Assembly (NCBI GenBank): GCA_035295465.1
Contig: DATGIZ010000035.1
Location: 74,677-138,676 of the forward strand
Length of the DNA stretch: 64,000 nt
Direction of reading: 5' to 3'
From: Candidatus Binatia bacterium
GTDB lineage: Bacteria; Desulfobacterota; Binatia; DP-6
Part shown: one piece after another, positions 1 to 64,000 of the stretch
Numbering within the stretch: position 1 is the stretch's first letter
How the letters are laid out: every line of letters starts with the position of its first letter
The notes under the pieces: generated by a model
What the model was told of the DNA's origin: nothing
Seen by the model: the letters and a program-made list of their open reading frames with translations, nothing else
Database searches by the model: none
Program-made: the position numbers and the translations under genes

Positions 1-14
1 CGACGGAGAAGACG

Positions 15-1628
15 ATGGGCGAGCAACCCGTGGACGTCCTCATCATCGGGGCTGGCGCGTCCGGCGCGGCCGTCGCGTGGAGCCTCGCCGAAACGCGCAT
101 GAAGATCGTCTGCCTCGAGCAAGGCGACTGGCTCAAGCCCGACGATTACCCGGGGAGCCGCGAGGACTGGGAGCTCGCCCAGCTCCGCGATTTCAGCCCG
201 AGCCCCAACGTCCGGGGCCGGCCGGCGGACTATCCGGTCAACGACAGCGCCTCGCCGATCGTCGCCTCGATGTTCAACGCCGTGGGCGGCAGCACCATCC
301 TCTACGCCGCGCACTTTCCGCGCTTCCACCCCGCCGACTTCCGCGCCCGGACGCTCGACGGGGTCGGCGACGACTGGCCGCTCGATTACGCGCGCCTCAC
401 GCCGTACTACAACCTGAACTCGCACATGATGGGGGTCTCGGGCTTGGCGGGCGACCCCGCCTATCCCGCCGACCCCCCGAAGGAGTTTCCGCTCCCGCCG
501 ATTCCGCTCGGCCAGCTGGGCGAGACCCTGGCGCGCGGCTTCAACCGGCTCGGCTGGCACTGGTGGCCCTCGGACAGCGCCATCGCGAGCCGGGACTATG
601 AAGGTCGCGCCGGGTGCATCAATGCCGGGACCTGCCTCGTCGGCTGCCCGCGCGGGGCGAAGGCAAGCGTCGACGTCACCTACTGGCCGCTCGCGCTTCG
701 GCGCGGCGTCGAGTTGCGTACGCGCTGCCGGGTTCGTGAGATCACGGTCGGCGCGGACGGCCTGGCCGATGGGGTGCTCTACTACGACCCGGATGGCGTC
801 GAGCGGCGGCTCGCGGCCCACGTCGTCATCCTCGCCTGCAACGGGATCGGGACCCCGCGCCTGCTGCTCAACTCGCGCTCCAAACACTTCCCCGACGGGC
901 TCGCCAACCGCAGCGGGCTCGTCGGCAGGAACCTCATGTTCCATCCCTACGCCATCATCACGGGGATCTTCGACGAGCCGCTCGAGGGCTACAAGGGCCC
1001 GACCGGCTGCTCCCTGATGAGCCACGAGTTCTACGAGACCGACGCCTCGCGGGGCTTCGTGCGCGGCTACTCGTTCGAGATGCTGCGCGGCTTCGGGCCG
1101 GTGGCGACCGCGCTCTACGGCATGATGGGTGGACGGGTCCTCCCCGGACCGGATCACCACCGCGGATACGCCGAGCTCGTGGATCGCACCGCCGGCATCG
1201 CCGCGATCTGCGAGGACCTGCCCGAGCCCGGGAACCGCGTCACGCTCGACGGCGAGCTGAAGGACGCCGACGGCATCCCCGCACCGAAGGTGACCTACCG
1301 GCTGAGCGAGAACAGCGCCCGCATGCTCGACCATGCCGTGGCGCGCGGCCGCGAGCTGATGGCGGCCGCGGGCGCCCGCGACACCATGGTCCAGGCCCCG
1401 CTCATGATGGCGGGCTGGCACCTGATGGGCACGGCGCGCATGGGCCGCGATCCCGAGAGGTCGGTCGTCAACGAGTGGGGCCGCTGCCACGACGTGAAGA
1501 ATCTCTTCATCGTCGACGGCAGCATCTTCGTCACGGCGGCCGCCGTGAACCCCACGAACACGATCCAGGCGCTGGCGCTCTACGTCGCCGATGCGATCAA
1601 GCAGCGGCTGGCGACCCTGTTCGACTGA
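15..1628 (+). CDS. GMC family FAD-dependent oxidoreductase (choline dehydrogenase-like large subunit)
   Basis: N-terminal Rossmann FAD motif VLIIGAGASGAAVAW and a GMC C-terminal region; 537 aa, typical length. Confidence 0.88.
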   Translation: MGEQPVDVLIIGAGASGAAVAWSLAETRMKIVCLEQGDWLKPDDYPGSREDWELAQLRDFSPSPNVRGRPADYPVNDSASPIVASMFNAVGGSTILYAAHFPRFHPADFRARTLDGVGDDWPLDYARLTPYYNLNSHMMGVSGLAGDPAYPADPPKEFPLPPIPLGQLGETLARGFNRLGWHWWPSDSAIASRDYEGRAGCINAGTCLVGCPRGAKASVDVTYWPLALRRGVELRTRCRVREITVGADGLADGVLYYDPDGVERRLAAHVVILACNGIGTPRLLLNSRSKHFPDGLANRSGLVGRNLMFHPYAIITGIFDEPLEGYKGPTGCSLMSHEFYETDASRGFVRGYSFEMLRGFGPVATALYGMMGGRVLPGPDHHRGYAELVDRTAGIAAICEDLPEPGNRVTLDGELKDADGIPAPKVTYRLSENSARMLDHAVARGRELMAAAGARDTMVQAPLMMAGWHLMGTARMGRDPERSVVNEWGRCHDVKNLFIVDGSIFVTAAAVNPTNTIQALALYVADAIKQRLATLFD

Positions 1629-1651
1629 GCGCACCGTACGGAGGATCCACG

Positions 1652-2125
1652 ATGAGCGAAGCGAAGGCCGGCCCCCTGAGCGACGATCAGCGGCGCGCGC
1701 TCGCGCCGGCGCTCGACGGCTTCATTCCGCCGAGCGCCGATGGCGTGCTGCCCGGTGCCGGCCAGCTCGGCCTCGCCGCGGACCTGGACGCGGTCCTCCG
1801 GCGCGACCCGGAGCTCCACGCGCAGGTCGTCGCGTCGCTCGCCGGCCTCGATCGCCTCGCCGGACGGCGCGGCGCCGCCCGCTTCACCGCGCTCTCCGCC
1901 GGGCAACAGGCCGAGGTGTTGGCCGAGGTCGCCTCCTCGGAGCACGCCTTCCCGCCGATGCTGCTGCTCTACACCTTCGCCTGCTACTACAAGCACCCGC
2001 GCATCCTGGCGCACTACGGTTTCGAGGCACGTCCGCCCCATCCCAAGGGGTACGAGGTCGCGCCCACGGATCTCGCGTTGCTCGATCCCGTGCGCCGTCG
2101 CGGGCCGATCCATCGGACCTGCTGA
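1652..2125 (+). CDS. gluconate 2-dehydrogenase subunit 3 family protein (small subunit partner of the GMC oxidoreductase)
   Basis: ATG at 1652 follows GGAGGA 8 nt upstream; the product MSEAKAGPLSDDQRRALAPALDGFIPPS resembles small subunits of two-component GMC dehydrogenases; the ORF-track N-terminal extension overlaps the GMC gene and is rejected. Confidence 0.7.
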   Translation: MSEAKAGPLSDDQRRALAPALDGFIPPSADGVLPGAGQLGLAADLDAVLRRDPELHAQVVASLAGLDRLAGRRGAARFTALSAGQQAEVLAEVASSEHAFPPMLLLYTFACYYKHPRILAHYGFEARPPHPKGYEVAPTDLALLDPVRRRGPIHRTC

Positions 2126-2139
2126 GGCAGGGAACGCCC

Positions 2140-3093
2140 ATGCCCTGGACCGCCGGTGACATCCCTTCGCAGGCCGGGAAGACGTTCGTCGTCACGGGGG
2201 CCAACGGCGGGCTCGGGTACGAGACGGCCCTCCAGCTCGCGGCCCACGGGGCGCACGTCGTGCTGGCATGCCGCGACGTGGCCAAAGGGCAACGCGCGGC
2301 CGCGGCCATCGCGGCGGAGCATCCATCCGCCTCGCTTGCGGTGCACGAGCTCGATCTCGCCGATCTGCAGTCGATCCGCCGCTTCGCCGACGCCGTGCGC
2401 GCCGCCCTTCCGGCGTTGCACGGCCTCTGCAACAACGCCGGCGTGATGGCCCTGCCCTACCGGCGGACCGCCGACGGCTTCGAGATGCAGTTCGGCACCA
2501 ACCATCTCGGCCACTTCGCCCTCACCGGGCTGTTGCTCGACCGGCTCCGGGCGACCCCGGGAGCGCGCGTGGTCACGGTGAGCAGCAACGCGCACAAGCT
2601 CGGCACGATGCGCTGGGACGACCTCCAGGGCACGCGCCGCTATCGCAAGTGGTCGGCCTACGCGCAGAGCAAGCTCGCGAACCTGCTGTTCGCCTACGAG
2701 CTGCAGCGCCGGCTCGCCGCGAGCGGGGCCGCGCTCGCGAGCGTCGCCTGCCATCCCGGATACGCGGCGACCAACCTGCAGACGGCGGGGCCGCGCCTGC
2801 AGGGCTCGGCGCTCGGCGAGGCGCTCATGGCGCTCGGCAACCGGCTGTTCGCGCAGAGCGCCGCGATGGGCGCCTTGCCGACCCTGTATGCGGCCACCGC
2901 ACCCGACGTCCGCGGGGGCGACTACATCGGTCCCGACGGCTTCGCGGAGCAATGGGGCCATCCCACGAAGGTGCGCTCGAGCGCACGCTCCCGCGATCCC
3001 GCCGCCCAGCGCCGGCTGTGGGAGATCTCGGAGCAGCTCACCGGGGTCCGCTACGACGCGCTGGATGGCGGCGGCCGCTCGCGCCGCTCATGA
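2140..3093 (+). CDS. SDR family NAD(P)-dependent oxidoreductase (retinol dehydrogenase-like)
   Basis: TGANGGLG glycine motif, NNAG, and the catalytic YAQSK (YxxxK); the start is the ATG at 2140 inside the longer track ORF. Confidence 0.88.
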   Translation: MPWTAGDIPSQAGKTFVVTGANGGLGYETALQLAAHGAHVVLACRDVAKGQRAAAAIAAEHPSASLAVHELDLADLQSIRRFADAVRAALPALHGLCNNAGVMALPYRRTADGFEMQFGTNHLGHFALTGLLLDRLRATPGARVVTVSSNAHKLGTMRWDDLQGTRRYRKWSAYAQSKLANLLFAYELQRRLAASGAALASVACHPGYAATNLQTAGPRLQGSALGEALMALGNRLFAQSAAMGALPTLYAATAPDVRGGDYIGPDGFAEQWGHPTKVRSSARSRDPAAQRRLWEISEQLTGVRYDALDGGGRSRRS

Positions 3094-3575
3094 CCGCCGT
3101 CACGATCCGGCCGGCGAGGCCGGCCGACGAGGCCAGCCTCGGACGCCACGGCGGCGCGCTGATGCGTCAACACCACGCCTTCGACCCGCGACGATTCATC
3201 CTCTCCGAGCATCCCGAATCCGGCTATGGGCGTTTTCTCGTCTCCAAGCTGGACGACCCGGACGCCGTGGTGCTGGTCGCGGAGCGCGACGGCGAGGTCA
3301 TCGGCTACGCGTACGCCGGACTCGAGCCGATGAGCTGGAAGGAGCTGCGCGCGGCCTGCGGGTTCGTACACGACGTGTACGTCGACCCGCGAGCCCGGAG
3401 AGGAGGGGCCGGCGAGCAATTGATGCGCGCCGCGATCGGGTGGCTCGAGGCGAAGGGGGTCCCTCGCGTGATGCTGTGGAGCGCGGCCGGCAACGTCGCG
3501 GCACAGCGGCTGTTCGAAAGGCTCGGCTTCCGTCACACGATGGTCGAGATGACCCGTGAGGCGGGCACGCGGTGA
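3090..3575 (+). CDS. GNAT family N-acetyltransferase
   Basis: ATG at 3090 overlaps the SDR stop; the acetyl-CoA binding region is VYVDPRARRGGAGEQLMRAAIGWLEAKG. Confidence 0.82.
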   Translation: MTAVTIRPARPADEASLGRHGGALMRQHHAFDPRRFILSEHPESGYGRFLVSKLDDPDAVVLVAERDGEVIGYAYAGLEPMSWKELRAACGFVHDVYVDPRARRGGAGEQLMRAAIGWLEAKGVPRVMLWSAAGNVAAQRLFERLGFRHTMVEMTREAGTR

Positions 3576-3588
3576 CGGCGCGCGGGCC

Positions 3589-3622
3589 CGTCACCAGCGC
3601 ACGCCGGCGTGCGCTGGTGACG
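3589..3622. terminator. 34-bp perfect GC-rich palindrome (hairpin) downstream of the GNAT stop, with no U-tract
   Basis: cgtcaccagcgcacgcc is followed by its exact reverse complement ggcgtgcgctggtgacg. Confidence 0.35.
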
Positions 3623-3663
3623 ACCAAACTCGTCGCTCTCCGCCGGGTGGGGGGCTATCATAA

Positions 3664-3719
3664 TGCCGGGACCGGGGCTCGAACCCGGACGACGGTTACC
3701 CGTCAGCGGATTTTAAGCC
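3664..3719. repeat. attL-like partial copy of the tRNA-Leu 3' half (about 54 nt, 2 mismatches)
   Basis: tgccgggaccggggctcgaacccggacgacggttacccgtcagcggattttaag matches 23135-23190; it covers the tRNA from its 3' end to the anticodon loop. Confidence 0.8.
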
Positions 3720-4508
3720 AGAGTCTGAGGCACCCTCGAGTCCACGCCATCCGCCAGAGCGGCAAGATTCTTCACTTTTGGGCGCCGCCGAGTCGGCTGG
3801 TGACGATCCAGTCGCCCCGACTTCACGGAGAGAAAACGGAGAGCGCGAGGGTGACGATGAGGCAGGCTGACCACGAGCCGCCTTCACCACCTCAGGTCCT
3901 TGAGACGCTGCGCCTCGGCACGCGCGTGCGGCTCACTTCGGGTCGCGAGGGCGTGATCCTCCGCTGCGGCTTCAGGTGATTCGGTACGACGGCGGCGCTC
4001 TCGACTACATCGCACCGAGAGCCGAGGTCGCGTGGTGACCCTACCCGACGTCATCCCGGCATCGTCCGAAACCGCCCCGGAATCGCCCCACGGCGCTGCG
4101 CAGGGCCGGTTAGAAACCCGTGACATGCCCCGACACGATGAAAGAGGCACCCCCCGGGCTGTCACAGGTTTTCCGACGAGCCTCCCGCCAGTAGAGCACC
4201 TCGCGATAGAGCGAGCGCTCATCCGCCATTCCGCACCCTCGCGCAGGGGAAGCCGAGAGGCAAGAGGCGGCACCGTCTCCCCTCCAGCGATAGGCTTAGG
4301 AGAGCCACGGGGGCGCGCCGCGCGTCACGACAGGCCGGCGCCCGGAACCTCACCCCCCGGGGTACCCCCCGCCCAGGCCCCTCGATCGGCCATCAAGGCG
4401 CGCGGACATTTGCGCCCCGTTTTTCGGGAGCGCCGCGCCGACGCATGCTTCGAGCCGCGGCGGCAGTGCGTTGACACGGGACGGCAGGGGGCGCAGGCAG
4501 GAGACACC

Positions 4509-5321
4509 GTGCAGATTGGGCTCGTCCTGCGCAACATGGGACCCGCCTCTCGGCCGGCGACCATCGCCGCGGTAGCGTGCGCGGCCGACGCCGAGCCCGC
4601 GATCGCGGACGTCTGGGTGACGGACCACATCGCGATCCCACCCGACGACGCCGAGGGCTCGGGCGGCCGCTACCTCGATCCACTCGCTACGCTCGCCTTC
4701 GTCGCCGGCTGCACGACGCGCGTGGGGCTCGGGACCTCCGTGCTCGTCTTGCCGTACCGCCCCGCGCTCCCGACCGCGAAGTGGGTGGCGACCGTGCAGG
4801 AGCTGTCGGGCGGGCGGCTCCGCCTCGGCGTCGGCGTCGGCTGGATGGCGGCCGAATTCCGCGCTGTCGGCGTGCCGCTTGCGCGCCGCGGCAAGGTGAG
4901 CGATGCGACCCTCGACTTCCTCGACCGCTGCTTCGCCGCCGACGAGGTCGAGGCCAACGGCCAGCGCTTCCTCTTCCTCCCGCGGCCGCCGCGGCCACGG
5001 CTCTTCGTCGGCGGCGCCCCGCCGCACGCGTTCGCCCGCGCGCTCCGGCACGGAGCGGGTTGGATGCCGATCGGGCTCGATCCCGACGCCCTCCGCCCGC
5101 TCGTTGCCGGGCTGCGCGACGCGGCCGTCCGCGCGGGAGGTCCCACCCCCGAGGTTGCCGTCATGACGCGACTCCCGTTGGACGACGGCGAACGGGCGCG
5201 GGACATCGTCGCGCGCTACGCCGACGCCGGGGCAACGCGGCTCATCCACGGCGCACCGTACGAGGATGAGGCGGGCGGCCGGCGCGTGGTCGAGCGGCTG
5301 GCGCGCACGGCGGCCGGTTGA
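4509..5321 (+). CDS. LLM class (luciferase-like) F420/flavin-dependent oxidoreductase
   Basis: GTG start VQIGLVLRN; LLM-like motifs GLGTSVLVLPYR and RLRLGVGVGW; the N-terminal part of the track ORF is rejected. Confidence 0.7.
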   Translation: MQIGLVLRNMGPASRPATIAAVACAADAEPAIADVWVTDHIAIPPDDAEGSGGRYLDPLATLAFVAGCTTRVGLGTSVLVLPYRPALPTAKWVATVQELSGGRLRLGVGVGWMAAEFRAVGVPLARRGKVSDATLDFLDRCFAADEVEANGQRFLFLPRPPRPRLFVGGAPPHAFARALRHGAGWMPIGLDPDALRPLVAGLRDAAVRAGGPTPEVAVMTRLPLDDGERARDIVARYADAGATRLIHGAPYEDEAGGRRVVERLARTAAG

Positions 5322-5391
5322 GCCCGGTCCCCGCGGGCCCCCCACACCAGGTCCTTCGATCGTCCATCAAGGTCCACACGCACCGTCCCCT

Positions 5392-8307
5392 TCAGCTCCA
5401 CGCACCGATCAACACAAACGGTGCCCAGAAGTATGGCGCCGCAAGCGATTCCTCCCGGCCGAGGGCATCGCTCTGAACCGTGCGCTCCATGAGCTCGATT
5501 CGCGCTAGCCGCAGGGCGTCCGCCTTCGTTGCGCCGTCCCGCAAGTGCCTGTAGAACGCCTCCATGAACAGGCTGGTGGACTGGTCGTTGACTGGCCACA
5601 AACTCGCCACCACCGCGCGGCTTCCAGCATATAGGAAGGCGCTTGTGAGGCCGACGAGACCCTCCCCGCGGTAAAGCTTCCCCTCAGCGGTGTTGCACGC
5701 GGACAAGACGACGAGTTCAGCGTTCAGTCGAAGATCGAATATCTCCGACATTTTGAGAAAGGGGTTTTCCCCATCCGTATCGGAAAAGACCAGCGTCGGC
5801 TGGTTGATCCACTTCACATCGTCGCCAACGACCGCGTGTGTAGCAAAATGCAGGATGCGATAGCGCCTTAGGTCGATGTCCTGCAGACGGCGCTTCGTCG
5901 CTCGCTCCCGCAGATTGATCACATCGGACCCGGGAGCTACCCCGTAGAGCGAGGCGATCCGTTGCACCTCGTTGGCCGAGTACGGCAGACGGCCAAAGCC
6001 GTGGCTCATGCGCTCGTAGGTACCGCGCACGTTGAACGCCACGGCACGGCCTTCGGGAGCGGACGAATATACGGGATCACCGAAAGCGAGAAGGGGCAAC
6101 TGTGGTTGCTCCTTGCTTACGCCCTCGCTGTAGCCCCGCCTCGTCAGGAAGACCAACACCGAGGCCGAGGGGGCGTAACTCACGGCATACTGCCTCGCAA
6201 GGTACGGCACCGACGACAGCGCGGGGTTCATCCTGCCGTCAGCATGTGCCGTTGGCCGAATGAGCGCCTCGAAGGGTAGGTAGCAGAGGGCCCCGGCGGG
6301 GATAACGACGACGTGCTCCCGCCCCCTGATCTCGTCGGCCGCTGGCTGAACCAGTATATGATAGAGCCGCTGACCGAGACGGATGTGGGACTTGATCTCA
6401 TCGGGACCTATGAGCGGGGTGTCAAGCGTCTTGCGGTAGCGTGCGACGAGGTCTGCGATACGGTCCCCTCTGGCAAGGGGGAGCAGACGCACATCGGTCC
6501 GGGTGACGACCCATAGCGCCGACACTTCCTCCCCCGATGGTCTCTCGCCCAGGGCATATTCCAGCAGGATGGTGTGGTCATCAAGGAGCGCCTGCACGTC
6601 TATGATGGAGGCCGTCTCGCTTCTCGCCGTCTGGGAACGGTCACTGGCCGCATGCGAAGAAGCCGTGGACACGGCCGCTGCCTCACTGGCGACGGCAGCC
6701 TCAAGGTCGGAGTGCGCCTGGCGACCAGCGGGGACCTGCTCCGAGAGGGCCCGCTTGAGGCTGCGAACCTGCTCCGATCCGGGCTCACGTGTCTCGTTAA
6801 TCATATCCAGGAGCGTGTGAGCCTTCCCCCTTTCGAGGTACTGGAATGCTTGAATAGCGTTCCCGTCGTTCCGTCCGTTTGCCTGAAGCTTCAGAGACGT
6901 CGCGACTGCATCTAAATAGAATTGCATTGCCTCGTCACGGACTGAGAGCTGCACACGGCCAGCCCGCTGTGCATGGCCGATCCGGTCAAGGATATCGATG
7001 GCCTGCGAATAGAGCGTCAGCGCCTCGTCGAGCTGGCCTTCCTCCTCTTTCACAGAGCCCATCTCATTGAGCAGGATATAGTCGTCCGGGTCGTGAACGC
7101 GCTGATCAACACGGCGAGCCTCTTCAAGTGCGCTCCACGCCGCCCGAAGCTGTCCAACCTGCTGGTATGCCAAGCCGAGGTTGTACAGGTCGCCGGCAAC
7201 TTCGCCGAGCGCCTCACGGCTCGCACGGGCAGCGACGCGGTGAAGCGCCAACGCCAACTTCGAGCATGCGATTGCGGAATCCACGTTGCCGTTCCAGGCT
7301 TCGACTTCCCCCAGCATTTGGAGGGCCACCGCGCCGTCCGGTGTCAGGGGGAACCCGTCGGCCCCGGCTGTCGTCTCCAACCAGTCCTGCAGTAGGCTCC
7401 GCAGGCTACTGAGTGCCGTCTGGGTGCATTGGCGCGTCTGCGCAGTGTCGTCTCGATCGTTGGCGACGGATGCGAGCATTCCGAGAGCGCGAAGCTGAAG
7501 ATTCCGATCGCCGGCCTCGCTGGCTTGACCGAGCGCATCGTGGAACCATCGCTCCGCCTCGTCCAAGTCCCCGACCAACTGGTGAACCTCGCCAAGGCCG
7601 ATAAGAGCCTCTGCGGCACGCTGGTGATCATCCGCGCGCAAAAAGTCCGCCAGCGCGGAATCGTATAGCTGAAGAGCCACGTCGTACCGGTCGCGATTCT
7701 GTGAGAAGAGGGCCTTGTCGAGCACCACTTGAGCTTCAAGAGCCCGGTCTCCGGTCTCGTGCGCCACCTCTCTCGCAGTCAGGAAAGACTGCTCGGCTTC
7801 CTTAGGCTTCCCCATGGCGTCCATCACGCGAGCTGAGGCCCGCAGCGCCGCGATCTCTGCGACCCGATCCCGTCGAGCTTGGGCGCGTTTGCGCCGTCCC
7901 TCGTAGAAGCGCACCGCCTTGGCTGGATCGGCTGGGCCTTGGACATCCGCCAACTCTCGCCCAAAGAGGTCAGCTAGACGCGCCGATCTCGAGGGAACCA
8001 GTTCAGTTAGAGCATCGAGCGCATCTGTCATCCGACCGAGCCGAAGAGAGGTCCGCACCAGAGCTACCAACACGTCCGGGTTCGCCGGATCGAGCTGTCG
8101 AACGCGCTGGAACGCCTCAAGCGCCTCCTGGTTGTGGCCGCCTTTCTCGAAGGCGAGGCCGGCACGGAAACATGCCCTGGTATCCCCGCGCTTCGAGGTG
8201 CTCCGGATTGCTTGGCAAGGATCGATGGCGCTTGCCACACCGCTGGCGGCGCTCACCAGAATGCACAAGCCCAGAATTCGCGTGGTGCTCACCGCAAGCT
8301 GCGTCAC
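5392..8307 (-). CDS. secreted TPR-repeat protein with C-terminal CHAT (caspase-like) protease domain
   Basis: N-terminal signal peptide MTQLAVSTTRILGLCILVSAASGVASA; multiple TPR-like repeats; the C-terminal CHAT domain has the His/Cys dyad (HFATHAV, LSACNTAEG); the GTG start overlaps the upstream gene stop (GTGA). Confidence 0.88.
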   Translation of the reverse strand: MTQLAVSTTRILGLCILVSAASGVASAIDPCQAIRSTSKRGDTRACFRAGLAFEKGGHNQEALEAFQRVRQLDPANPDVLVALVRTSLRLGRMTDALDALTELVPSRSARLADLFGRELADVQGPADPAKAVRFYEGRRKRAQARRDRVAEIAALRASARVMDAMGKPKEAEQSFLTAREVAHETGDRALEAQVVLDKALFSQNRDRYDVALQLYDSALADFLRADDHQRAAEALIGLGEVHQLVGDLDEAERWFHDALGQASEAGDRNLQLRALGMLASVANDRDDTAQTRQCTQTALSSLRSLLQDWLETTAGADGFPLTPDGAVALQMLGEVEAWNGNVDSAIACSKLALALHRVAARASREALGEVAGDLYNLGLAYQQVGQLRAAWSALEEARRVDQRVHDPDDYILLNEMGSVKEEEGQLDEALTLYSQAIDILDRIGHAQRAGRVQLSVRDEAMQFYLDAVATSLKLQANGRNDGNAIQAFQYLERGKAHTLLDMINETREPGSEQVRSLKRALSEQVPAGRQAHSDLEAAVASEAAAVSTASSHAASDRSQTARSETASIIDVQALLDDHTILLEYALGERPSGEEVSALWVVTRTDVRLLPLARGDRIADLVARYRKTLDTPLIGPDEIKSHIRLGQRLYHILVQPAADEIRGREHVVVIPAGALCYLPFEALIRPTAHADGRMNPALSSVPYLARQYAVSYAPSASVLVFLTRRGYSEGVSKEQPQLPLLAFGDPVYSSAPEGRAVAFNVRGTYERMSHGFGRLPYSANEVQRIASLYGVAPGSDVINLRERATKRRLQDIDLRRYRILHFATHAVVGDDVKWINQPTLVFSDTDGENPFLKMSEIFDLRLNAELVVLSACNTAEGKLYRGEGLVGLTSAFLYAGSRAVVASLWPVNDQSTSLFMEAFYRHLRDGATKADALRLARIELMERTVQSDALGREESLAAPYFWAPFVLIGAWS

Positions 8308-9941
8308 TTCTGACAGACGTGAACCTGCCGATACGGTATCGTCCCTTTGGCAAGCGCGGCGATCAACTCGCCGATCATCGAGGAGAGCTTGGGCGGGTGT
8401 TCGGGCTTGACGTACCGGGTCACTGTGTCGGCTCCGGCGTCTGCGTACCCGATCAAGTCAACGATCCCGTCACAGTCCACGTCGAAGTAGAACACGGTCG
8501 TCGCGGCCTTCGACTCAATGACGGTGTCGAGGGTGTTCTTCTCGTTGCGGCCGACGACAGCGTACTTCAGGGTCCGCGCCTGGGCGTCCCGATAAATGAG
8601 CCACATGTCGGGCGGCGGGACCGTGCTCTGCACATACGCGCCGGCGATTCCATGTCCGAATCGCTCCACGCGGTAGGCCGAGGGGGAAGACGGGGAGGTC
8701 ACAGGGGCAACCCGGCTCGTTGCCCGCTTGAGGAAATTGCTTACCTCGTCAGCGGCCACCGCATAGTTCAGCCCCTCCTCGCCCTCCCGCCGGAACGAGT
8801 TGATACCAATGATTTCTCCCTGATCGTCGAGGAGAGGGCCGCCGGAGTTGCCGGGGTTGATTGCGGTTTGGGTCTGAATGACCGTGCCCTGATGGAGCAG
8901 GTTGTCGCTACCCTTCCACTGGTAGTTCGGTCGAATCTGGCTAATGACGCCCGTGGTGTAGGTCCAGACCTCCCCCTCGGGATGGCCGATCGCATGGACG
9001 TCCTGCCCCACCTCGATCCTGCCTATATCGGCCACCGGAAGCCATGGGATGGTTCCGCGTGTTGGCGTCGCGACCTTCAGGAGCGCCAAGTCTGCGATCT
9101 GATCAACCTTCAAGAGCGTGGCGGCGTAGGCGGGCTCTTCCTCGATCGACACGCCGTGCTCCGGCTTGAACACCACAGCGATCTTGTTCGCATCTTCCAC
9201 GACGTGCGCGTTCGTCACGATGTGTCCGGCGGGGTCAACGACGACACCACTCCCAAGGCTCTTGTCAGTGACGAGCAGCACGGTGGCGGGGGCGGCCTTC
9301 TTGTAGAGCGCCACATCGTTCGGCCCACGTGTCTCTTCGAGGAGCAGGGTCTTGGGGAGCTGCTCCAGGGCGGAGAGGATCTGCTTGTCGAACGGCAACG
9401 AGGCAGCGGAGGGAGGCGGGGAGTGGCCAAGGACCGCTTGCTCTTGCGGTGAGAGGTCAGCGACCTCTTCCACGCGCGAGACAGCGCCTGGCGGACCGGG
9501 CGTCAGTTGGCGAGTGATGGTCAACCCTGTGAGACGCGTGACAACGAAAACCGCGACGCACACGGCGGCGAATTCCGCGGCGATGCGGGTGATAGGCACT
9601 CGGAAGAAAGTCTTCCAAGTCATCGAGACGACATGCGTGATTCGTGTCACCCGGGAGGGTGGCACGCCGACTCGCGCCGGGGACGACCCGGCCAGAAGCT
9701 TCGCCTTCCGGACGAGATCAGCAGGAGGGTCTTCTCCTGCCTCTTCGAGGCGCGCGAGCGCTCGCAGATCCGTCTGCCGATTCGTACAAGACGGACACGC
9801 CAGAAGATGCGACTCGACCGCGCGACGTTCTTCGGGGTCCAACTGCCCTTCCAGGTAAAGCCCCAGGGCAGCCGTTGACGGACAACCCGGGGCTCTTACG
9901 CGGCCCAGCCTCCGCAGCACATCGTCCGTGATCTCTTTCAC
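8304..9941 (-). CDS. anti-sigma factor (zf-HC2), TM helix, trypsin-like S1 serine peptidase fusion
   Basis: N-terminal CPSC...HLLACPSC zinc-finger anti-sigma motif; one TM segment AAEFAAVCVAVFVVTRL; an S1 protease domain with the H/D/S triad (TNAHVV, DLALLKV, GNSGGPL); a further C-terminal domain of unknown type. Confidence 0.8.
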   Translation of the reverse strand: MKEITDDVLRRLGRVRAPGCPSTAALGLYLEGQLDPEERRAVESHLLACPSCTNRQTDLRALARLEEAGEDPPADLVRKAKLLAGSSPARVGVPPSRVTRITHVVSMTWKTFFRVPITRIAAEFAAVCVAVFVVTRLTGLTITRQLTPGPPGAVSRVEEVADLSPQEQAVLGHSPPPSAASLPFDKQILSALEQLPKTLLLEETRGPNDVALYKKAAPATVLLVTDKSLGSGVVVDPAGHIVTNAHVVEDANKIAVVFKPEHGVSIEEEPAYAATLLKVDQIADLALLKVATPTRGTIPWLPVADIGRIEVGQDVHAIGHPEGEVWTYTTGVISQIRPNYQWKGSDNLLHQGTVIQTQTAINPGNSGGPLLDDQGEIIGINSFRREGEEGLNYAVAADEVSNFLKRATSRVAPVTSPSSPSAYRVERFGHGIAGAYVQSTVPPPDMWLIYRDAQARTLKYAVVGRNEKNTLDTVIESKAATTVFYFDVDCDGIVDLIGYADAGADTVTRYVKPEHPPKLSSMIGELIAALAKGTIPYRQVHVCQK

Positions 9942-10020
9942 GGCGACCTACCCTATCCTCGCTTCCCTGAGTGAGAGGACGTCCAAGGCACGCCTTTTTG
10001 TCTCCCGGGCCGGGCTGGGG

Positions 10021-10614
10021 CTACGATCCTGCTTCAAGGACGCCTGCTCTTCTCATACAGTCCTCGACCTTGGCCTTCGCGCGGAAGTGCTTCGATGCGA
10101 CGGTCCCTTGAGGAAGATCGAACACGGCGGCGATTTCGTCGTACGGGTAGCCTTCCGCCCGCCTCAGGAAGATCTGCCGATCGAGGTCGGTAAGTTCCTG
10201 CAGACAACGTACAGCTTGGTCGAGGAGCTGCCGCATGGTGGCGGCCTTCTCCGGATCCTGGCTCTCTGGCGTGAGCCATGTTGGGTCAGGTCGAGCACAT
10301 CCGGTGTCCTCTTCGGGGACCTCGCGGCGGCGAGCCTGCGCCCGCTGATAGTCCCTGATCTTATTGGCCGTGATGGTCCGCAGGAAGGCGCGAAACTCCC
10401 ATTCCGTATCCCCGTGGAACTGGTCCAGCGCCCCTTTCGCCAGAGTCAGGAAGACCTCCTGGAAGAGATCTTCCCGGCCGGCCTGTCCTAAGCCTTGAAC
10501 TTGCCTCAGGATTCCCCAGACGAGCCGCCTGTATCGGTCAACGAGAGCCTCCCAGACTGACCGTTCGAGGCCGGCGGCCCGTCTGATGCGCTCACGAATC
10601 TCCACCGCGACCAC
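10021..10614 (-). CDS. ECF subfamily RNA polymerase sigma-70 factor
   Basis: Region 2 is DLFQEVFLTLAKG; region 4 is YDEIAAVFDLPQGTVASKHFRAKAKV; it is co-oriented immediately upstream of the anti-sigma-protease gene. Confidence 0.85.
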   Translation of the reverse strand: MVAVEIRERIRRAAGLERSVWEALVDRYRRLVWGILRQVQGLGQAGREDLFQEVFLTLAKGALDQFHGDTEWEFRAFLRTITANKIRDYQRAQARRREVPEEDTGCARPDPTWLTPESQDPEKAATMRQLLDQAVRCLQELTDLDRQIFLRRAEGYPYDEIAAVFDLPQGTVASKHFRAKAKVEDCMRRAGVLEAGS

Positions 10615-10703
10615 GGAAAAAAAACCGAATTCCCGCGTCCTTCTCCCGCAGAGAGGCGACGTCCCAAGGGGACCACGCCAAGAAGGAAAGGGAGGACTCG
10701 ATC

Positions 10704-11018
10704 ATGGGCGACGCGCGTTGGTTGAAGAAGGCCATGCTGGGGGCGGCCATGCTCTGCGTGGCATCGTCGTCCGCTTGGGCCGACGTCTACGTCCACGGCT
10801 ACTATCGCGGGAACGGGACGTACGTCCAGCCATACGTTCGCAGCGACCCGGACGGGAACCCGTACAACAACTGGAGCTACCCGGGGAACGTGAATCCGTA
10901 CACGGGTCGCGTCGCACCTGGCAACGCCGATACGTACCTTTACAACTACTACAACCGGAACGGGGGCAGTGGCTTCGGAACGCTGGATGACTCCGAAGAC
11001 GAGGGTGGCGATGATTGA
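10704..11018 (+). CDS. small secreted protein with NPY/YxxN repeats and a polyacidic C-terminus
   Basis: Signal peptide AMLCVASSSAWA; Tyr/Asn/Pro-rich repeats; tail DDSEDEGGDD; it is divergent from the ECF sigma gene and paralogous to 11738-12034. Confidence 0.55.
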   Translation: MGDARWLKKAMLGAAMLCVASSSAWADVYVHGYYRGNGTYVQPYVRSDPDGNPYNNWSYPGNVNPYTGRVAPGNADTYLYNYYNRNGGSGFGTLDDSEDEGGDD

Positions 11019-11415
11019 ACGGCATCAAAGTGTGCAGAGTCCGTCGGGCCTCCGGTCCGCATCTGTGCGGCTCGCGGGACTGGCCCTACTCATGGCACTT
11101 TCGCTGGGCGCAAGCGGCTGGGCGGCCACCGTTGCCGAGATTGCGAAGAACCCCACCGGCTTCGATCAGAAAACGGTGACGGTGAGTGGTACCGCCGAGG
11201 CGGTTAGCAGCCGCACCTCACGCCGGGGCAACCCGTATACGACGTTTCGGCTCGCTGGCCAGGGCGAGGTGGTCAAGGTCTTCAGCTTTGGGACGCTGCC
11301 GATCAAGCCAGGGGATCGGGTCCAAGTCCAAGGCACCTTTCAACACGTGAAACACGTCGGTCCTAGCACGTTCTATGACGAGATCACGGCATCGTCGGTT
11401 GAGCCCACCAAATAG
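11011..11415 (+). CDS. secreted hypothetical protein, possibly a BOF/OB-fold-like periplasmic protein
   Basis: ATG at 11011 overlaps the preceding stop; signal peptide LAGLALLMALSLGASGWAA; a beta-rich pattern of the OB-fold type. Confidence 0.45.
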   Translation: MIERHQSVQSPSGLRSASVRLAGLALLMALSLGASGWAATVAEIAKNPTGFDQKTVTVSGTAEAVSSRTSRRGNPYTTFRLAGQGEVVKVFSFGTLPIKPGDRVQVQGTFQHVKHVGPSTFYDEITASSVEPTK

Positions 11416-11457
11416 CATGACGGTGCTTTGGGGCGCGGGCCATCAAGGAGATACGAT

Positions 11458-11685
11458 ATGAGAAGGATCGTGACGCTTGGTACCCTGGTTGCAGTTGCCC
11501 TCCTCTTCTCGCCACCCGTTTTTCGACCTCACCGAGCCGCGGCGCGGTCGGGGGCGGGCACTGGCGTGCCAGCGAACGACGTCGAGAAAAGTGGCTGCTG
11601 CTCTTGGCACGGGGGCGTCTGCGGGTGCGAGGGCAACCGGGTGCAGTGCTGCGACGGCACACTGAGCCCAAGCTGCACCTGCTAG
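11458..11685 (+). CDS. small secreted Cys-rich peptide (bacteriocin/toxin-like)
   Basis: AAGGAG RBS before the ATG at 11458; a signal peptide then the mature tail CCSWHGGVCGCEGNRVQCCDGTLSPSCTC, with 9 Cys in 28 residues. Confidence 0.5.
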   Translation: MRRIVTLGTLVAVALLFSPPVFRPHRAAARSGAGTGVPANDVEKSGCCSWHGGVCGCEGNRVQCCDGTLSPSCTC

Positions 11686-11737
11686 AGCTGCGACTCTTCA
11701 CCCGAGGATCCGTCATCGAGCACGAGGAGGGGGAAAA

Positions 11738-12034
11738 ATGAAGGTTCTTCTACTGACGCTCGTTGTTCTCATCACCGGTATCACCTGGGCAGGAAGCCCC
11801 ATCGTCGTTGCACCGGATGGGACTTACCTTGGGAACTTGAATAGTAACCCATACGATCCGAACTCCGTCGCCAATCCCTACGGCCGCTACGGCAGTCCGT
11901 ACAGCCCAGACAGCATCAACAACCCGTACGGGCAGTACGGGAGTCCGTATAGCCCGAATAGCGTGACGAACCCGTACGCCGTACCTAGCCTCCCGCCGTC
12001 TGACAGCGGATTAGGTGACGACGACGAGGACTGA
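11738..12034 (+). CDS. small secreted protein with NPY/SPYSP repeats and a polyacidic C-terminus (paralog of 10704-11018)
   Basis: Signal peptide MKVLLLTLVVLITGITWAGS; repeats NPYDPNS / NPYGRYGSPYSP; tail GDDDED. Confidence 0.55.
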   Translation: MKVLLLTLVVLITGITWAGSPIVVAPDGTYLGNLNSNPYDPNSVANPYGRYGSPYSPDSINNPYGQYGSPYSPNSVTNPYAVPSLPPSDSGLGDDDED

Positions 12035-12732
12035 GGTGGGGCGCACGTCGCGAGCCGCGCCCGCAGTCGAAGGCACGACACCCTAGGGCCCATTGGGCAC
12101 ACGTCCGCCACGCGGCTGCACATGAGCGGGGTCGAGCCGGGGCGGCACCGCCAGCCGCTGGCGCCCCGAACCTCGGGGCCGCCGTGAGCAACCTGCCGAT
12201 CGTGGGGCCCACCCTCGGGCGCCTTGCCGGGGGCGTCGACAACGCCGTGGCCAACCCGGCAGGGGCCATGCGCGGCGTGCTCGGCGGCGTGGGCGATTGA
12301 TGTGAAGTTCCCCCAGTCGCCGACCGTCTTGCGACATCGGCGCCGAGATTGGCTCGTCGCTCGTCTGGGTGCTGTCCTAAGTAGGGCCGCAGGCTTGCCC
12401 ATCACAAGGCGGCCGTCCGCGTCCATGAGACGCTACGGGTGACGCCCGCAATGGCGCTTGGAGTGACGGACCATGTATGGACGATCGCGGAGTTGGTTGA
12501 TGCCGCACTCTCGGCTCCGGTACCCCCGCCGCTCCTGCCCCCAGGTCAGCAGACCCTTCCGGGCATGAGCGCGGGTCGGGCGAAGGGGACGCGCGGAGGA
12601 CAGCGGCATGGCGAGCGGCCCATACGACTTCGCGTCATCAAAGGCGGTCGAAGCGTCTGACGCAACGCTTCGGGGCCGCCGAAGCACCCCCGTTGGCGGC
12701 AGCGGCGCATCTACGCTACCCTGCCGTCACCG

Positions 12733-13212
12733 ATGCCCTATTCGGCCAAAGCAATCGCCAACTGGTTCTTGAAGAGGGACGAGCTGAGCCCAATGAAGCT
12801 TCAGAAGCTCGTCTACTTCGCCCACGGTTGGAAGCTCGGCCTCCGGGGCACGCCGCTGATCAATGAGGAGATTGAGGCGTGGGACTACGGGCCGGTGGTG
12901 CCCGACCTCTATCACGAGTTCAAGCAATTCGGCAGCGCACCGATCACGGCCTTCGCGACGCGTTGGAAGCTCGACGACGGGAAGCCGCGGTTGGTGCAGC
13001 CGCTCGTCCCGCCCGATGCCGTAGACACGCAAGCCCTTCTCCGTCGCATCTGGAAGGTCTACGGGCACAAGACCGGTGGACAACTGTCCGCCATTACACA
13101 CCTTCCCGACTCGCCGTGGAGTCAGATCCGGCGAGAGTGCAACACTCGCGGCGCCGTCATTCCTAACGAGCGCATCGCCGCGTATTTCAAGCGCCTCGCT
13201 CAGCGTCCGTAG
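12733..13212 (+). CDS. Panacea domain (DUF4065) protein, SocA/PanA-like antitoxin
   Basis: MKLQKLVYFAHGW ... EAWDYGPVVPDLY is characteristic of DUF4065; a small toxin candidate lies immediately downstream, its ATG abutting this gene's TAG stop. Confidence 0.78.
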   Translation: MPYSAKAIANWFLKRDELSPMKLQKLVYFAHGWKLGLRGTPLINEEIEAWDYGPVVPDLYHEFKQFGSAPITAFATRWKLDDGKPRLVQPLVPPDAVDTQALLRRIWKVYGHKTGGQLSAITHLPDSPWSQIRRECNTRGAVIPNERIAAYFKRLAQRP

Positions 13213-13692
13213 ATGAGCGATGAGGTCCGCCCGAAGCCTTCAACGGAGGAACCCCCGCCGAAGGCCGAGCTGGACCTCATTAAGGTCCCCGCCGAGCCCC
13301 TTCCCGAGGAGGAGGGTGAGCGTTTCGAGCGGCAGGAAGCGGAAGCACTTGATCGCGAGCGGACAAAGGAGGACCAGCTCCAAGATCGCGAGCGCCAGCT
13401 CGCGCTGGACATCAAGGAGCACGGTCTCCGTCAAGCCCGGCACGAGCTTGCGGAACGCACCAAGTACGCGGGCCGCCTCTTCAACCTCATCCTGTGGTGG
13501 CTGGTCGGGATAGGCGGGATCATCCTCCTTCAGGGATTTCATCGACTGCCGTTCTGGCCACACATTCGCTTCAGGCTCTCTGATCCGGCCCTGCTCGCGC
13601 TCATCGGAGGCACGACGCTCAACGTCCTCGGCATCTTCGTCGTCGTGGTGAACTACCTCTTCCCCAAGCGAAGAGATGGGCGAATGTTCTAA
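13213..13692 (+). CDS. small membrane protein, candidate PanT-like toxin partner
   Basis: The ATG directly abuts the PanA stop; a charged coiled-coil N-terminus and two predicted C-terminal TM helices (LFNLILWWLVGIGGIILL, LIGGTTLNVLGIFVVVVNYLF). Confidence 0.45.
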   Translation: MSDEVRPKPSTEEPPPKAELDLIKVPAEPLPEEEGERFERQEAEALDRERTKEDQLQDRERQLALDIKEHGLRQARHELAERTKYAGRLFNLILWWLVGIGGIILLQGFHRLPFWPHIRFRLSDPALLALIGGTTLNVLGIFVVVVNYLFPKRRDGRMF

Positions 13693-13815
13693 CTTCCCGT
13701 CGCGGGTGTCCGACTTTAGGACATCACCCTCGTCCGCGCGACATTGCAACGGATGCGCGTTTCGGTCTAGAAGAGGTACGTTCTCCGTGTCGGAGCCCGG
13801 GGAAGTCGTTGTGAC

Positions 13816-15390
13816 GTGAGCAATCGACGAGCGCGCGGCGCACCTCGGAGAGACCGTGCCTCCGGGCCTGAACTGGTCTTCGGCGTCGTAGGGGCCTTGG
13901 GTACCGACGTCGGCAGGCTCACGAGCACCCTACAGGAAGCACTCTCCGACTTCCGCTACACGCCTGTTCCCATTCGCCTCTCGGATCTGCTGCGCGAGTT
14001 CCCGGCTTGGAGCGGTCTGCCAAGGAGCCCGCACGATGACAGAATCGAAGCGCTTCAGAACGCCGGAAACGAGCTGCGCAAGGCCGGCGGGGGCGAAGCG
14101 ATGGCGGCCCTCGCCCTTGCGGAGATCCAGGGATACCGAACGCGTAACGGCCACGATGCGAAGAAGCCAGTAAGCGCTGCCGCGTACATCCTCCGATCAC
14201 TGAAGCACCCCGCAGAAGAGGAGCTGCTGCGAGCGATCTATGGCTCGTCGTTCTTCCTCATCGCCGCCTACGCTCCGATAGAGGAGCGGCGGAAAAACCT
14301 CGCGCGCGAGATAGCACGGTCCCGCCATGGCATGCGCCAAGCCGAGGCGCTCGCCCGGTCCGACACCCTGATCCAAAGGGACGATCACGAGCAGGATCGC
14401 TCGCATGGACAGCTAGTTAGGGACACGTTCCCGCGCGCCGACGTGTTTGTTGCAGTTCATCGCCCCGATGAGACGGTTGAACAGATGCAGCGCTTCGTCG
14501 ACTTGGTCTTCGGCCACCCGTTCCACACCCCAACACAAGACGAATTCGCGATGTTTCAGGCTCGAGCGGGAGCACTGCGATCAGCGGATCTTTCCCGCCA
14601 AATCGGTGCAGCGATTGCGACGGGGCATGGCAGCGTTGTGGCCCTTGGAACAAACGAGGTGCCCAGGGCCGGCGGCGGCCAGTACTGGTCTGGGGATCGT
14701 CCGGACCACCGAGATTTTCAGCTCGGAGAAGACGAGAGTCTCCGTATCCGTAGCAGCATGCTGGCCGAGATACTCCTGCGGATGGAAGCTGAGGGGTGGC
14801 TTCAGATGGAGGTCGGGACAAGAGTCAAACGGGACGTGGACAGGGAGGTCGGAGTCCTATTGCCCCTTCTGAGGGAGACGACCATGATGAGCGTCGGAGA
14901 GTTCGGCAGGACGGTACATGCCGAGATGGCAGCTCTCATGGATGCCGCTAGACGCGGCGTACCTGTTCAGGGCTCTACGCTCTTTTCCACCACGTTTCCC
15001 TGCCACAACTGCACCAAGCACATCGTGGCAGCAGGGATAAGAAGGGTCGTATACATTGAGCCCTTCCCCAAGAGCCGTGCGGCAGAGCTTCACGATGATT
15101 CGATCGTTGTTGATCCCTCCGGGCAAGTCGAGGGGAAGGTGAACTTCGAGCCCTTCGTGGGCATCGCGCCGAGGCGCTACCTCGAGCTTTTCACGATGCA
15201 GCGTCGTGAGAACCCTGACGGTTCGGTTGTTCGATTCACGAGGGCGGCCGCTGCCCCGCGAGTCTCGGCAACGAGGGGCTACGTAGAGACGGAAGACGTC
15301 GCGGTCGTCGAGCTTTGGAAACGGCTGAAGCAAGCTGGTATGAGGCTCCACACGCCCGAAGGAAGGCGCCGCGGGACAGTGAGGAGGTGA
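13816..15390 (+). CDS. dCMP/cytidine deaminase zinc-binding domain protein with a long N-terminal domain (anti-phage dCTP deaminase-like)
   Basis: C-terminal HAEMAAL...PCHNCTKHIVAAGIRRVVY deaminase motifs (HxE, PCxxC); a roughly 270-aa N-terminal domain of unknown type; GTG start; on the island next to a toxin-antitoxin pair. Confidence 0.62.
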   Translation: MSNRRARGAPRRDRASGPELVFGVVGALGTDVGRLTSTLQEALSDFRYTPVPIRLSDLLREFPAWSGLPRSPHDDRIEALQNAGNELRKAGGGEAMAALALAEIQGYRTRNGHDAKKPVSAAAYILRSLKHPAEEELLRAIYGSSFFLIAAYAPIEERRKNLAREIARSRHGMRQAEALARSDTLIQRDDHEQDRSHGQLVRDTFPRADVFVAVHRPDETVEQMQRFVDLVFGHPFHTPTQDEFAMFQARAGALRSADLSRQIGAAIATGHGSVVALGTNEVPRAGGGQYWSGDRPDHRDFQLGEDESLRIRSSMLAEILLRMEAEGWLQMEVGTRVKRDVDREVGVLLPLLRETTMMSVGEFGRTVHAEMAALMDAARRGVPVQGSTLFSTTFPCHNCTKHIVAAGIRRVVYIEPFPKSRAAELHDDSIVVDPSGQVEGKVNFEPFVGIAPRRYLELFTMQRRENPDGSVVRFTRAAAAPRVSATRGYVETEDVAVVELWKRLKQAGMRLHTPEGRRRGTVRR

Positions 15391-15393
15391 GTC

Positions 15394-15564
15394 ATGGTGG
15401 ACAAGGGGCAGAAGCCATCGGGCTGGATTGGTCGCAGGATGGAGGACTTGGAGCGAGAGTCGAAAGACTGGCCCATCTGGAAGCAAGAGGATCTCCGAGA
15501 GCGCCTCGAGCGTGATGGTGTGCAGTGCGTAGAGCCTTCCGATCAGCCTCGAGGCAAATCGTAG
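15394..15564 (+). CDS. small hypothetical protein (56 aa) overlapping the deaminase stop
   Basis: GAGGAGG RBS 6 nt upstream of the ATG; a charged product MVDKGQKPSGWIGRRMEDLERESKDWPIWKQEDL...; not in the ORF track (under 60 aa). Confidence 0.3.
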   Translation: MVDKGQKPSGWIGRRMEDLERESKDWPIWKQEDLRERLERDGVQCVEPSDQPRGKS

Positions 15565-15582
15565 CAGCGCGTCGACGGGCGC

Positions 15583-16167
15583 ATGCGCACCGTGGTGACC
15601 CGCGCCGACTGGCTCGGCGCCTCTGGCCCCACGAACGCGTTCCTATGGGAGCAAGTGGCGCGGCGTCGTGGCGAAAGCCCCACAGCGCCCGTGGCCGTCG
15701 TGCGGTTGGAGGACCTTGCCCCGGGTGCAAGCGCCGACACCGCCCCCGACCCGCAGCACACGGCACCCGGGGCACCAGCCGTGGCCGTGGACCCGGGCGT
15801 GCCACTTCGCCGCCGCGCCGCCGGCGCTCCTCTGGCGCTCGCGATCACGTCAACGGCGCTCGCGTCAGGGAGGCGAGTCGAGTGCCCGCATTGCGGGGAG
15901 CACTTCACGCCGGCGCCGAAGCCCGGGAAGAAACCGACGCGCCGCCTGCCACCGGATGCCCGGTTCCTCAGTTGGCTCGCGGCTCGGGGCGGCAGTGCCT
16001 CCGTGAGCAGCATCGCCCGCCGGTTCCACCTGCGCCGAGCCGAGCTTGTCGTCCTCCTCGGCCGCTTCGCCCACGCCGGTGTCGTCTTGAACCACGACGG
16101 CCGTGGTGGCGGCTACCGCTTTCACTTGCTGCGCGTGCCCGCCCGCTCGAGCGCGCTGGCCCTGTAG
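15583..16167 (+). CDS. hypothetical protein with a CPHC zinc-ribbon-like motif
   Basis: ORF only; CPHCGEHF motif; no recognisable family. Confidence 0.35.
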   Translation: MRTVVTRADWLGASGPTNAFLWEQVARRRGESPTAPVAVVRLEDLAPGASADTAPDPQHTAPGAPAVAVDPGVPLRRRAAGAPLALAITSTALASGRRVECPHCGEHFTPAPKPGKKPTRRLPPDARFLSWLAARGGSASVSSIARRFHLRRAELVVLLGRFAHAGVVLNHDGRGGGYRFHLLRVPARSSALAL

Positions 16168-16648
16168 CTGGTGCGAGGTGGGTGCGGGTTGGGCACGCCC
16201 AGCTCCGCGGCCGCATCTCGCGCACGCGCCCGGCAGGCCGCGCCATGCGGAACGCAGTCCCACCGCTGGCACTAGTCGGTACCGGTCCGGATTAGGAATC
16301 CGCGGAGCGGTTCTAGGCAGCGGAACTCCCAGGGGTTTCCAGCGCCTCTCCGCCTTCTCTCCGCGTCGCGACCAAGCCGGGCTCGCCGATCTGCCGTGAT
16401 CGCTGCTGAGGCGATCGCGAAGGGGGGGACTATAGCACTTTGGCCGTTTGCCGGGCTGGGGCACGCCCCTTCCCGGAATTACTAAAGCGGCTCACAAGAG
16501 CTTCGACGCGCTGCGTTAGCACCGAGCGCACCGAGCCCTCCGTGCACTCACGGCGTCCTCGATGGAGCCCCGACGTGCGACGTCGGCGGTGCGACGTGCT
16601 TACTCGGCCGTCGTCTCGCCGGACTGTCTCGTTCGCTCGATTCGTTTG

Positions 16649-17242
16649 CTACGCGTGCGATCGTTCGACAGCCACACTGCCCCAAGCAGGACGGCAAGTA
16701 GCAACAGCATGGTGATGACCACAAGTAGCGCATGCACCGAAAGCACGCTGAGCACCACGAAGCACCCGATGCCGAGCACGCACAGCGTCACGACCACTGC
16801 CCAGGCATACCGAATACGGCGACGGCGCGCGGATTCGCCCACGACACCGATATACGTGAACGCCTTCACCGCCTTTTCCGAAGTCGGGGTTGCGGCGCAT
16901 CGCCGCCACGGCGCGGCGGTGCCGCCTCTCGACGGGGAGACGTAAGACTGCGTAGAGTGCTTCCAGACCGGCCACGATGATCCCCAGCGTTGCGAAGACT
17001 ACGTTCTCCGCGTGAGTGTATGGTCTTCCTCCCCGGTCGAACACGAGGACCTGGACGAGCACATAGAGGACAAGGGCGACGCAGGGCGGCCAGAATGTCC
17101 ACGCGGCAGCGAGGTTGTAGCGATGCTTCGCCCGTTCGCAGGCCACTAACGTTTCGGCTAGGTCGTTCGCTTCGCGTGCACCGAACGCCAACCCGTCCTT
17201 GACTGCCTCAACGATCGTGTACCGTGAACCTTCTCGCGTCAT
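16649..17242 (-). CDS. hypothetical membrane protein (extent uncertain; the C-terminal third is probably read-through)
   Basis: Two hydrophobic helices; competes with an overlapping 89-aa membrane ORF (16600-16869) in another frame. Confidence 0.25.
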   Translation of the reverse strand: MTREGSRYTIVEAVKDGLAFGAREANDLAETLVACERAKHRYNLAAAWTFWPPCVALVLYVLVQVLVFDRGGRPYTHAENVVFATLGIIVAGLEALYAVLRLPVERRHRRAVAAMRRNPDFGKGGEGVHVYRCRGRIRAPSPYSVCLGSGRDAVRARHRVLRGAQRAFGACATCGHHHAVATCRPAWGSVAVERSHA

Positions 17243-17321
17243 GGGTCATTCCAACAAGAAATTCGCGTGGCGTCGCCGCTTCTTCGATGGAGCGTAGCTC
17301 CCCCCGCAGGGGAGCGGCAAA

Positions 17322-18107
17322 CTACTTCTTGGAGATCCCGCCTGACTTCGGCTCCAGACTCTCGCGACGCTGGCGCTCAGCATCCTCGTCTGTAGAGAAT
17401 ATGCGCGCCCGCTGATAGCGCCGAATACGCCGGCGCATCTCGTCATCGCTCCACGGTGGCCACCTCCCGGTCCTCATGTAGTGCTTGAAGCGCTCACGGT
17501 AGGTCCGTTCGACTTCGGGGAAACCACGGGCAAGCCGGCGGTCCCACCCTCTGCCGCTGGCGAGGGCCGCCCCCAATGCCCGACGGTCCTCTGGATCGGA
17601 TTGGACTTGGACTGCGCGCTCCAAGAACTGCCGCACCCGCGGGTCGGTGCAGAGTGCGATCGGCTTGAGACGAACAATATCCGCAATTGCTCGCCGAATC
17701 GCCCGCTCGACCCCTTCCAGTGCTCCCGGTGGCGTCGGCGCCGCGAAGGAGCGCTCGTATTGAGGGCGGTAGTTCTCTCGGAGGGCCAGCGCCTCGTCGA
17801 GGGCCTTGCTCGCCTCCTCCACGGTGCGCGCGGCGCCACGAATGGCTCGGCCGCTCTGCCGATGGAGCGGTCGACTTCCCACCACCTCGGCGAAGAGGTG
17901 ATCGAGCGGGGAGCCGAGCGCGCGGGCCAACCGGTTGAGGGTGCTGAGTTTGGGGTCGCCACCGCGCTCGATCGTCCCGATCTGAGGCTGCGAAACTCGC
18001 GCCTTGCGCGCGAGTTCACGAAGGCTCCACCCGCGGTCGTCGCGGAGGCGCCGCACCGTTCGACCGACCCGCTGCCCGAGTGACCCGATAGGTGGACTGA
18101 TCAGCAC
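17322..18107 (-). CDS. XRE family helix-turn-helix transcriptional regulator with a C-terminal extension (island repressor-like)
   Basis: WSLRELARKARVSQPQIGTIERGGDPKLSTLNRLARALG is a cro/C1-type HTH. Confidence 0.72.
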   Translation of the reverse strand: MLISPPIGSLGQRVGRTVRRLRDDRGWSLRELARKARVSQPQIGTIERGGDPKLSTLNRLARALGSPLDHLFAEVVGSRPLHRQSGRAIRGAARTVEEASKALDEALALRENYRPQYERSFAAPTPPGALEGVERAIRRAIADIVRLKPIALCTDPRVRQFLERAVQVQSDPEDRRALGAALASGRGWDRRLARGFPEVERTYRERFKHYMRTGRWPPWSDDEMRRRIRRYQRARIFSTDEDAERQRRESLEPKSGGISKK

Positions 18108-18225
18108 GGATGATGCTGGCGTGCAAGCCCTTGCGCCGCCTGTTCATCCTCGCTGCCGCCTTCGACCACTTTGTGCCCTGGATTCAGCCTTGGTGCCCTT
18201 GAAGCGGTGGGCTACCTCCCTACCC

Positions 18226-18456
18226 ATGATGACAAGTCCCGACCGCCTACTGACCTGCCCGGAGGTGGCACATCGGCTAGCGGTGAGCCCCTCAACCATC
18301 AGGCTCTGGACCGCGCAGCGCCGCATCCCGTCGGTCAAGATCGGTCCCAGCGCAGTCCGATACCGCTGGGACGACGTCGAGGCCGTGATCCGTGCCGGCG
18401 AGCGGCCCCGTCTCGACAGAAGCGGCCGTGAGACCCCACCGCCGGAGGCGGCGTGA
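18226..18456 (+). CDS. excisionase/AlpA-like helix-turn-helix DNA-binding protein
   Basis: LLTCPEVAHRLAVSPSTIRLWTAQRRIPSVKIGPSAVRYRWDDVEAVI is an excisionase-family HTH; it is divergent from the XRE regulator. Confidence 0.62.
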   Translation: MMTSPDRLLTCPEVAHRLAVSPSTIRLWTAQRRIPSVKIGPSAVRYRWDDVEAVIRAGERPRLDRSGRETPPPEAA

Positions 18457-18712
18457 AAGGACGAAACGCCGCGCGGCCCAGCGAGAGCACGGCGCGGCGT
18501 TCCAGCTAACGAGCTATGCGCCACCTACACCGGAAGCGTCCCCCACGCAATGCACTCCTGCTCCCGTGGGTCGAGCGTGCCCCCACCGACTTCCTCGCGC
18601 GGGGCTGGGCAATCCTGCGCGAGCGCGATCCCGATGAGGTTCGAGCGGTGGTCGATGTGGTCGAGGAGCGCCTCGCCGCCGCACGACGAGCACGGAGGAG
18701 GAATCGCGCCGT

Positions 18713-19543
18713 ATGAGCGCCGAGATGCTCCTCGACGCCGCAGTTGCCTACGCCACCCGCGGGTGGCGCGTGTTCCCGTGCTCGCAGAACAAGGCCCCGC
18801 GCACGCCGCACGGGGTTCTCGACGCGACGACCGACACCACGACTATCCGGGCATGGTGGACGAAGCACCCCGCGCCGAGCATCGGCATCGCCACGGGGCA
18901 GGGCTCCGGCTTGGTCGTGCTCGACGTCGACCCGCGCCACGGCGGCGACGATGCACTTGCTGAGCTTGGGCAGCAGTACCGGACCCTGCCGGCCACCCCG
19001 CGGGTGATCACGGGGGGCGGCGGGACACACATCTACCTGCGCCACCCCGGCAGCGTCGTCCCGTGCTCCACCGGCCGGCTCGGTAGGGGCCTCGATGTCC
19101 GCGGCGCTGGCGGCTACGTGATCGCGCCGCCGAGCGGGCATGCGAGCGGTCGGTCCTACATCTGGATGATCGGCTACGGCCCCGACGACGTGCCGCTGGC
19201 CGCTACACCCCCCTGGCTGCTCGGGCTCATCGCGTCGACAGCGGGCCATCGGTTGCGGAGGAACGGCACCGCGCTGGTCATCCCGTTCGGCGAGCGCAAC
19301 GCGACGCTGGCGCGCTTTGGTGGCCTGCTCCGGCGCTACGGCCTGAACGCGGTCGCCATCCGGGACGCGTTGACCGCGATCAACCGCGAGCACTGCACGC
19401 CGTCATTGCCCGCCAATGAGGTGGAGAGGATCGCCGCGAGCGTCTCGCGTTATACCCCGGCCCTTCTCCCGCCTTTGCACCCTTTTCGCGCCGGGACGCC
19501 GGCCGACGCGCTGGTCGCCCGGGCGCTGGGCCTCTTGCCATGA
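18713..19543 (+). CDS. bifunctional DNA primase/polymerase (PrimPol) N-terminal domain protein
   Basis: GWRVFPC...K.P...GV.DAT.D...I..WW...P..SIGIATG..SGLVVLDVD ... GGGTHIYL is the canonical PrimPol pattern. Confidence 0.85.
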   Translation: MSAEMLLDAAVAYATRGWRVFPCSQNKAPRTPHGVLDATTDTTTIRAWWTKHPAPSIGIATGQGSGLVVLDVDPRHGGDDALAELGQQYRTLPATPRVITGGGGTHIYLRHPGSVVPCSTGRLGRGLDVRGAGGYVIAPPSGHASGRSYIWMIGYGPDDVPLAATPPWLLGLIASTAGHRLRRNGTALVIPFGERNATLARFGGLLRRYGLNAVAIRDALTAINREHCTPSLPANEVERIAASVSRYTPALLPPLHPFRAGTPADALVARALGLLP

Positions 19544-20790
19544 AGGTGCTCACACCGACCCCCGAGATGTTCCCGCCGCCCCTTAACCTGCTGCGCGACG
19601 CCTGTGCGCACACGGAGGCGCATTCGGCTGCCGTCGCAGTGCAGTTTCTCGTGGCGGTCGGCAACATGGTCGGCCGCGAGGCCCACACGTACGTCGGGGA
19701 GACGCGTCACGGAACCAACGAGTTCGCGCTGATCGTTGGCCCGACTGCGACGGGCCGCAAGGGGGATTCCAAGAACACGGCGGTAGCGCCCCTCGAAGGC
19801 GCAGATAGCGAGTGGTTCGCGAGCATCACGGGGGGGCTTAGCAGCGGGGAAGGGCTGATCCACGCGGTGCGGGATCCTGTCTACGGCGCCAACAAGAAGG
19901 GCGAAGAGGTGCTGGTCGACCCCGGCGTCACGGACAAGCGCCTCTTGTGCGTCGAGACCGAGTTCTCCTCGGTACTCAAGCAGTTCCGCCGCGAGCACAA
20001 CATCCTGTCGAACACGCTGCGCGAGGCGTGGGATGGGAAGCGCGTCCTGCGCACATTGACCAAGACCTCACCAACGCGGGCAACCGATGCACACATTTCG
20101 CTCATCGGGCACGCCACCCCTGAGGACCTGCGCGCCTACCTCGCCGACCTCGATGTCGCGAACGGCGTTGTCAACCGGTTTCTGCTCACCGCGTGCAGCC
20201 GGCCACGCCTCGTCCCTTGTCCCCGCCGCCTCCCGGACGAGGTGCGGCGGCGCGTGACCGAGCACGTGCGCGGCGTGCTCAGTCACGCGCGCAACATCGG
20301 CCATGTTCCACGAACCGAGGCGGCGGAGGCACTGTGGTGCAAGCTCTACCTTGACGAGAAGGGGCTCGCAGCCAAGCGGCCCGGCCTCCTTGGCGCACTG
20401 CTTGCCCGCGGACCTGCACACCTCACCCGCCTCGAGTTGATCTTCGCGCTGCTCGCCAGCGCCCGGGCGCGGGACGTCAACCACCTCATCGCGGCCGCCG
20501 CGTGGTGGGACTATTGCGTCGCTTCCGCGGAGGTCATCTTCGCTGACCGCACCGGGAACGACGCCGCCGATCGCATCCGGGCAGAGCTGCTGCCGGGCGA
20601 GAGCATGACGTTGTCGGAGATCCGCGAGCAGCTCTTCGCGAACAAGATCGCCTCGGGTCGACTCCGCGATGCCTTGGCCCTGCTCCGGGACCTGGGCGAG
20701 GTGACGTTAACGAAGCGCGAGACCGATGGTCGTTCCGCCGTCGTGGTAACCCGCGTTGTCGCTGCTGCCGCGGCTGCGGGGGGAGCGTGA
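19540..20790 (+). CDS. DUF3987 domain protein (PrimPol-associated helicase-like replication protein)
   Basis: The ATG overlaps the PrimPol stop (ATGA); this is the typical partner of PrimPol in integrative elements. Confidence 0.65.
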   Translation: MKVLTPTPEMFPPPLNLLRDACAHTEAHSAAVAVQFLVAVGNMVGREAHTYVGETRHGTNEFALIVGPTATGRKGDSKNTAVAPLEGADSEWFASITGGLSSGEGLIHAVRDPVYGANKKGEEVLVDPGVTDKRLLCVETEFSSVLKQFRREHNILSNTLREAWDGKRVLRTLTKTSPTRATDAHISLIGHATPEDLRAYLADLDVANGVVNRFLLTACSRPRLVPCPRRLPDEVRRRVTEHVRGVLSHARNIGHVPRTEAAEALWCKLYLDEKGLAAKRPGLLGALLARGPAHLTRLELIFALLASARARDVNHLIAAAAWWDYCVASAEVIFADRTGNDAADRIRAELLPGESMTLSEIREQLFANKIASGRLRDALALLRDLGEVTLTKRETDGRSAVVVTRVVAAAAAAGGA

Positions 20791-21200
20791 CCGTGCGTGC
20801 GAAAGGGGAGGGGGAAAAGGTTGAAAAGGGCAGGAAAGCCTCTTTTCACGCCTTTTCCACCTTTTCTCCCAAGGAGATGAATCTGCTCGAGATCGCTCGG
20901 CGAGCACTGGATGTTTCCGGTCCCTACGAATGCCCGAGTCAACCAGTGCCGCGCGCTATTTTGCCGAACGCTCCGCTGGCGCTCAGCGAGGCCACCGGCC
21001 GCCGGCTGGCCGTGCTCTACGCCGAGCTGGACCCCGTCGAGCGGCGCCGGCTCGACCTTGAGGCTGAGGGCGGCGACGGGCTCGCCCGGCTGGTGCTCGA
21101 CGCCCTGGCGATGGCCGACGAGGCGACCGGAACCGTCCATGAGAGCGGCGAGGGCCGCCGGTGCGACGCCCGTCCTGGCGAGGCGGAGGTGGCGTTCTAG
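20787..21200 (+). CDS. hypothetical protein
   Basis: GTG start overlapping the upstream stop; no recognisable domain. Confidence 0.35.
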   Translation: MTVRAKGEGEKVEKGRKASFHAFSTFSPKEMNLLEIARRALDVSGPYECPSQPVPRAILPNAPLALSEATGRRLAVLYAELDPVERRRLDLEAEGGDGLARLVLDALAMADEATGTVHESGEGRRCDARPGEAEVAF

Positions 21201-21203
21201 GCG

Positions 21204-21539
21204 ATGGCCGACACCCTCGACATCCCCACGCTGCTACCGCCGGAAATGGTTGCCTCGCTGCCGCCGGAGCAGCTCCCCGCCCTGGCGCTATACCTTGCGG
21301 GCCTCCAGTCGGCAGTGGCTGGGCGGCTCTATCAGATGCAGCCCCTGTCCCGGCGTGAGCACGCCGAGCAGCCGAGCCGGCTCCTCACGGCCAAGGAAGT
21401 TGCCGCGCGGACGAGGCTCTCGGTGGACTACCTCTACCGCCGGGCCGACCGACTTCCCTTTGCGCGCCGGATCGGGCGCGCCGTACGATTTGACGAGACC
21501 GGCCTTGAGCGTTGGCTTGCAGGCCGCCGGCCCCGTTGA
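21204..21539 (+). CDS. helix-turn-helix DNA-binding protein (AlpA/excisionase-like)
   Basis: LLTAKEVAARTRLSVDYLYRRADRLPFARRIGRAVRFDETGLERWL. Confidence 0.6.
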   Translation: MADTLDIPTLLPPEMVASLPPEQLPALALYLAGLQSAVAGRLYQMQPLSRREHAEQPSRLLTAKEVAARTRLSVDYLYRRADRLPFARRIGRAVRFDETGLERWLAGRRPR

Positions 21540-21571
21540 CGGGCGCTTGTAAGATATGACAGTATCGCCAT

Positions 21572-21769
21572 ATGGCACGGTCGAAGCGCCAAGGGAAATC
21601 GGCACCGGCGCGGCCCGAGTCTGAGATGGTCATCACCACGATTGCACTCGATCCCGACATCCATCGGCGGCTCCGGCACCTCGCGATCGAAGATGGGACG
21701 AGCTTTCGTGACCTCATTCGGGCGGCGATCGCCGACTTCCTGACGAAGCGCGAGAGGAGGACGACCTAG
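21572..21769 (+). CDS. ribbon-helix-helix (CopG-like) protein
   Basis: ITTIALDPDIHRRLRHLAIEDGTSFRDLIRAAIADFL. Confidence 0.6.
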   Translation: MARSKRQGKSAPARPESEMVITTIALDPDIHRRLRHLAIEDGTSFRDLIRAAIADFLTKRERRTT

Positions 21770-21772
21770 CCC

Positions 21773-23299
21773 ATGGACGCGCTCACGCTCAAGGAGAAAC
21801 AGCGGCGCCTCGCCGCGCTGATGGAGGCCATCCTCGTCGGCCGAATCTCACCCGAGGAAGGTAAACGTCGGGCGAAGGCGATCAACGATGCCCCGACTGC
21901 CGAGTCCGTCCACGCCCCGAGCGGCCCACCGCCCCAGGAGCCATCGGGCGGCGGCTCGCGGCGCGCGCGGGGGGGTGGCCGTGTCTTCCGCTACAAGGGC
22001 AGTCGCTTCTGGTGGCTCGCCTACTACCACCACGGCCGCGAGATTCGCGAGAGCGCCGGGACGGAGGACCGCGAAAAGGCGGAGCGGATGCTCCGCAAGC
22101 GCGTAGGCGCGGCGAACACGCCGCACTTCACCGACCCCACCACGCAGCGGCTGTCCTTCGACGACCTAGCCGAGGGGTACCTGCGGGACTATCGCCTCAA
22201 CGGGCGGCGTTCCCTTCCCGAGGCGGAGCGCTATGTCCGCCACTTGGGCGAGGCATTCGGGTTCGACCGCGCCCTCGCAATCACCTCCGACCGCGTGGCC
22301 GTCTACACGGAGCAGCGGCTCGCCGCGGGGGCGCGGCCCGCGACCGTCAACCGCGAGCTTGCCGCCCTCCGGCGGATGTTCCGGCTCGCCGAGGAGCGGC
22401 TACGCTACCGGCCACGCATCCGATTCCTCGCCGAGGACAACGTGCGCGAGGGCTTCTTGGAGCCCGCCGACTTCGAGGCGGTCTGCGGCCAGCTGCCTGC
22501 CGACGTTGCCGACGCGGTGCGATTCGCCTACCTCGTCGGCTGGCGCCGCGGCGAGGTTCGGACGCTCGAGTGGCGCGACGTTCACCTCGAGCACCGCGGG
22601 GGCGAGGTCGTCGGTGGGACGATCCGCCTGCGGCGCGAGCGTAGCAAGACGAAGCGTAGCAAGCTGCTCGTCCTCCGGGCCGACCTGCTCGCGCTCATCG
22701 CTCGCCGTGCTGCCCGTCGGCGGCTCGATTGCTCCCTCGTCTTTCACTGCGACGGGAAGCCGCTGGGCGACTTTCGCCGGCCGTGGCGCGCGGCCTGTGA
22801 GGCGGCTGGGATGTCGGGGCGTCTCTTTCACGATCTCCGGCGTTCGGCCGTGCGGAACATGGTGCGGGCCGGCGTGCCCGAGCGGGTCGCCATGGCCATC
22901 TCGGGGCACCGCACACGTAGCGTGTTCGATCGCTACAACATCGTGAGCGAGGACGACATCGCTGCGGCCGTCGAGCGGACGGCCCACTACGTGATGCGCG
23001 AGGCCGAGAACGAGCGCCGCGTGGAGCCGCTCGCGGCCGCCGTCGGCCACGAACACGGAGAGAACACGGAGAGTGGCCCCCAGCGCAGGGGCGGGCGGTC
23101 GGCGGGAAGCGCGTCTAAGCGCCTGAATTCACAATGCCGGGACCGGGACTCGAACCCGGACGACGGTTGCCCGTCAGCGGATTTTAAGTCCGCCGCGTCT
23201 GCCAATTCCGCCATCCCGGCATGCATCCTCATCGCCGCAGTACGGCGTCCACCACCGTCACACCCGGTGGCTCGCTTGCGGGCTCGAGGAGCCGCGTGA
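21773..23299 (+). CDS. int: tyrosine-type recombinase/integrase (C-terminal extent uncertain; the ORF reads through the tRNA/att region)
   Basis: Arm-binding N-terminus, core-binding domain and a catalytic domain with HDLRRS..GHRT..VFDRY; adjacent to tRNA-Leu and attR. Confidence 0.85.
   Translation: MDALTLKEKQRRLAALMEAILVGRISPEEGKRRAKAINDAPTAESVHAPSGPPPQEPSGGGSRRARGGGRVFRYKGSRFWWLAYYHHGREIRESAGTEDREKAERMLRKRVGAANTPHFTDPTTQRLSFDDLAEGYLRDYRLNGRRSLPEAERYVRHLGEAFGFDRALAITSDRVAVYTEQRLAAGARPATVNRELAALRRMFRLAEERLRYRPRIRFLAEDNVREGFLEPADFEAVCGQLPADVADAVRFAYLVGWRRGEVRTLEWRDVHLEHRGGEVVGGTIRLRRERSKTKRSKLLVLRADLLALIARRAARRRLDCSLVFHCDGKPLGDFRRPWRAACEAAGMSGRLFHDLRRSAVRNMVRAGVPERVAMAISGHRTRSVFDRYNIVSEDDIAAAVERTAHYVMREAENERRVEPLAAAVGHEHGENTESGPQRRGGRSAGSASKRLNSQCRDRDSNPDDGCPSADFKSAASANSAIPACILIAAVRRPPPSHPVARLRARGAA
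23135..23190. repeat. attR-like: the 3' half of tRNA-Leu, duplicated at 3664-3719
   Basis: 52/54 identity with the distal copy. Confidence 0.8.
23135..23220 (-). tRNA. tRNA-Leu (anticodon UAA), class II with a long variable arm
   Basis: The reverse complement gives GCCGGGATGGCGGAATTGGCAGACGCGGCGGACTTAAAATCCGCTGACGGGCAACCGTCGTCCGGGTTCGAGTCCCGGTCCCGGCA: a 7-bp acceptor stem, anticodon loop CTTAAAA, and a GGTTCGAGTCC T-loop. Confidence 0.9.
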
Positions 23300-24206
23300 A
23301 GCCGGGCCTGCGGGCGACATAGCGCAGCACGAACGGCACCGCGTAGCGCAGCGCGAGATGATTCGCGTCGGCCTGCGGGATGCCGACCGGCGGGCAGCCG
23401 CTTCCGCAAAGCAGCGGGATGCACACGGGGATGAACGCGCAGTGGCCCGCGTCCTCGAGGCGGACCAGGAAACGGATGCCGGTCGCCTCCGCGTACGACG
23501 CCTGCGCCGCGGTGTCGAACGGCACCAGGCTGTCGAGCGAGCCCGTGTAAACCAGCAGCGGCTTGCGGATCGTGAGCCCCGGGATCGCCGCCGGGGCCAG
23601 CGCGAGCCCGGCGCGGACGCGGGGATCGACGGCGGTCACGCGCAGGGTGGTCTGCCCGCCGAAGGAGTGCCCGCTCATGCCGATGCGCTTGCGCGAGATG
23701 CGCCGCGCGAAGCGGCTGCCTGGCGTGCCGTCCTCCTCGAGCAGCTTCGTGAGCACGAACTGGACGTCGGGAACCCGGTTCGCGAAGGAATCCACCAGCA
23801 CCGCGGGCTGCGAGCACTGCGGGATGCCGTCGAACGTCGTGTTCCCCGGGTGCGGAGGCGCGGCGACGATCACGCCCCAGCTCGCGAGCGCCGCGGTGAG
23901 AAAGGCCGACTGCCCGGGAAACCCGCACGATCCGTGCGAGAACATGAGCAGCGGCCATCGCCCCGGCCGGACCGCGGCGCCGTCGAGCAGCGCGCCGGAC
24001 GCCGAGCCCGTGCCCGCGACCGCGGGATACCAGATCCACGTGTCGAGCACGCGGGGCTCGCCCGTGGTCACCGACGCCTTGACGAACGTCATGCGGGTGA
24101 AGCCGACCGGATAGGGGCCGGGCATCGTGGGGTCCACCTCGGCCGCCCCGCCGCCGCGCGCGAGGAGCGCGAATCCCAGCGCGAGCACGAGGCCCGACGT
24201 GCGCAT
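23229..24206 (-). CDS. secreted alpha/beta hydrolase (lipase/esterase-like, GxSxG)
   Basis: Signal peptide; nucleophile elbow GMSGHSFGG; Cys pairs near the C-terminus. Confidence 0.72.
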   Translation of the reverse strand: MRTSGLVLALGFALLARGGGAAEVDPTMPGPYPVGFTRMTFVKASVTTGEPRVLDTWIWYPAVAGTGSASGALLDGAAVRPGRWPLLMFSHGSCGFPGQSAFLTAALASWGVIVAAPPHPGNTTFDGIPQCSQPAVLVDSFANRVPDVQFVLTKLLEEDGTPGSRFARRISRKRIGMSGHSFGGQTTLRVTAVDPRVRAGLALAPAAIPGLTIRKPLLVYTGSLDSLVPFDTAAQASYAEATGIRFLVRLEDAGHCAFIPVCIPLLCGSGCPPVGIPQADANHLALRYAVPFVLRYVARRPGFTRLLEPASEPPGVTVVDAVLRR

Positions 24207-24481
24207 GCGGGCGACTGCTAGCGCCCTGCCGACGCGCGAGTCAAGGTGGCGCGTGGATCATCGCGCGATCGGCACGCCGTTCGGCTCTGCGGCCCTCACG
24301 ATCGCCGGCGGAACGAGCCGTCCGCGGATGCCTGACGCTCGCACGTGCGATCTTGACTCGGTCGCGGCGCGGAGGCCATGGTCTTCCCACGCCCGGCGGG
24401 GGATCGTGTAACCTCGTGAGCGCTCCACCCCCAGAAGATGTGAGAGGACGCGATGCGCGCACCCGGCGCCGCGTGGAGTGG

Positions 24482-24976
24482 ATGACGGCGGCCCAGCAGG
24501 GCGACGGCCAGGCATATCGCGCGCTGCTCGACGACATCGGCCCGTGGGTCATGAGCTTTCTCCGCTCGCGCGTCGTCGACCACCAGGAGGTGGACGACCT
24601 CTACCAGGAGACGCTGCTCGCGCTCCACCGGGCGCGGCACACCTACCAGCCGCCTCGGCCGGTCGATCCGTGGCTGTTCGCGATCGCGGGGCACGTCCTC
24701 TCCCGCTACATGCGGCGCCGGCGGCTGCGCTCCGCGCGCGAGCTTCTGGTGGAGACGCTGCCGCAGACGGCCGTGGAGGATGCGGGACACGGCGCGCCGC
24801 AGCTCGCCGAGGCGTTGCTGCGCCTGCCCCCCAACCAGCGCCAGGCGATCGAGCTCCTCAAGCTCGAGGGGCTCTCGGTGGTCGCCGCCGCCGCGCGCGC
24901 GGGCACGACGGCCGGCGCGCTCAAGGTGCGCGCGCACCGTGCCTACAAGGCGCTCAAGGAGCTCCTGCGCCGATGA
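24482..24976 (+). CDS. ECF subfamily sigma-70 factor
   Basis: DLYQETLLALHRARHTY (region 2) and LSVVAAAARAGTTAGALKVRAHRAYKAL (region 4). Confidence 0.8.
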   Translation: MTAAQQGDGQAYRALLDDIGPWVMSFLRSRVVDHQEVDDLYQETLLALHRARHTYQPPRPVDPWLFAIAGHVLSRYMRRRRLRSARELLVETLPQTAVEDAGHGAPQLAEALLRLPPNQRQAIELLKLEGLSVVAAAARAGTTAGALKVRAHRAYKALKELLRR

Positions 24977-25653
24977 GGACACCCTCGATGCACGACGCGC
25001 TCGTGCGCCGCCTCGTCACCGACGCCGCCCCCGTGCGGCCGCTGCGGTCGGCCGGCGTGCGGATGATCCCGTGGCTCGGCCTCGAGGCCGTCAACCTCGC
25101 GATCGCGGTCGCGCTCGGGCTCCGCGCGAGCCTCCCCGCGGCGTTGCACCACCCGCTGCTCGTCGCCGACCTGGGGATGCTGCTCGCGGCGGGGCTCGCG
25201 GCGGCGGCGGTGGCGCTGCACGCGGCGGTCCCGGGGCAGGAGGCGGGCCGGCTCGGACGGGCCGCCGCGCTGGCGCTCGGCGTCGCTGCGGTGCTTCTTA
25301 TGCTGCTTGAGCCCGGCGGGCCGGCGGTTCCCGAGGCGCGCTTCGTCGCCGAGGGCGCCCGCTGCACGCTCTGCACGCTCGGCCTCGCCGTCGTCCCGGC
25401 CCTCGCGCTCTTCGCCGCGCTGCGCCGGGGCGCGCCGCTCGACGGCGCCGCTGCGGGCGCGTGGGCCGGAGCGGCGGCGTTTCTGGTCGCGGCGGCCGCC
25501 GTGCGGATCGGCTGCCCCATCGACGAGCGGTTCCACCTCGCGGTCTGGCACCTGCCGCCGCTGCTCGGGGGCGCGGCGTTCTCGGCGCTCCTCGGCGTCG
25601 CGTGGCTCGAGCGCTGGCAGCGGCCGGCGAAAGCCGCCGGGTGTCGTCAATAG
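24973..25653 (+). CDS. NrsF-like (DUF1109) membrane anti-sigma factor
   Basis: The ATG overlaps the sigma stop; a multi-pass hydrophobic protein of about 226 aa, the typical partner of ECF sigma F-type factors. Confidence 0.65.
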   Translation: MRTPSMHDALVRRLVTDAAPVRPLRSAGVRMIPWLGLEAVNLAIAVALGLRASLPAALHHPLLVADLGMLLAAGLAAAAVALHAAVPGQEAGRLGRAAALALGVAAVLLMLLEPGGPAVPEARFVAEGARCTLCTLGLAVVPALALFAALRRGAPLDGAAAGAWAGAAAFLVAAAAVRIGCPIDERFHLAVWHLPPLLGGAAFSALLGVAWLERWQRPAKAAGCRQ

Positions 25654-26297
25654 GGTGAGCCGAAGTCGACGACTTCCGTCCCGCCGGCGGTGACGTCGAC
25701 CTGCCGCGTCGCGGTCGTGGTGCGGCCCTTCCGAAGGGCGATCGTGTGCGTGCCCTCCGGAAGACCGAGCCAGCGCTGGTCGAGCCCGGCCGCAGTCAGC
25801 CAGAAGCGCCCGTCGAGATCGACCGCGGTGCCGTCGGGCACGCCCCGGATCTGCACTAGGCCGTAGCTCGCGGGGACCTGCGGCGGGGCGTTGCCGCCTT
25901 GGTCCTCGGGCGGCGTCGCCTCCTCCTCATCCTCGTCGGGCGGCGGGGGCGGCGGAGGCGGTGGATAGTACGGGTAGGGATAATAGCCGCCGTAGCCATA
26001 GTAGAACGGGTCGTAGAACGGGTCGTAGAAGCCCCCGTAGAAGGGGGCGCCGAAGAAGAATCCGCCATCGACGAACACGTGCGGACCGTGGAACCCGCCC
26101 CCGTGGAAGCCGCGGAAGCCACCCCCGCGCCAGCCCCCACCATGCCACCCCCCATGGAACCCGCCGCCTCCGTGGAAGCCGCCACCCCCGTGGAACCCGC
26201 CACCATGCATCGCGGCCTTCGCAGCCCCCCCTGTCCCCAGCAGAAGGACGGCAGCGAGGGCGAGCGGCCGGCCGAGTCGTGCGAGCCTCATGGGCAT
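25647..26297 (-). CDS. secreted Gly/His-rich low-complexity protein with poly-Pro and a C-terminal PEGA-like domain
   Basis: Signal peptide; GGGFHGGGGFHGG repeats; PPPPPPPPPDEDEEE; a PEGA-like C-terminus IRGVPDGTAVDLDG...LGLPEGTHTIALRKG. Confidence 0.55.
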   Translation of the reverse strand: MPMRLARLGRPLALAAVLLLGTGGAAKAAMHGGGFHGGGGFHGGGGFHGGWHGGGWRGGGFRGFHGGGFHGPHVFVDGGFFFGAPFYGGFYDPFYDPFYYGYGGYYPYPYYPPPPPPPPPDEDEEEATPPEDQGGNAPPQVPASYGLVQIRGVPDGTAVDLDGRFWLTAAGLDQRWLGLPEGTHTIALRKGRTTTATRQVDVTAGGTEVVDFGSPY

Positions 26298-26376
26298 CTC
26301 CCGGTGTGAACCTTAACACGCGAGACGGGTGGAGGTCGCGTGGGCTCTGCAGACCTGCCATGATCCGCGGCCGAGG

Positions 26377-26853
26377 ATGAGGAGCGGTACGCCATGGGCC
26401 TTCGCTCTCGGGCTCGGGCTATGCCTGGCGGCGTGCACGCCCCGCCGGCCGACGCCCGCCATGTTGCAGCGGTGCGTCGACGAGGCGGATGCGGGGCGCC
26501 GGGCCTGCTTCCAGGATTGCGAAGGATGGTACGAGGACACGTTCGTCGATTGCTACGGTGGCGAGAACGCCTGCACCGAGCGCTGTCAGGCGGCGCAGCT
26601 CGACTGCCAGGCCGGCCCGCTCCAGGAGCTGAAGGTCTGCGGCGAGGCGGCGGAGAATCCTGCCTCGTGTCAGGCGCAGCTCCGCGCCGATCGCGAGGCC
26701 TGCGCCGGTCGTCCCGACCGTGCCGCGTGCGAGGACGAGGCCCGGCACCGCGCGGCGGCGTGCTGGCAAGCATGCCAGAGCGCGCACGCGCCGGCGCTCG
26801 AGCGCTGCGCGAGGGCCTTCAAAGCGTGCCTCGACGGCTGCCTCGTCCGGTGA
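26377..26853 (+). CDS. Cys-rich lipoprotein
   Basis: Lipobox LGLCLAAC; 16 Cys in the mature part. Confidence 0.5.
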   Translation: MRSGTPWAFALGLGLCLAACTPRRPTPAMLQRCVDEADAGRRACFQDCEGWYEDTFVDCYGGENACTERCQAAQLDCQAGPLQELKVCGEAAENPASCQAQLRADREACAGRPDRAACEDEARHRAAACWQACQSAHAPALERCARAFKACLDGCLVR

Positions 26854-26900
26854 ATGGAACCGGGCTCGCATGACCGCGCCCTTCGCGGCATGCTGGTGAC

Positions 26901-27410
26901 GTGCCCTCCGCTCCGATGCTCGGCCGCTGCGCGGCGTTCCTTCTCGGCGTCGCCGTGGTGGCGGGGCCCGTGCGCGGCGACGAGCCGGCGGCGCCCGTCG
27001 TCGAGTACCGTGACGACGCGCTCACCGTTCGCCTCGACAACGTCGCCCTGGGCCAGGTGCTCGACGCGCTGGCGCACGCGACCGGGGCGGAGATCACCGG
27101 CGCGCGCGACGACACCCGCACGCTGAGCGCGCGCTTCTCCGCGGTTCCGCTCGCGCAGGCCCTCGCCTGGCTCCTCGACGGCGAGAGCTTCACGCTCACC
27201 TACGGCGACGACGGCCGGCCGCTGCGCATCGAGCTGCTCGGCCACGCGGCGCCCGCGTCGCCGCAGGGGACGACGCCGCCGCGTGGCCTCCTCGCGCCGC
27301 CTCCGCGACCGCCCGGCGCCCCGCCGGCGAAGCCGATCGTGCTGGGCCGGCCGCTGTCGGGAGCGCCGCCCCCGTGGTTCGTGCAACCCGGCGGCCAGCG
27401 CACGCGCTGA
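26901..27410 (+). CDS. secreted hypothetical protein, STN-domain-like
   Basis: Signal peptide; VRLDNVALGQVLDALAHATGAEI...FSAVPLAQALAWLL pattern; a Pro-rich tail. Confidence 0.4.
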   Translation: MPSAPMLGRCAAFLLGVAVVAGPVRGDEPAAPVVEYRDDALTVRLDNVALGQVLDALAHATGAEITGARDDTRTLSARFSAVPLAQALAWLLDGESFTLTYGDDGRPLRIELLGHAAPASPQGTTPPRGLLAPPPRPPGAPPAKPIVLGRPLSGAPPPWFVQPGGQRTR

Positions 27411-27429
27411 GCAGCGCCGCCCGTGACGT

Positions 27430-27524
27430 GGAGAAGGAAGGGGCCCGGTGGTCCCACCGGTCTTCAAAACCGGTTGGCCTCCCTGGCGGAGGCTGGAAGG
27501 TTCGACTCCTTCCCTTCTCCGCCA
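27430..27524 (+). tRNA. selC: tRNA-Sec (selenocysteine, anticodon UCA)
   Basis: 95 nt; an 8-bp acceptor stem GGAGAAGG/CCTTCTCC; anticodon loop CTTCAAA; a long variable arm; T-loop GGTTCGACTCC; encoded CCA. The architecture matches E. coli selC. Confidence 0.9.
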
Positions 27525-27724
27525 ATCTCGCGAGATGGCAGCGGTGTGCCGAGTCCTGCGTATTGCACGATCGCTCGACGGCAGCCCTTTGGTCGCAATC
27601 CACGCGACAAGCCCAAAAAATATTGCGTTCTCATCGGCGAGCAGCTATCGGGGACTGCGAAGCGCGCGGGCTCTGTCAGCGCTCGGCTCGCTCGCACCGC
27701 GAAGAATCACGAGGAGGAGAAGCG

Positions 27725-28636
27725 ATGATGATCCCCGAGGCGGCGATCCGACGAATCGGCCTACGCACTGCCGTGGCCGTAGTGGTTCTCGGGCTCACGG
27801 TCGGCGGCGCGAGCGCCGCGGTGAGCGTCAAGCTCGCGTTGATCCCGACGACCAAGGCGCCGAACGCCAAGGGGCAGACGCACCTCGTGGTGCGCCGCGG
27901 CTCGCAGGGCAAGTTCGTCGTCTTGGCCAAACGCCTCGCGCCGAACGCCACCTTCGACGTGATCGTCGCGGGCGTGAAGGTCGGCACCCTCGTCACCAAC
28001 CCCGGGGGCGCCGGCAAGCTCAAGTTCAGCTCCAAGCCGAACCGCAGCGAGGCGTTCCTCGGCTTCGACCCACGGGGCGCGCAGGTCGTGGTGCGCGACG
28101 ACGTGGGCGACGACGACCTCGTCGGCGACGAGCCGCCGGGCGACTCGGCGACCGGCGCCTGCTGCCTCCCCGACCACGAGGGCGAGAGCGAGTGCGAGGA
28201 CCTGTCGGCGGCGGACTGCACGAGCGCGGGCGGCGCGCCGAGCACGGCGACCTCGTGCCTACCCGATCCGTGCACGACGACCCCGCCGCCGGCGCCGATC
28301 CTCTGCTGCCTCCCGGGTAGTGCGCGGGGCGCGTTCACCGACGAGGACCCGGAGGTCGAGTGCGAGGACGTGAACACGGCCGGGGAGTGCACGACCCGAG
28401 GGGGCACGGTGGTGCAGGGTTCGACGTGCGACCCGAACCCGTGCACGGCGACGCCGCCACCGACCATCGTCGCGTGCTGTGTCCCGGACGGCAGCGAGAC
28501 GGAGTGCGAGGAGCTCACCCCGGAGGCGTGCACGGCGCAGCAGGGGAGCGCATCGAGTGCCGCGTCCTGCGACGCCGATCCATGCGGGGGCGGCGACGGG
28601 GGCAGCGGCGGGGGAGACGACGGCGGTCATCCCTGA
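27725..28636 (+). CDS. secreted protein with four tandem Cys-rich repeats (novel repeat family)
   Basis: GAGGAGGAG RBS; signal peptide; repeats of the form CC[LV]PD...E(S/V)ECE(D/E)...C...GG....C.PDPC, four times, followed by a Gly/Asp tail. Confidence 0.6.
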   Translation: MMIPEAAIRRIGLRTAVAVVVLGLTVGGASAAVSVKLALIPTTKAPNAKGQTHLVVRRGSQGKFVVLAKRLAPNATFDVIVAGVKVGTLVTNPGGAGKLKFSSKPNRSEAFLGFDPRGAQVVVRDDVGDDDLVGDEPPGDSATGACCLPDHEGESECEDLSAADCTSAGGAPSTATSCLPDPCTTTPPPAPILCCLPGSARGAFTDEDPEVECEDVNTAGECTTRGGTVVQGSTCDPNPCTATPPPTIVACCVPDGSETECEELTPEACTAQQGSASSAASCDADPCGGGDGGSGGGDDGGHP

Positions 28637-28841
28637 GCACGCCGCGGCGGCCGCCTTTCGTTGAGCGTCCCCGCGACTTGATTCCCGGCGCGGCGACGAC
28701 CTTCGGGTCGCCGCGCGGATCGTGAGCCGCGTGGAAAGCGGAGTTGCGCGGCCGATTCAGTCCAAGAGACCGCCGCGCGAACGCGCCGGTTCTCGACTCG
28801 GCGATGGCAGTTCTCGGCATTGGGACCGGAGCTCGGTTCCG

Positions 28842-30701
28842 ATGCGTCAAGGCACTGGCATCGCGGTTGCTGCGCTTCTCGGCATGGCTACTTTACTTCG
28901 TCGTCTCGTCGAACGAGCTGGCGCGGTGACGGCCGTCCTTGCGCTCGCGGGCCTGCCGGAACCCACGGAGGCCGCCGGGTGCGACGTCGCCTTCCAGGAT
29001 GCCGGTGGGGGCGTGTGCATCGCGACCTTCGTGTACACGGGGGCACCGGAACCGATCACGGTGCCTGCGGGAGTGACGGCCCTCACCGTCGCCGTGTCGG
29101 GCGCGCAGGGCGGGACGAGTCTCGAGGAGCAGGTCGATCCGTTCGGCGGAGCTGCCTCGCCGGGCGGCAAGGGAGGACGCGAGACCGCCGTCATCCCGGT
29201 CACGCCAGGCGAGGCGCTCACCGTCGTCGTCGGCCAAGCGGGGACCGGCGGCGTGCTGGCACCGCCGGGCTACGGAGGATACGGCGGCGGTGGTCACGCC
29301 TCCTCGCGCTATGGGGGCAACGGCGGCGGTGGGAGCTACGTTTTCGACGCCAGCGGCCCCTTGGTGGCCGCCGGCGGCGGGGGCGGCGGCGGCTACGATT
29401 ACAACCCGATCGTGCTGGGGCATGGAGATCAGCAGGCGCCGGGAGGCGACGGCTCGGGCGCTGCCCCGGCTGGCGACGGTGTTGCGGTCCCGTTCTGCTG
29501 CGACGGCACGGCTCCGTACAACGCCGGCGGCGGCGCGGGGGCGACGCCGGCGGGTCCGGGCGCCGGCGGCCATCCGACGCTTCCGCCATCCTACGTCTTC
29601 GGCCAAGTCGACGGAGACCCCGGCGCGGGTCCCGCCATCGACGCGATGAACTTCGGGACCGGCGGGAGCACCCACAACGGCTGCTGCTACTACACGGGGT
29701 GGGCAGGAGGCGGCGGCGGAGGGTACTTCGGCGGCGGCGGGGGCGGGAACATCGAAGCCCAGCTCGAGGGTGGGGGTGGAGGCGGCGGGGCCGGCTACGT
29801 GACACCGGCGGCGGTCACGTCGAGCGCGGCGACCGGCGTGCAGGTGGGCGACGGAGAGGTGACCGTCAGCTACTACACGGGTGCGTGCGATCCGAGCTGC
29901 GCCGCGTGCAGCGGGCCGACGGCGACCGAGTGCACGAGCTGTGCGGCCAGGTTCGTCCTGGTGGCGGGCGCCTGCGTCGCGGCGACCACGACCACCACGG
30001 TGTCCACCACCACGACGATTCCCGCGGCGGCCTGTCCCGGGGCAACCCAGGTTCCGTTCGGGAGCGACGACGACGGGTTTCTCACCTGCGACAAGACCAG
30101 GTCCGCCTGCGAGCAGAAGGTGGCGGCCAACGTCGCGAGCCAGCTCGTCGCCCGGCTGGTGACGTGCCACCGTCAGGCGGCCGATGCGGCCTTCAAGAAC
30201 AAGCCCTTCGACGAGGAGGGCTGCGAGACGACGGCGCGGCAGAAGTTCCTGGCGAAGACCGACACGGCCGCGTGCTCGTGCATCGACGCGAACGGCCTCG
30301 CGACCCTGGCCGAGACGGTCATCGACGCCAACGGGGACAAGGTGTACTGCGATGCCGCCGGCACGCCCCTCGGCGGGGAGGACGCGGGCTTCGTGCCCAC
30401 GAGCAAGGCCGAGCTGCAGTGCGAGGACGGCGTCAACGCCTGCGTTCCCAAGCTCGTGAAGGCCTACGTCAACTGCCACCGCAAGGCCGCGATGAGGTTC
30501 CTCAAGAACCAGGCGTTCGACGAGCAGGCCTGCGAGCTGGGCCCTCTCGCCGGCAAATCCGCGTTCGAGATGTTCCAGGCCTGCGTGGCGAAGGTGATCG
30601 CCAGGGGCGGCTGCCACGGCTGCGAGGACACCGCGGGCATCCTCGCGCTCACCGAAGCACAGATCGACGGGGCGAACGGTCTCGTCTTCTGCGAGCCGTG
30701 A
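28842..30701 (+). CDS. secreted glycine-rich domain protein with a tandem C-terminal 4-Cys repeat
   Basis: Signal peptide; N-terminal VPAGVTALTVAVSGAQGG...GGKGG...VVVGQAGTGG (Gly-rich domain like PF12810); two repeats of about 95 aa, CHR(Q/K)AA..F.K...FDE..CE. Confidence 0.55.
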   Translation: MRQGTGIAVAALLGMATLLRRLVERAGAVTAVLALAGLPEPTEAAGCDVAFQDAGGGVCIATFVYTGAPEPITVPAGVTALTVAVSGAQGGTSLEEQVDPFGGAASPGGKGGRETAVIPVTPGEALTVVVGQAGTGGVLAPPGYGGYGGGGHASSRYGGNGGGGSYVFDASGPLVAAGGGGGGGYDYNPIVLGHGDQQAPGGDGSGAAPAGDGVAVPFCCDGTAPYNAGGGAGATPAGPGAGGHPTLPPSYVFGQVDGDPGAGPAIDAMNFGTGGSTHNGCCYYTGWAGGGGGGYFGGGGGGNIEAQLEGGGGGGGAGYVTPAAVTSSAATGVQVGDGEVTVSYYTGACDPSCAACSGPTATECTSCAARFVLVAGACVAATTTTTVSTTTTIPAAACPGATQVPFGSDDDGFLTCDKTRSACEQKVAANVASQLVARLVTCHRQAADAAFKNKPFDEEGCETTARQKFLAKTDTAACSCIDANGLATLAETVIDANGDKVYCDAAGTPLGGEDAGFVPTSKAELQCEDGVNACVPKLVKAYVNCHRKAAMRFLKNQAFDEQACELGPLAGKSAFEMFQACVAKVIARGGCHGCEDTAGILALTEAQIDGANGLVFCEP

Positions 30702-30727
30702 AGGTCGGTCGCCGTGCCCAGAGGACG

Positions 30728-32197
30728 CTACGCCGGCCGCACGTTCGCGTTCATGCGGAAGAAGTTCTCCGGATCGTATCGCCGCTTGAGCGCGGCGAGC
30801 CGCGCATAGTTCGGGCCGAAGGCGGCACGGGTGCGCTCCTCCGGCTCCACGTCGAGCATGTTGACGTAGACGCCCCTCGTGAGCGGCTGCGCGAGCGCCC
30901 ACATGCGGTCGACCCACGCGATGGCCGCACGGGGCTCCGCCGCTCCCTCCCAATCGGCCTCGAACCAGAGCGTGAACCCCGGCCGGCGGATCGGATAGAC
31001 GTTGTGGTCGGGCGGGCGGCGGCTGATCGCCCCGTGCAAGTGCGCGAGCCACACATCGGCTTCCTTCGGCGGCTGCTCCGCCACGAGGGCTGCGAGCAGC
31101 TCGTCCGTGAGCTCGGGCAAAAAGCCCGAGCGCTGGTAGCTGGAGAGCCCCCACGCCACGGGGAAGCCGGCCGCGGCCTGCCCGTCGAGATACGAGCGCC
31201 GGACGATCGTGTCGGCCGCGGGCCTGGCGAACGACCGCAGCCGCGCGACGTCACGCTCGGCTCGCTTCGGGTCGCCCGAGTGGAAGACGAAGATGCCGAG
31301 CGACGGCTCATCGCCGTCGAATCGCGACACGGCCACCTCCGTCCACAGCTCGTCGGGCGCCGAACGCGCGAAATCGCGATAGGAGCGCAAGACGTCATGC
31401 GCCCGCGTCACCGGCCAGCGGAGCCAGCCCGCGACCACCTCGCGCAGCGGGTAGAGCCGGTACTCGAGCGCGGTGACCGCGCCGAGGTTGCCCGCGCCGC
31501 CGCAGACGCCCCACAGCAGATCCGGGTTTTCCTCGGCGCTCGCGCGCAGCACGCGGCCGTCGGCGGTGACGACCTCGGCCGCGACGACGTTGTCGCACAC
31601 CGCGCCGTACCGGCCGGCCAGCACGCCCTCGCCGCCGCCGAGCGTGAGGCCGCCGATGCCGACGTCGGCGCACTGGCCCATCGCGGTCACCAGGCCGCGC
31701 TCCTGGAGCGCCGTCTCGAGCTCCAGGCGCGTGAGCCCCGGGCCGGCGCGCGCGATCCGGCGGACCTCGTCGATCTCGACCCGCTTCATCGCCCCGAGGT
31801 CGACGACGAGGGCGCCATCGCCCGCCGTGTAGCCGGCCTGGCTGTGACCGCCGGAGCGGATGGTCGCGGGAAGCTGCCGACGTCGCGCGAACTCGATGGC
31901 GCGAGCGACGTCGGCCGCGTCGGCGCATCGAGCGATCGCGATGGGGTGCGGATCGAAGCGGAAGTTCCAGATGCGCCGCGCCGCCTCGTACTCGGCGTCG
32001 GCCGGCGTGAGGAGCCGGCCGTGAAGGGAGTCGCGCAGACCCCCGAGCGCCGCCGGATCGACGCGGGCCGCGGCGGCCGCTCCGTCGCGTCTCCCGGTCC
32101 CCCGCGGCCAGCACCCGGCCAGGGATCCGAGGCCGAGCGCCGCACCGGCCCGGGCGCCGGCCGCCAGGAATCGGCGGCGACTGATCCCTTTGGACAT
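30728..32197 (-). CDS. FAD-binding oxidoreductase (FAD-linked oxidase/BBE-like) with a Tat signal
   Basis: SRRRFLAAGA Tat motif; an FAD_binding_4-like N-terminal domain and a BBE-like C-terminus. Confidence 0.85.
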   Translation of the reverse strand: MSKGISRRRFLAAGARAGAALGLGSLAGCWPRGTGRRDGAAAAARVDPAALGGLRDSLHGRLLTPADAEYEAARRIWNFRFDPHPIAIARCADAADVARAIEFARRRQLPATIRSGGHSQAGYTAGDGALVVDLGAMKRVEIDEVRRIARAGPGLTRLELETALQERGLVTAMGQCADVGIGGLTLGGGEGVLAGRYGAVCDNVVAAEVVTADGRVLRASAEENPDLLWGVCGGAGNLGAVTALEYRLYPLREVVAGWLRWPVTRAHDVLRSYRDFARSAPDELWTEVAVSRFDGDEPSLGIFVFHSGDPKRAERDVARLRSFARPAADTIVRRSYLDGQAAAGFPVAWGLSSYQRSGFLPELTDELLAALVAEQPPKEADVWLAHLHGAISRRPPDHNVYPIRRPGFTLWFEADWEGAAEPRAAIAWVDRMWALAQPLTRGVYVNMLDVEPEERTRAAFGPNYARLAALKRRYDPENFFRMNANVRPA

Positions 32198-32399
32198 GCC
32201 CGGCTAGCCGTCTACACCCGAAGCTGGCGATTCGACAACTGGCGAGCCCGGTGTGGCGAGGCCGGGTCGGGCCGCGGGAGCTGACGTCCGTGGCGACGCG
32301 GGCCGCGAAGTGGATCGTGATCGCGATCCTCGGCCTCTGGCTCCTGTGGGCGGCGCTGCGCGCGCTGTGGCCCACGGGCGCGTGAGCGCAGCCCGGCCG

Positions 32400-32949
32400 T
32401 CAGCCGCTGCGCGCGCCGTCCAGGTGCCGCTTGACGAACGCCTCGACCCGCGCGAGCGACGCCGTCCGCTCCGGCGCGCCGGGAAAGTCCCCGAACGCCT
32501 CCGGCGCCCCGAAGAGAAGAACGGGCCGTCCGTAGCGCACGGCCAGCTCCGCCTCCGCCCGGGTTCCCTCGCCGCCCGGGAGCGCGATCACCATGTCGGC
32601 CGTGAGGACGTTGATGTGGTTGCGGCTGAGCGTGTCTCGCCCGCGCGCGCCGCTGAGCGGAAGGTGCGTCCGGATCGGGATCTCCACCCAGGGGTTCGGG
32701 TAGCCGCTCCTCGCCGCGTACTCGAAGGCCTCCCCGACCCGGCCGGGCAGCACGCCGATCACCAGCCCCTTCCGCCCGGACACGGCGCCGAACGCCTCGG
32801 AGACAGCGGCCATGACCCCCGCGCCGCCGCCGGTCAGCAGGTGGCAGTCCTGGGTGGCGAGCCACCGGCCGAGCGGCACGCTCAGCTCGTCCCACCGCTC
32901 GGTGCCGGAGCCCACGACGCCGACGATCGCCAGGCGCATCGCGCGCATG
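32400..32949 (-). CDS. LOG family / TIGR00725 Rossmann-fold nucleotide-binding protein
   Basis: MRLAIVGVVGSG...HLLTGGGAGVMAAVSEAF...GLVIGVLP. Confidence 0.7.
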
Positions 32950-33025
32950 GAAGCGCGGACCGCCGGCGCGTGCAAGGCCGCCCGCCGGCGTGACGCCGGC
33001 CCGCCGCTGCCGTAGCATCGCCGCC

Positions 33026-33919
33026 GTGCCGACGCCGCGATCGCGCTACCGGCCTGGCGAGGCGCCCGACTACGGCCACCGCTTTCACGCCGGCAACGTC
33101 GGCGACGTGTGGAAGCACTGCGCGCTCGCCGACATCCTCCGCCGCGTGGCGGGGGCCGGGCGCGTCGCCTACCTCGACACGCACGCGGGCGAGGGCAGCT
33201 ACCCGCTCGCCGCAACCGGCGAGTGGACCGAGGGGATCGGCCGCCTCTGGGCCGCCGCCGACGCGACCGCGGGGAACGACGCCGTCGCGCGCTACGTCGC
33301 GCTCTGCCGCCGCCTCGGCGCCGGCGCCGAGCGCCCGCAGCGCTATCCGGGCTCGCCCGCCCTCGCGCAAACCGTGCTCGGGCCGCAGGCGCGGCTCCAT
33401 CTCTGGGAGCGCGACCCCGCCGCGTTCGCCCGGCTCGCCGCGCACTGCCGCGGCGACGCGCGGGCGCGCCTCGAGCGCGACGACGGCCTGCGTGCGTTGG
33501 GCGAGGCGCTCCGCGCCGCCGAGGCGCAGGCCGACGCGATCGTCGTCCTGATCGACCCACCCTACACGCAGAAGGCCGACTGGATGCTCGTCCCCGACGC
33601 GCTCGCGCAGGCGCTGTGCGCGTCGGCGCGGGCGTGCGCGGTCCTTTGGTACCCGGTGAAGAGCCTCACGCGCCCGAACGCCATGGTCGCGCGCCTCGAG
33701 GCCGCGGGCGTGTCGGGGACGATCGCGGAGCTGATCACGACGCCGCTCGGCCACCGGCGCCATCGGCTCAACGGGAGCGGGCTTCTCCTCGTGCGCCCGC
33801 CGGCGGGCGCGATCGAGGCGCTGGCGGCCGCGGCGCCCGTCATCGGAGGCCGTTGCGCGACGCAGGGGGTGTGGTCGCTGCGGCTCCGGTCGTGGACCGG
33901 GCCCGGGGTCGGGGGCTAG
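33026..33919 (+). CDS. rlmJ: 23S rRNA (adenine2030-N6)-methyltransferase RlmJ
   Basis: HRFHAGNVGDVWKH...YLDTHAG.GSY...LIDPPY...WYP conserved RlmJ motifs; GTG start. Confidence 0.8.
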   Translation: MPTPRSRYRPGEAPDYGHRFHAGNVGDVWKHCALADILRRVAGAGRVAYLDTHAGEGSYPLAATGEWTEGIGRLWAAADATAGNDAVARYVALCRRLGAGAERPQRYPGSPALAQTVLGPQARLHLWERDPAAFARLAAHCRGDARARLERDDGLRALGEALRAAEAQADAIVVLIDPPYTQKADWMLVPDALAQALCASARACAVLWYPVKSLTRPNAMVARLEAAGVSGTIAELITTPLGHRRHRLNGSGLLLVRPPAGAIEALAAAAPVIGGRCATQGVWSLRLRSWTGPGVGG

Positions 33920-33928
33920 GATCGCCCG

Positions 33929-34648
33929 ATGTCGCTCGAGATGCACGAGATTACCCTCGCCGGACCGGGGAAGAACGCCCTCGGCACGGCGCTCATGACC
34001 CGGGTGCTGGCGGAGATTCGCGGCGCGGCGGGGAAGCCGCTGCTCGTGAGCGGCGCCGGCGACGCCTTCTCGGCCGGCCTCGATCTCAAGGAGGTCGCCG
34101 CGCTCGACCCGCCGGGCATGGAGCGCTACCTCGGCCTGCTCGACGATCTCGTGGACGCGCTCTACGGGCACCCGGCGCCCACCGTCGCCTGCGTGAACGG
34201 CCACGCCATCGCCGGGGGCTGCGTCGTCGCGCTCTGCTGCGATCTCCGCGTCGCCGCCGACGACCCGCGGCTGCGCATCGGGCTCAACGAGGTCCCGCTC
34301 GGCCTCGAGTTTCCGCCGAAGATCCTCGCGCTCGTGCGCCGCCGTGTGCCGCCGCGCTCGCTCGAGCGGGTCGTCCTCGAGGGCGCGCTCCACGACCCGC
34401 GCCGGGCGCTGGAGCTCGGCCTCGTCGACGAGATCGCCGCCGACGCGCGCGCCGCGGCGCGCGCCCGCCTCGCTCTCCTCGCCACCCATCCCCGAGCGGC
34501 CTACGCGGCCGCCAAACAGGCGCTGCGCTCCGGCGCCCTCGACCTCTCCGCCGAGCAGCGCCGCGACTTCCGCGAGCGCCTCGTGCCGGCCTGGTGCGCG
34601 CACGAGACCCGGGAGCGCGTGCGCGCCATGCTGCGCGGCCGCGGCTGA
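33929..34648 (+). CDS. enoyl-CoA hydratase/isomerase family protein
   Basis: Crotonase fold with GAGDAFSAGLDLKE and CVNGHAIAGGCVVALCCDLRVA. Confidence 0.85.
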   Translation: MSLEMHEITLAGPGKNALGTALMTRVLAEIRGAAGKPLLVSGAGDAFSAGLDLKEVAALDPPGMERYLGLLDDLVDALYGHPAPTVACVNGHAIAGGCVVALCCDLRVAADDPRLRIGLNEVPLGLEFPPKILALVRRRVPPRSLERVVLEGALHDPRRALELGLVDEIAADARAAARARLALLATHPRAAYAAAKQALRSGALDLSAEQRRDFRERLVPAWCAHETRERVRAMLRGRG

Positions 34649-34761
34649 CCAGGACGCCCGTCACGCACGCTTCACGTTCCGTTGGCGCTGCGGCAACGTG
34701 CCGCTGCCCGCCACGGCAGATCGACGGCGGGCGGCTCCCGGCGTCCCGCCGCCCGGCGGGC

Positions 34762-35556
34762 TCATTGCGGGTCTGCGATCAGCGCCTCGAGACGGCGCCA
34801 GTAGGGCATCCAGCGCGTGAGGATGCGGTCGCGCGTCCCGTCCTTCCACCAGCGGGCGAGCGCATCGTCGACGGCCGCACGCAGCGCGCCGTCCTCCGGG
34901 CGCATGGCCCAGCCGAGCCCATCGGTGGTGAGGGGATCGAGAATCGGCGCCAGCTCGGCCTCGTCGGCGGCCGCCCACCAGGCCACGATCGGCGCCTCGT
35001 GGACGAGCGCGTCGATGCGCTCGTCGCGCAGGTCCTCGACCGCGTCGTGCGCGGTCGGATAGGCGACGACCGCCCCGGGACAGCTCCCGGCCATGAACCG
35101 CTCGCCGGCAGTGCCGGCCACGACCCCGATCCGCACCGTGCACGTGAGCACGCGCGCCGCCGTCGGATAGCGACGGACGTCCTCGCGGCGCACGAGGAGG
35201 AGCAGGCCCGAGCGCAGGTAGGGCCGGCTGAACGCCACCGGCGCCGTCCCGGGATGGCCGACGGCGAGCCCCGCCATGGCGACGTCGATGCGGGCGCCGA
35301 GCAGCGCGGGTATCTGCTCGCCGCGCGGCAGGTCGACGAGCGCCACCGGCCGCCCGAGCGCCTCTCCCAGCTCGCGCGCGAAGTCGACCTCGATGCCGAC
35401 GAGCTGCGTGCCCTGCCGCGCGGCGAACGGCGGCGAGTCCGAGGTGACGCCGACGCGCAGCGGGGGCGGCGGGGGCGGTGCGGGCGGCGGCGGCTTCGGC
35501 CGCCCGCACGCGGCGAGCGCGAGCGCCGCCACCAGCAGCCATCGCCGGCCGGTCAC
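34762..35556 (-). CDS. ABC transporter substrate-binding lipoprotein (family 3 SBP)
   Basis: Lipobox LALAAC after a GTG start; an SBP_bac_3-like sequence. Confidence 0.7.
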   Translation of the reverse strand: MTGRRWLLVAALALAACGRPKPPPPAPPPPPPLRVGVTSDSPPFAARQGTQLVGIEVDFARELGEALGRPVALVDLPRGEQIPALLGARIDVAMAGLAVGHPGTAPVAFSRPYLRSGLLLLVRREDVRRYPTAARVLTCTVRIGVVAGTAGERFMAGSCPGAVVAYPTAHDAVEDLRDERIDALVHEAPIVAWWAAADEAELAPILDPLTTDGLGWAMRPEDGALRAAVDDALARWWKDGTRDRILTRWMPYWRRLEALIADPQ

Positions 35557-36161
35557 GGCCGGGGCCGCGCCGCCACGGCGCGCACCGCCGCCGTGATCTC
35601 GCCACCGAGGTCGGCGAGCGCGCGGCTCTGCGCCGCGACGACGGCCTCCGCGTCCGCCCCGCCCGCCGCCTGCGTGAGCGCGACGTCGCGGACGGCGAGC
35701 ACGTCCGCCGCCCGGCCGTCGCGGATCGTCACCCGCGCGACCAGCCGCACCGTGCCCGCGCGATCGGGCTCGAAGCGCGTCACGTCGACCGCGACCGCGT
35801 AGTCGAGCGGCGTACCGGACGGCCACGGGTGGAGGACGACGTCGTCGCTGCCGAGACGCAGCGCCACGTCGCGCGCCAGCGCGCGCGCGACGTTCGCCGC
35901 CAGCGGCTCCGCCCACCAGTCCCGCTCCGAGTACGCGATCTGGTTCGGCGCCACGCGCGTCGCGAGCCGGCCGTGCGCGAGGTACGGCGGCAGCGTCACC
36001 GGCCCGAGGCCGAGCGCGACGGCCAGCGGCGCGGCGGCGCCGGCCTCGGCGGCCACCGGCGTGAGCACGAAAAAGCGCGAGCGATCGGGCTGCGGCGCGA
36101 GCAGCGAGCAGCCGGCGAGCCCGATGCCGGCGAGGAGGCTCGCGACGGCGCGCGCGGTCAT
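35553..36161 (-). CDS. ABC-type transport auxiliary lipoprotein (DUF330, PqiC/YmbA-like)
   Basis: Lipobox LAGCS; position immediately after an MCE protein. Confidence 0.68.
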   Translation of the reverse strand: MTARAVASLLAGIGLAGCSLLAPQPDRSRFFVLTPVAAEAGAAAPLAVALGLGPVTLPPYLAHGRLATRVAPNQIAYSERDWWAEPLAANVARALARDVALRLGSDDVVLHPWPSGTPLDYAVAVDVTRFEPDRAGTVRLVARVTIRDGRAADVLAVRDVALTQAAGGADAEAVVAAQSRALADLGGEITAAVRAVAARPRP

Positions 36162-37141
36162 CGCCCCCCCTCGGGGACGAGCCGCCCGCGCACCACGGCG
36201 CCGGGGTTGCGCTGGAGGTAGTCCGCCAGCTCCGCGACCGCGTGCGCCGCCGCCGAGATCTCGGTGAGCGCGCGCTCGAGCTCGTAGCCGGCGGGCGCGC
36301 CGGGCCCGACGAGCGCCTGGAGGCTACGGAACGTCGCCTGCGCCTGGTCGAGCGCCGCCGCCGCGCGCCGGGAAGACTCCCGCAGGCTCTCGGCGAGCGG
36401 CGTGACGCCCCGGTCGGCGTCGTCGGCGAGGCGGCGCACGCTCTTCGCCGCCGCGCCCAGGTCCTTCACGGCGTCGTCGAGCCCGTCGGCCGCCGCCTGG
36501 ACCTTGGGCGAGGTGACCAGCCGCTTGACGCCGTCGACCGCGTCGGTGACCGAGTCCGCGAGCCGGCGCACGTCGATCTCGTCGAGCTCGGCGACGATCC
36601 GCGCCGCTCGCGCCTGCACCTCCTCGAGCGGCGTCGGGATGGTCGGGATCTCGGGATACGGCGCGCGCGGATCGCTGACGAGCTTGATCGGCGTGCCCGG
36701 GTGGAAGTCGAGATCGACGTAGAGGACGCCGGTGACGATGCTCTCGATGCCGAGCTGGCCGCGCAGCCCCTCCCGTACCAGCCCTTCCATCATGCGCGGG
36801 CTCACGATGTCGAAGGGCGCGCCGCGCTTGGTGATCTTGTCGGCGTCGAGCTCGATGACCACCGGGATGCTCACGTTGGCCGCGGTGCGCCGCGCGCCGG
36901 TCAGGTTGAGCGCGATCTGGTCGACGGATCCCACCTCCACCCCCTTGAACTTCACCGCGGCGCCGACCCGCAGCCCGTTCACCGAGCTGTCGAAGTAGAG
37001 CACGAAGCGCTGCGCGTGCCGGAAGAGCCGCCCCGAGCCGAAGGCGAGGACGCCCGCCACGGCGAGCGCCGCCGCCCCGACCACGAAGGCGCCGACGGCG
37101 GTCGCGCTCGGCCGCCTACCCACGCGCGCCGTCCTCGCCAC
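36158..37141 (-). CDS. mlaD: MCE/MlaD family protein
   Basis: N-terminal TM then an MCE domain (VKFKGVEVGSVDQIAL); a long helical C-terminus. Confidence 0.8.
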   Translation of the reverse strand: MARTARVGRRPSATAVGAFVVGAAALAVAGVLAFGSGRLFRHAQRFVLYFDSSVNGLRVGAAVKFKGVEVGSVDQIALNLTGARRTAANVSIPVVIELDADKITKRGAPFDIVSPRMMEGLVREGLRGQLGIESIVTGVLYVDLDFHPGTPIKLVSDPRAPYPEIPTIPTPLEEVQARAARIVAELDEIDVRRLADSVTDAVDGVKRLVTSPKVQAAADGLDDAVKDLGAAAKSVRRLADDADRGVTPLAESLRESSRRAAAALDQAQATFRSLQALVGPGAPAGYELERALTEISAAAHAVAELADYLQRNPGAVVRGRLVPEGGR

Positions 37142-37880
37142 GGCGCAGGAAGCGGCGCACCGTCGGGTTCTCGCAGTGGTCGCGCAGCTCGCGCGGCGGC
37201 CCGTGCGCGACGATCGTGCGGCTCTCCGCGTCGAGAAAGATGCTGTCGGTGCCGATCGCGAAGATGCTCGCCAGCTCGTGGGTCACGACGACGATCGTCG
37301 CGCCGAGGCTGTCGCGCAGCTCGAGGATCAGGTCGTCGAGGAGGCGCGAGCTGATCGGGTCGAGGCCTGCCGACGGCTCGTCGAAGAACAGGATGTCGGG
37401 GTCGAGCGCCATCGCGCGCGCGAGCCCGGCGCGCTTCTGCATGCCGCCGCTGATCTGCGCGGGGTAGAAGTCCTCGAAGCCCCGGAGCCCCACCAGCGCG
37501 AGCTTGAGCGCCGCGACCTCGCGGATCTCGGCGGGCCGCAGCGTGGTGAACTCCTCGAGCGGCAGGCTCACGTTCTCGGCGAGCGTCATCGAGCTCCAGA
37601 GCGCGCCGCTCTGGTAGAGGACGCCGAAGCGGCGCACCATCCGCTCGCGGGTCGCGGGGTCGGCACGGGTGAAGCTCTCGCCGTCGTAGAGGACCTCGCC
37701 CGCGGCGGGCTCGGCGAGGCCCACCATGTGGCGCAGCAGCGTGCTCTTGCCGCTCCCGCTACCCCCCATGACCACGAACACGTCGCCGCGGCGGACGCTG
37801 AAGTCGAGGTCGCGCATGAGCACGTAGCTGCCGTAGGCCATCGTCAAGTGCCGGACCGTGATGTGCGCCTCGGCCGCCAT
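37116..37880 (-). CDS. mlaF: ABC transporter ATP-binding protein (MlaF-like)
   Basis: Walker A GGSGSGKST; signature ISGGMQKR; Walker B ILFFDEP. Confidence 0.9.
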   Translation of the reverse strand: MAAEAHITVRHLTMAYGSYVLMRDLDFSVRRGDVFVVMGGSGSGKSTLLRHMVGLAEPAAGEVLYDGESFTRADPATRERMVRRFGVLYQSGALWSSMTLAENVSLPLEEFTTLRPAEIREVAALKLALVGLRGFEDFYPAQISGGMQKRAGLARAMALDPDILFFDEPSAGLDPISSRLLDDLILELRDSLGATIVVVTHELASIFAIGTDSIFLDAESRTIVAHGPPRELRDHCENPTVRRFLRRGEDGARG

Positions 37881-39023
37881 TTAGATCCCCAGCACCCAAA
37901 ACACGACCGCGAACAGGCCGCAGGCGCAGATGATCCACACGATGCTGGTGACCACGGCGGCGGTCGTGGCCTCCCCCACGGCCGCCGAGCTGTCACCCGA
38001 TTGCATGCCCCGGAGACACCCGGCGAGCGCCACGAGCACGCCGTAGACGCCCGCCTTGAAGACGCCGCCGGCGAGGTCGGTGAGCGTGACCGCGCCGGTG
38101 GTCTGCTGGAGGTAGACGACCGGCGAGAGGTGGAGCATGCCGACGCCGACCGCGGCACCGCCGAGCACGCCGAGCAGGTCCGAGTAGAGGCAGAGCAGCG
38201 GCATCATCACGCACAGCGCCACGAGCCGTGGCAGCACGAGGAACTCGTGCGGCGAGATGCCCATGGTGGCGAGCGCGTCGATCTCCTGCGTCACCGTCAT
38301 GCTGCCGAGCTGTGCGGCGAACGCCGCCCCGCTGCGCCCGGCCATCACGATCGCCGTCATCATCGCGCCCATCTCGCGCACCACCGCGATCCCGACGAGG
38401 TTCGCCACGTAGATCTGGGCGCCGAACTGCTGGAGCTGCACGGCGCCGACGAAGGCGAGGATCGCGCCGACGAGAAAGCTGATGAGGGAGACGATCGGCA
38501 GCGCGTCGGCCCCCACCTGCTGGACGAGGAGGAGCAGGTCCACCCGCCGATAGCGCGCGCGGCCGCGGAGCAGCCTCCCGAGCGTCATCGTGGCCTCGCC
38601 GAGGAAGCGCAGCATCTCGGCGCCCGCCGCGCCGGCGGCGAGCGCCCGGCCGCCGATGCGCGCGAGCATCGGCGGCCGCGCCGCCCGGGGGCGGGCGTCG
38701 GTCTTCTCCGGCACGGCCGCGGCGAGCGCGAGCAGGCGGCGCGCGCCGGCGGGCAGGCCCGCGGGGTCGAGCGCCACGCCGCGCGCCGCGCACGCGGCGC
38801 CCAGCGCGGCGACGAAGGTCACGACGCCGCTGTCCCAGGCGCGCAGCGCGGTGGTGTCGAAGGCCACGCGCCGCACGCCGGGCGCGGCGAGCGCGTCGTC
38901 CACGGGGGCGGTCGGGGGCACGCCCCGCTCCTGGAGCCGCCAGCTCCCCGCCAGGCCGACGACGAGCGTGTCGCCCTCGCGCTGGAGCCGCACACCCTCC
39001 CCCGCCGCGGTCCCCGTGCTCAT
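37881..39023 (-). CDS. mlaE: MlaE-family ABC permease with an N-terminal STAS (MlaB-like) domain fusion
   Basis: An N-terminal STAS-like region of about 120 aa, then an MlaE permease core; the ATG overlaps the PFK stop (ATGA). Confidence 0.82.
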   Translation of the reverse strand: MSTGTAAGEGVRLQREGDTLVVGLAGSWRLQERGVPPTAPVDDALAAPGVRRVAFDTTALRAWDSGVVTFVAALGAACAARGVALDPAGLPAGARRLLALAAAVPEKTDARPRAARPPMLARIGGRALAAGAAGAEMLRFLGEATMTLGRLLRGRARYRRVDLLLLVQQVGADALPIVSLISFLVGAILAFVGAVQLQQFGAQIYVANLVGIAVVREMGAMMTAIVMAGRSGAAFAAQLGSMTVTQEIDALATMGISPHEFLVLPRLVALCVMMPLLCLYSDLLGVLGGAAVGVGMLHLSPVVYLQQTTGAVTLTDLAGGVFKAGVYGVLVALAGCLRGMQSGDSSAAVGEATTAAVVTSIVWIICACGLFAVVFWVLGI

Positions 39024-40381
39024 CCGCCCGGGGTTCTAGCGCGGCGGCGCCGCCGCGGTCGAGGCAGGGGGCCCGCGCCGAGCAACGTCCCGGGCTGGCC
39101 GGTGGCCTCGAGCACGCGCTGCCACTCCTCGCCGGCGGGGTCGAGCCGGCGCGGGGCGCGCACGGCGAGCGGGATCGGCACGTGCACGAAGCGCTGGTTC
39201 CACCACCCGATCACGACGTTGGTGCGCCCCGCCATGCCCGCGTGCACGGCGTGCTGGCCGAGCACGAGGCAGTACCGCGCGTCGGTCGCCCCCGCCGGCA
39301 GGCTGCGGATGGCGTAGCTCGGGTCGAGGTAGCGCACGGTGACCGGCGTCCTCCGCCGCGCGAAGTGGGCCACGATGCGGTCGCGCAGGAAGACGCCGAC
39401 GTCGGCGAGCCGCACGTTCCCCGAGGCGTCGTACGTGAGCGGTCCGGGTCGCCGCGCGTGCTCCTGGCCCGCCCCCTCGGCAACCACGATCACGGCGTGG
39501 CGCTTGGCCTCGAGCCGCCGCTCGAGGGCGTCGAGGAGACCGCCGCGGCCCTCGAGCCCGAACGGCACCTCGGGCACGAGGCAGAAGTTCACGTCGCTGC
39601 TCGCGAGCGTCGCCGCGGCGGCGATGAACCCCGCGTGCCGCCCCATGAGCTTCACCAGCCCGACGCCGTTCCATGCCGCCCGCGCCTCGACGTGCGCGGC
39701 CTGCACGACCGCCCGCGCCGCCTCGACGGCGGTGGCGAAGCCGAAGCTCCGCCACGTCCACCCGAGGTCGTTGTCGATGGTCTTGGGAATGCCGACGACG
39801 GCGATCGCGCGGCGGCGCCGTGCGATCTCGGCGGCGATCGCGGCCGCGCCGCGCAACCCGCCGTCGCCGCCGCACACGAACAAAATGCCGACACGGCAGC
39901 GCTCGAGCGTGTCGACCATCTCGCGGACGTCCTGGGGGCCGCGGGAGGCGCCGAGCAACGTGCCCCCGTGCTCGTGCAGCGCGTCGACCACCGCGGGCGT
40001 GAGCACGAGCGGCGCGTGGCCGGCGCGCGCGGAGAGGCCCGCGTAGCCGTAGCGGAAGCCGAGCACGCGCCGCACGCCGTAGCCGTAGTGAAGCTCGAGC
40101 ACGAGCGCGCGGATGACGTTGTTCAGCCCGGGGCAGAGGCCGCCGCAGGTGACGATGCCGCAGGTGAGCCGGCGCGGCGCGAAGAAGAGGCGCGCGCGCG
40201 GCCCGGCCGGCTCGAACGACGGCGGCGGCAGGCCGCTGCGCACGAAGGGCTCGAGGCCGCCGAGGCTCGACGCGAGCAGCACGCGGTCGGCCTCGTCGAC
40301 GAAGGGCGCAGCCGGCGCGGGGCGGCGGCACGGGCCGAGGGTCGGCACGGCGAGCTCGGCCGGGGTGGGCGAGCCCGTCAT
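39020..40381 (-). CDS. pfk: 6-phosphofructokinase (PfkA family, long form)
   Basis: GGLCPGLNNVIRA, CGGDGG, GIPKTIDNDL and MGR motifs; only the C-terminal 454 aa of the 1000-aa track ORF is real; the ATG overlaps the RND stop (ATGA). Confidence 0.9.
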   Translation of the reverse strand: MTGSPTPAELAVPTLGPCRRPAPAAPFVDEADRVLLASSLGGLEPFVRSGLPPPSFEPAGPRARLFFAPRRLTCGIVTCGGLCPGLNNVIRALVLELHYGYGVRRVLGFRYGYAGLSARAGHAPLVLTPAVVDALHEHGGTLLGASRGPQDVREMVDTLERCRVGILFVCGGDGGLRGAAAIAAEIARRRRAIAVVGIPKTIDNDLGWTWRSFGFATAVEAARAVVQAAHVEARAAWNGVGLVKLMGRHAGFIAAAATLASSDVNFCLVPEVPFGLEGRGGLLDALERRLEAKRHAVIVVAEGAGQEHARRPGPLTYDASGNVRLADVGVFLRDRIVAHFARRRTPVTVRYLDPSYAIRSLPAGATDARYCLVLGQHAVHAGMAGRTNVVIGWWNQRFVHVPIPLAVRAPRRLDPAGEEWQRVLEATGQPGTLLGAGPLPRPRRRRRARTPGG

Positions 40382-43300
40382 TGCGGCGGCGCCCCCGCGC
40401 GCGCCGCGCGGCGCTCGCTCAGGCCCTGGAAGGTCACGTAGAAGACCGGGGCGAACAGCACCGCGAGGAAGGTCGAGGTGATCATCCCGCCGAAGACCGC
40501 GGTGCCGAGGGCGCGGCGGCTCGCCGCGCCCGCGCCGGCGGCGATCACCAGCGGGTAGACGCCGAGGATGAAGGCGAACGACGTCATGAGGATCGGCCGG
40601 AAGCGCAGGCGCGCCGCCTCGATCGCGGCCTCGGCGAGCGGGCGCCCCGCCGCGCGCTGCGCCCGCGCGAACTCCACGATGAGGATCGCGTTCTTGCTCG
40701 CCAGCGCGATCAGCAGCACGACGCCGATCTGCGTGTAGACGTTGTTGTCCATGCCGCGCAACGCCACCGCGATCACCGTCCCGAGCAGCGCCAGCGGCAC
40801 CACCAGCACCACCGCCGCCGGGTTGCTCCAGCTCTCGTACTGGGCGGCGAGGACGAGGTAGACGAGCAGCACCGCGAGCCCGAAGACGAGGAACGCCTCG
40901 CCGCCCACCTTCTTCTCCTGGTACGACATGGCCGTCCACTCGTAGCCCATCCGCTGCGGCAGCTTGGCCGCCGCCATCTGCTCCATGAGCGACAGCGCGT
41001 CGCCCGAGCTGTAGCCGGGGGCGGCCTCGCCGGTGAGCGCGGCGGAGGGATAGAGGTTGTAGCGGGTGACGAGCTGCGGGCCGAGCTTCTCGTGCACGTC
41101 GACGAGCGTCGCCAGCGGGACCATGGCGCCGGCAGGGTTGCGGACGTCGAGGCGACGGACGTCGTCGGCCGAGGTGCGGAAGGCGGGCTCGGCCTGCACG
41201 CGCACCTGGTAGGTGCGGCCGAAGCGGTTGAAGTCGTTGACGTAGACCGAGCCGAGGTAGGCCTGGAGGGTACCGAAGACGCTGCCGAGCGGGATGCCGA
41301 GCGTCTTCACCTTGGTGCGGTCGACGTCCGCGTAGAGCTGGGGCACGCCCGCGCGGAAGGTCGTGTTGAGCGCGGTGAGGCCCGACTGCGCCATGCCGTC
41401 GTGGATCATCTCCTGCGCCATCTCCTGGAGGGCGACGAGCCCGACGCCGCCGCGGTCCTCGAGCTGCATCTGGAAGCCGCCGGTGGTGCCGAGCCCGCGG
41501 ATGGCCGGCGGCGGGAAGACGAACGTGATCCCCTCCTCGACGCGGGAGAACTCCTGCCGCAGGTGCGCGAGGATGGCGTCCTGCGAGAGGCGCGGATCGC
41601 GGCGCCGCTCCCACGGCGCGAACACGACGTAGAACGCCGCCGCGTTCGAGGCGGCGGCGCCGTCGAGCACCGAGTAGCCGCCGATCGAGTTCCAGTCGGC
41701 CACCCCGGGGGTGGCGGCGATGATGCGGTTCATCCGCTCGACCACGGCGGCCGTGCGCGCCTGGGAGGCCGCGTCGGGGAGCTGCACGCCGGCGATCACG
41801 TAGCCCTGGTCCTCGGTGGGAAGGAAGCCGGTCGGCAGCGCGGCGTAGCCCCACAGCGTGACCGCGATCAGCGCCACGAAGACGAGCAGCATCGCCCGTG
41901 GCCGGCGGACCATCCCGGCGACGACGCCCACGTACGCGCGCTCGAGCTGCGCATAGGCGGCGTTGAAGGCACGGGCGAACGGGTTGCGGTGCGCGCGCGT
42001 CGGGCGCAGCCACACGGCGCACTGCGCGGGCTTGAGGGTGAGCGCGTTCACCGCGCTGATCGCCGCGGTGACGGCGATGGTGAGCGCGAACTGCCGGTAG
42101 AGCTGGCCGGTGATCCCGCCCAGGAAGGCCGAGGGCAGAAACACCGCCATCAGCACGGCGGTGATCCCGATCACCGGCCCGGTCACCTCGTTCATCGCCC
42201 GGATCGTCGCATCGCGCGGGCTCAGACCGTCGCGATCGATGTGGTGCGCGGCGTTCTCCACGATCACGATCGCGTCGTCGACCACGATCCCGATCGCGAG
42301 CACGAGACCGAAGAGCGTGAGCAGGTTCACGGTGAAGCCGAACGCCGCCATGCCCGTGAACGCGCCGACGATGGTCACCGGCACCGTCGTCGCCGGCACG
42401 ACCAGCGCGCGCCAGTCCTGGAGGAAGGCGAGGATCACGACCAGCACCAGCACGCCGGCCTCGAGGAGCGTGCGGTAGACCTCGTTGATCGCCTGGCGCA
42501 CGAACCTGGTCGTGTCGAACGGGATGTCGTACACGACGCCCTCGGGGAACGATCCCTTGAGCTGGTCCATCGTCTCGCGCACGCGCGTGGCCACCTCGAG
42601 CGCGTTGGCGCCGGGGAGCTGAAAGATCGCGATGCCCGCCGCGGGCTTGCCCCCCTTCTGGAAGAACTGGTCGTAGACCTGGCTGCCGAGCTCCACCCGC
42701 GCGACGTCGCGCAGCCGGGTGATGCGCGCGCCCGCGGCCTTCACCACGATGTCCTCGAACTGCGCGACGTCCCGCAGCCGGCCGAGCGTCGTCACGGTGT
42801 ACTGGAAAACCTGGCCCGGCGGCACCGGCGGCTGCCCGATCTGCCCGGCGGCGACCTGCACGTTCTGCTCCTCGATCGCCGCCACGACGTCCTGCGTGGT
42901 GAGGCCGCGGGCCTTCAGCCGCGGGGGGTCGAGCCAGATGCGCATGCTGTAGTCGCCGGCGCCGAAGATCGTCACGTCGCCGACGCCATAGATCCGGCTG
43001 AGCGCGTCGCGCAGGTGGATCGTGGCGTAGTTGGTGAGGTAGAGGCTGTCGTACCGCTCGTCGGGCGAGGTGAGCGTGACGAACTGGATGATGTTCGTCG
43101 ACTGCTTCTTGGTGGTGATCCCCTGCCGCTTCACCTCGTCGGGGAGCAGGGGCTGCGCGATCGCGACCCGGTTCTGCACCAGAACCTGCGCGATGTCGAG
43201 GTCGGTGCCGACGTCGAAGGTGACGGTGAGCTTGTAGGAGCCGTCGCTGGCGCTGGTCGACGACATGTAGAGCATGTGCTCGACGCCGTTCACCTGCTGC

Positions 43301-43500
43301 TCGATGGGCTGGGCGACCGTGTCGGCGACCACCTGGGCGTCGGCGCCCGGGTAGACGGTCGAGACCTGGACGGTCGGCGGCGTGATCTGCGGGTACTGCT
43401 CGATCGGCAGCGCGCGCAGGGTCACCAGCCCGAAGATGATCGTGACGATCGCGATGACGTTGGCGAAGATCGGCCGATCGATGAAGAACCGCGAGATCAT
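40378..43500 (-). CDS. efflux RND transporter permease (AcrB/MexB family)
   Basis: 1040 aa with 12-TM RND architecture; N-terminus MISRFFIDRPIFANVIAIV. Confidence 0.95.
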   Translation of the reverse strand: MISRFFIDRPIFANVIAIVTIIFGLVTLRALPIEQYPQITPPTVQVSTVYPGADAQVVADTVAQPIEQQVNGVEHMLYMSSTSASDGSYKLTVTFDVGTDLDIAQVLVQNRVAIAQPLLPDEVKRQGITTKKQSTNIIQFVTLTSPDERYDSLYLTNYATIHLRDALSRIYGVGDVTIFGAGDYSMRIWLDPPRLKARGLTTQDVVAAIEEQNVQVAAGQIGQPPVPPGQVFQYTVTTLGRLRDVAQFEDIVVKAAGARITRLRDVARVELGSQVYDQFFQKGGKPAAGIAIFQLPGANALEVATRVRETMDQLKGSFPEGVVYDIPFDTTRFVRQAINEVYRTLLEAGVLVLVVILAFLQDWRALVVPATTVPVTIVGAFTGMAAFGFTVNLLTLFGLVLAIGIVVDDAIVIVENAAHHIDRDGLSPRDATIRAMNEVTGPVIGITAVLMAVFLPSAFLGGITGQLYRQFALTIAVTAAISAVNALTLKPAQCAVWLRPTRAHRNPFARAFNAAYAQLERAYVGVVAGMVRRPRAMLLVFVALIAVTLWGYAALPTGFLPTEDQGYVIAGVQLPDAASQARTAAVVERMNRIIAATPGVADWNSIGGYSVLDGAAASNAAAFYVVFAPWERRRDPRLSQDAILAHLRQEFSRVEEGITFVFPPPAIRGLGTTGGFQMQLEDRGGVGLVALQEMAQEMIHDGMAQSGLTALNTTFRAGVPQLYADVDRTKVKTLGIPLGSVFGTLQAYLGSVYVNDFNRFGRTYQVRVQAEPAFRTSADDVRRLDVRNPAGAMVPLATLVDVHEKLGPQLVTRYNLYPSAALTGEAAPGYSSGDALSLMEQMAAAKLPQRMGYEWTAMSYQEKKVGGEAFLVFGLAVLLVYLVLAAQYESWSNPAAVVLVVPLALLGTVIAVALRGMDNNVYTQIGVVLLIALASKNAILIVEFARAQRAAGRPLAEAAIEAARLRFRPILMTSFAFILGVYPLVIAAGAGAASRRALGTAVFGGMITSTFLAVLFAPVFYVTFQGLSERRAARAGAPPQ

Positions 43501-43510
43501 GCCGGCCGCC

Positions 43511-44674
43511 TCAGCGCGCGAGCGGGGCCTCGGGCACCGGCTTGGTCTCGGTGCGCGTCGCCTTCACCACCGCGCCCGGCCGCGCCCGCTGGAGGCCGGC
43601 GACGATCACCCAGTCCTGCGGCCCGATCCCGTCGGTGACGATGCGCATCCCCTCGCCCACCGCCTGGCCCACGTGCACGCGGCGATACGCGACGGCGCCC
43701 CGGTCGTCCACCGTGAGCACGTACTGTCCGCCCTGGTCGGCGGCGAGCGCCACCTCGGGCACGAGTAGCGCGCGCTCCCGCGTGAACGGCAGGCGCACGC
43801 GGCCGAAGAGCCCGGGCACGACGATGTGATCCGGGTTGGGGAAGACCGCACGGATCTCGATCGTGCCCGTGTCCGGGTCGACGCGGTTGCTCGCGTAGTC
43901 GACTTCGCCCGCGTGCGGGAACCCGACGTCGGTGGCGAGCGCGAGGTAGGCGGCGTTCGGCCGGCCCGCCGGCGCCGCGGTCCGGTTCTCGCGCTGCAGC
44001 TCGCGGTAGCGCAGCAGCTCGGACTCGCTCGCCGTGAAGTAGAAGTAGATGGGGTCGTCGCGCACGAGGGTGGCGAGCAGCGTCGCCTCGCCCGCGCCGA
44101 CGAGGTTGCCGACGTCGACCAGGTTGCGGTCGATGCGGCCGTCGAAGGGCGCGTAGATGTGGGTGTAGGAGAGGTCGAGCTTGGCGGCGGCGAGGGTGGC
44201 CTTCGCTCCCTCGACCTGCGCCCGGGCCAGATCGCGCTGCTGGGTCTTGTTGACGAGGTCGGTGCGGCTGCCGGCGGCGCGCCGGAAGATGGCCTGGGTG
44301 ATCTCGAGCTGCTCCTGCGCGGCCCGGTACTGCGCCTCCTTGCCGTCGAGGTCGGCCTGCGCCTGGTCGACGCGGGCCTGGTAGAGCGTGGGCTCGATCA
44401 CGAAGAGGAGCTGGCCTTTGTGCACGGCGCTGCCGGGGACGAACTCGACGCTCTGGAGGTAGCCCTGCACGCGGGCGCGGATGTCCGCGCTCTCGACCGC
44501 GGCGGTGTGCCCGGAGAACTCGGCGTACGTGGTGACCTCCTGCTCCAGGGGGCGGCTCACGGTGACCGGCGGCGGCGGCGGCGGCGCGTAGCGGTTCCCG
44601 CGGCCGCAGGCGGCGAGGAGCGCGAGCGCGAGGGGCAGCGCGCGCGTCACCACTCGGGCCACCACCAGCGCCAT
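43511..44674 (-). CDS. efflux RND transporter periplasmic adaptor (membrane fusion protein)
   Basis: Lipobox LLAACG; MFP barrel/lipoyl motifs; only the C-terminal 387 aa of the 878-aa track ORF is real. Confidence 0.9.
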   Translation of the reverse strand: MALVVARVVTRALPLALALLAACGRGNRYAPPPPPPVTVSRPLEQEVTTYAEFSGHTAAVESADIRARVQGYLQSVEFVPGSAVHKGQLLFVIEPTLYQARVDQAQADLDGKEAQYRAAQEQLEITQAIFRRAAGSRTDLVNKTQQRDLARAQVEGAKATLAAAKLDLSYTHIYAPFDGRIDRNLVDVGNLVGAGEATLLATLVRDDPIYFYFTASESELLRYRELQRENRTAAPAGRPNAAYLALATDVGFPHAGEVDYASNRVDPDTGTIEIRAVFPNPDHIVVPGLFGRVRLPFTRERALLVPEVALAADQGGQYVLTVDDRGAVAYRRVHVGQAVGEGMRIVTDGIGPQDWVIVAGLQRARPGAVVKATRTETKPVPEAPLAR

Positions 44675-46215
44675 TGCCACCAGCGGCGCGGGCGTTCGTC
44701 GGCCGCGGCCCGGGCGACTGCCGCCGCCCCCCGCGCGGCGGCGCGCGGGCCGCCGGCACGCAGCGCGGCGGGCACGAAGTCGTGCCCGTCGCGGATCTCC
44801 CACCCGCCGCCGAGCGCCTTGTAGAGCGCGATCACGCTGAGGGCGACGCTGCCGCGGGTGGACGCGAGCAGATCCTCCTCCTTGAGCTTCGCCTGCTGCG
44901 CGTTGAGCACCGCCGTGTAGTCCGTCGCCCCCTCGCGGTACTGGACCAGGGCCAGCTCGACGGCGCGGTCGGCGGCGGCGACGCTCTCGGTGAGGCGCCG
45001 CACGCGCGCCGTGCCGCGGAGGTAGCCGACGAGCGCGTCTTCGACCTCCTGCTGCGCGAGCAGCACCGCGCTGGCATACGCGAGCGCGAGCTCGTGGAAC
45101 GTCGCGTCCTGAAGCCGCACGTTGCCGACGAGGCGCCCGTAGTTGAGCACCGGCCAGGTGAACGTCGGGCCGGCCATGGCCTGGAACGACCGCCCCTCGA
45201 AGAATTTGGCCGCGTCCTGCGCACTCAACCCGACCGAGCCCGTCAGCTCGAACGCCGGGAGCAGGTCGGCGACCGCCACCCCGATGCGCGCGCTCTGCGC
45301 CGCCGCGGCCAGCTCGGCGCTGCGCACGTCGGGGCGCCGGCGCAGCAGCTCTGCGGGGATGCCGACGGTCACGGTGGCCGGCACCTCGGGGACGTGTCCG
45401 GGGCCGCCGAGCAGCTCGCCCAGGTCCTGCGGCGGCCCGCCGAGCAGGACGCAGAGCGAGTCGACGGCGCGACGCCGCTCGATCTCGAGCGCGGGGATGG
45501 TCGCCTGCGTGTCGCGCAGCAGCGTCGTCGCCTGCTGTACGTCCAGCTCGGACGTGCCGCCCGCCTCCCAGCGCACGCGGGCGATGCGCAGCCCGTCGCG
45601 CTGCGCCCGCACGTTGTCGCGGGCGACCGCGAGCCGCTCGTCGTCGACGCGTACGCCGACGTACGTGGTCGCCACCTCCGCCAGCAGGCTCACCAGCACA
45701 TCGTCGTAGCCGGCGACCGCGCCGAGGAGATCGGCGTCGGCCGCCTCGACGCCGCGGCGCAGCTTGCCCCAGAGGTCGAGCTCCCATGACGCGTCGAACC
45801 CCGCCTGCCAGTTGTCGAAGCCGCGGCCGAAGAAGGGCGGGATCACGCCGTTGGCGCTGAGCAACGTGCGCGTGTAGGCGCCCGTCACCTCCTGCGTCTG
45901 CGGAAAGAGCCCGCCGATGGCGATCGCGCGCCGCGCCTGCGCCTCGAGCACGCGCACGCCGGCGGTGCGCAGCGTGAGGTTCTGCGCGTAGGCCGTCTCG
46001 ACGAGGCGGGTGAGCGTCGGATCCCCGAACGCCGCCCACCAGCGCAGCCCGTCGGCCGGCGTGGCGCGCACCGCAGCCTCGCCCGCTTCGAGCCAGGTCG
46101 CGGCCACCGGGGTGGCAGGACGCACGTAGTTGGGGCCGACCATGCACCCGCTGCCGACGAGGAGCAGGAGGACGGCGGTGCCGGTACGACGATGCGCACC
46201 CCGGTCCGAGGTCAT
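44647..46215 (-). CDS. efflux transporter outer membrane factor (NodT/OprM family lipoprotein)
   Basis: Lipobox LLVGSGC; two repeated OEP halves. Confidence 0.9.
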   Translation of the reverse strand: MTSDRGAHRRTGTAVLLLLVGSGCMVGPNYVRPATPVAATWLEAGEAAVRATPADGLRWWAAFGDPTLTRLVETAYAQNLTLRTAGVRVLEAQARRAIAIGGLFPQTQEVTGAYTRTLLSANGVIPPFFGRGFDNWQAGFDASWELDLWGKLRRGVEAADADLLGAVAGYDDVLVSLLAEVATTYVGVRVDDERLAVARDNVRAQRDGLRIARVRWEAGGTSELDVQQATTLLRDTQATIPALEIERRRAVDSLCVLLGGPPQDLGELLGGPGHVPEVPATVTVGIPAELLRRRPDVRSAELAAAAQSARIGVAVADLLPAFELTGSVGLSAQDAAKFFEGRSFQAMAGPTFTWPVLNYGRLVGNVRLQDATFHELALAYASAVLLAQQEVEDALVGYLRGTARVRRLTESVAAADRAVELALVQYREGATDYTAVLNAQQAKLKEEDLLASTRGSVALSVIALYKALGGGWEIRDGHDFVPAALRAGGPRAAARGAAAVARAAADERPRRWWQWRWWWPEW

Positions 46216-46264
46216 CGGGCAGGGGCTGGTATCGCAGCTTCTCGCCGCCGAGGGAAGCTCGGGC

Positions 46265-46909
46265 TCAGCGCGCCGCGCCGGCCGGTTTCGCGCGGTCGCC
46301 GCGGATCGCGGCCGCGAGCCGGTGGGCGGTCTCGCCGAGCGCCCCGTCGAGGATCTCGCGCCGCGTCATCCAGCGCCCGCCGCCCTGGACGAAGCGGGGA
46401 AGGTCGAGCAGGTTCGCGGTGAGCGGCTGCTGCGTGTAGTCGAACTGGTCGGTGGCGACCACCGCGCCGTCGGGCACGCGCACCAGCTCGACCTGATAGG
46501 CCACGGACGCGGGCGAACGCGCCCCGACCGCCGTTCCCTCCCGTTCGACGTACCGCAGCACCGCGCCCAGGACGGCGAGGTTCGCCCCGGCGCGCGCCGC
46601 CGCCCGCGCCGCGCTCGCGGCGTCCTGCGTCGCCTCCGGCCCGACCCGCAGATCGGCCACCGCGATGCCCGTCTTGGCCAGCTCCGCCGCGAGCGTGTCC
46701 GCCGCCGTGGCGCCGAGGTCGTCGGGCATCGACGCGGCGTCGCGCCAGCGCACGAACGCACCCGTGGGCGCGAGCGAGCCGCCGAGGCCGAACGGCAGCA
46801 CGAGGACCCGCGGCGGCGCCGTCAGCGCCACGCCCGGCGCGGCGCCGCCCTGATGTGGCCCGCAGGCGGCGACGGAGGCGAGGAGGAGCAGGGCCCAGGC
46901 GGTGCGCAT
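46265..46909 (-). CDS. hypothetical lipoprotein
   Basis: Signal/lipobox LLLASVAACG; sits within the frame of a longer artefactual ORF. Confidence 0.45.
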   Translation of the reverse strand: MRTAWALLLLASVAACGPHQGGAAPGVALTAPPRVLVLPFGLGGSLAPTGAFVRWRDAASMPDDLGATAADTLAAELAKTGIAVADLRVGPEATQDAASAARAAARAGANLAVLGAVLRYVEREGTAVGARSPASVAYQVELVRVPDGAVVATDQFDYTQQPLTANLLDLPRFVQGGGRWMTRREILDGALGETAHRLAAAIRGDRAKPAGAAR

Positions 46910-46919
46910 GCGCCCGCGT

Positions 46920-47606
46920 CTACCCGATGCGTCCCGCGGCGTCGACGGAGCCCCCGGCGGGCGCGGCGAGACCCGTCGGACACCGTACCCCGGTGCCGCC
47001 GAGGCCGCAGTAGCCTCCGGGATTCTTGGCCAGGTACTGCTGGTGGTAGTCCTCGGCGTAGTAGAACGCCGGGGCGGCGACGATCTCGGTCGTGATCGCG
47101 CCGTGGCCCGCGGCCGCGAGCGCCTGCTGGTAGGCCGTGCGCGAGGCCTCCGCGGCGCGCCGCTGGGCCGTCGAGTGACAGTAGATCGCCGAGCGGTACT
47201 GCGTGCCGACGTCGTTACCCTGCCGCATCCCCTGGGTGGGGTCGTGGCTCTCCCAGAACAGACGCAGGAGCGCCTCGTAGCCGGTGCGCGCCGGGTCGAA
47301 GACCACCCGGACCACCTCGGCGTGCCCCGTGCGCCCGGAGCACACCTCCTCGTAGGTGGGGTTCGGCGTGAAGCCACCGGCGTAGCCCACCGCGGTCGTG
47401 AACACGCCCGGCGCCTGCCAGAACTTCCGCTCCGCCCCCCAGAAGCAGCCCATCGCGAACGTCGCGATCTCGAGCCCGGCGGGAAACGGCGGCGCCATCG
47501 GCGCGTCGAGCACCGCGTGTCGCGGCGCCACCGCCATCGGCTGCGAGCGGCCGGGAAGCGCTTCCTCTCGGGTGGGCATCTTCGGCGGACCCGCGTGCAG
47601 CAGCAT
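46920..47606 (-). CDS. msrA: peptide-methionine (S)-S-oxide reductase MsrA
   Basis: GCFWG active site and conserved MsrA core. Confidence 0.9.
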
Positions 47607-47637
47607 GGCGGAACCTTATCAGCTAAAGGGCGCGCGG

Positions 47638-50538
47638 TCACGACGACGCGCCCGCCGCCCCGAGCGTGACGCGCACCGCGGCGGGCTCTCCGTCGGGCTC
47701 GGCCCCCGGCTCCGTCTGGGCGATGCGCCCGGGCTCGATGCCGTGGCGGTCGCGGAGCAGGGCGGTGACGCGCTCGAGGCGCGCGGCGGCGAGCGCGCGC
47801 AGCTCGGCGGGCGGCGGCGGCGGGCGCTCGGCGAGCCAGCGCTCGAGGGCGGCCGCGTCGTCCGGATCGAGCTTCCCCTCCTGGTCGCGGGCGCGTGCCT
47901 CGAGCGCGGCCGCGACCCGCTGCCGCACGCCGCGCTCGCCGAGCGTCCGCAGCGTACCGAGCACACCCTGCGGCGCCGTGAGCTCGGCCCGCAGCGCCTG
48001 CTCGCGCAACCAGCGCGCGTCCTGGACGCTCGGCGCCGCGGCCAGCGTCACGCCGACGCCGGGGCGGCTCGCGAGGAAGGCGGCGAGCTGGCTCACCTGC
48101 TCCGTGCCTTCGGGCGTCAGCTCAGCACGGCCGGGGCGAAAGACGATCGGTGCGGGCGCAACCGTCTGTCCCTCCCCGCCGCCGAGCACCGCGCCCACGA
48201 GCTTGAGCGGGGAGGCGAGCGCGTTCACGAGCGCCCGGCGCAGCGCCTGCCCGACCACGGCGAGCGCGTCGACCCTGGTGCCCGCGGCGTCGTACGCCAC
48301 GGGCACGTCGAGCGCGATGTCGCCGTGCACGTCGCGCATCAGCGCGAGCGCCATCGACAAGGGAATGCCGAACTGCTGCTCGAACAGCGGGTCGCCGGCG
48401 CGGCTGGCGAGGTCGAAACCGTGGAGCGTGAGCGCCGTGTCGGCGTCGTAGCGGCCCGCGCCGAAGGTGGCCTTCGCCGACAGCGACAGGCGGCCCTTGC
48501 CGATGCTGTAAGGCGAGAAGGCGGTGGCGTACGGGTTGAAGGGGCGCAGCGCGATCTGGCGGCCGTTCACCTCGAGGCGGCCCCCGCTCGGCGCGAGCGA
48601 GCCCGTCACCTCGATGCGCCCCTTCTCCGCGCCGGTCGCCTCGAAGCGCAGGCGCCGCATGGCGAGCGCGGGCCAGCGCAGGTCGTCGACCTCGAGGGCA
48701 AGCGCGGCGAGCGCTCCCTCGTAGAAGGGCCTAACCGTGCGATCGGTCACGGCGACGTAGCCGTCGGTCACGCGCACTCGACCGGCGCTCACCTCGACGA
48801 GGGGCGAGGCGATGGGCGGCGCGGGCGGTGCGTCGGCTGGCGCCGGCGGCGGCGCCTTCGCGGGGCCGAGCGGCGGCAGGACGAGACCCGCGGCCGTGCG
48901 GGTAAGCCGCGCGTAGGGCGCTGCGAGCGAGAGCGCGGCGAGCCGCACGCCGATCGCACGGCCCGGCACCTCGCCGGCGCCAAGAAGGCCCGGGACGTCC
49001 ACGTCGTCGATGCGGACGTCGAGCGACCGTGCCCCGACGGCGAACTCGTGCGCGTCGGCCGCCGCCAGCCACGGCTCGCCGAGCGTCACCGTCCCCTGCA
49101 CGCGCACGTCCCCCGGGGTCGGGGCCGCCACCCCCGCGGCGACGCGGAGATCCGCGGCGAGCTGGCCCTTCTGCAGCACGCCGGGCGCGAGCGCGCCCAG
49201 CGCGGCGACCAGCGGCGGGAGATCGAGCCGGTCGACCCTGACGGCGCCGTCGAAGCCCACCGGCGCCACCCGCAGCTCGCCGTCGACGGCGACGGAGCCG
49301 TCGCCGGCCCCGAGCGCCAGCTTCAGGTGCGCGGGCGCCGCGCTCTCGTCGCCGGCGAGGCCCCGCGCGTCGAGCCCGACGGCGACGTCGAGGGGCGCCG
49401 CGGCGAGCACGTGCACGCGCCCGTCGGTCACGGCGAGCGCATCGACCGCCCAGTGCCACGGCGTAGCCGGCGCGGCCGCCGGCGCGCCGGCCGGCGCGCT
49501 CGCGGACCGGGCGCCGGCGAGCAGCGGCAGCGGCGCTGCGTCCCCGGGGCGGACCGCGATCGTCGCGCCCCGAAGGTCGACCTCCCGCAGCGCGAGCCGC
49601 CGCGCATCGAGGTCGAGGGTGGCGATCCGCAGCGCGAGCCGCTCCCAGGCGAGCGCCGGCTCGTCGAGCCCCGGCACGTCGACGGCGACGCCCGTGAGCC
49701 ATACGGCGCCGCTCAACGCGTTGCGCTTGCCGGTCGTGAAGCGCTCGCGCAGCGCCGCCGCCAGCTCGCCACGCAGGCCCCGCCAGCCGACGTGCGGGAC
49801 GTAGACCCGCGCGCGCCGCAGCGGGAGCCGCTTCGCCCGCACGTCGCCGGTGAGCGTCATCCCCCCGTCGGCCGCGAGCGCGAGGCGCGCGTCGACCCGC
49901 AGCGTCCCCCGGTCCACGGTCGCGGTGAGCCGCGCCCGCGCGGGCTCGCCGTAGAGCCCTGGCCGGACCGCCACGTCGTGCACGTCGACCGCCGGCAGGC
50001 CCACCTCGAGCGGCTCGCTCTGCGGTGTGGCGAGGTCGCGAAAGAGGATGCGGCCGTCGCGCACCGCGAGCCGATCGATGCCGACCGCCCAGCCGCCGCC
50101 CGGGGCCGGCGGCGGCGTGCCCGCCGGCGCGGGCGAGCCGGCGGGCACGAGCGCCGCCAGGTTGAGCGTGCCGTCCGCGCGGCGCTCGAGCGCGACGCGC
50201 GCGCCGTCGAGCTCGAGCGCCCGCAGCCGCACCGTCCGCCGCATCAGCGGCAGCCAGCGCACCGAGAGCACGAGCCGCTTCCAGGCGACCAACACCGGCT
50301 CGTCCGCGGCGCCCGGCGCCGCCGCCGGGCGCACCGCGACGTCGTCGAGCGCGATCGCGCCGCGCAGCAGCGCCAGGTCGACGTCGCCGATCGTGACGCG
50401 CGCGCGGAGCGCCTTCGACGCCTGCGCGGCGAGCACGCGGCGGACTACGTCGGGCAGGAGCGCCCGCACCCCGAGCGCGAGGACGAGCAGCACGAGCAGC
50501 CGCCGGCGGACGGGTCGCGCGGTCCCGGCCCTGGGCAC
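47638..50538 (-). CDS. DUF748/AsmA-like large envelope protein
   Basis: N-terminal TM anchor; a long repetitive beta-rich body; a C-terminal DUF748-like region; GTG start. Confidence 0.65.
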   Translation of the reverse strand: MPRAGTARPVRRRLLVLLVLALGVRALLPDVVRRVLAAQASKALRARVTIGDVDLALLRGAIALDDVAVRPAAAPGAADEPVLVAWKRLVLSVRWLPLMRRTVRLRALELDGARVALERRADGTLNLAALVPAGSPAPAGTPPPAPGGGWAVGIDRLAVRDGRILFRDLATPQSEPLEVGLPAVDVHDVAVRPGLYGEPARARLTATVDRGTLRVDARLALAADGGMTLTGDVRAKRLPLRRARVYVPHVGWRGLRGELAAALRERFTTGKRNALSGAVWLTGVAVDVPGLDEPALAWERLALRIATLDLDARRLALREVDLRGATIAVRPGDAAPLPLLAGARSASAPAGAPAAAPATPWHWAVDALAVTDGRVHVLAAAPLDVAVGLDARGLAGDESAAPAHLKLALGAGDGSVAVDGELRVAPVGFDGAVRVDRLDLPPLVAALGALAPGVLQKGQLAADLRVAAGVAAPTPGDVRVQGTVTLGEPWLAAADAHEFAVGARSLDVRIDDVDVPGLLGAGEVPGRAIGVRLAALSLAAPYARLTRTAAGLVLPPLGPAKAPPPAPADAPPAPPIASPLVEVSAGRVRVTDGYVAVTDRTVRPFYEGALAALALEVDDLRWPALAMRRLRFEATGAEKGRIEVTGSLAPSGGRLEVNGRQIALRPFNPYATAFSPYSIGKGRLSLSAKATFGAGRYDADTALTLHGFDLASRAGDPLFEQQFGIPLSMALALMRDVHGDIALDVPVAYDAAGTRVDALAVVGQALRRALVNALASPLKLVGAVLGGGEGQTVAPAPIVFRPGRAELTPEGTEQVSQLAAFLASRPGVGVTLAAAPSVQDARWLREQALRAELTAPQGVLGTLRTLGERGVRQRVAAALEARARDQEGKLDPDDAAALERWLAERPPPPPAELRALAAARLERVTALLRDRHGIEPGRIAQTEPGAEPDGEPAAVRVTLGAAGASS

Positions 50539-50547
50539 TCGCGCTAG

Positions 50548-51189
50548 CTAGTGCGCGCCCCCCCCGCCCGTCAACGGGGGCGGGCGACGCCCCGCCGCCA
50601 GTGCCCGCCGGCCGGCCGGGGTGCCGACGCCGCGCAGGAAGACGTCCACCACCGCCGCCGCCAGCGCATCGAGGGTGTCGTCCTTGGTCCGATGGCGGTT
50701 CGCGCCGCGCACCATGCCGAGCAGCATCTCGGCCGCCAGCCGCGCGTCGCCGCCGCGGATCTGTCCCGCGGCCGTCGCCTCCTCGAGCACCTGCTGCACG
50801 AGTCGCGACAAGGCCACGCGGTGCCGCCGCCACGCCCGCGCATGGGCATCCGGCGGCTGCTCGCCCCAGTGGACGAGCGCGAAGAACCGGCGTCGGTCCC
50901 AGAAGTAGGCGAGCAGCCCGCGCACGATCTGTCCGATCCGGCCGCCGGGCGTGGGCTCCGCCGCGACCGCGGCCTCGAGATCCTGCCGCAATCGGCCTAT
51001 GCCGGCGAGCACCACCGCGACGTAGAGCTGCCGCTTGCCGGGGAAGTAGCGGTAGAGCGTGCCCTTGCCGACGCCCGACGCCCCGGCGACCTCGTCCATC
51101 GCGACCTCGTGGTAGTCGCGCCGGCTGAAGATCGGCTCGGCGGCGCGCAGGATGCTCTCCCGCAGGCCGGGCGTGGGCGGCCGGCTCAC
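50548..51189 (-). CDS. TetR/AcrR family transcriptional regulator
   Basis: HTH YHEVAMDEVAGASGVGKGTLYRYF. Confidence 0.85.
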   Translation of the reverse strand: MSRPPTPGLRESILRAAEPIFSRRDYHEVAMDEVAGASGVGKGTLYRYFPGKRQLYVAVVLAGIGRLRQDLEAAVAAEPTPGGRIGQIVRGLLAYFWDRRRFFALVHWGEQPPDAHARAWRRHRVALSRLVQQVLEEATAAGQIRGGDARLAAEMLLGMVRGANRHRTKDDTLDALAAAVVDVFLRGVGTPAGRRALAAGRRPPPLTGGGGAH

Positions 51190-51281
51190 CGGACGACATC
51201 AAGCGGTTCCCCGCGCGCTGTCAAGCTCGCGCCGCGGGCGACCCCCGGCTGGCACGGCGCTCCGTGCTCGTCTACCTGTGG

Positions 51282-51854
51282 ATGCCCGTGCCGCCCCGGT
51301 CAACGCGTGAGCGCCCCTCCTCGTCAAAGGGAGCAGTGCGGGTCGTCCAGCCGCAGCCGTCGTACGAGGAGCTGCACCGCGGCCAGGCCGCGCGGATCCG
51401 GCGGCTCTGTCGTCTGCTCCTGGTGGACCCGGACGAGGCCGAGGAGGTCGCCCAGGACGTGTTCGTGAAGCTGTTCCGGGCGCGCCAGGGAGGCGCGCCG
51501 GCGGCCTGGGACCGGTGGGTCACGCGCGTCGCGGTCAACGCGTGCCGCGACCGCCGCCGCTCCCGCTGGTGGCGCTGGTGGGGGCGCGGATGGCGCGCGC
51601 TGGACGAGGAGGACCTCGCCGCCGCGGGGCAGACCCCGGAGGAAGCGGTGGTGGCGCTCGAGGAGCGCCGCCGCATCTGGACCGCGTTTCGCAAGCTGCC
51701 GCGCCGCCAGCGGGAGGTCTTCCTGCTCCGTCACGTCGAGGGCTGGTCGACGGCCGAGGTCGCCGAGACCCTGGGCGTCGCCGAGGGGAGCGCGAAGCGC
51801 CACCTGTTCCGCGCCGTGCGCCAACTCCGCCGCGAGCTCGGAGGAGAGCCATGA
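51282..51854 (+). CDS. ECF subfamily sigma-70 factor
   Basis: EEVAQDVFVKLFRA (region 2) and WSTAEVAETLGVAEGSAKRHLFRAVRQL (region 4). Confidence 0.8.
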   Translation: MPVPPRSTRERPSSSKGAVRVVQPQPSYEELHRGQAARIRRLCRLLLVDPDEAEEVAQDVFVKLFRARQGGAPAAWDRWVTRVAVNACRDRRRSRWWRWWGRGWRALDEEDLAAAGQTPEEAVVALEERRRIWTAFRKLPRRQREVFLLRHVEGWSTAEVAETLGVAEGSAKRHLFRAVRQLRRELGGEP

Positions 51855-52324
51855 CCGACGCCACGATCGCGTGCCTGTCCGAGCGCATGCTGCTCGCCCT
51901 CGCCGAGGGCGACGGCGACCGCGAGGCGCAGGCCCACCTCCGCGGCTGCGTGCTCTGCGCGGGCCGCTTCCGGCGCCTGTCGGGCGACATCGCGCGCATC
52001 GCGCGCGTCCTGCGCGAGCCCCCGCCCCGTCCCCTTTCGCACCGCGCGCCGCGCTGGCTGCCGGCGGTGGCGGCGGTCGCCACCGCGGCGGCGCTGCTCG
52101 GAACGCTCCTCCTGCCGCGTTACGGCGCTCCGCCGGCGGCCGGCGGCCGGCCCGCCACCGACCCGCTGCCGGCGGAAGTCCTCGCGCGCGGCGAGGCGGA
52201 GCCTGTCGCCCTGCGCCGGGCCGACAACGACCTTTTGGCCGCGGCCCTCGAGGAGCCGTTCCCCTGCGAGTGGTCCGAGGGTGGTTGCGACGACGACACC
52301 GACCCCGCGTTCGGCGGGGAGTGA
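51851..52324 (+). CDS. anti-sigma factor (zf-HC2 type) with one TM segment
   Basis: The ATG overlaps the sigma stop; HLRGCVLCAGRF zinc-finger motif; TM helix WLPAVAAVATAAALLGTLLL. Confidence 0.7.
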   Translation: MTDATIACLSERMLLALAEGDGDREAQAHLRGCVLCAGRFRRLSGDIARIARVLREPPPRPLSHRAPRWLPAVAAVATAAALLGTLLLPRYGAPPAAGGRPATDPLPAEVLARGEAEPVALRRADNDLLAAALEEPFPCEWSEGGCDDDTDPAFGGE

Positions 52325-52341
52325 AGCCAGGAGAGAGACCG

Positions 52342-52836
52342 ATGACCGCACGATGGAAGGCCTTGGCCGCCGGGCTCGCGCTCGCCGGCTGTGTCACGAC
52401 CGTGCTCGCGCACGGCCTCGGCAGGGGCTTCGACCCGGAGATGATGGGCGGCGATCGGCCCGGGATGCTCTTCCCGATGCTGCTGCGGGCGCTCGACCTC
52501 ACCGCGGCGCAGAAGGCCCAGGTCCACGCGGTCATGGAGCGGCACCGGCCGACGCTCGAGTCGCTGTTCGGGCAGATGCACGCGGCCAACGACGCGCTCG
52601 CCGCCAAGCTGCTCGCGCCGGGCCCCGTGCAGGCGGCGGACCTCGCGCCCAACGTGCAGCAGGTCGCCGCACTCCGCCAGCAGCTCACCCAGGAATGGGT
52701 GACAGCGGCGCTCGATCTGCGCGGGATCCTCACCGCCGCGCAGCTCGCCAAGGCCGCCGAGGTCCACCAGCGTCTCGGCGCCCTGCGCGCCCAGATGCAG
52801 CAGCTCTTCGCCGGCGAGAAGGCCGGACAGGACTGA
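52342..52836 (+). CDS. periplasmic Spy/CpxP-like (LTXXQ motif) protein
   Basis: Signal peptide; two LTAAQ motifs; a helical protein. Confidence 0.62.
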   Translation: MTARWKALAAGLALAGCVTTVLAHGLGRGFDPEMMGGDRPGMLFPMLLRALDLTAAQKAQVHAVMERHRPTLESLFGQMHAANDALAAKLLAPGPVQAADLAPNVQQVAALRQQLTQEWVTAALDLRGILTAAQLAKAAEVHQRLGALRAQMQQLFAGEKAGQD

Positions 52837-53274
52837 ATGGGGCTGCTCGAGCCGGCGCGGGAAGGAGCGGCGCCGTTCACGCCCCAGATCGTGCTCCCCG
52901 CCCAGCTCGCCCCGCGGTCCCGGGCGGGCTTGCAGCCGGAGTGCCGCCTCATGCTCGCGGTCCTCGAGGACGCGGTGTGGACGCTGCTCCGCTCGCCGCG
53001 CGGCGGCCCCGGGAACGAGCGGCTCGCCGCCGAGGCCGAGGAGTGGCTCGCGTCGGACGACACGGCCGGGCCCTTCACCTTCGTCAACGTCTGCCACGCG
53101 CTCGACCTCGAGGTGGGGAGCGTCCGCGCCGCCGTGGCGCGCGAGCGGCTCGCCGTCGCCGCCGGAGCGGGCGCGCGCGCCCGGCCCTCGCCTTTCCGCC
53201 GCATGACCGGCGGTCGGGGTCTCGCGGTCCCGCGCGCGCGGCGGCGGGGACACGGGGCCTCACCCCGGCGGTGA
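52837..53274 (+). CDS. hypothetical protein
   Basis: The ATG abuts the upstream stop; no domain recognised. Confidence 0.3.
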   Translation: MGLLEPAREGAAPFTPQIVLPAQLAPRSRAGLQPECRLMLAVLEDAVWTLLRSPRGGPGNERLAAEAEEWLASDDTAGPFTFVNVCHALDLEVGSVRAAVARERLAVAAGAGARARPSPFRRMTGGRGLAVPRARRRGHGASPRR

Positions 53275-54771
53275 GGCGCAGACGTCGCGCCAGCCGTGCG
53301 CGCGCAGGTACGCGCGCAGCTCCGGGGAGCGGGTCGAGACGGGCGGCACGTAGGTGCCCACGCGCGTGCGCGCCCACCAGTCGGGGCTCCCTTCGCCGGG
53401 CCGCGTGAACCGATAGCGGTAGAGCTCGGCACGCACCCAGCGCGGAGGTGCGGCAGCGAAGGGATCGACCGCGAACAGGCTGCGCACCCCGGGGGCGCCG
53501 CAGAGCAGATCGAAGACGAGGTGGAGGAGCCACGGCTCGCGCTCGACGGAAGACATCGCCGCGAACCACATCTGCCAGTCGAGCCGATAGTGATACGGGG
53601 AGATGACGCAGGGACGGCGGTGCACGTCCCCCGGCTTGCACGGCAGCTCGTACTCCTGCCAGCGCGTGTCGGGCCCCACGCGTTCGTCGCGCGTCCCCTC
53701 GAGGATCACCTCGTCGCGGACCCGCCCGACGCTGCCGAACGCCCCGTAGGTGTTGACCAGATGGAGCGGGTCGAACGAGGCGTTCATCGCCTGCCGAGGT
53801 GAGAGCAGGTTGCGCACCGGCGCGACGCTGAGCACGGTGACCAGCGCGGCGAGCGCCCACGCCGTCCCGCGATGCGCGCGCGACGGGACGGCGTCCGACG
53901 TGCGGGCCGCGATCCACGCCCGCAGGCGCCGGGGGCAGAGGCGACCGAGCGCGCCGTCGTCGAAGCAGGCAAGCGCGGGCACGATCGTGAGCCAGTTGAG
54001 GAACGAGAGGTTGCCGCTGGCGATCAGCGTGGCCTGGAAGGCCACCAGCAGGATGCCGGCCACGGTACGCAGCCGGCGCGGCCCGAAGACGAACCAGGGC
54101 ACGACCAGCTCGACGAGGAAGTTGAACAGCGCGCCCACGACCGCGAGCCAGCGCGGCTCGGCCGCCAGCAGCCAGCTCACCGGGTTCGGAACGGGCTGCG
54201 TCTCGTAGTGCCAGACGAGGCAGGTGAGCCGCCGCCAGCACGGATCGCCGCGCAGCTTGATGAGGCCGGCGCCGAGCATGATGCGCGCGATCAGCCAGCG
54301 CAGCAGCCAGACGACGACCGCCGGCGGCGGCGAGCTGAACGGCCCGAGCGTCCGCATCGGGCAGAGGAAGACCGCGAGGAAGCCGGTCTCGCAGAGCTGG
54401 GTCTCCCATCCGTAGCCCCAGAAGACCTGACCGACCTGCACGAACGACAGGTAGAGGGCCCAGAGCGCGAGCTGGAGAAGCGCGTTGGTCACGCCGAGAA
54501 GCGCGGCCAGCGAGAGCCCGAGCCCGAGCCAGGCCGCGGCGCGCAGCGTCGCGTCCGAGCAGTCGATCCAGAAGAGCGTCGGCAGCTCGAGGTAGGCCCG
54601 CGCGCCGAGCGCGTCGTGCACCCGGGCGAGGTAGGCCGCCGCGGGCAGGAGCCCGCCGCTGCCGAGCAGCGGCGGACCCTGGCGCACCAGCACGAGGAAC
54701 GCGACCGCGTAGACGAGCCCGAGCAGCCGCAGGACGGCGAAGCGGGTGAGCACGTATGCGCGCGCCGGCAT
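53260..54771 (-). CDS. lipase maturation factor (LMF/HTTM-like) family integral membrane protein
   Basis: Multi-TM N-terminal half with an HTTM-like pattern; a conserved C-terminal LMF-like region (YHYRLDWQMWFAA). Confidence 0.65.
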   Translation of the reverse strand: MPARAYVLTRFAVLRLLGLVYAVAFLVLVRQGPPLLGSGGLLPAAAYLARVHDALGARAYLELPTLFWIDCSDATLRAAAWLGLGLSLAALLGVTNALLQLALWALYLSFVQVGQVFWGYGWETQLCETGFLAVFLCPMRTLGPFSSPPPAVVVWLLRWLIARIMLGAGLIKLRGDPCWRRLTCLVWHYETQPVPNPVSWLLAAEPRWLAVVGALFNFLVELVVPWFVFGPRRLRTVAGILLVAFQATLIASGNLSFLNWLTIVPALACFDDGALGRLCPRRLRAWIAARTSDAVPSRAHRGTAWALAALVTVLSVAPVRNLLSPRQAMNASFDPLHLVNTYGAFGSVGRVRDEVILEGTRDERVGPDTRWQEYELPCKPGDVHRRPCVISPYHYRLDWQMWFAAMSSVEREPWLLHLVFDLLCGAPGVRSLFAVDPFAAAPPRWVRAELYRYRFTRPGEGSPDWWARTRVGTYVPPVSTRSPELRAYLRAHGWRDVCASPPG

Positions 54772-55013
54772 CGGAGCCGTGATCCGCCCTCGGGGGCGAG
54801 ATAGCGCACGGCGCGCCCGCGCGCCAAGGCGAGACGCCGCGCCGGATGCTGGCGCAGGCTCCACGCGCGCCGGCAGACGAAAGTGTTCGCATCGGCACCG
54901 CGGGCGCATGCCATCGTCAGCATTTTGCCGGCCCGCGGACCGGGGGCCTCCCGGTCCACCGGGGCGGCCGGCAGCCCCCGCGGCACAACGGTTGCACGAG
55001 GAATCCCGCACCC

Positions 55014-56519
55014 ATGGCGCTGTCCGCCGCCGCGCGCTGGTCACTCGACGAGGCGCCTGCCGAGGCGCCGGTGCCGACGGGCGCCGTGGCGCAGGCCGGT
55101 CCGCTCGCGCTCGACGATCCGCTGCTCGACCTCGCACCCGAGGCCGTCCGCACGGACGTCGATCCCGCGGCCGCCGCCTCCGCGCCGGCTGCCGAGGAGG
55201 CATCCGTCGCGCAGGCCCCGCCGTCCGAGGTCGCACGGTTGATCGCCGACCGCGACCGCCTCTTGAGCCAGGTCGCCACCCAGCTCGCGGAGCGCGCGCG
55301 CGTGGCCGCCGCGCTCGCCGCCGAGGTCGATCGCCTGCGCGGCATCCTCGAGGTGACCGAGGAGACGTGCGGCCGGCTCGCCGCCGACCTCGAGAGGGCC
55401 CGTCCCGCGGCCGCCCGCGTCGAGGAGCTCGAGGGCTCGCTCGCCGCGGCGATGGAGGAGCGCGACCGGCTGATCGCCGCGCTCGAGCGGGCGGAGGCTG
55501 CCGGCGCGGAGAAGGAGGCGCGGGCCGCCACGGCGGCGCAGGCGCAGGCGCGTGACGCGCTCTCCCAGGCCGAGAACGTCATCGCCGCGCTCGAGGAACA
55601 GCTCGCCGCCAGCCGCGCGGAGGTCGAGCGCCTGGAGGCGAACGCGCGCGAGACGCAGGCCGAGCGCACGCGTCTCGAGGGACTGCTCGCCGACGCCGAG
55701 CGGCGAGCCTCCCAGGCGCAGGCGCGCGCGACCGACCTCGAGGCCGAGGCCGCGCGCCGGGCCGCACCGCCCGCGCCCGAGGCCCCGAAGACGGCCGGCG
55801 CGGCGGCGGCCGCGGCACCGCCCGTGCCCACGGCCGTCGTGCTCGACGTCGACGCCGGCTGGGAGGCCGACGCCCCCGCCGACACGCGCGTGACGGTCGT
55901 GGATCCCGCGCGCGCCGACCTCGCCGGGCTCGCGCCCACGCTCGTGCTCGCCAACCTCGCCGCGCCCGGCGCGGCGCAAGCCCTCGTCGCGCTGCGCGCC
56001 GCCGATCCGGCGCTGCGGTTGCGCGGCTGCCTGGCACCGCCGGACGGCGGCCGCGTGCTCATGCTCGGCGCGATCGAGGTCGCCGCGCACCCGCTCGACC
56101 CGGCGCGGATCAGCGCGGCGCTCGCGCCGCACGCCACCCGTGGCACCAAGGTGCTCACCGCCGGGACGCACGCCGACGACTTCATGGCGCTCCGCCAGGC
56201 GCTCATCCAGGCGGGGATGGTCGTGTCGATGGTATGGGACTCCAAGCAGGCCGACGACCTGCTCGAGATGGTGCGGCCCGCGATCGTGGTCGTCGACCTC
56301 GCGATGCCCCGGCGCGACGGCTACGCGCTGCTCGCGCGGCTCGCCGCGCTCGCGCCCGTCCCGACCGTGCTGCTGGTCGCCGACGACGCGACCACGCACC
56401 AGGCGTTCGCGGCGCCGCTCGCCGATCCGGCGGTCCTCCAGCAGGCTCGCCCCCGCGCGCGGGCGCTCGCCGACCTGCTCGCGCCCGCTGCGCGCGCGAA
56501 GGCCGCCGCGCCGCGGTAG
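55014..56519 (+). CDS. coiled-coil protein with a C-terminal response-regulator receiver-like domain
   Basis: A long Ala/Glu/Arg-rich coiled coil; C-terminal VVVDLAMPRRDGYALLARL...LLVADD is REC-like. Confidence 0.55.
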   Translation: MALSAAARWSLDEAPAEAPVPTGAVAQAGPLALDDPLLDLAPEAVRTDVDPAAAASAPAAEEASVAQAPPSEVARLIADRDRLLSQVATQLAERARVAAALAAEVDRLRGILEVTEETCGRLAADLERARPAAARVEELEGSLAAAMEERDRLIAALERAEAAGAEKEARAATAAQAQARDALSQAENVIAALEEQLAASRAEVERLEANARETQAERTRLEGLLADAERRASQAQARATDLEAEAARRAAPPAPEAPKTAGAAAAAAPPVPTAVVLDVDAGWEADAPADTRVTVVDPARADLAGLAPTLVLANLAAPGAAQALVALRAADPALRLRGCLAPPDGGRVLMLGAIEVAAHPLDPARISAALAPHATRGTKVLTAGTHADDFMALRQALIQAGMVVSMVWDSKQADDLLEMVRPAIVVVDLAMPRRDGYALLARLAALAPVPTVLLVADDATTHQAFAAPLADPAVLQQARPRARALADLLAPAARAKAAAPR

Positions 56520-56550
56520 GCCCGCGGCCCGAGGTCGGGTGCGTGCGGTG

Positions 56551-57183
56551 TCAGCCGCGTGCCCGGGCGGCCGCCGCGAGCCGCATCCGCACCGCGAGGC
56601 CGAGGCGCACGAGGAGCAGCGCGGCCAGGACGAGCGCGTAGATCGCCGGCTCGCGAACGTCCTTCTTCACGCGCCACACGAAGTGGACGACCCCGAGAGC
56701 GGGGGCGACGTAGGCGAGGCGGTGGATCCGCTTCCAGCGCGCGTAGCCGAGGCGGCGCACGGCGGCGTCGGTCGAGGTGGCGGCGAGCGGCACGAGGAGC
56801 AGGAAGGCGGCGAAGCCGACGAAGATGAACCGCCGCTTGCTCAGGTCCTCCCAGATCGCCCGCCAGTCGAAGACCTGGTCGAGACCGACGTACGTGCTCA
56901 CGTGCAGCGCGGCGTAGCCGAAGGCGAGCAGCCCGAGCTGGCGGCGGATGCGCATCGGCCAGGTCCAGCCGACGAGCGCGCGCAGCGGCGTGCAGGCGAG
57001 CGCCAGCAGGAGGAAGACGAGCGCGAGGAGCCCGATCTCGTTGAGCGCCTCGGCGATGGGGTTGGCGCCGAGCGTGCCCGCGCCGGCGCGCCAGCCGATG
57101 GCGGCGAGCGGCACGAGCGCTCCCGTCAGCACCGCGGGCCCGAGCCAAGGGAGCGGCCGGCGGCGGCGCGCCGTCAGAAGTAC
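56551..57183 (-). CDS. msrQ: protein-methionine-sulfoxide reductase heme-binding subunit MsrQ (start codon uncertain)
   Basis: Aligns with E. coli MsrQ from LTAR...[10 protein letters not shown] onward; no canonical start codon at the expected N-terminus (GTA/CTT/CTG). Confidence 0.7.
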
Positions 57184-58157
57184 GTCCGCAGGTCCATGCC
57201 GGCGTAGAGCCCGGCGACCTGCTCGCCGTAGCCGTTGAACGGCAGGGTGGGCCGCCGGCCGATCTCTCCGATGCGCCGCTCGGTCTTCTGGCTCCAGCGC
57301 GGGTGATCGACCGCGGGGTTCACGTTCGCGTAGAAGCCGTACTCGTTCGGCGCGGCGAGGCTCCAGGTCGTCGGCGGCTGCCGTTCGACGAGCCGCATCT
57401 TCACGATCGACTTGATGCCCTTGAAGCCGTACTTCCACGGCACCACGAGCCGCAGCGGCGCGCCGTTCTGGTTCGGCAGCACCTTCCCGTAGAGCCCAAC
57501 GGCGAGGATCGTGAGCGGGTGCATCGCCTCGTCGAGACGCAGCCCCTCCACGTACGGCCAGTCGAGCACGGGCCGGCGCTGCCCGGGCATCTGCTCGGGA
57601 TCGTAGAGCGTGGTGAAGGCGACGTACTTGGCACGCGACGTGGGCTCCGCCCGCCGCAGCAGCGCGCCGAGCGGAAACCCGATCCACGGGATCACCATCG
57701 ACCAGGCCTCCACGCAGCGCATGCGGTAGACCCGCTCCTCGAGCGGGAACCAGTGCAGGAGCTGATCGACGTCGGCGACGAGGGGCTTCGCCACCTCGCC
57801 CTCGACGCTCACCGTCCACGGCCGCGGGCGCAGCCGGCCCGCGTAGGCCGCCGGATCGTCCTTCCCCGTGCCGAACTCGTAGAAGTTGTTGTACGTGGTG
57901 ACGTCTCGCCACGGGGTCGGGGGCTCGTCGGTGCCGAGCGGGCTCCGGCCCGTCACGGCCAGGTCGGGCGTGGTCGCGGTGCCGGCGCGCGGCGCGCCTC
58001 CCTCGGCGGCCGTGCGGTCGCGCGCGCGCCCGCCGCCGACGAGCCAGAGGAGTCCGCCGCCAAGCCCGGCGCTGGTCGCGACGAACAGCCCCGCGTCACG
58101 CAAGAACTCGCGGCGCCGGAGGTAGAGCGGCTCCGGGGTGACCTCCAGCTTCTCCAT
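57174..58157 (-). CDS. msrP: protein-methionine-sulfoxide reductase catalytic subunit MsrP (molybdopterin, Tat-exported)
   Basis: Tat motif RRREFL; near-collinear match to E. coli MsrP ([31 protein letters not shown]). Confidence 0.9.
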
Positions 58158-58224
58158 CCGCTCGCCTCTTTGGATGCGCGCCCGAGCGCGAGGTGTCAAC
58201 GGGGCGCGCGCCGCAGGCCGGCTC

Positions 58225-59142
58225 TCAGGTCGTGTGGTGCCGCGCCCGCTGCCGAGGCCGCCGGCGCGAGGCCACCTGCCGGCCGGGCGCCTCGATCCGC
58301 CGCGCGAGCGTGAGGACCGTGTCGACGTACGCCTCGGAGCGGTTGTACTCCCACAGCACGCCGCGCCGCGCCGACGTCCCGAGGTCGGGACGCCAGCCGT
58401 GCTGCACGAGGAAGTTCGCGCAGGAGGCGGCCGCGTCGAAGTCGTCGAACAGGCTCACGCGCCCGTCGCCGTCGCCGTCCACTCCCGCCTCGAGGTAGTT
58501 CCTCGGCAGGAACTGCGGGTAGCCGAACGCCCCGGCCTCCGAGCCGCGGAGATCGAGCGGGTCGAGGCCGAGCCGATCGGCCATCGTGAACGTCGCGCGC
58601 ACCTCGGGATAGAAGGTCTCCTCCAGGTAGCGCGCGCGCTCGGCGACGCGCCCGGGCTCCACCGTGTCGCGCAGGCGCGCGAGGTTCTCGGCGAGGTTTT
58701 GCGGGTCGTTCGCCATCGCGAGGCGCGCGAGCCGGTAGAGCACGACGCTCGACCCGGTGCTCCGCCCGCATGCGCTCTCGACCGTCATGATCGCCGCGAG
58801 CACGCTCGCCGGCACGCCCCGCGCGGCCGCGGCCTCGAAGGCGTCGGCGTGCAGCGAAAGGCAGCGGCGCGCGGCGGCTACGCCGGCGGGACGCAGGAAG
58901 CCACGGTAGCGGGAGGCCGGCTCGCGCGGCGTGCGACCGGAGAACTCGAGGCCGGTGAAGGGCGGCATGCGCGGGTCGGCGAAGACGCGTTCCGCCCGCT
59001 CGCGCGCGACCCCGTCCGCCACCAGCCGGTCGATCAGCGGTCCCCAGCCCTTGTCCGCGCCGGCCCCGGCGTGCGCGGCGGGCGGCGCCCCGAGAAGGAG
59101 GCAGAGGGCGAGGCAGCGGGGGGCGCGAAGCATGGCGCTCAT
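58225..59142 (-). CDS. lytic murein transglycosylase (MltB family)
   Basis: Signal peptide; MltB-like motifs [10 protein letters not shown] and [10 protein letters not shown]. Confidence 0.78.
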
Positions 59143-59244
59143 CGTCTTCTCGGCAGGTGGCCGAGACGACTTGAGCCGTAGCACGCCGGCCGCGCCGTGA
59201 CCATGGCTTGCGAGCACAGCGTTCGCCGGTGCACTCTAGAACCG

Positions 59245-60363
59245 ATGCGCCAGCCGCCGCTCGGCGACACCGGATCGACGGGTGCCCTGCGCTTCTTCGG
59301 CATCCCGGTGCGGTTCCACTTCACGTTCGTGCTGCTGTTCACCTTTTTGGTGGTGGCCGGCTCGGGCGAGCGGCAGTCGCCGGCCATGACCGCCGTCTAC
59401 GTCGTGGCGCTGATCGCCTCCGTGCTGCTGCACGAGCTCGGCCACGCCGCGACGGCGCGCGCCTTCGGCATCCGGACCGTCGAGATCGTGATGTACCCGA
59501 TCGGCGGCCTCTCGCGCCTCGATCGCCGGCCCCGGCCGCGCGAGGAGCTGTGGATCGCGCTCGCCGGGCCGGCGGCGAACGTGGCGCTCGCCGGCGCGAT
59601 CCTCGCGCGGCTCGCCGTCCGCGGACGGCTCCTGCCGCCCGCCGCGCTCCTCGACGCCACCGACGCCAACCTCCCCGAGCGGCTCGCGATCGGCAATCTC
59701 CTCCTGGGCGCGTTCAACCTGCTGCCGGCGTACCCCATGGACGGCGGCCGGGTGCTGCGCGCGCTGCTCGCGCTCTTCCGGCCCGAGGAGGAGGCGACGC
59801 GGCTCGCGGCGGCCGCCGGCCGCGCGCTCGCCGTCGCCTTGGGTCTCGCGGGCCTGCTGGCGGGCAGCTTCCTCTTGGTGTTCGTCGCGCTCTTCGTCTA
59901 CCTCGGCGCAACGCAGGAGGCCGCGGTCGCCCGCGGGCGGGCCCTCACCGCAGGCGCGACCGTGCGGGCGGCAATGATCACCGACCTGCGCACGCTCTCC
60001 CACGGGCAGACGCTCCGCGCCGCGGGCGACCTGCTGCTCTCGAGCTCGCAGCAGGACTTTCCGGTGGTCCACGGCGGCCGCGTGGTCGGGCTCCTCACGC
60101 GCGCGGCGCTCCTGCGTGCCACGCTCGCCGAGGGGCCCGATGCCTACGTCGCCGGGGTGATGGAGCGCGACTTCCCGCGGGCGCATCCCGACGATGACCT
60201 CTGGCAGGCGACCGCCGCGATGCGCGGCCCCGGGGCATGCGTGCTGGTCATGGACGGCGACGCGCTCGTCGGCATGCTCACCAGCGAGAACGTCACGGAG
60301 TTCCTGCTCCTGCGCCAGGTGCGCGCGACGCACGACGCGCTCGCCGCACGCGCGAGCGCCTGA
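59245..60363 (+). CDS. site-2 protease family (M50) zinc metalloprotease with tandem CBS domains
   Basis: HELGH in a TM helix; NLLPAYPMDGGR; a C-terminal CBS pair. Confidence 0.8.
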   Translation: MRQPPLGDTGSTGALRFFGIPVRFHFTFVLLFTFLVVAGSGERQSPAMTAVYVVALIASVLLHELGHAATARAFGIRTVEIVMYPIGGLSRLDRRPRPREELWIALAGPAANVALAGAILARLAVRGRLLPPAALLDATDANLPERLAIGNLLLGAFNLLPAYPMDGGRVLRALLALFRPEEEATRLAAAAGRALAVALGLAGLLAGSFLLVFVALFVYLGATQEAAVARGRALTAGATVRAAMITDLRTLSHGQTLRAAGDLLLSSSQQDFPVVHGGRVVGLLTRAALLRATLAEGPDAYVAGVMERDFPRAHPDDDLWQATAAMRGPGACVLVMDGDALVGMLTSENVTEFLLLRQVRATHDALAARASA

Positions 60364-60577
60364 GGCGGCACACCCGCGGGCCCGGTCCGGCACACGCCGC
60401 CCGTGCCGCCGCGCGTTTGCCGGCGAAGACCGGCGTTGGCCCGGGCCTTGCTCCCGCACTCGGGTGGCCCGGGAGGGCCGGGAGACGCAAGCCACAGATT
60501 GCTCCCGGCTCTCTCGCGGCCGTCGCCACCGGCGCGGGCGTGACGGCGCCGGGCGAAGGTGCTACTCAGGGACGCCC

Positions 60578-60772
60578 ATGACCCGCGAGACCAGCGACTG
60601 GCCGGTCGCCATCCATCACTGCGACGGCAGGGGCGTCGTGATGCTGCGCTTCAAGGGCGCGGCGCGCGACGGCAGCCGGGTGGCGTGCCCGCACTGCGCC
60701 ACCCTGATCGTCTACCGCAAGCCGCGGGCAGCCGGGCGCGGGCAGGAGCAGGGCCCACGCAGCCACTTCTGA
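60578..60772 (+). CDS. small zinc-ribbon-like protein
   Basis: HHCDG...CPHC four-ligand pattern in 64 aa. Confidence 0.3.
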   Translation: MTRETSDWPVAIHHCDGRGVVMLRFKGAARDGSRVACPHCATLIVYRKPRAAGRGQEQGPRSHF

Positions 60773-60786
60773 TCCCGGGGGCCGCG

Positions 60787-61347
60787 ATGCTGGCGGCGCT
60801 GGCGTCCGCAGCGGCGCCCGCGGTGAGCGTGCTCGAGCTCCGTGTCGCGGCGCCCGGCGCGCAGATCCGCCGCCTCGACGACGTCGTGCACGGAGCGACC
60901 GCGCTGGTGGCGATGGCGGCGAGCTCCTGCCCGCCGTGCCGCGCCGAGGTTCCCGTGCTCGCGCGTGCCGCGCGGCGCTGGCGGAGCGCCGGGCTGCGCG
61001 TGCTCGCGGTGATCGTGGACGTCGAGGACGCGGAGGGTCTGCGGTCGCTCGCGCGCGCCTGGGGCATCGACTACGAGGTCTACGCGGTCGCCCCCGGCCA
61101 GGAGGGCGACCTCGAGGCGCTGCTCGCCCGCGGCGTCCCGGCCGCATTCCTGGTGAAGGACGGCGTGGTGACGCGCCACGATCGTTTTCTCTCCGACACG
61201 GACTTGGACGCGCTGGTCGCGCCCCTCTTGGGACCGCCGCCGGGGGAGCGGGCTTTGCCGGGGCCCGAGCCCGCGCGGGCGCGTCACACCCGCAGGAGCA
61301 CGCCCGTCGCCGGCTCGCCCGTGGCACGCGCGATCGCGCCGGCGTAG
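60787..61347 (+). CDS. TlpA-like thioredoxin-fold thiol-disulfide oxidoreductase (C-terminal extent uncertain)
   Basis: SCPPC CxxC motif in a redoxin context; the 3' end overlaps the convergent helicase gene, so the true stop may be earlier. Confidence 0.55.
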   Translation: MLAALASAAAPAVSVLELRVAAPGAQIRRLDDVVHGATALVAMAASSCPPCRAEVPVLARAARRWRSAGLRVLAVIVDVEDAEGLRSLARAWGIDYEVYAVAPGQEGDLEALLARGVPAAFLVKDGVVTRHDRFLSDTDLDALVAPLLGPPPGERALPGPEPARARHTRRSTPVAGSPVARAIAPA

Positions 61348-64000
61348 AGCGCGACCTGTCGGCGGTAGTCGGCGAGCCGCGCGCCGAGCTCGACGTCGGT
61401 CTTGAAGTCCACGACCGTCCAGCGCGGCGGCGGGCCTTCCTCGCGAAAGGCCACGTCGACCACGCCCTCGACGAGCGTTCCGTCGTCGAGCCCGAGCGCG
61501 ACCGGCGCCTCGCGCCGGCACCGGCCGGCCGCCGCGGCGCGACGCAGCAGCGGGTGCGCGAGCGCGCGCACGACCGCCTCGGCTGCCGCCGCAACCTCCG
61601 CCTCCGACGCGCCCAGCACCCGTCCCGCGAGCGCGGCGGCGGCGGCGACCGCCGGCGCCGCGGCGTCGAGCGCCACCGTCGCCAGCAGCGCGTGCACGAG
61701 GGTGCCGAAGCGCAGCCCGTGCGGGCGGCCCGCGGTCACCGCCACCTCCTCGACACCGACCCCGCCGGCCGCCGCGCCGCCCGCCGCGGCGTGCTCGGTC
61801 GCGGTGACCACGCAGAGGCTCGGCGTGCCCGCCCGCGCACGCACAGAGGCGCGCTCGGCCTGCCACGCGGCCTGCGCCCGGGCGCCGTCCTCCGAGCGCA
61901 CGCCGCCCTCGTCGACCTCGAGCAGGCGCTGCTGGCGCAGCCCGACCGACTCCTGCACGCCGAGCCGCAGCAGGCCGGGGTCCCACCACACGACCCGGTG
62001 CGCCCCCACCGCGGGTCGGTGCAGCCCGGGGACGACGGCGCCGTCGGGGCGCGCGACCCGCTCGGGCCGTGCGAGCACCGTGTCGTCGCCGAGCGGCGGG
62101 CAGCCCGGCGGCGCGGGCGACTCGGGCAGCCGCGCCCGCTCCGGCTCGGGATGAACGCTCGGGTCGAGCGCCGCGAGCCAGCCGGGCAGGCGGCCGTCGC
62201 CGACCACCGGCACGACGAGGAGGTCGCGCGCGCGCGTGGCGGCTACGTAGAGCACGCGCACGGCCTCCTCGCCTTCCCGCACGAGCTCCTCGGCCTCGTG
62301 CGCGAGGAGATCGGGCGGCGCGCAGCCGGCGAGCCGCATGGCGCAAAGCCCGCGCTCCGCGTCCACCCAGCGCGCCGGCCGCGCGGGCACCTCGCGCGCG
62401 GTCGGGTCGGCGAGCACCACCACCGGGAACTCGAGCCCCTTCGCGCGGTGCACGGTCATGAGGCGCACGCCCTCGACGCCCTCCTCGACGATCGGCGCCT
62501 CGCTCGCCTCGTTGCGCTCGGCCTCCTCGGCGAGCCGCTCGACGAAGGCGCGGAAGGAGGTCGTCGCGCGCCGCTCGGCACGGCGGGCGAGGTCGAGCAG
62601 CCGGCCGACGTTGGCGAGCGCCTGCTCGCCGGTCGGCCAGATCGCAAGCCCGGCGTGGGCGCGAGTGGCGTCGAGCAACCGCGCGATCGTATCGGCGAAG
62701 GGCCGGTGGTTGCGCCCGCGGTGGAGATCGGCGAGCAGTCCGAGCGCTTCGCCCACCGCACCCAGCGGCTCGGGAAGGTCGGCGGGGAGCCGGCGGAAGG
62801 GGTGCAACGAGCCGACCTCGGTGCGGAAGCTGAGCAGCGCCCCGTCGTCGAGGGCGAACAGCGGACCGCGCAGCGTGGCGAAGACCATCAGCTCGTCCTC
62901 GGGGCGCTCGATCGCTCGCAGCGCGTTGCGCAGCGCCTCGATCTCCTCGCGCGCGTGGAACGCGCCGCCGCCCACGAGCACGTGCGGCAGGCGCCGGGCC
63001 TCGAGCGCGCGCACGTAGGGACGGGTCACGTCGGTCCGCCACGAGCGGAAGCGGCGGAAGAGGATGCACACGTGCCGCGGCGCGAGCGGCACGCGGTCGG
63101 CCGGGCGCTCGCGCTCGGTCACGGTCCAGCCGCTCTCGCGCGCGAGCCACTCGACGAACGCGCCGACGGCGTCGGGAAGCGACTCCTCGATCGCCGCGTC
63201 GGTGATCCGGCCGAAGGCGCCGTAGGGCGCGGGCACCGGAAGGGCGACGAGCGCGGGCTGGGTGGAGACGGCGGCGCGGCAGGGCGCGAGCGGGACGTAG
63301 CCCGCCTGGCTCGGCGACTCCCCGCGCAGACGGGGCGCGAAGGCCGCGTTCACCGCCTCCTGGAGGTCGGGCACCGCGCGAAAGCTCACCGTGAGGCGCA
63401 CGAGCCCCGCACCCGCGGCGAGGAGCTGGCGGGTGACGGCCCCGTAGAGCGCCACGTCCGCGCGCCGGAAGCGGTAGATCGACTGCTTGGGGTCCCCGAC
63501 CAGGAAGAGCTTCCCGGGCACCGGGCGCACCCGGCGCCAGTCGCGCTCGGCGGGATCGTCGGCCGCGAGCAGCAGCAGCAGCTCGACCTGGAGCGGGTCC
63601 GTATCCTGGAACTCGTCGACGAAGAGGTGGCTGAAGCGCGCCTGCAGCTCGCGGCGCACCGCGGGATCGTCCCGCACGAGATCGCGCGCGCGCAGCAGCA
63701 GGTCGAGGAAGTCGAGGCAGCCCGCGCGCGCCTTCGAGCTTTCGTACGCCTCGACGACCTCCCACAGCGTGGCGCGCAGCCGCGGCGCCAGGTCGGCGTC
63801 GGAGGCGCGCGCGAACGCCTGGAGCCGCGCGCCGAGCGCGTCGCGCCGCGCGCGCAGCGCGGGCTTGCCCGGCCACGCCCGCCACCCGCTCCAGGCCCAG
63901 TGTCGGGCGCGCGAGAAGCCGGCGAGGGCGGCCTCGAGCCCGTCCGGGTCCTCGCCGCGCACGGCTTCCCGCCGGCGCTCCTCGCCGGCGAACCGCGCGA
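61284..64000 (-). CDS. UvrD/AddA-type ATP-dependent helicase with a C-terminal PD-(D/E)XK nuclease domain (partial; N-terminus beyond the window)
   Basis: Helicase motifs FVDEFQDTD, GDPKQSIYRFRRAD and TVHRAKGLEF; nuclease motif VDFKTD...Y..Q..LYA at the C-terminus. Confidence 0.85.
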   Translation of the reverse strand, partial: ARFAGEERRREAVRGEDPDGLEAALAGFSRARHWAWSGWRAWPGKPALRARRDALGARLQAFARASDADLAPRLRATLWEVVEAYESSKARAGCLDFLDLLLRARDLVRDDPAVRRELQARFSHLFVDEFQDTDPLQVELLLLLAADDPAERDWRRVRPVPGKLFLVGDPKQSIYRFRRADVALYGAVTRQLLAAGAGLVRLTVSFRAVPDLQEAVNAAFAPRLRGESPSQAGYVPLAPCRAAVSTQPALVALPVPAPYGAFGRITDAAIEESLPDAVGAFVEWLARESGWTVTERERPADRVPLAPRHVCILFRRFRSWRTDVTRPYVRALEARRLPHVLVGGGAFHAREEIEALRNALRAIERPEDELMVFATLRGPLFALDDGALLSFRTEVGSLHPFRRLPADLPEPLGAVGEALGLLADLHRGRNHRPFADTIARLLDATRAHAGLAIWPTGEQALANVGRLLDLARRAERRATTSFRAFVERLAEEAERNEASEAPIVEEGVEGVRLMTVHRAKGLEFPVVVLADPTAREVPARPARWVDAERGLCAMRLAGCAPPDLLAHEAEELVREGEEAVRVLYVAATRARDLLVVPVVGDGRLPGWLAALDPSVHPEPERARLPESPAPPGCPPLGDDTVLARPERVARPDGAVVPGLHRPAVGAHRVVWWDPGLLRLGVQESVGLRQQRLLEVDEGGVRSEDGARAQAAWQAERASVRARAGTPSLCVVTATEHAAAGGAAAGGVGVEEVAVTAGRPHGLRFGTLVHALLATVALDAAAPAVAAAAALAGRVLGASEAEVAAAAEAVVRALAHPLLRRAAAAGRCRREAPVALGLDDGTLVEGVVDVAFREEGPPPRWTVVDFKTDVELGARLADYRRQVALYAGAIARATGEPATGVLLRV

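Follow-up and report, generated by a model that had tools for sequence, protein, structure and literature searches.

A probable 19.5-kb integrative island in the tRNA-Leu(UAA) gene of a 'Candidatus Binatia' metagenome-assembled genome

The window, which is the whole 64,000-nucleotide stretch of DNA that was analysed, contains two copies of the 3' part of a tRNA-Leu gene. Is the DNA between these copies an integrative element, and if so, what does it carry and can it still leave the chromosome? A sequence-only reading had proposed a tRNA-integrated island with defence-like cargo that is probably still excisable. We checked this against gene and protein families, related loci, and other assemblies. 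We are confident that, as had been proposed, a 19.5-kb integrative island (3664-23188) was inserted site-specifically into tRNA-Leu(UAA): a regenerated tRNA and a displaced 3' fragment form its bounds, and the integrase lies inside the tRNA-proximal end (Table 1).

Boundaries in the tRNA gene

ARAGORN called the right-hand copy as part of an intact tRNA-Leu(taa), and the Rfam tRNA model matched it at full length (23135-23220, 58.7 bits), so this copy does belong to an intact gene. The 3' 54 nt of the tRNA (23135-23188) is repeated in direct orientation at 3664-3717, 19,471 nt away. When both ends were aligned, 52 of the 54 tRNA-derived nucleotides matched. One mismatch (3677 G, 23148 A) is in the T loop of the tRNA and the other (3698 A, 23169 G) is in the loop of the variable arm. 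The left copy covers the tRNA sequence between anticodon loop and 3' end and includes another 6 nt past that end, which gives a full direct repeat of 60 nt with 95% identity (3658-3717 vs. 23129-23188). On the other side, the match goes precisely as far as the 5' edge of the anticodon loop. With C at 3718 and T at 23189, the ends proposed earlier (3719 and 23190) overshoot by 2 nt, but the core itself was confirmed.

Genomes often include tRNA-like fragments, and this general frequency is all that favours a coincidental match, or the remains of a tRNA gene duplication, that has nothing to do with the integrase. Against it, the copies are identical at 54/56 nt and BLAST of the core gave E = 1.5e-22. 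A search with 28 nt of the core that tolerated as many as 3 mismatches hit just these two places, while 100 shuffles gave no matches (0.00 expected). The fragment is precisely the part between anticodon loop and 3' end and is in direct orientation, an integrase adjoins the intact gene, and homologous integrases lie beside tRNA-Leu genes elsewhere. We consider this explanation refuted, with hardly any probability left to it.

The core within attR (23135-23188) is the copy that was supplied by the element. In the closest relative, synteny of the right flank breaks off at 23182, inside the anticodon loop, and the crossover was probably within this loop (23182-23188). The attP of the element would carry a tRNA copy that starts at the anticodon loop and continues slightly beyond the 3' end, and the integrase would have recombined this attP with the tRNA-Leu(UAA) gene on the chromosome. 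Strand exchange in the 7-nt anticodon loop would then have regenerated the tRNA beside int (attR) and displaced the original 3' half to the far end (attL). Separately, there is a perfect 23-nt palindrome at 3589-3611, which fits a terminator shared by the GNAT gene and the original tRNA.

Table 1. Features of the island, in window coordinates
Feature	Position	Strand	Basis
attL, displaced tRNA-Leu(UAA) 3' fragment	3658..3717	-	60-nt direct repeat
P' arm, candidate arm-type site: two ACGGAGAG octamers 11 nt apart	3825..3843	+	motif search
F420-dependent LLM-class oxidoreductase	4509..5321	+	Pfam Bac_luciferase 3.8e-34
TPR-CHAT, secreted, protease-like	5392..8307	-	Pfam CHAT 6.5e-67 and TPRs
Anti-sigma factor	8304..9941	-	Pfam zf-HC2, Trypsin_2; NCBIfam anti-sigma and HtrA models; PDB HtrA/DegS
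ECF sigma factor	10021..10614	-	Pfam Sigma70_r2, r4_2; TIGR02937 91.8 bits (cutoff 42.9)
Four small predicted secreted proteins: 10704-11018, about 11011-11415, 11458-11685 (Cys-rich), 11738-12034 (NPY-repeat)	10704..12034	+	translations, hydrophobic N-termini
Panacea (SocA-like) antitoxin-domain protein	12733..13212	+	Pfam SocA_Panacea 6.8e-20
Candidate toxin partner, 159 aa	13213..13692	+	role inferred
Anti-phage dCTP deaminase	13816..15390	+	PADLOC dCTPase 4.6e-152, 506 bits
194-aa protein, weak winged-helix (Rrf2/MarR) signal	15583..16167	+	E-values 1e-3, below cutoffs
197-aa protein, two TM helices	16649..17242	-	translation
XRE-family HTH regulator	17322..18107	-	Pfam HTH_3 6.9e-13
Small HTH_17 protein (excisionase/AlpA-type)	18193..18456 (approximate)	+	Pfam HTH_17 3.9e-7
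Bifunctional primase-polymerase, Prim-Pol and PriCT_1	18713..19543	+	Pfam 1.8e-48 and 5.4e-10
DUF3987 protein	19540..20790	+	Pfam DUF3987 1.3e-13
137-aa protein, no known family, int-proximal operon	20787..21200	+	gene call in Logan contig
HTH_17 protein, candidate recombination directionality factor (Xis-like)	21204..21539	+	Pfam HTH_17 2.1e-9
Ribbon-helix-helix (RHH) protein directly upstream of int	21572..21769	+	Pfam RHH_1, Antitox_RHH
Tyrosine integrase, 508 aa as integrated	21773..23299	+	Pfam Phage_integrase over aa 246-391
P arm: two ACGGAGAG octamers 11 nt apart, in int 3' tail	23055..23073	+	
attR, intact tRNA-Leu(UAA)	23134..23221	-	ARAGORN, Rfam

Integrase, arm sites and excision

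A tyrosine integrase had been reported just inside the right end, and the Pfam match bears this out. The gene is intact rather than a pseudogene: its ORF of 508 codons is uninterrupted (GC3 0.85), and the catalytic residues R258, K292/K294, H353-x-x-R356, H379, and Y388 were invariant in an alignment with eight homologues. Among 3287 integrase homologues, the nearest from outside this population was 74% identical. One feature had been overlooked in the sequence-only reading: no stop codon precedes the att core, and the integrase ORF crosses both the core and the entire tRNA (in antisense) and ends in host DNA. Because there is no stop on the element's side of the core, the C-terminal tail of Int depends on the state of the element: Int has 508 aa in the integrated form, and 522 aa are predicted for the excised form. 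The protein sequence is not conserved past about aa 425, and this part of the tail may be irrelevant.

The paired ACGGAGAG octamers are probably arm-type integrase sites, judging from their position and from the protein family. From the crossover in the anticodon loop, the P' octamers are 108-126 nt away and the P octamers are 109-127 nt away. A 20-mer at the P' arm matches 23054-23073 at 19/20 positions, where 0.01 such matches are expected by chance. A variant of the P arm with one octamer unit co-occurs and was reproduced in silico. The tandem motif is also found at the equivalent P-arm place in three related loci (L159, L160, and L161) and, apart from copies of the island, is absent from all other fetched loci. 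The N-terminal domain of Int probably binds these octamer pairs, which lie symmetrically in the two arms, as the intasome assembles.

Relatives of the integrase adjoin tRNA-Leu genes in four other contigs. In L159/L160, L161, and L202/L203, integrases that are 57-74% identical directly adjoin, and read through, tRNA-Leu(UAA) or tRNA-Leu(CAA). In L159/L160 and L202/L203, the annotation places an HTH_17 gene immediately upstream of int, and in L159 and L202 this gene has the same position as the Xis-like gene of the island; L202/L203 also have an RHH gene, which in L202 is at the equivalent position. The replication genes of these elements differ, and L161 has a type I R-M system.

Does the element still excise? 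The closest relatives are 85-89% similar but lack synteny across the site, and those at 89% identity have a truncated tRNA and unrelated DNA there. Relatives of the left flank are syntenic only to about window position 2128, which implies that the SDR and GNAT genes are themselves lineage-specific; homologues of the GNAT gene (79% or less) occur in other contexts. Since we found neither an empty attB (the best hit in the genome collection was 37% identical to the flanking hydrolase) nor a circular form or attP junction, we infer, rather than observe, that the element is excisable.

Alternatively, the island might have integrated by the same mechanism and become a fixed remnant, perhaps because the integrated-state Int, in which antisense-tRNA and host sequence replace the tail, is less active, as has been reported of the altered integrase in Mx8. 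When Mx8 integrates, its int reportedly becomes a recombinant gene whose 3' end is new and whose specificity is changed (PMC6070905), and the C-terminus of the island's Int likewise differs between states. Only the integrated form was seen: a Logan contig, the one independently assembled copy that spans both att sites, is 100% identical to the window, and a JGI contig from another sample, examined across attL to the CHAT gene, is also 100% identical. The predicted 522-aa, attP-type Int was absent from the protein collection. But assemblies show the majority state and would miss rare excision. Also, both att copies, the octamer pairs, int, the Xis-like and RHH genes, PrimPol, and DUF3987 are intact with coding-like GC3, and the core mismatches are confined to tRNA loops. 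We regard a fixed remnant as less likely than not.

Backbone and accessory genes

The regulatory and replication genes that had been recognized from the sequence all have Pfam support: the RHH and Xis-like HTH genes ahead of the integrase, the PrimPol/DUF3987 pair, and the divergent XRE and excisionase-like regulators. The XRE regulator is the repressor-like half of a divergent switch. Facing away from it, the small HTH_17 gene (an 87-aa gene call in the Logan contig) heads the replication operon. PrimPol also matches primase/polymerase families in PHROGs, and the DUF3987 protein matches the central part of phage primase-helicase families (phrog_3022, 2.2e-5). We propose that the backbone comprises an integration/excision operon (the 137-aa protein, the Xis-like protein, RHH, and Int) and a replication operon (small HTH_17, PrimPol-PriCT, and DUF3987) that would be controlled by the divergent XRE regulator. 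Given these gene families, the excised circle could presumably replicate.

The F420-type oxidoreductase at the far end would also be part of this backbone, whose GC content is close to the host's. Its NCBIfam match is above the cutoff (TIGR03619, 176 bits vs. 167), and a ribosome-binding site, together with the 270-aa length of the gene called by JGI, suggests that it starts at GTG 4509. The cargo had been described as AT-richer than the host. This is true of the 5-18 kb block (GC 0.62-0.68, vs. 0.70-0.80 in the flanks), but not of the left 1.7 kb, which is host-like (0.72-0.76 at 3.7-5.4 kb; 0.76 for the oxidoreductase gene) until a sharp fall at about 5.4 kb. This step might indicate a composite, with an older host-like segment and a younger element whose left end is near 5.4 kb. 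However, the window has no third or partial copy of the att core (by BLAST and mismatch search), and the octamer pair at 3825-3843 matches the pair on the int side, which ties the left end to the integrase. Moreover, int and PrimPol are host-like in GC as well (0.71-0.72), so high GC marks the backbone and low GC the accessory genes. A composite is improbable.

The accessory block, with 62-65% GC against 70-78% in the flanks, carries the dCTP deaminase, the Panacea protein with a two-TM toxin candidate, the ECF sigma / ZAS-HtrA anti-sigma / TPR-CHAT genes, and the four predicted secreted proteins. All three of the cargo genes that had been named (CHAT, Panacea, and deaminase) are present by Pfam. 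The description of the cargo as defence-like is solid for the deaminase, which exceeds the curated cutoff of an NCBIfam equivalog model (NF041025, 435.9 bits vs. 400) and bears the NCBI name "anti-phage dCTP deaminase", and it is plausible for the Panacea pair. In the candidate toxin, the N-terminal half is charged and two TM helices lie towards the C-terminus; the protein had no match in Pfam, PHROGs, PADLOC, or NCBIfam.

In contrast, the "CHAT module" is in fact a signalling operon made up of ECF sigma, anti-sigma, and protease components, with the sigma factor as its first gene, and it had no significant match to a known defence system in PADLOC. The anti-sigma factor has an N-terminal zf-HC2 domain (HxxxCxxC) and a single TM helix (aa 115-143), and its periplasmic domain is a serine protease of the HtrA/DegS-like kind with the H/D/S triad. 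By inspection, TPR-CHAT has a signal peptide and the His/Cys dyad motifs; sequence-level matches in PDB were to the TPRs only and not to the CHAT domain. The small secreted-protein genes are divergent from this operon and were called in other assemblies, with no family matches. As for the two remaining genes, the reading frame of the 194-aa protein is backed by GC-phase analysis, and the 197-aa protein had no family match in Pfam, PADLOC, PHROGs, or NCBIfam.

Comparison with known systems

Anti-phage dCTP deaminases are said to defend by nucleotide depletion, reportedly described by Tal et al. in 2022 and, as AvcD, by Hsueh et al. in 2022. The island protein matches this family (NF041025, PADLOC dCTPase) over its full length, and the same activity is predicted. 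Panacea-domain (PanA/SocA) toxin-antitoxin pairs were reportedly described by Kurata et al. in 2022. As in those pairs, a small membrane-protein gene follows the Panacea gene, here with no gap between stop and start, but the partner is in no described toxin family and the Panacea protein misses the SocA_antitoxin equivalog cutoff (104 vs. 190 bits). The signalling operon resembles a known sigma/anti-sigma/CHAT system in having an ECF sigma factor, a one-TM zinc-finger anti-sigma factor, and an exported TPR-CHAT protein with a His/Cys dyad, all encoded together beside defence genes. It differs in that TPR-CHAT is a separate secreted protein and the periplasmic domain of the anti-sigma factor is the HtrA/DegS-like protease instead.

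P4-like and PICI-type phage satellites reportedly carry defence hotspots (Rousset et al. in 2022 are said to have described these). The island could be such a satellite, in which case a helper phage would trigger excision, the element would replicate with its own primase and be packaged in helper capsids, and its defence genes would protect hosts. Its size of 19.5 kb, tRNA target, integrase, Xis-like protein, XRE/HTH repressor switch, primase-polymerase and helicase-like protein, and variable defence cargo are all satellite-like, and integrases of about 40% identity are in 33 viral contigs from IMG/VR. But no gene for capsid hijacking or redirection, small terminase, packaging, or virions was recognised, nor cos/pac; PHROGs matched the primase and DUF3987 proteins only; and the primase is a PrimPol, not a P4 alpha-type protein. 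IMG/VR had no close relative of Int or DUF3987 and no arm motif, and the phage collection had no closely related island (its integrases are 28% identical to Int or less). A satellite seems rather unlikely, even though the authors of Islander raise the possibility that satellites account for many of the non-prophage tDNA islands (PMC4383910).

In both Mx8 and SSV, the integrase is known to extend across attP (PMC6070905, PMC4383910). In the myxophage Mx8, attP lies inside the integrase frame, and integration at the tRNA replaces the 3' end of int (PMC6070905; intP/attP/intX arrangement from Tojo 1996 and Magrini 1999, to the extent that they are cited there). The island is similar in principle, as the 3' end of int is exchanged. 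However, there is no detectable homology, and the 58 phage records with a match to Int (E <= 1e-5) do not include Mx8. The island swaps only the non-conserved tail, with an unproven regulatory effect, and it is not a phage.

The island fits the anticodon-centred tDNA islands from Islander, whose attP type is the commoner class (PMC4383910). As in that class, its bounds are an intact tRNA and a displaced direct 3' fragment, with a tyrosine integrase between them. Its block of identity begins in the anticodon loop and reaches the 3' end, and its size is within the non-prophage range. Nothing essential differs; the host here is from an uncultured Binatia lineage. Overall, this is an ordinary but well-preserved island of an already known kind.

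The ends of the island

ARAGORN called a tRNA-Leu(taa) gene near the right end of the island, and the Rfam tRNA model matches this gene from end to end. The 3' part of the gene is also found, in direct orientation, at the left end. A repeat finder reported a 60-nt direct repeat (3658-3717 vs. 23129-23188, 95% identity), of which 54 nt derive from the tRNA, with two mismatches and a spacing of 19,471 nt (BLAST E = 1.5e-22 for this att core). When we searched for a 28-nt piece of the core and allowed up to three mismatches, we found just these two sites, and none in 100 shuffles. Neither BLAST nor the motif search found a third or internal copy in the 64-kb window, which would have indicated tandem islands. 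The identity of the repeat stops exactly at the 5' edge of the anticodon loop. One of the mismatches is in the T loop and the other is in the loop of the variable arm, so both versions of the core would fold as tRNA.

The sequence-only reading had proposed that the 3' 54 nt of tRNA-Leu are duplicated with two mismatches and that the right-hand copy belongs to an intact tRNA. The alignment bears out the first point, and ARAGORN and Rfam bear out the second. The repeat is real, but its ends had been placed 2 nt too far. The main interpretation, that this is an integrative element in tRNA-Leu, is correct: integration into tRNA-Leu(UAA) left a regenerated tRNA (attR) and a displaced 3' fragment (attL). 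As in the islands recognized by the Islander pipeline (PMC4383910), a full-length tRNA gene and a direct-orientation fragment of the same gene delimit the island, an integrase ORF lies inside or overlaps it, and its size (19.5 kb) is within 2-200 kb.

Several features of the surroundings deserve mention. Between the stop codon of the GNAT gene and the displaced 3' end of the tRNA lies a 23-nt perfect palindrome, which is probably the shared terminator of the GNAT and tRNA genes in their original, convergent arrangement. A break in the Logan assembly falls at this palindrome, not at att. ARAGORN and Rfam (RF01852, 74.8 bits) identify a selenocysteine tRNA gene, tRNA-Sec, 4 kb beyond the right end of the island, with no integrase near it. 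We also considered an enrichment of TTA codons as a reason for targeting tRNA-Leu(UAA), and dropped this idea because the counts (6/5356 in island genes vs. 1/2111) were not informative.

We looked for an empty site by way of the flanking genes. For the hydrolase of the right flank, the best match in 185,579 species genomes was just 37% identical, so there is no close relative in the species-level collection. A homologue search did find, on 16 contigs, a relative whose hydrolase is 89% identical. In contigs L069-L078, the right flank aligns with 38312-23182 of the window, and the alignment ends inside the anticodon loop. We rejected these contigs as an empty site: past 23182 they have a truncated tRNA and unrelated DNA, with no GNAT flank. 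Because both the synteny and the tRNA fragment end there, the tRNA-Leu site, although not empty in this relative, is a hotspot of recombination whose breakpoints fall in the anticodon loop.

In one of these contigs (L069:10987-12990; GCA_037025185.1, JBAIHV010000788.1), the sequence next to the hydrolase is a 39-nt 5' fragment of tRNA-Leu(UAA), which stops just past the anticodon loop. There follow 1.5 kb of DNA (63% GC) with an EcsC-like gene and a 154-aa gene, and then a complete second tRNA-Leu(UAA), missed by ARAGORN, in which an insert of about 400 nt splits U34 from A35. The group I intron model of Rfam fits the insert over its full length with 42.9 bits (E = 4.8e-9), just under the gathering score of 50, and the insert is a putative group I intron. 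Such introns are already known from bacterial tRNA genes (bioRxiv 10.1101/2020.01.27.920355). We expect L070-L078 to share this arrangement.

On the left, in relatives from JGI metagenomes whose GMC oxidoreductase is 86-89% identical, synteny ends at about 2128 and there is no tRNA in the vicinity; we rejected them as empty sites. The SDR and GNAT genes (2130-3660) are not syntenic with any relative that we found, so the left neighbour of the island is itself a lineage-specific segment. GNAT homologues (up to 79% identity) were rejected as well, as they lie in PNP / GNAT / groESL or other contexts. That no empty site was found reflects how sparsely this lineage has been sampled, and it is no refutation of the island.

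The integrase and its attachment site

The catalytic domain of the integrase (Int) spans aa 246-391 of its 508-codon ORF (PF00589, 55.6 bits, with a Pfam cutoff of 27.1). When Int is aligned with eight homologues, R258, K292/K294, H353, R356, H379 and Y388 are invariant, which is the R...K...HxxR...H/W...Y pattern of tyrosine recombinases. Int is not a pseudogene, which had been raised earlier as a possible objection. By sequence, no homologue with a solved structure was found at E ≤ 1e-3.

From the catalytic domain to the att core, the int ORF has no stop codon; it crosses the core and, in antisense, the entire tRNA before it ends in host DNA. To predict the protein of the excised state, we joined 23188 to 3718 in silico, which gives 522 aa with a different set of last 50 residues. 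In other words, the attP core is within the int frame, and the C-terminus of Int would change upon integration. The arrangement is the one described for myxophage Mx8, in which attP is inside int and integration gives int a new 3' terminus (PMC6070905); integrases that extend across attP are explicitly provided for in the Islander pipeline (PMC4383910). The similarity does not extend to homology with Mx8 Int. In a tblastn search of 50,697 phage records, Mx8 was absent from the 58 records that matched Int, and the best matches, from Pseudomonas and Burkholderia phages, were 28% identical. Since the matches do not exceed this identity, we rejected a link to known phages, Mx8 included. The tail that is exchanged follows the last block of conserved residues (about aa 425), and its protein sequence is not conserved. 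The state-dependent tail might have a regulatory effect on recombination.

The 20-mer CACGGAGAGAACACGGAGAG at 23054-23073 is repeated, with one mismatch, at 3824-3843 (0.01 expected). It contains paired ACGGAGAG octamers: of the six octamers in 64 kb, four belong to these two tandem pairs. Each pair has 11-nt phasing and plus-strand orientation. The distance to the anticodon loop is 109-127 nt for one pair and 108-126 nt for the other, and they occupy opposite arms of the reconstructed attP. Among related elements, ACGGASAR-N3-ACGGASAR occurs once each in L159, L160 and L161, at an equivalent position upstream of the core. It is absent from the remaining fetched loci, apart from copies of this island, and the arm motif was not found in IMG/VR. 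We infer that the octamer pairs are arm-type sites for the N-terminal domain of Int. A third, weaker copy of the pair (CGCGGAGAGAAGGCGGAGAG, 3 mismatches), which is intergenic within the island, may be due to chance.

One variant of Int (P0001, 441 aa), which co-occurs with the window's Int in sequencing run SRR5579871, lacks one 11-nt unit, AACACGGAGAG, and another 9 nt (residues SRR). By making these two deletions in the window in silico, we reproduced its sequence exactly. With just one unit in the P arm, the reading frame shifts and a TAA stop comes up 15 nt ahead of the att core, so this variant ends before the core. It could represent either a real subpopulation, by slippage at the candidate arm site, or an assembly difference. 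For the closest variants of Int, P0001 and P0002, no genomic context is on record.

The element might recombine as follows. Strand exchange would take place in the 7-nt anticodon loop, the anticodon stem would provide the core-type sites, and Int would bridge the core and the ACGGAGAG arm sites. The HTH_17 protein, the RHH protein, or both might be directionality factors. Replication of the excised circle, driven by PrimPol/DUF3987, may be turned on by the XRE / HTH_17 pair.

Gene content and cargo

We annotated genes by scanning Pfam, PADLOC, PHROGs and NCBIfam; the proteins of the window are records HLK12355-HLK12378. Besides the complete tyrosine recombinase, the element encodes small DNA-binding proteins, a primase-polymerase and defence genes. 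All of the genes that the sequence-only reading had named (integrase, RHH/HTH, PrimPol/DUF3987, XRE, CHAT, Panacea and deaminase) were found in the scans.

Features of the island and its flanks, from left to right
Feature	Position	Strand	Remarks
GMC oxidoreductase, gluconate-dehydrogenase subunit 3-like gene, SDR, GNAT			left of island
Palindrome	3589-3611		23 nt
attL	3664-3717		followed by about 790 nt without a convincing gene
P' arm octamer pair	3825-3843	+
F420-type LLM oxidoreductase	likely start GTG 4509		agrees with 270-aa JGI gene call
ECF sigma, zinc-finger anti-sigma-HtrA, TPR-CHAT operon	5392-10614	-	TPR-CHAT 5392-8307; anti-sigma 8304-9941
Four small predicted secreted proteins	10704-12034	+	divergent from sigma operon
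Panacea-domain antitoxin	stop codon 13210-13212
Two-TM protein	from 13213		159 aa, abuts the Panacea gene
Deaminase			524 aa
Two proteins of no known family			
Weaker octamer-pair copy, between these two proteins	16346-16365	-
XRE / HTH_17 pair, PrimPol-PriCT, DUF3987, 137-aa protein, HTH_17 protein, RHH protein			in this order; the XRE / HTH_17 pair is divergent
Int	21773-23299	+	right end
P arm octamer pair	23055-23073	+
attR core	23135-23188
tRNA-Leu(taa)	23134-23221	-
tRNA-Sec	27430-27524	+

The accessory genes at 5.4-17 kb have a GC content of 0.62-0.65, as compared to 0.68-0.76 for int, PrimPol, DUF3987 and the LLM gene and 0.70-0.73 for the flanking genes that we sampled. Because GC content splits the island in this way, the backbone appears native to hosts of high GC, and the cargo seems to have been gained more recently. 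The earlier statement that the cargo is AT-richer than the host holds for the accessory genes, but the LLM gene and the backbone have host-like GC. The DNA of the window is also present in JGI, ENA and Logan assemblies; the stretches that we fetched of one Logan contig, and of one JGI contig that comes from a different sample, match the window with 100% identity.

The deaminase matches the NCBIfam model for "anti-phage dCTP deaminase" (NF041025) at aa 19-464 with 435.9 bits, and it matches PDLC02373 from PADLOC with 506 bits (4.6e-152). As the NCBIfam match is full-length and above the curated equivalog cutoff of 400, family membership predicts an anti-phage dCTP deaminase, which would deplete dCTP upon infection and protect against phage. 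The Panacea domain is also clear (PF13274, 72.5 bits, with a Pfam cutoff of 25.7), and the next ORF starts immediately after the stop codon. As in Panacea (PanA) toxin-antitoxin systems, a putative antitoxin is adjacent to, and probably co-transcribed with, a candidate toxin gene. The candidate toxin has two predicted TM helices and no family match in Pfam, PADLOC, PHROGs or NCBIfam.

In the sigma operon, the anti-sigma factor combines zf-HC2 and Trypsin_2 in a single protein; it has one TM helix, and its periplasmic domain is a protease of the HtrA/DegS type in which the H/D/S triad is present. The TPR-CHAT protein has a signal peptide and a His/Cys dyad. This resembles DdvS/DdvA, a regulator from a defence island of Myxococcus xanthus (PMC11506125), but DdvS/DdvA is defined by having the zinc anti-sigma and the periplasmic TPR-CHAT in one polypeptide, while here the TPR-CHAT protein is separate. 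PADLOC gave no significant match of the CHAT/trypsin genes to a known defence system, just weak domain-level matches (BovA with 18 bits, and the protease part of RT-Protease). In PDB, the CHAT protein has TPR matches only and no DdvA-like match, and its relatives on plasmids are at most 32% identical. We found no convincing ECF-type promoter motif (GGAAC-N-CGT) in the intergenic region between the sigma and secreted-protein genes. None of the four small predicted secreted proteins has a family match. Two of them (10704-11018 and 11738-12034) have NPY/tyrosine-rich repeats and acidic C-terminal tails, and another (11458-11685) is Cys-rich.

A joint reading of the operon and the Int variant, which we consider quite improbable, is that the island combines an envelope-sensing switch with a phase-variable integrase. 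The switch would be a three-part variant of DdvS/DdvA: the ECF sigma factor, the zinc anti-sigma, which would be fused to a site-1 protease of the DegS/HtrA type, and a TPR-CHAT protease secreted as a protein of its own. It would sense phage attack or envelope damage and would activate the defence genes, the small secreted proteins, or even excision and replication. Slippage of the 11-nt arm repeat between one and two units would toggle Int between the 441-aa form, which ends before attP, and the read-through form. If the slippage part were true, then mobility would be under phase-variable control.

Related elements, mobility and known systems

Among 8000 scored candidates, 3287 were homologues of Int at E ≤ 1e-10. 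We fetched the contexts for three integrase lineages: L159/L160 (Int 74% identical), L161, and L202/L203. In all three, int is beside and overlaps an intact tRNA-Leu (UAA for L159/L160 and CAA for the others). HTH_17 is just upstream of int in L159/L160, followed by an unannotated small ORF, and also in L202/L203, followed by RHH; in L161, the two small ORFs upstream of int have no family annotation. The replication genes of related elements vary (DUF3631; DnaG-type zinc ribbon and VapE; or AAA_25). In IMG/VR, we found no close relatives of Int or DUF3987; distant relatives of Int (about 40% identity) adjoin tRNA-Leu, Lys, Pro or Gln genes. Because relatives of the integrase adjoin tRNA genes, we assign the island to a widespread family of integrative elements that target tRNA genes. 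The family has an integrase beside tRNA-Leu, usually HTH_17 and sometimes RHH upstream, and interchangeable replication and cargo modules. A complete type I restriction-modification system (HsdR/S/M) is cargo of the L161 element (L161:1-4123), whose integrase is 57% identical and lies at tRNA-Leu(CAA); this cargo supports the view that the family is a vehicle for defence genes.

Is the element still mobile? The predicted 522-aa Int of the attP state is absent from a collection of 15 billion proteins. A 20,311-bp Logan contig was considered as the excised circle and rejected, as it corresponds to 3593-23903 of the window, the integrated form. Overall, the assemblies and the protein collection that we searched hold evidence neither for nor against current mobility. 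Since the att sites, the arm motifs, int, the Xis-like gene and the replication genes are all intact, we argue that the element is functional.

As for its class, the Pfam and PHROG scans of ORFs across 3.7-23.2 kb found no relaxase, coupling protein or type IV secretion families, by which an integrative conjugative or mobilizable element would be recognized, although the island may have an oriT. Nor did PHROGs identify any structural, terminase or capsid-remodelling genes (several ORFs are without a family), whereas P4/PICI-like phage satellites have genes to redirect the capsids or packaging of their helpers. The element could move from cell to cell by hitch-hiking on a phage or a conjugative element.

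To our knowledge, the soil phylum Binatia (Binatota) has no cultured representative and no described mobile elements. The island gives this group a cleanly delimited and apparently intact mobile defence island. Int, attP (the core with candidate arm sites) and the tRNA-Leu attB are possible parts for genetic tools in high-GC bacteria. This kind of element is already well known, and current concepts are unchanged. What we consider worth noting is that int overlaps attP in the manner of Mx8, that the candidate arm sites are symmetric and have a one-unit variant, and that the element carries the sigma/anti-sigma-HtrA/TPR-CHAT module. The island is one more example of defence genes (the dCTP deaminase and the Panacea pair) on a primase-bearing integrative element, of int spanning attP as in Mx8, and of an ECF sigma/protease module that travels with defence genes.

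Follow-up and report, generated by a model that had tools for sequence, protein, structure and literature searches.

[quoted passage not shown] The locus lies in a 64-kb stretch of DNA (hereafter, the window) from an uncultivated soil bacterium, and the original prediction had described it as a three-gene proteolytic module composed of an ECF sigma factor, an anti-sigma factor with a built-in trypsin-like protease and a secreted TPR-CHAT protease.

Architecture of the locus and its proteins

All three genes are present as open reading frames on the minus strand at the positions given in the original prediction (Table 1), and the catalytic residues of both proteases are intact. The GTGA coupling that had been claimed for the three genes holds at the anti-sigma/CHAT junction, where stop and start overlap (8304-8307), but not between the sigma and anti-sigma genes, which are 79 nt apart. 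Public gene calls vary in the lengths of the two large genes, which are 545 and 966 aa at NCBI and shortened to 439 and 810 aa at JGI.

Table 1. Features of the module in window coordinates.
Feature	Position	Strand	Remarks
Exported TPR-CHAT (separase/craspase/DdvA-type) cysteine protease, 971 aa	5392..8307	-	Start overlaps anti-sigma stop (GTGA)
CHAT caspase-like domain (residues 644-969), H824/C871	5401..6378	-	Pfam CHAT
Predicted Sec signal peptide (residues 1-27, cut between VASA and IDPC)	8227..8307	-	Read from sequence
Anti-sigma/S1 protease/C-terminal domain fusion, 545 aa	8304..9941	-	Pfam and NCBIfam matches, family alignment A1
Family-specific C-terminal domain, ~130 aa	8307..8696	-	All-beta plus one helix
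Periplasmic S1 (HtrA/DegS-like) protease domain	8712..9323	-	Trypsin_2, TIGR02037 and PDB matches, triad
E202-E-T-R205-G206 motif, candidate cleavage site	9324..9338	-	Family-specific, N-terminal of HtrA-homologous core
Single transmembrane helix (~residues 117-139)	9525..9593	-	Sole hydrophobic peak, Kyte-Doolittle 19-residue mean 2.08
Cytoplasmic zinc anti-sigma motif (zf-HC2, residues 24-52)	9786..9872	-	Profile match, A1
Variant ECF-type promoter motif GACAAAAAGGCGTGCCTTGGACGTCCT	9976..10002	-	In sigma/anti-sigma gap, facing anti-sigma/CHAT genes
ECF (RpoE-like) sigma factor, 197 aa	10021..10614	-	Sigma70_r2, Sigma70_r4_2 and TIGR02937 matches
ECF-type promoter motif GAAAAAAAACCGAATTCCCGCGTCC	10616..10640	+	Faces divergent small-protein gene
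s104, small secreted Tyr/Asn/Pro/Gly-rich protein, acidic tail, 104 aa	10704..11018	+	Fourth conserved module gene
Small secreted ORFs of 134 aa, 85 aa (Cys-rich) and 98 aa (NPY-rich)	11011..12034	+	3' of s104, signal-like N-termini

The sigma factor contains regions sigma-2 and sigma-4 only, as do ECF (group 4) members of the sigma-70 family. It matches Sigma70_r2 (E 3e-11) and Sigma70_r4_2 (E 6e-13) in Pfam and the ECF profile TIGR02937 (E 3.6e-26, 91.8 bits, cut-off 42.9), and all NCBIfam equivalog models fell far below their cut-offs. Among solved structures, E. coli sigma-E (1or7, E 4e-15) is the nearest, and its closest counterparts are RpoE of E. coli and AlgU of P. aeruginosa, two sigmas under the control of DegS/AlgW-type proteolysis.

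The fusion protein has more than 100 full-length homologues with 36-57% identity, and its residues were compared in a family alignment of 27 members (A1). The zf-HC2 domain (E 7.9e-10, 39.1 bits against a cut-off of 22.2) has zinc ligands C20, H45, C49 and C52 (C/H/C/C) that are invariant in A1, and the layout is that of class I ZAS proteins, with an N-terminal HxxxCxxC motif plus an upstream fourth ligand, a transmembrane helix and an adjoining ECF sigma. This domain is the predicted binder and inhibitor of the cognate sigma. The S1 domain matches Trypsin_2 (E 6.8e-32, 111.6 bits, residues 230-380), and its triad H246/D284/S366 is likewise invariant in A1, which agrees with the His-Asp-Ser triad of MEROPS S1C. 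Its top PDB match is Deg1 (3qo6, E 6e-25), others being HtrA, HhoA, DegP and DegS; the DegP/HtrA model TIGR02037 was matched with E 2e-38, yet far below its cut-off. No PDZ domain, a mark of HtrA/DegP/DegS (MEROPS S1C), was found C-terminal to the S1 domain. In its usual place lies a novel, beta-rich C-terminal domain with a PPPDxW motif, a Dx[DN]xDG-type loop (DVDCDG) and invariant C490 and C543, which probably binds calcium. The zf-HC2 domain, one transmembrane helix and Trypsin_2 lie in one open reading frame, and the predicted topology, in which a DegS-like protease is fused to the anti-sigma factor, is borne out.

The E-x-T-R-G motif lies just N-terminal of the HtrA-homologous core, the homology of this type beginning at about residues 201-207. 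The pattern E-x-[TSAG]-R-G was found in 97 of the 120 proteins bearing the C-terminal domain; the other 23 are mostly N-terminally incomplete fragments, and several unfused proteins have close variants (for example ENTRG and DSTRG) outside the search pattern. Separases cleave after the Arg of ExxR (PMC11506125), and the near-invariant E-x-T-R-G fits a separase-type cut at this candidate site. Alternatively, the motif could have a structural role in the protease or form part of its trimer interface.

The third protein combines a TPR/helical array, with many TPR matches in Pfam, and a C-terminal CHAT domain that covers positions 3-289 of the 289 in the profile (E 6.5e-67, 226 bits against a cut-off of 24). 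Its His-Cys dyad, H824 and C871, is invariant across 53 sequences, and the protein belongs to the TPR-CHAT proteases; the domain and active-site assignments of the original prediction are thereby confirmed for all three proteins. Its co-export is also upheld: the N-terminus has the n/h/c shape of a signal peptide terminating in A-S-A, and orthologues have signal-peptide or lipobox N-termini. The unfused proteins composed of the S1 and C-terminal domains (S1-CTD) bear signal peptides as well. The top Foldseek matches of the predicted TPR-CHAT model (pLDDT 88) were Csx29 (8EEY_B, 2.8e-14), DdvA (8RW5, 9.9e-14) and separases, in a range of E 1e-14 to 1e-12. By sequence, the sole PDB match of the CHAT domain was DdvA (8ROT_B, E 1.2e-6), with the His and Cys aligned.

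Conservation of the protease pair and promoter-like motifs

The module is rare yet conserved, and the expected recurrence of the trio in homologous neighbourhoods was observed. The sigma gene adjoins the fused anti-sigma gene in all 15 loci with upstream DNA available, and the TPR-CHAT gene lies downstream of the S1-CTD gene in 15 of 17 informative loci; CHAT is absent at two family loci, L096 and L108. The S1-CTD and TPR-CHAT pair was found also without the anti-sigma fusion. Three stand-alone pairs have no anti-sigma nearby, locus L110 has nearby only a sigma-like gene whose product lacks a transmembrane segment, and at L098 the secreted S1-CTD, the sigma, a zf-HC2/TM/DUF4384 anti-sigma and the TPR-CHAT are four separate genes. 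Because the pair occurs without the fusion, the two proteases constitute the conserved core, and the module should therefore not be seen primarily as an anti-sigma factor that acquired a protease. The stand-alone pairs without a nearby anti-sigma further imply that the pair has a transcription-independent function, and its sigma link may be a secondary read-out.

An ECF-type motif, written GAAAAA-N-GTCT, accompanies the sigma gene. With the strict pattern GAA[AG][AG]A-N13-18-GTC[TC], it was found in the sigma-to-anti-sigma gap of 12 of 15 loci, compared with 0.84% of background 120-nt windows. Variant gap motifs are present in our window, L088 and L089, and that of our window, GACAAAAA, fails the strict pattern. 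The motif is absent 5' of the stand-alone pairs. The sole strict match in the 64 kb is GAAAAAAAACCGAATTCCCGCGTCC on the s104 side, and a strict motif precedes the s104 homologue in all seven loci having one. Classical ECF promoters have the geometry GGAAC-N16/17-GTC, which the G-to-G distance of the s104-side motif (21-23 nt) fits. Both motifs are putative ECF promoters.

Homologues of s104 (44-69% identity) are encoded divergently, 5' of the sigma gene, in L088, L102, L005, L106, L107 and L109. No Pfam family matched s104, and a wider family sharing its motif has at least 146 members, some of them fused to SH3_3. While the conserved trio of the original prediction stands, its limit of three genes does not: s104 is a fourth member of the module, and the ECF-type promoter motifs belong to it also.

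Relation to known sigma-releasing systems

The searchable literature yielded no description of the module, and neither CHAT nor trypsin contexts appear in the main text of Casas-Pastor 2021. The closest known system is DdvS-DdvA of Myxococcus xanthus, in which an ECF sigma is paired with a transmembrane anti-sigma whose TPR-CHAT lies in the periplasm (PDB 8ROT/8RW5; PMC11506125, PMC6061681). Common to both are the ECF sigma, a CHCC-type zinc anti-sigma domain, a single transmembrane helix, a periplasmic TPR-CHAT of the separase/craspase type and a proposed protease-driven first cut before RseP. However, they differ as follows: First, anti-sigma, transmembrane helix and TPR-CHAT form one polypeptide in DdvA, whereas the TPR-CHAT of the module is a separate open reading frame with its own signal peptide and the anti-sigma ectodomain consists of S1 and the novel domain. 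Second, the module CHAT covers the whole Pfam profile with both dyad residues, and the active site of DdvA lacks a three-helix motif. Third, the apparent regulon is the module itself and the small secreted protein here, and a CBASS/CRISPR island for DdvS-DdvA. The module would represent a natural "split" version of DdvA-DdvS, the only studied system of its kind.

The original prediction had instead likened the locus to Craspase-Csx30-RpoE and CalpL-CalpT-CalpS. In Craspase (gRAMP/Cas7-11 with the TPR-CHAT protein Csx29, which cleaves Csx30) and in CalpL-CalpT-CalpS, the protease cut of an anti-sigma-like protein frees an ECF sigma, as proposed for the module, and the fold search ranked Csx29 first for the module's CHAT protein. 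However, these systems act in the cytoplasm and respond to CRISPR RNA targeting or to cyclic oligoadenylate, whereas both module proteases have export signals; DdvA-DdvS is therefore the better analogue. No CRISPR-like array was found in the 64 kb, and the Pfam matches of the three module proteins include neither SAVED nor Lon; the original prediction had likewise noted no CRISPR or SAVED sensor.

With RseA/DegS/RseP/sigma-E of E. coli and MucA/AlgW/AlgU of P. aeruginosa, the module shares an RpoE-like sigma, a single-pass anti-sigma and a periplasmic HtrA-family serine protease domain with likely site-1 activity. Unlike in those systems, protease and anti-sigma are one polypeptide, the anti-sigma is of the zinc type, a ~130-aa beta-rich domain replaces the PDZ domain, and a second, cysteine protease is encoded next door. 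A partial parallel is also seen in Brevibacillus sp. WF146, whose HtrA-like protease HtrAw is anchored in the membrane, sheds its own N-terminal anchor in the presence of substrate and possesses an additional Dx[DN]xDG calcium motif resembling the DVDCDG loop (PMC5359297). The anchor of HtrAw is not an anti-sigma, however, and the protein has a PDZ and no CHAT partner.

A probable sigma switch and its alternatives

The domains, intact active sites, export signals, conserved gene order, unfused pair and conserved promoter-like motifs are observed; from there on we infer the signal, the promoter function and the proteolytic steps, including which protease cuts first and which protein is its substrate. 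The module is probably a self-contained envelope switch that acts by regulated proteolysis of sigma and is built on the conserved exported protease pair. At rest, the zinc anti-sigma domain of the single-pass protein would hold the RpoE-like sigma at the inner membrane, with the active HtrA/DegS-like protease and the beta-rich domain on the periplasmic side, where the exported TPR-CHAT would also reside. The cue would arise in the periplasm, most likely as a protein that binds to the TPR array or the C-terminal domain, and would lead to proteolytic loss of the S1-CTD ectodomain by one of two routes: the CHAT protease might cleave between R and G of E-x-T-R-G, just before the protease core, or the S1 domain might remove itself upon induction by a substrate. 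The leftover stub would then undergo site-2 (RseP-type) intramembrane cleavage, freeing the sigma; loss of its TPR-CHAT ectodomain likewise exposes DdvA to RseP (PMC11506125). The free sigma would act on GAAAAA-N-GTCT promoters, one providing feedback and resupply of both proteases through the anti-sigma/CHAT bicistron, the other driving the divergent gene of the small secreted Tyr/Asn/Pro-rich protein. This model has Rosetta-stone support, since L098 has four separate genes and DdvA fuses the anti-sigma to TPR-CHAT (PMC11506125).

Alternatively, the fused S1 domain could sense envelope damage and cleave itself, as RseA and DegS in one chain, while TPR-CHAT, induced by the sigma, would act in the periplasm as an effector of quality control or of attack on foreign proteins, outside signal transmission. 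The motif directly 5' of the anti-sigma/CHAT bicistron would make CHAT a sigma output, an HtrA protease is documented to shed its membrane anchor upon induction by substrate (PMC5359297), and the stand-alone pairs show that both proteases work without sigma. We nevertheless regard this as unlikely, though plausible. TPR-CHAT follows S1-CTD even at loci without sigma, which points to a direct partnership rather than a regulator-target relation; moreover, TPR-CHAT itself is the sensor domain of the anti-sigma in DdvA (PMC11506125), and the conserved ExxR-type site suits a CHAT/separase cut.

A bolder and rather doubtful proposal is that the S1-CTD/TPR-CHAT pair is a new, horizontally mobile periplasmic two-protease surveillance device, in which TPR would bind a foreign or damaged protein, CHAT would cut after the Arg of E-x-T-R-G and the HtrA-like protease would be released or activated, the same cut being the site-1 event that sets the ECF sigma free in the fused subfamily. 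If true, a caspase-to-serine-protease cascade located beyond the cytoplasm would feed into transcription.

The genomic setting bears on the phage-defence role raised by the original prediction. In a DdvA-type sensor of this kind, the TPR-CHAT/S1 pair would detect a phage or toxin protein as it crosses the envelope, upon which the sigma would turn on defence. As had been noted, GC content is lower in the module region (0.62-0.64 over 6-12 kb, compared with 0.70-0.72 for the left flank and 0.69-0.80 past 22 kb; GC3 ~0.75 versus ~0.95), and the module sits on an integrative island with an integrase and tRNA-Leu, Prim-Pol/DUF3987, HTH_17, a dCTP-deaminase matching a PADLOC defence model (E 4.6e-152) and a Panacea-type toxin-antitoxin pair. 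At some other loci the neighbours are IS66, DUF3854, HTH_17 or toxin-antitoxin genes, and DdvA-DdvS provides a precedent (PMC11506125). However, several others are flanked by ordinary metabolic genes, PADLOC gave only generic, domain-level matches on the trio (RT-Protease_XI across the protease region, a TPR model and a weak BovA) and no curated defence system, and no relatives turned up on viral contigs; nor does the window hold a CRISPR-like array. Within the 64 kb the strict motif is confined to the module, so that the regulon includes no visible defence effector. A defence role, suggested by the neighbourhood, is unproven, and we consider a sensor of this kind improbable.

It is very improbable that the two proteases serve to mature or degrade the divergent Tyr/Asn/Pro-rich protein or proteins (possibly a signal, adhesive or antimicrobial peptide) with the sigma as feedback control: s104 is kept in position with the same promoter motif at seven loci and carries a signal peptide ahead of a mature part that looks disordered and has an acidic tail, but it is missing from L001, L002, L108 and all stand-alone pairs, s104-like proteins are common elsewhere without the module proteases, and no ExxR-type site can be read in its sequence. 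The small ORFs downstream of s104 had no homologues beside other modules and no Pfam or PADLOC matches, and are possibly co-transcribed with it.

The sigma factor, the fused anti-sigma protease and the TPR-CHAT protease

The three ORFs lie on the minus strand with exactly the boundaries that the original prediction had proposed. The first encodes an ECF sigma factor; among solved structures, E. coli sigma-E and P. aeruginosa AlgU are its nearest relatives. The second encodes a fusion protein comprising a zf-HC2 anti-sigma motif (residues 24-52), a sole hydrophobic helix (approximately residues 117-139) and a Trypsin_2 domain (residues 230-380, E 6.8e-32) whose best PDB matches are HtrA/DegS proteins. 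No PDZ domain was found in the 545 residues of this protein, and its final ~130 residues (the C-terminal domain, CTD) are without a family match. Across 27 aligned full-length homologues of 36-57% identity, the zinc ligands C20/H45/C49/C52 and the triad H246/D284/S366 are invariant, as are a PPPDxW motif, a DxDCDG loop, C490 and C543 of the CTD. The third ORF encodes the TPR-CHAT protein, whose H824 and C871 do not vary across 53 sequences. When the PDB was searched with a profile of the whole TPR-CHAT alignment, TPR proteins dominated, and the CHAT domain alone was the informative query; the only solved structure that this domain matched by sequence was DdvA (8ROT_B), the CHAT-bearing anti-sigma factor of Myxococcus xanthus, with the His and Cys residues aligned. 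The predicted model of the protein (pLDDT 88) has Csx29, DdvA and separases as its best fold matches. Domain matches and alignments thus bear out the proposed S1 triad, CHAT His/Cys pair and zf-HC2 domain. Read by eye, the CHAT protein begins with a stretch that looks like a Sec signal peptide, M...R-ILGLCILVSAASGVASA|IDPC, and its orthologues appear to have N-termini of the signal-peptide or lipobox type. The GTGA coupling that had been described for the trio exists only at the anti-sigma/CHAT junction, and the sigma and anti-sigma genes are separated by a gap of 79 nt.

Features of the module, its island and related loci (window coordinates unless a locus is named)
Feature	Position	Strand	Evidence or remark
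ECF sigma, 197 aa	10021-10614	-	Sigma70_r2 and r4_2 matches; TIGR02937 E 3.6e-26
Anti-sigma/S1/CTD fusion, 545 aa	8304-9941	-	zf-HC2, one hydrophobic helix, Trypsin_2, CTD
TPR-CHAT protein, 971 aa	5392-8307	-	many TPR matches; full-length CHAT domain E 6.5e-67
s104, small secreted protein	10704-11018	+	divergent from sigma; conserved fourth gene
Multi-pass membrane protein	L002 6727-7281; L106 4351-4815; L107 4264-4716	-	conserved motif
Low-GC integrative element	about 5350-23220		integrase and tRNA-Leu; composition
SocA/Panacea-domain antitoxin	12733-13212	+	E 6.8e-20
Small membrane protein, 159 aa	13213-13692	+	charged N-terminal half, two C-terminal hydrophobic segments; start adjoins antitoxin stop
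Cytidine/dCMP deaminase-domain protein, 524 aa	13816-15390	+	PADLOC dCTP-deaminase ('dCTPase') model, E 4.6e-152
HTH_3 repressor	17322-18107		on island
Prim-Pol gene	18713-19543		on island
DUF3987 gene	19540-20790		on island
HTH_17 gene	21204-21539		on island
Tyrosine integrase	21773 to about 23100		abuts tRNA-Leu(taa)
tRNA-Leu(taa)	23134-23221		adjoins integrase
Bac_luciferase monooxygenase	4032-5321	+	window
Bac_luciferase monooxygenase	L005 13316-14356; L109 7780-8814; L002 16338-17569		

Gene order in fused and unfused forms

Conservation was surveyed through homologue neighbourhoods and a CTD-profile scan of metagenomes, followed by tblastn of the window proteins on the recovered loci. 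The sigma gene lies immediately 5' of the fused gene at all 15 loci with upstream DNA, and the TPR-CHAT gene lies immediately 3' of it in the window and at L001, L002, L005, L088, L092, L102, L104, L106, L107 and L109; the sequence ends within the TPR part at L089 and L093, and the CHAT gene is absent at L096 and L108. The expected co-occurrence of the trio was thereby upheld across homologue loci, and chance is ruled out by a gene order kept in homologues as low as 36% identity.

A subfamily of 418-452 aa retains the same S1 and C-terminal domains, with a signal peptide replacing the anti-sigma/TM part. Every unfused S1-CTD gene examined has a TPR-CHAT gene directly downstream of it, its CHAT domain 46-48% identical to that of the window. 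No anti-sigma was found near this pair at L110, on the P0118 contig or at L111/L112, and L110 has nearby only a sigma-like gene, the product of which has no transmembrane segment. The four genes of L098 (5175-11736) encode a secreted S1-CTD protein, an ECF sigma, an anti-sigma with zf-HC2, TM and periplasmic DUF4384 parts, and a 1205-aa TPR-CHAT protein; this unfused module could be an evolutionary intermediate and serve as an experimental comparison. Since S1-CTD is followed by TPR-CHAT at 15 of the 17 informative loci, fused and unfused, the two proteases form an invariant unit, and the link to sigma is made by fusion in the window and by adjacency in L098. The module is a natural 'split' arrangement, existing in fused and unfused forms, in which CHAT protease, serine protease and anti-sigma are genetically separable.

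The S1-CTD family is rare: among 1.84 billion representatives, the CTD profile matched only 46 clusters (at 50% identity) at E<=1e-10. Those few members for which an organism is named belong to uncultivated lineages (Binatia, one NC10), and the window contig itself is from a soil metagenome, assigned by NCBI to a Candidatus Binatia MAG. When genome contigs were scanned with a full-length alignment profile, all 80 loci recovered (L006-L085) matched in the protease domain only, because the generic NPGNSGGPL protease motif swamped the profile. The family is also easily overlooked by annotation, its public names being only 'trypsin-like peptidase' (in full, 'trypsin-like peptidase domain-containing protein') and 'CHAT domain-containing protein', beside 'sigma-70 family' and 'hypothetical' for other module genes. 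In addition, the JGI gene calls start the fused gene and the CHAT gene too late (439 aa vs 545, and 810 aa vs 971), cutting off the anti-sigma domain in one and the signal peptide and first TPRs in the other, which hides the architecture from annotation-based surveys.

Candidate promoters, candidate cleavage site and proposed release of sigma

The product of the divergent gene s104 has a signal peptide, then a stretch rich in Tyr, Asn, Pro and Gly (GYYRGNGTYVQPYVRSDPDGNPYNNWSYPGN...), and its tail is acidic. Homologues with 44-69% identity occupy the same position at L088, L102, L005, L106, L107 and L109, and the wider motif family is common, in some cases fused to SH3_3. A strict intergenic motif, GAA[AG][AG]A-N13-18-GTC[TC], lies 5' of s104 at all seven loci with this gene, and the window copy (10616-10640) is the sole strict match across 64 kb. 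At 12 of 15 loci the motif also occurs in the sigma-to-anti-sigma gap, directed at the anti-sigma/CHAT genes; the gap of the window holds a variant, GACAAAAAGG...GACGTCCT (9976-10002). The background is 35 in 4164 windows of 120 nt, and the motif was not found upstream of stand-alone S1-CTD and TPR-CHAT pairs. Classical ECF promoters, GGAAC-N16/17-GTC, have a G-to-G distance of 21-23 nt, and the GAAAAA-N-GTC motif has the same spacing. A promoter-like motif in the gap explains the conserved 60-180 nt after the sigma gene. Together, these sequence features suggest that sigma directs transcription of the genes for its own anti-sigma and both proteases, and of s104. A conserved T-run upstream of sigma was considered as sigma's own promoter and rejected, as it ends 3 nt before the start codon in the window; taken on the other strand, the run is GAAAAA-N-GTC, with classical ECF geometry toward the divergent gene, and a second copy precedes the anti-sigma gene. 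In one subclade (L005, about 7270-7330; L102; L109), sigma is preceded by a predicted near-consensus promoter, TTGACG/TTGAAG-N17-TATAAT, suggesting that sigma is constitutive there and that the anti-sigma and proteases are sigma-dependent. A scan of 5200-12200 for sigma-70 promoters and terminators gave none above chance.

On the 3' side of s104 are two further small ORFs (11428-11685 and 11738-12034, +) with N-termini that resemble signal peptides, one with a Cys-rich end (CCSWHGGVCGCEGNRVQCCDGTLSPSCTC) and the other with NPYG/SPYSP repeats and a DDDED tail; neither has a Pfam or PADLOC match or is conserved at other modules. The divergent gene cluster of one subclade includes a conserved multi-pass membrane protein of ~150-184 aa with the motif YSLWPT..DE.AAILAARQGFHAA, whose gene comes immediately past the s104 homologue at L106 and L107.

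In the textbook picture of anti-sigma factors controlled by proteolysis, a separate protease normally makes the first cut. A regulated-proteolysis switch for sigma is the best-supported reading of the module, and we consider it reasonably probable. The zinc anti-sigma domain would keep sigma at the membrane until a periplasmic cue led to removal of the S1-CTD ectodomain; the remaining stub would then undergo site-2 cleavage, and the released sigma would read both promoters. Two candidates could make the first cut. First, CHAT might cleave at ExTR|G. The sequence LPKxLxLE-x-T-R-G sits just N-terminal of the start of HtrA homology (about residues 201-207), behind a variable linker, and E-x-[TSAG]-R-G is present in 97 of 120 CTD-bearing proteins; most of the other 23 are fragments that lack part of the N-terminus, and close variants (ENTRG, DSTRG) missed by the search pattern occur in several unfused proteins. 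By analogy to the ExxR pattern of separase, which has Glu in P4 and Arg in P1 (PMC11506125), the motif is hypothesized to be a separase-type cleavage site, and a structural role for it is just as conceivable. A cascade in the periplasm that runs from a caspase-like to a serine protease by way of a defined ExTR|G site seems to us unlikely. Second, the S1 domain might process itself upon induction by substrate, as documented for the membrane-anchored Brevibacillus HtrAw, whose Dx[DN]xDG calcium motif (PMC5359297) resembles the DVDCDG loop of the CTD. With a candidate site and candidate target promoters, the pathway is directly testable in vitro and by reporters.

Alternatively, and less probably, CHAT could be a pure output of sigma, as the motif directed at its gene would allow. 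The fused and unfused S1-CTD forms, together with DdvA, in which it is CHAT that is joined to an anti-sigma (PMC11506125), are evidence of the Rosetta-stone type that both proteases work on the anti-sigma or together with it. Less likely still is that the module is a DdvA-like phage sensor; DdvA is the sole studied example of an anti-sigma bearing a CHAT ectodomain, for which self-cleavage is a proposal, and the module works alike but is not a member, its CHAT being unfused to the anti-sigma. The least likely alternative is a peptide-processing system.

The module also works like RseA/DegS of E. coli but does not belong to that system, lacking a PDZ domain, the defining feature of HtrA proteins; the CTD, a new domain, stands where the PDZ sensor would be. 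The resemblance claimed to CRISPR-linked analogues did not extend beyond the CHAT fold and the logic that a protease frees an ECF sigma. In a literature search of incomplete coverage, with the ECF Hub group descriptions outside it, no description was found of an S1-fused anti-sigma, an ECF/trypsin/CHAT trio or an S1-CTD/TPR-CHAT pair. The module would show caspase-like TPR-CHAT proteases to be active outside the cytoplasm, partnered with an HtrA-like enzyme.

The low-GC island and its neighbours

The lower GC reported for the region is confirmed, at 0.62-0.64 over 6-12 kb vs 0.70-0.72 in the flank to the left and 0.69-0.80 from 22 kb onwards, and GC3 is ~0.75 vs ~0.95 in host genes. No att direct repeat of at least 14 nt was found for the island, and its left border is therefore set by composition only. 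Other module loci have IS66, DUF3854, HTH_17 or toxin-antitoxin neighbours, and several lie instead amid metabolic genes. The low-GC island and the mobile-type neighbours elsewhere indicate that the module is an accessory, mobile trait.

The proposed role in defence is possible. It gains from the 524-aa deaminase on the same island, predicted from its sequence to be a nucleotide-depletion anti-phage gene; on the other hand, for the three module proteins PADLOC returned nothing beyond generic matches at the domain level, no module relatives were found on viral contigs, and no CRISPR-like array was found in the window. The SocA/Panacea-domain antitoxin and the small membrane protein probably make up a toxin-antitoxin pair of the PanA type, the membrane protein being the toxin.

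A Bac_luciferase monooxygenase gene adjoins or lies near CHAT in four otherwise different loci, which may reflect mere abundance in the hosts, the window copy being of host GC. A tRNA-SeC (anticodon tca) is predicted at 27430-27524 (+), within the window's high-GC host DNA, which implies that this Binatia bacterium makes selenoproteins.

What the first reader, a model, noticed from the sequence alone, without database searches (positions are those of the whole stretch)
10615..12034. Divergent cluster of four small secreted proteins next to the ECF sigma: two NPY-repeat/polyacidic paralogs, an OB-fold-like protein and a 9-Cys peptide
Four consecutive short ORFs lie 90 bp upstream of the sigma gene, divergent from it. 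Each has a clear signal peptide. Two are paralogs, built from Asn-Pro-Tyr / Ser-Pro-Tyr repeats and ending in runs of Asp/Glu (DDSEDEGGDD, GDDDED). One carries CCSWHGGVCGCEGNRVQCCDGTLSPSC, a knottin- or bacteriocin-like Cys framework. Their tight spacing, an overlap (11011 versus 11018) and position make them likely targets or substrates of the sigma and protease module, or secreted effectors or toxins. The intergenic 10615-10703 begins with an A8 run unusual for this genome and is a candidate ECF promoter region.
Basis: seen in the sequence. Interest (0 to 1): 0.6.

Follow-up and report, generated by a model that had tools for sequence, protein, structure and literature searches.

The report
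Sigma-controlled operon of small exported proteins
Four real, tightly packed genes for small exported proteins lie on a mobile genomic island, behind a conserved promoter that fits the neighbouring stress-type sigma factor. Three of the four protein types are common but unstudied passengers of phages, so this locus gives a way to find out what they do.

Summary
The four ORFs are real genes. Each has a Shine-Dalgarno site and a signal peptide, and each has many homologues. They are not a paralogous set: they belong to four unrelated families, and none passes a Pfam threshold.

- **ORF1** is the conserved divergent partner of an [ECF sigma / zf-HC2-TM-trypsin anti-sigma / TPR-CHAT] module. This held in 8 of 10 contexts sampled, even where the sigma is only 27% identical.
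- **Promoter:** seven intergenic regions share GGAAA(A-run)-N16-(C/A)GTC at a fixed 87-89 nt from the ORF1 start. This is ECF geometry. The A8 run is unique in the 64 kb window.
- **ORF2** is an exported OB fold.
- **ORF3** has 8 Cys, not 9. It is a single-lobe relative of E. coli YdcA and of Legionella Dis2, a disulfide-pinned protein close to the outer membrane.
- **ORF4** is a single NPY/SPY module.
- **Distribution:** the ORF1, ORF3 and ORF4 families occur in at least 159, 50 and 129 IMG/VR contigs. ORF1/ORF3 pairs recur next to phage repressor and integrase genes.
- **Context:** the whole locus lies in a 19.5 kb tRNA-Leu island together with a dCTP-deaminase defence gene.

Best reading: a sigma-dependent operon of envelope proteins carried on a mobile element. 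Its biochemical function is inferred, not shown.

The parts
10615..10639 (+). Putative ECF-type promoter of the ORF1-4 operon: -35-like GGAAA/GAAA (10615-10619), A8 run (10617-10624), 16-nt spacer, -10-like CGTC (10636-10639)
   Evidence: The motif is invariant in the alignment of 7 homologous spacers. Spacing from the A-run to GTC is 22-23 nt, and from the A-run to the ATG 87-89 nt. It is the only A run of 7 or more in the window. The geometry matches the GTAA-N16-CGT of DdvS promoters.
10655..10679 (+). GC-rich hairpin in the presumed 5' UTR (GGCGACGTCCC-AAG-GGGACCACGCC)
   Evidence: Hairpins with different stem sequences sit at the same place in all 7 loci (read). The folding energy is not better than shuffles, and RNAalifold found no consensus on the MAFFT alignment. 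Weak evidence.
10704..11018 (+). ORF1, 104 aa: signal peptide, conserved core DVYVxGYYRxxGTYVQPYxRSDPDGNPYNNWSYPGNVNPYTG, short helix, disordered acidic tail
   Evidence: 146 homologues (alignments). AlphaFold2 core pLDDT 81-89. No Pfam, NCBIfam or PDB relative. Matches phrog_29674 at E = 1.4e-12. It is the conserved partner of the sigma module.
11011..11415 (+). ORF2, 134 aa: signal peptide plus OB-fold domain with an invariant SRRGNPYTTF segment
   Evidence: 58 homologues. AlphaFold2 pLDDT 84.7 overall and above 95 for the domain. Foldseek hits OB folds including CcmE 8ce8_E. The Pfam CcmE score is below threshold.
11458..11685 (+). ORF3, 75 aa: signal peptide, variable linker, C-terminal 8-Cys module GCCSWHGGVCGCxGxRVxCCDGTLSPSCTC
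   Evidence: 775 representative clusters (alignment). hhalign to E. coli YdcA gives 84% probability, E = 7e-6. The family profile hits both lobes of Legionella Dis2 (7muc_AN) at E = 6.4e-10.
11738..12034 (+). ORF4, 98 aa: signal peptide, one ~55-aa NPY/SPY module (DGTYLGNLNSNPYDPNSVANPYGRYGSPYSPDSINNPYGQYGSPYSPNSVTNPYA), acidic tail
   Evidence: More than 2100 homologues, mostly with two modules. The single-module form is found in at least 129 IMG/VR contigs. No Pfam or PDB relative.
10021..10614 (-). ECF sigma factor
   Evidence: Pfam Sigma70_r2 and r4_2; TIGR02937 at E = 3.6e-26.
8304..9941 (-). Anti-sigma factor: N-terminal zf-HC2, one transmembrane segment (about residues 124-142), periplasmic trypsin/HtrA-like protease with the H/D/S motifs, and a C-terminal domain with a DxDxDG-like motif
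   Evidence: Pfam zf-HC2 at E = 7.9e-10 and Trypsin_2 at E = 6.8e-32. Hydropathy analysis.
5392..8307 (-). TPR-CHAT protease with an N-terminal signal-peptide-like segment and an intact His/Cys dyad (LHFATHA, VVLSAC)
   Evidence: Pfam CHAT at E = 6.5e-67 plus TPR repeats. Dyad motifs are conserved in the window, L091 and L094.
3658..23188 (.). About 19.5 kb genomic island bounded by 60-nt direct repeats (3658-3717 and 23129-23188). The right repeat is the 3' half of tRNA-Leu. The island contains all of the above, plus Panacea/SocA (12733-13212), a dCTP-deaminase defence gene (13816-15390), Prim-Pol, DUF3987 and an integrase (21773-23299).
   Evidence: tRNA-Leu call. Repeat match of 57/60. GC is 62-67% inside against 70-77% outside. 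Pfam context. PADLOC dCTPase at E = 4.6e-152.

Best explanation
ORF1-4 form one operon on a tRNA-Leu integrative island. They encode four unrelated small Sec-exported envelope proteins.

The operon is most likely transcribed from an ECF-type promoter (GAAA-N16-CGTC) by the divergently encoded ECF sigma. That sigma is held at the membrane by a zf-HC2 anti-sigma whose periplasmic part is a trypsin/HtrA-like protease. A separate exported TPR-CHAT caspase-like protease is encoded in the same operon as the sigma.

Inferred chain of events:
1. An envelope signal activates periplasmic proteolysis, by the TPR-CHAT protease and/or the anti-sigma's own protease domain.
2. The anti-sigma is removed by regulated proteolysis.
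3. The sigma is released and the operon is transcribed.
4. The four proteins are exported to the periplasm.

What the four proteins are:
- ORF1 is the constant member of this arrangement.
- ORF3 is a disulfide-pinned, Dis2/YdcA-like module.
- ORF2 is an OB fold.
- ORF4 is an NPY/SPY module. ORF2, ORF3 and ORF4 are exchangeable cargo.

The ORF1, ORF3 and ORF4 families also travel alone in prophages, often beside the repressor and integrase. I therefore take them to be autonomous envelope-acting accessory proteins of the 'moron' type that here have been placed under an inducible envelope sensor.

Shown: gene reality, families, folds or motifs, synteny, promoter conservation, and island context.
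Inferred: sigma dependence, the proteolytic cascade, periplasmic location, and any protective role.
For: Operon structure:
- The ORFs are tightly packed (8-nt overlap, gaps of 42 and 52 nt) and each has a strong ribosome-binding site.
- No sigma-70-like promoter was found inside the cluster.

Synteny:
- The sigma|ORF1 divergent pair is present in the window, L052/L013, L091, L094-96, L097-99, L100, L101 and L104-107.
- The full sigma + trypsin anti-sigma + TPR-CHAT set is visible in the window, L091, L094/95 and L104-106.
- Sigma identity to the window falls to 35-37% and then 27%, while ORF1 stays at 58-78%.

Promoter:
- GGAAA + A-run and (C/A)GTC are invariant in 7 spacers, with conserved spacing to the start codon.
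- The A8 run is unique in the window.
- The geometry equals the GTAA-N16-CGT of DdvS promoters, where the AA and GT bases are essential.

Precedent: DdvS/DdvA, an ECF sigma plus a zinc anti-sigma with a periplasmic TPR-CHAT, switches on adjacent island genes.

Export and envelope location:
- Signal peptides on all four proteins.
- The ORF3 module is homologous to Dis2, which was solved in situ near the outer membrane with disulfides.
- ORF1-family proteins are found fused to SH3_3 and next to PG_binding_1 genes.

Autonomy and mobile-element cargo:
- At least 159, 50 and 129 IMG/VR contigs carry the ORF1, ORF3 and ORF4 families.
- None of 130 viral loci has a sigma-like ORF.
- ORF1/ORF3 genes are adjacent or near each other in 8 of 50 ORF3-anchored viral loci.
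- In L215 the pair lies between an S24 repressor and the integrase.
- 76 plasmids carry an ORF1 relative, 52 of them conjugative.

Island.
Against: - There are no expression data of any kind. The promoter is assigned by conservation and geometry only.
- Its -35 lacks the usual AAC at the right distance. It reads GGAAA followed by an A-tract.
- The A/T run also lies 2 nt upstream of the sigma start codon in 4 of the 7 loci, so part of its conservation could serve sigma translation or transcription instead.
- No matching motif was found upstream of the sigma operon, so autoregulation is not seen.
- In the 43%-GC locus L104 the motif is not clear.
- Synteny was sampled with only 8 look-ups plus two other contexts, all of them metagenomic. 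Seven of the eight positive loci are high-GC soil relatives.
- Two ORF1 contexts (L092/93 and L108) lack the sigma.
- ORF2 homologues are mostly solitary elsewhere.
- Signal peptides were judged by eye and by hydropathy, not by SignalP.
Confidence: 0.62

Rival explanations
1. ORF1 is part of the signalling device rather than its output. It would be a periplasmic ligand, bait substrate or inhibitor of the TPR-CHAT and/or the anti-sigma's trypsin domain, playing a role like securin for separase, Csx30 for Craspase, or OMP C-termini for DegS. The disordered acidic C-terminal tail would be the recognised element, for example by a TPR carboxylate clamp.
For: - ORF1 is the only cargo gene that stays constant next to the module, while the other genes vary.
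- It is far more conserved than the sigma: 58% against 27% identity in L104.
- Acidic C-termini recur in the ORF1 homologues of sigma-linked loci, in ORF4, and in the small acidic proteins of L091, L094 and L100.
- The tail is predicted to be disordered.
Against: - The same family is abundant in phages and plasmids that have no sigma, trypsin or CHAT gene nearby. It must therefore work without them.
- The L104 homologue has no acidic tail, while the sigma-less L092 homologue has one.
- No interaction was tested.
Confidence: 0.18
2. The cassette is an inducible envelope-level defence. On a phage-related or other envelope signal, the sigma switches on small periplasmic proteins that block entry of phage or conjugative DNA, in the manner of superinfection exclusion.
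For: - DdvS/DdvA sets the precedent of a TPR-CHAT/ECF sensor controlling a defence island.
- The locus lies in an island with a dCTP-deaminase defence gene and a Panacea toxin-antitoxin pair.
- ORF1/ORF3 pairs lie in the repressor-integrase (lysogeny) region of a prophage.
- ORF1-family genes are enriched near the ends of viral contigs: 27 of 60 against 15 expected, p = 7e-4.
- Other sigma-linked loci sit beside mobile or phage-like genes.
Against: - This is purely guilt by association.
- None of ORF1-4 matches a PADLOC model.
- No exclusion protein is known to share these motifs (from my own knowledge).
- Mobile-element cargo can have many other roles.
Confidence: 0.2
3. The four genes are independent, constitutively expressed moron-type genes that merely landed next to the sigma operon. 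The conserved A-run belongs to the sigma gene's own 5' region.
For: - The T-run is directly upstream of the sigma start codon in the window, L052, L097 and L101.
- The sigma gene has no Shine-Dalgarno sequence, so a U-rich leader could matter for its translation.
- All four families also occur elsewhere without the sigma.
Against: - In L091, L100 and L094 the A-run is about 30 nt or more from the sigma start, yet it keeps its distance to GTC and to the ORF1 start.
- The sigma|ORF1 pairing survives down to 27% sigma identity and across a change from 72% to 43% GC.
Confidence: 0.12
4. This is a cluster of secreted bacteriocins, toxins or knottin-like peptides.
For: - The products are small.
- ORF3 has a Cys-rich C-terminal module.
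- One ORF3 family member gave a marginal Conotoxin Pfam hit (E = 0.005, 1 of 24 members).
Against: - All four have ordinary Sec-type signal peptides rather than double-glycine leaders.
- No C39 peptidase/ABC exporter, modification enzyme or immunity gene is present in the island.
- The relatives of ORF3 are a resident periplasmic protein (YdcA) and a structural protein of the T4SS outer-membrane cap (Dis2).
- The families are far too broadly distributed for typical narrow-spectrum bacteriocins.
Confidence: 0.04

Closest known systems
DdvS/DdvA of Myxococcus xanthus (an ECF sigma plus a transmembrane zinc anti-sigma with a periplasmic TPR-CHAT, controlling a CBASS-CRISPR island; PMC11506125, PMC6061681)
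   Same: - An ECF sigma.
- An anti-sigma with an N-terminal zinc-finger (zf-HC2) domain and one transmembrane helix.
- A periplasmic TPR-CHAT with a His-Cys dyad.
- Target genes next door, driven by GxAA-N16-CGT promoters.
- A mobile or defence-island setting.
   Different: - Here the TPR-CHAT is a separate exported protein.
- The anti-sigma instead carries a trypsin/HtrA-like protease, so there are two periplasmic proteases.
- The adjacent targets are four small exported proteins, not CBASS or CRISPR genes.
- The host is Binatia-like, not Myxococcota.
Craspase (type III-E gRAMP with TPR-CHAT Csx29, Csx30/Csx31 and an ECF sigma; PMC10028731)
   Same: A TPR-CHAT protease is genetically coupled to an ECF sigma, and a partner protein restrains that sigma.
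   Different: Craspase is cytoplasmic, RNA-guided and CRISPR-linked. None of these features is present here.
RpoE/RseA/DegS envelope-stress pathway (textbook knowledge)
   Same: An HtrA-family periplasmic serine protease domain and a single-pass anti-sigma. An envelope signal is transmitted by proteolysis.
   Different: - The protease domain is fused to the anti-sigma itself.
- No PDZ domain was detected.
- There is an additional caspase-like protease.
Legionella Dis2 (Lpg0823, Dot/Icm T4SS outer-membrane cap; PDB 7MUC/7MUD) and E. coli YdcA (b1419)
   Same: - The ORF3 module shares GCCSxxGG...GRxVCxDGxxS..C with both lobes of Dis2 (E = 6.4e-10).
- It also aligns with YdcA (84% probability).
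- All are small, exported and Cys-rich.
   Different: - ORF3 has one lobe with 8 Cys. Dis2 has two lobes with 5 disulfides. YdcA has 4 Cys.
- No T4SS genes are present in the island.
- The Dis2 papers describe the protein as species- or order-specific, with no homologues and no known function.
Periplasmic OB-fold proteins (CcmE haem chaperone; BOF/YgiW-type stress proteins, the latter from my own knowledge)
   Same: ORF2 is a signal peptide followed by a single five-stranded OB domain. CcmE (8ce8_E) is the second-best Foldseek hit.
   Different: - The Pfam CcmE score is 15.3, below the 24.6 cut-off.
- The His of the family's FHDEI segment is a Tyr in this protein.
- No BOF hit was found.
Prophage 'moron' and lysogenic-conversion genes, including small periplasmic superinfection-exclusion proteins (general phage biology, from my own knowledge)
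   Same: - The ORF1, ORF3 and ORF4 families are short exported proteins.
- They are found in hundreds of viral contigs, including between the repressor and the integrase.
   Different: No sequence relationship to any characterised exclusion protein was found. Here the genes are under an inducible sensor rather than the lysogeny promoter.

Membership tests
ECF sigma-dependent promoter/regulon | -35 with AA(C) and -10 with (C)GT, separated by 14-17 bp, upstream of the target gene | tested here: met
   GAAA (10616-10619), a 16-nt spacer, then CGTC (10636-10639). The motif is invariant in 7 homologous spacers.
ECF sigma-dependent promoter/regulon | Transcription depends on the cognate sigma | not testable with these tools
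   No expression data are available. This needs a reporter assay, 5'-RACE or RNA-seq.
DdvS/DdvA-type system | ECF sigma plus an anti-sigma with an N-terminal zinc-binding anti-sigma domain and one transmembrane helix | tested here: met
   Sigma70_r2 and r4_2; zf-HC2 at E = 7.9e-10; one strong hydrophobic segment at residues 124-142.
DdvS/DdvA-type system | The TPR-CHAT domain is the periplasmic part of the anti-sigma polypeptide | tested here: not met
   The TPR-CHAT is a separate ORF (5392-8307). The anti-sigma carries Trypsin_2 instead. The same split is seen in L091, L094 and L104.
DdvS/DdvA-type system | CHAT His-Cys catalytic dyad | tested here: met
   LHFATHA and VVLSAC are present in the window, L091 and L094.
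Dis2/YdcA Cys-rich module (ORF3) | Sequence motif GCCSxxGG(V/I)..C..G.xVCxDGxxS..C after a signal peptide | tested here: met
   The family profile against PDB sequences gives E = 6.4e-10, with both Dis2 lobes aligned. hhalign to YdcA gives E = 7e-6. NCBIfam PRK10040 models hit 10 of 24 family members, all below their curated cut-offs.
Dis2/YdcA Cys-rich module (ORF3) | Two-lobe architecture and association with a Dot/Icm-type T4SS | tested here: not met
   ORF3 has a single module. No T4SS genes are among the island's called genes.
OB fold (ORF2) | Five-stranded closed beta-barrel | tested here: met
   The AlphaFold2 domain has pLDDT above 95 with five strands. 24 PDB OB-fold hits have E <= 1e-3.
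CcmE haem chaperone (ORF2) | Pfam CcmE score above the gathering threshold, and the haem-binding His in the C-terminal HDENY-like segment | tested here: not met
   The score is 15.3 against a cut-off of 24.6. This protein has FYDEI where many homologues have FHDEI.
Bacteriocin / knottin (ORF3) | Dedicated leader with a processing/export system and an immunity gene | tested here: not met
   ORF3 has a Sec-type signal peptide. No such genes were found in the Pfam scan of the neighbours.
Bacteriocin / knottin (ORF3) | Cystine-knot disulfide topology | not tested
   BLASTP E = 1.6. hhalign gives 19% probability, over the signal peptide only.
PHROG phrog_29674 (ORF1) | Profile match | tested here: met
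   E = 1.4e-12 over residues 8-69. The family has no known function.

The most novel reading that the evidence does not exclude
The four-part set [exported TPR-CHAT, zf-HC2/TM/trypsin anti-sigma, ECF sigma, ORF1-type small exported protein] is a mobile, self-contained envelope-surveillance system. It would be a split, two-protease relative of DdvS/DdvA. Its effectors would not be nucleases or CBASS but small periplasmic proteins (the ORF1, Dis2-like ORF3 and ORF4 families) that block phage or conjugative DNA entry on demand. That would also assign a first function to three large, unannotated phage-borne protein families, and to E. coli YdcA and Legionella Dis2-like modules.
Probability: 0.15. 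Interest if true: 0.8.

Novelty: new variant of a known kind. Interest (0 to 1): 0.55.

Why it matters
1. It defines a recurrent signalling module that, as far as I could find, has not been described. An ECF sigma's zinc anti-sigma carries its own HtrA-like protease and is teamed with a separate periplasmic TPR-CHAT caspase-like protease. The only characterised TPR-CHAT anti-sigma (DdvA) was reported as narrowly distributed, and its signal is still unknown.

2. It identifies the likely output. Three of the four output families (ORF1, ORF3 and ORF4 types) are abundant, strongly conserved, unannotated small exported proteins of phages, plasmids and islands. A sigma-controlled copy gives an experimental switch for studying them.

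3. It links E. coli YdcA and Legionella Dis2, which was described as having no homologues, to a family of at least 775 clusters.

If the cassette proves to be an inducible envelope barrier, it would be a new class of defence effector.

Tried and rejected
- **Pfam and NCBIfam:** no family for ORF1, ORF3 or ORF4; only sub-threshold OB-type hits for ORF2.
- **PADLOC:** nothing for ORF1-4.
- **Rfam on 10400-12800:** only a chance miRNA hit, E = 0.88.
- **Sigma-70 promoter and terminator scan:** nothing above the shuffled background. The stem-loop after ORF4 is not better than shuffles.
- **5' UTR hairpin:** the energy z-score is about 0, and RNAalifold found no consensus. Kept only as a side note.
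- **GTDB genome scan with the ORF2 profile:** 6 distant loci, with no shared neighbourhood.
- **JGI metagenome scan with the ORF2 profile:** 78 loci. ORF2 is mostly solitary; only L013 and L052 keep ORF1.
- **INPHARED phages, tblastn with ORF1:** no match. **Plasmids with ORF3:** no match.
- **Foldseek of the ORF1 model against PDB:** nothing significant. The weak hits to T4SS outer-membrane core chains (probability <= 0.47, 22-29 residues) were rejected.
- **Foldseek of the ORF1 model against BFVD:** only uncharacterised phage proteins.
- **Literature search for DUF3761, YdcA and the motif strings:** nothing useful.
- **DUF3761:** my recollection that ORF3 resembles it (CSxHGGV / CxDGxxSxS) was not borne out by hmmscan.
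- **CcmE-like haem chaperone for ORF2:** rejected (see the membership test).
Full report
**1. What is there**

The window is a 72%-GC soil-metagenome contig. The same sequence is held as JGI Ga0070734_10000240 and as an NCBI 'Candidatus Binatia bacterium' MAG.

Four same-strand ORFs lie downstream of an 89-bp spacer that separates them from a divergent ECF sigma gene (10021-10614, minus strand):
- ORF1, 10704-11018, 104 aa
- ORF2, 11011-11415, 134 aa
- ORF3, 11458-11685, 75 aa
- ORF4, 11738-12034, 98 aa

ORF1 and ORF2 overlap by 8 nt. The other gaps are 42 and 52 nt. Each ORF is preceded by a GGAGG-type ribosome-binding site. Each protein starts with a basic/hydrophobic segment that ends in an AxA-like site. 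Independent gene callers in three public sources called ORF1, ORF2 and ORF4, and one of them also called ORF3.

The sigma gene is followed on its own strand by two genes:
- An anti-sigma (8304-9941) with an N-terminal zf-HC2 domain, one transmembrane segment and a Trypsin_2/HtrA-like domain.
- A 971-aa TPR-CHAT protein (5392-8307) with a signal-peptide-like N-terminus and intact His/Cys motifs.

**2. The four proteins are four different families**

ORF1 and ORF4 share composition, the tripeptide NPY and an acidic tail, but they are not detectably related. BLASTP gives E = 1.6, and profile-profile comparison aligns only the signal peptides. None of the four passes any Pfam or NCBIfam threshold.

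*ORF1*
- 146 homologues were found, with a strikingly conserved 45-residue core, DVYVxGYYRxDGTYVxPHxRSxPDGNPYNNWSYPGNVNPYTG.
- Relatives include proteins named as Ekhidna (Bacteroidota) and fusions to SH3_3.
- AlphaFold2 gives moderate confidence: core pLDDT 81-89, short beta-hairpins, one helix, and a disordered acidic tail.
- The model has no significant PDB match, and the family has no PDB sequence relative.
- ORF1 matches phrog_29674, a family of unknown function.
- A second subtype (..HxRTAPNxTKLDNWSTRGNVNPYTGxxGTK) often accompanies it.
- The N-terminal half of the motif also heads a secreted HNH endonuclease (L097 and L041).

*ORF2*
- 58 close homologues carry an invariant SRRGNPYTTF segment.
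- The predicted domain (pLDDT above 95) is an OB fold.
- It is not a CcmE. The Pfam score is below threshold, and the His of the family's FHDEI segment is a Tyr here.

*ORF3*
- The structure is a signal peptide, a variable linker, and an invariant C-terminal module, GCCSWHGGVCGCxGGRxxCCDGTLSPSCxC. It has eight cysteines, not nine.
- An exhaustive HMMER search found 775 representative clusters.
- The family profile aligns with E. coli YdcA at 84% probability, E = 7e-6. NCBIfam PRK10040 models hit 10 of 24 members.
- Against PDB sequences, the profile matches both lobes of Legionella Dis2/Lpg0823 (7MUC and related entries) at E = 6.4e-10.
- ORF3 is therefore best described as a single-lobe Dis2/YdcA-like exported module. 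It is not a bacteriocin.

*ORF4*
- More than 2100 homologues share a ~55-residue NPY/SPY module, which is usually duplicated. ORF4 has one copy plus an unusual acidic tail.

**3. The conserved neighbourhood**

I looked up the contigs of eight ORF1 homologues, chosen only by similarity rank and contig length. Six have a divergent ECF sigma immediately upstream of the ORF1 homologue. Counting the window and L052/L013, that makes 8 of 10 contexts.

Where the contig is long enough, the sigma is followed by a trypsin-domain anti-sigma and a TPR-CHAT. This is seen in the window, L091, L094/95 and L104-106. L097 shows the anti-sigma before the contig ends.

The arrangement survives large divergence:
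- Sigma identity to the window is 70, 63, 37, 36, 35 and 27% across the other loci.
- ORF1 homologues stay at 58-78% identity.
- L104 comes from a 43%-GC organism.

What follows ORF1 varies from locus to locus:
- An ORF3 homologue (window, L097, L101, L093).
- The second ORF1 subtype (L091, L097, L100, L101).
- A 150-aa membrane protein (L091, L094, L100).
- Small acidic secreted proteins.
- An HNH endonuclease.
- A PG_binding_1 protein.
- A DUF4136 lipoprotein.

ORF2 homologues are mostly solitary elsewhere. ORF1 is thus the constant partner of the module, and the other genes are exchangeable cargo.

**4. The promoter**

An alignment of seven sigma|ORF1 spacers is otherwise poorly conserved between lineages. 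It nevertheless keeps these elements invariant:
- GGAAA followed by an A-run.
- (C/A)GTC, 22-23 nt after the first G.
- A CA dinucleotide about 10 nt further on.
- The ribosome-binding site.
- A distance of 87-89 nt from the A-run to the ORF1 start.

In the window this reads GAAA (10616-10619), N16, CGTC (10636-10639). This is the geometry of DdvS-dependent promoters (GTAA-N16-CGT), in which the AA and GT bases are essential, and of ECF promoters in general. The A8 run is the only run of 7 or more A or T in 64 kb.

Caveats:
- The same run lies 2 nt from the sigma start codon in four loci.
- The motif is unclear in the low-GC locus L104.
- No transcription data exist.

**5. Mobile-element context**

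A 60-nt direct repeat (3658-3717 against 23129-23188, 57/60 identical) duplicates the 3' half of tRNA-Leu. The repeats bracket a lower-GC segment (62-67% against 70-77%) that ends with an integrase.

This ~19.5 kb island contains:
- The sigma module and ORF1-4.
- A SocA/Panacea gene with an adjacent membrane protein.
- A dCTP-deaminase defence gene (PADLOC E = 4.6e-152).
- Prim-Pol and DUF3987.

Other sigma-linked loci also sit beside TrbC, IS66 or IS110 transposases, or phage-type nucleotide-modification genes.

In IMG/VR, the ORF1, ORF3 and ORF4 families occur in at least 159, 50 and 129 viral contigs. The ORF2 family occurs in none. Further observations on the viral copies:
- Eight of 50 ORF3-anchored viral loci carry an ORF1-family gene within 3 kb, and in most it is adjacent.
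- In L215 the pair lies between an S24 (CI-like) repressor and the integrase.
- In L222 the pair sits with a DUF5334 acidic protein beside an antirepressor.
- ORF1-family genes are enriched within 5 kb of viral contig ends: 27 of 60 against 15 expected, p = 7e-4.
- None of 130 viral loci has a sigma-like ORF.
- 76 plasmids, 52 of them conjugative, mostly from Xanthomonas and Burkholderia, carry an ORF1 relative.

These proteins therefore work without the sigma module. The module is a regulatory addition.

**6. Most likely mechanism**

*Shown*
- A compact operon of four exported small proteins.
- A conserved ECF-type promoter oriented towards it.
- A conserved divergent ECF sigma / zinc anti-sigma-protease / exported TPR-CHAT set.
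- Location on an island.

*Inferred by analogy with DdvS/DdvA and with regulated proteolysis of anti-sigmas*
1. A periplasmic signal activates the TPR-CHAT and/or the anti-sigma's own protease domain.
2. The anti-sigma is removed and the sigma is released.
3. The operon is transcribed and the four proteins enter the periplasm.

Once in the periplasm, ORF3 folds into a disulfide-pinned module close to the outer membrane, as Dis2 does. ORF1 may be wall- or envelope-associated, given its fusions to SH3_3 and its PG_binding_1 neighbours.

What the proteins do there is open. Their position in prophage lysogeny regions and in a defence-gene island makes an exclusion or protective role the most attractive guess, but it remains a guess.

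The main rival is that ORF1 is itself a ligand or substrate of the proteases. Its constancy, high conservation and disordered acidic tail speak for this. Its abundance in sigma-less phages speaks against it as the sole role.

**7. Comparison and novelty**

The regulatory half is a new variant of the DdvS/DdvA theme. The TPR-CHAT is split off as a separate protein, and a trypsin-like protease is fused to the anti-sigma. It fails the defining 'TPR-CHAT fused to the anti-sigma' feature, so it is not a DdvA family member, but it probably works like one.

The output half consists of uncharacterised families. The ORF3-YdcA-Dis2 link and the phage distribution of the ORF1, ORF3 and ORF4 families were not found in the literature I could search.

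**8. Verdict**

The exceptions are the ORF1/ORF4 paralogy and the Cys count.
- The finding is worth follow-up at moderate priority. Interest is 0.55, and novelty is 'new variant of a known kind'.

Noticed in passing
window 3658-3717 and 23129-23188; tRNA-Leu 23134-23221 (minus); integrase 21773-23299: 60-nt direct repeats (57/60 identical) duplicate the 3' half of tRNA-Leu and bound a ~19.5 kb lower-GC integrative island. The integrase ORF as listed runs across the tRNA on the opposite strand.
   Followed up: partly
window 13816-15390 (+): A 524-aa deaminase matches the PADLOC dCTPase (dCTP deaminase) anti-phage defence model at E = 4.6e-152.
   Followed up: partly
window 12733-13212 and 13213-13692 (+): A SocA/Panacea-domain protein is directly followed, with no gap, by a 159-aa protein that has a charged N-terminal half and C-terminal transmembrane segments. 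This is a probable toxin-antitoxin pair.
   Followed up: no
window 10612-10626 (minus-strand reading): The sigma gene has no Shine-Dalgarno sequence. Its GTG start is preceded by UUUUUUUUCC. In L052, L097 and L101 the start is ATG in the same position.
   Followed up: no
window 10655-10679 and the equivalent positions in L052, L091, L094, L097, L100 and L101: Each presumed ORF1 5' UTR carries a GC-rich hairpin at the same place, but the stem sequences differ (GUCCC/GGGAC, GAGCC/GGCUC, GCGCCG/CGGCGC, GCCGGC/GCCGGC). Energy and RNAalifold tests did not support it.
   Followed up: partly
L097 3288-3752; L041 3791-4255: Secreted HNH endonucleases begin, after the signal peptide, with the first half of the ORF1 motif (VHVRAYTTKSGHYVAPHTRTAP). 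This suggests the hairpin is a portable module.
   Followed up: no
L101 2059-2859; protein P0044 (C-terminal extension of an ORF2 homologue): A repeated Cys-rich segment (C..C.GPVFDY..G.Y...TDF...C...C..G...C) appears both after a PG_binding_1 domain and fused to an ORF2-type OB domain.
   Followed up: no
L110 4631-4918 (Xanthomonas phaseoli plasmid NZ_CP029285.1): Another small exported Cys-rich protein (GNCPCPY...SCGRRSAYSRGGGYSPLCYP) sits directly upstream of an ORF1-subtype gene. Pairing of a Cys-rich protein with an ORF1-type small protein seems to be a recurring theme.
   Followed up: no
L100 2217-8355: The sigma|ORF1 locus lies next to genes typical of phage DNA hypermodification: HMUDK_hel, two DCD genes, thymidylate synthase, dUTPase-like, and an N6/N4 methylase.
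   Followed up: no
L091 5924-6253; L094/L095 7661-7933; L100 3-245: A small secreted acidic protein (..DDDTIDTVSSDGDHIIMQSGEVYQSDDPGTSSTWQ..) recurs in three sigma-linked loci. It lies either between the sigma and anti-sigma genes or after the cargo genes. A DUF5334 acidic protein occupies a similar place in the phage locus L222.
   Followed up: no
window 27430-27524 (+): A tRNA-SeC (anticodon TCA) gene lies just outside the island.
   Followed up: no
window 12035-12732: A ~700-nt stretch of 68% GC between ORF4 and the Panacea gene has no convincing ORF. One source called an 86-aa gene at 12122-12380, and another called a 172-aa antisense ORF.
   Followed up: no
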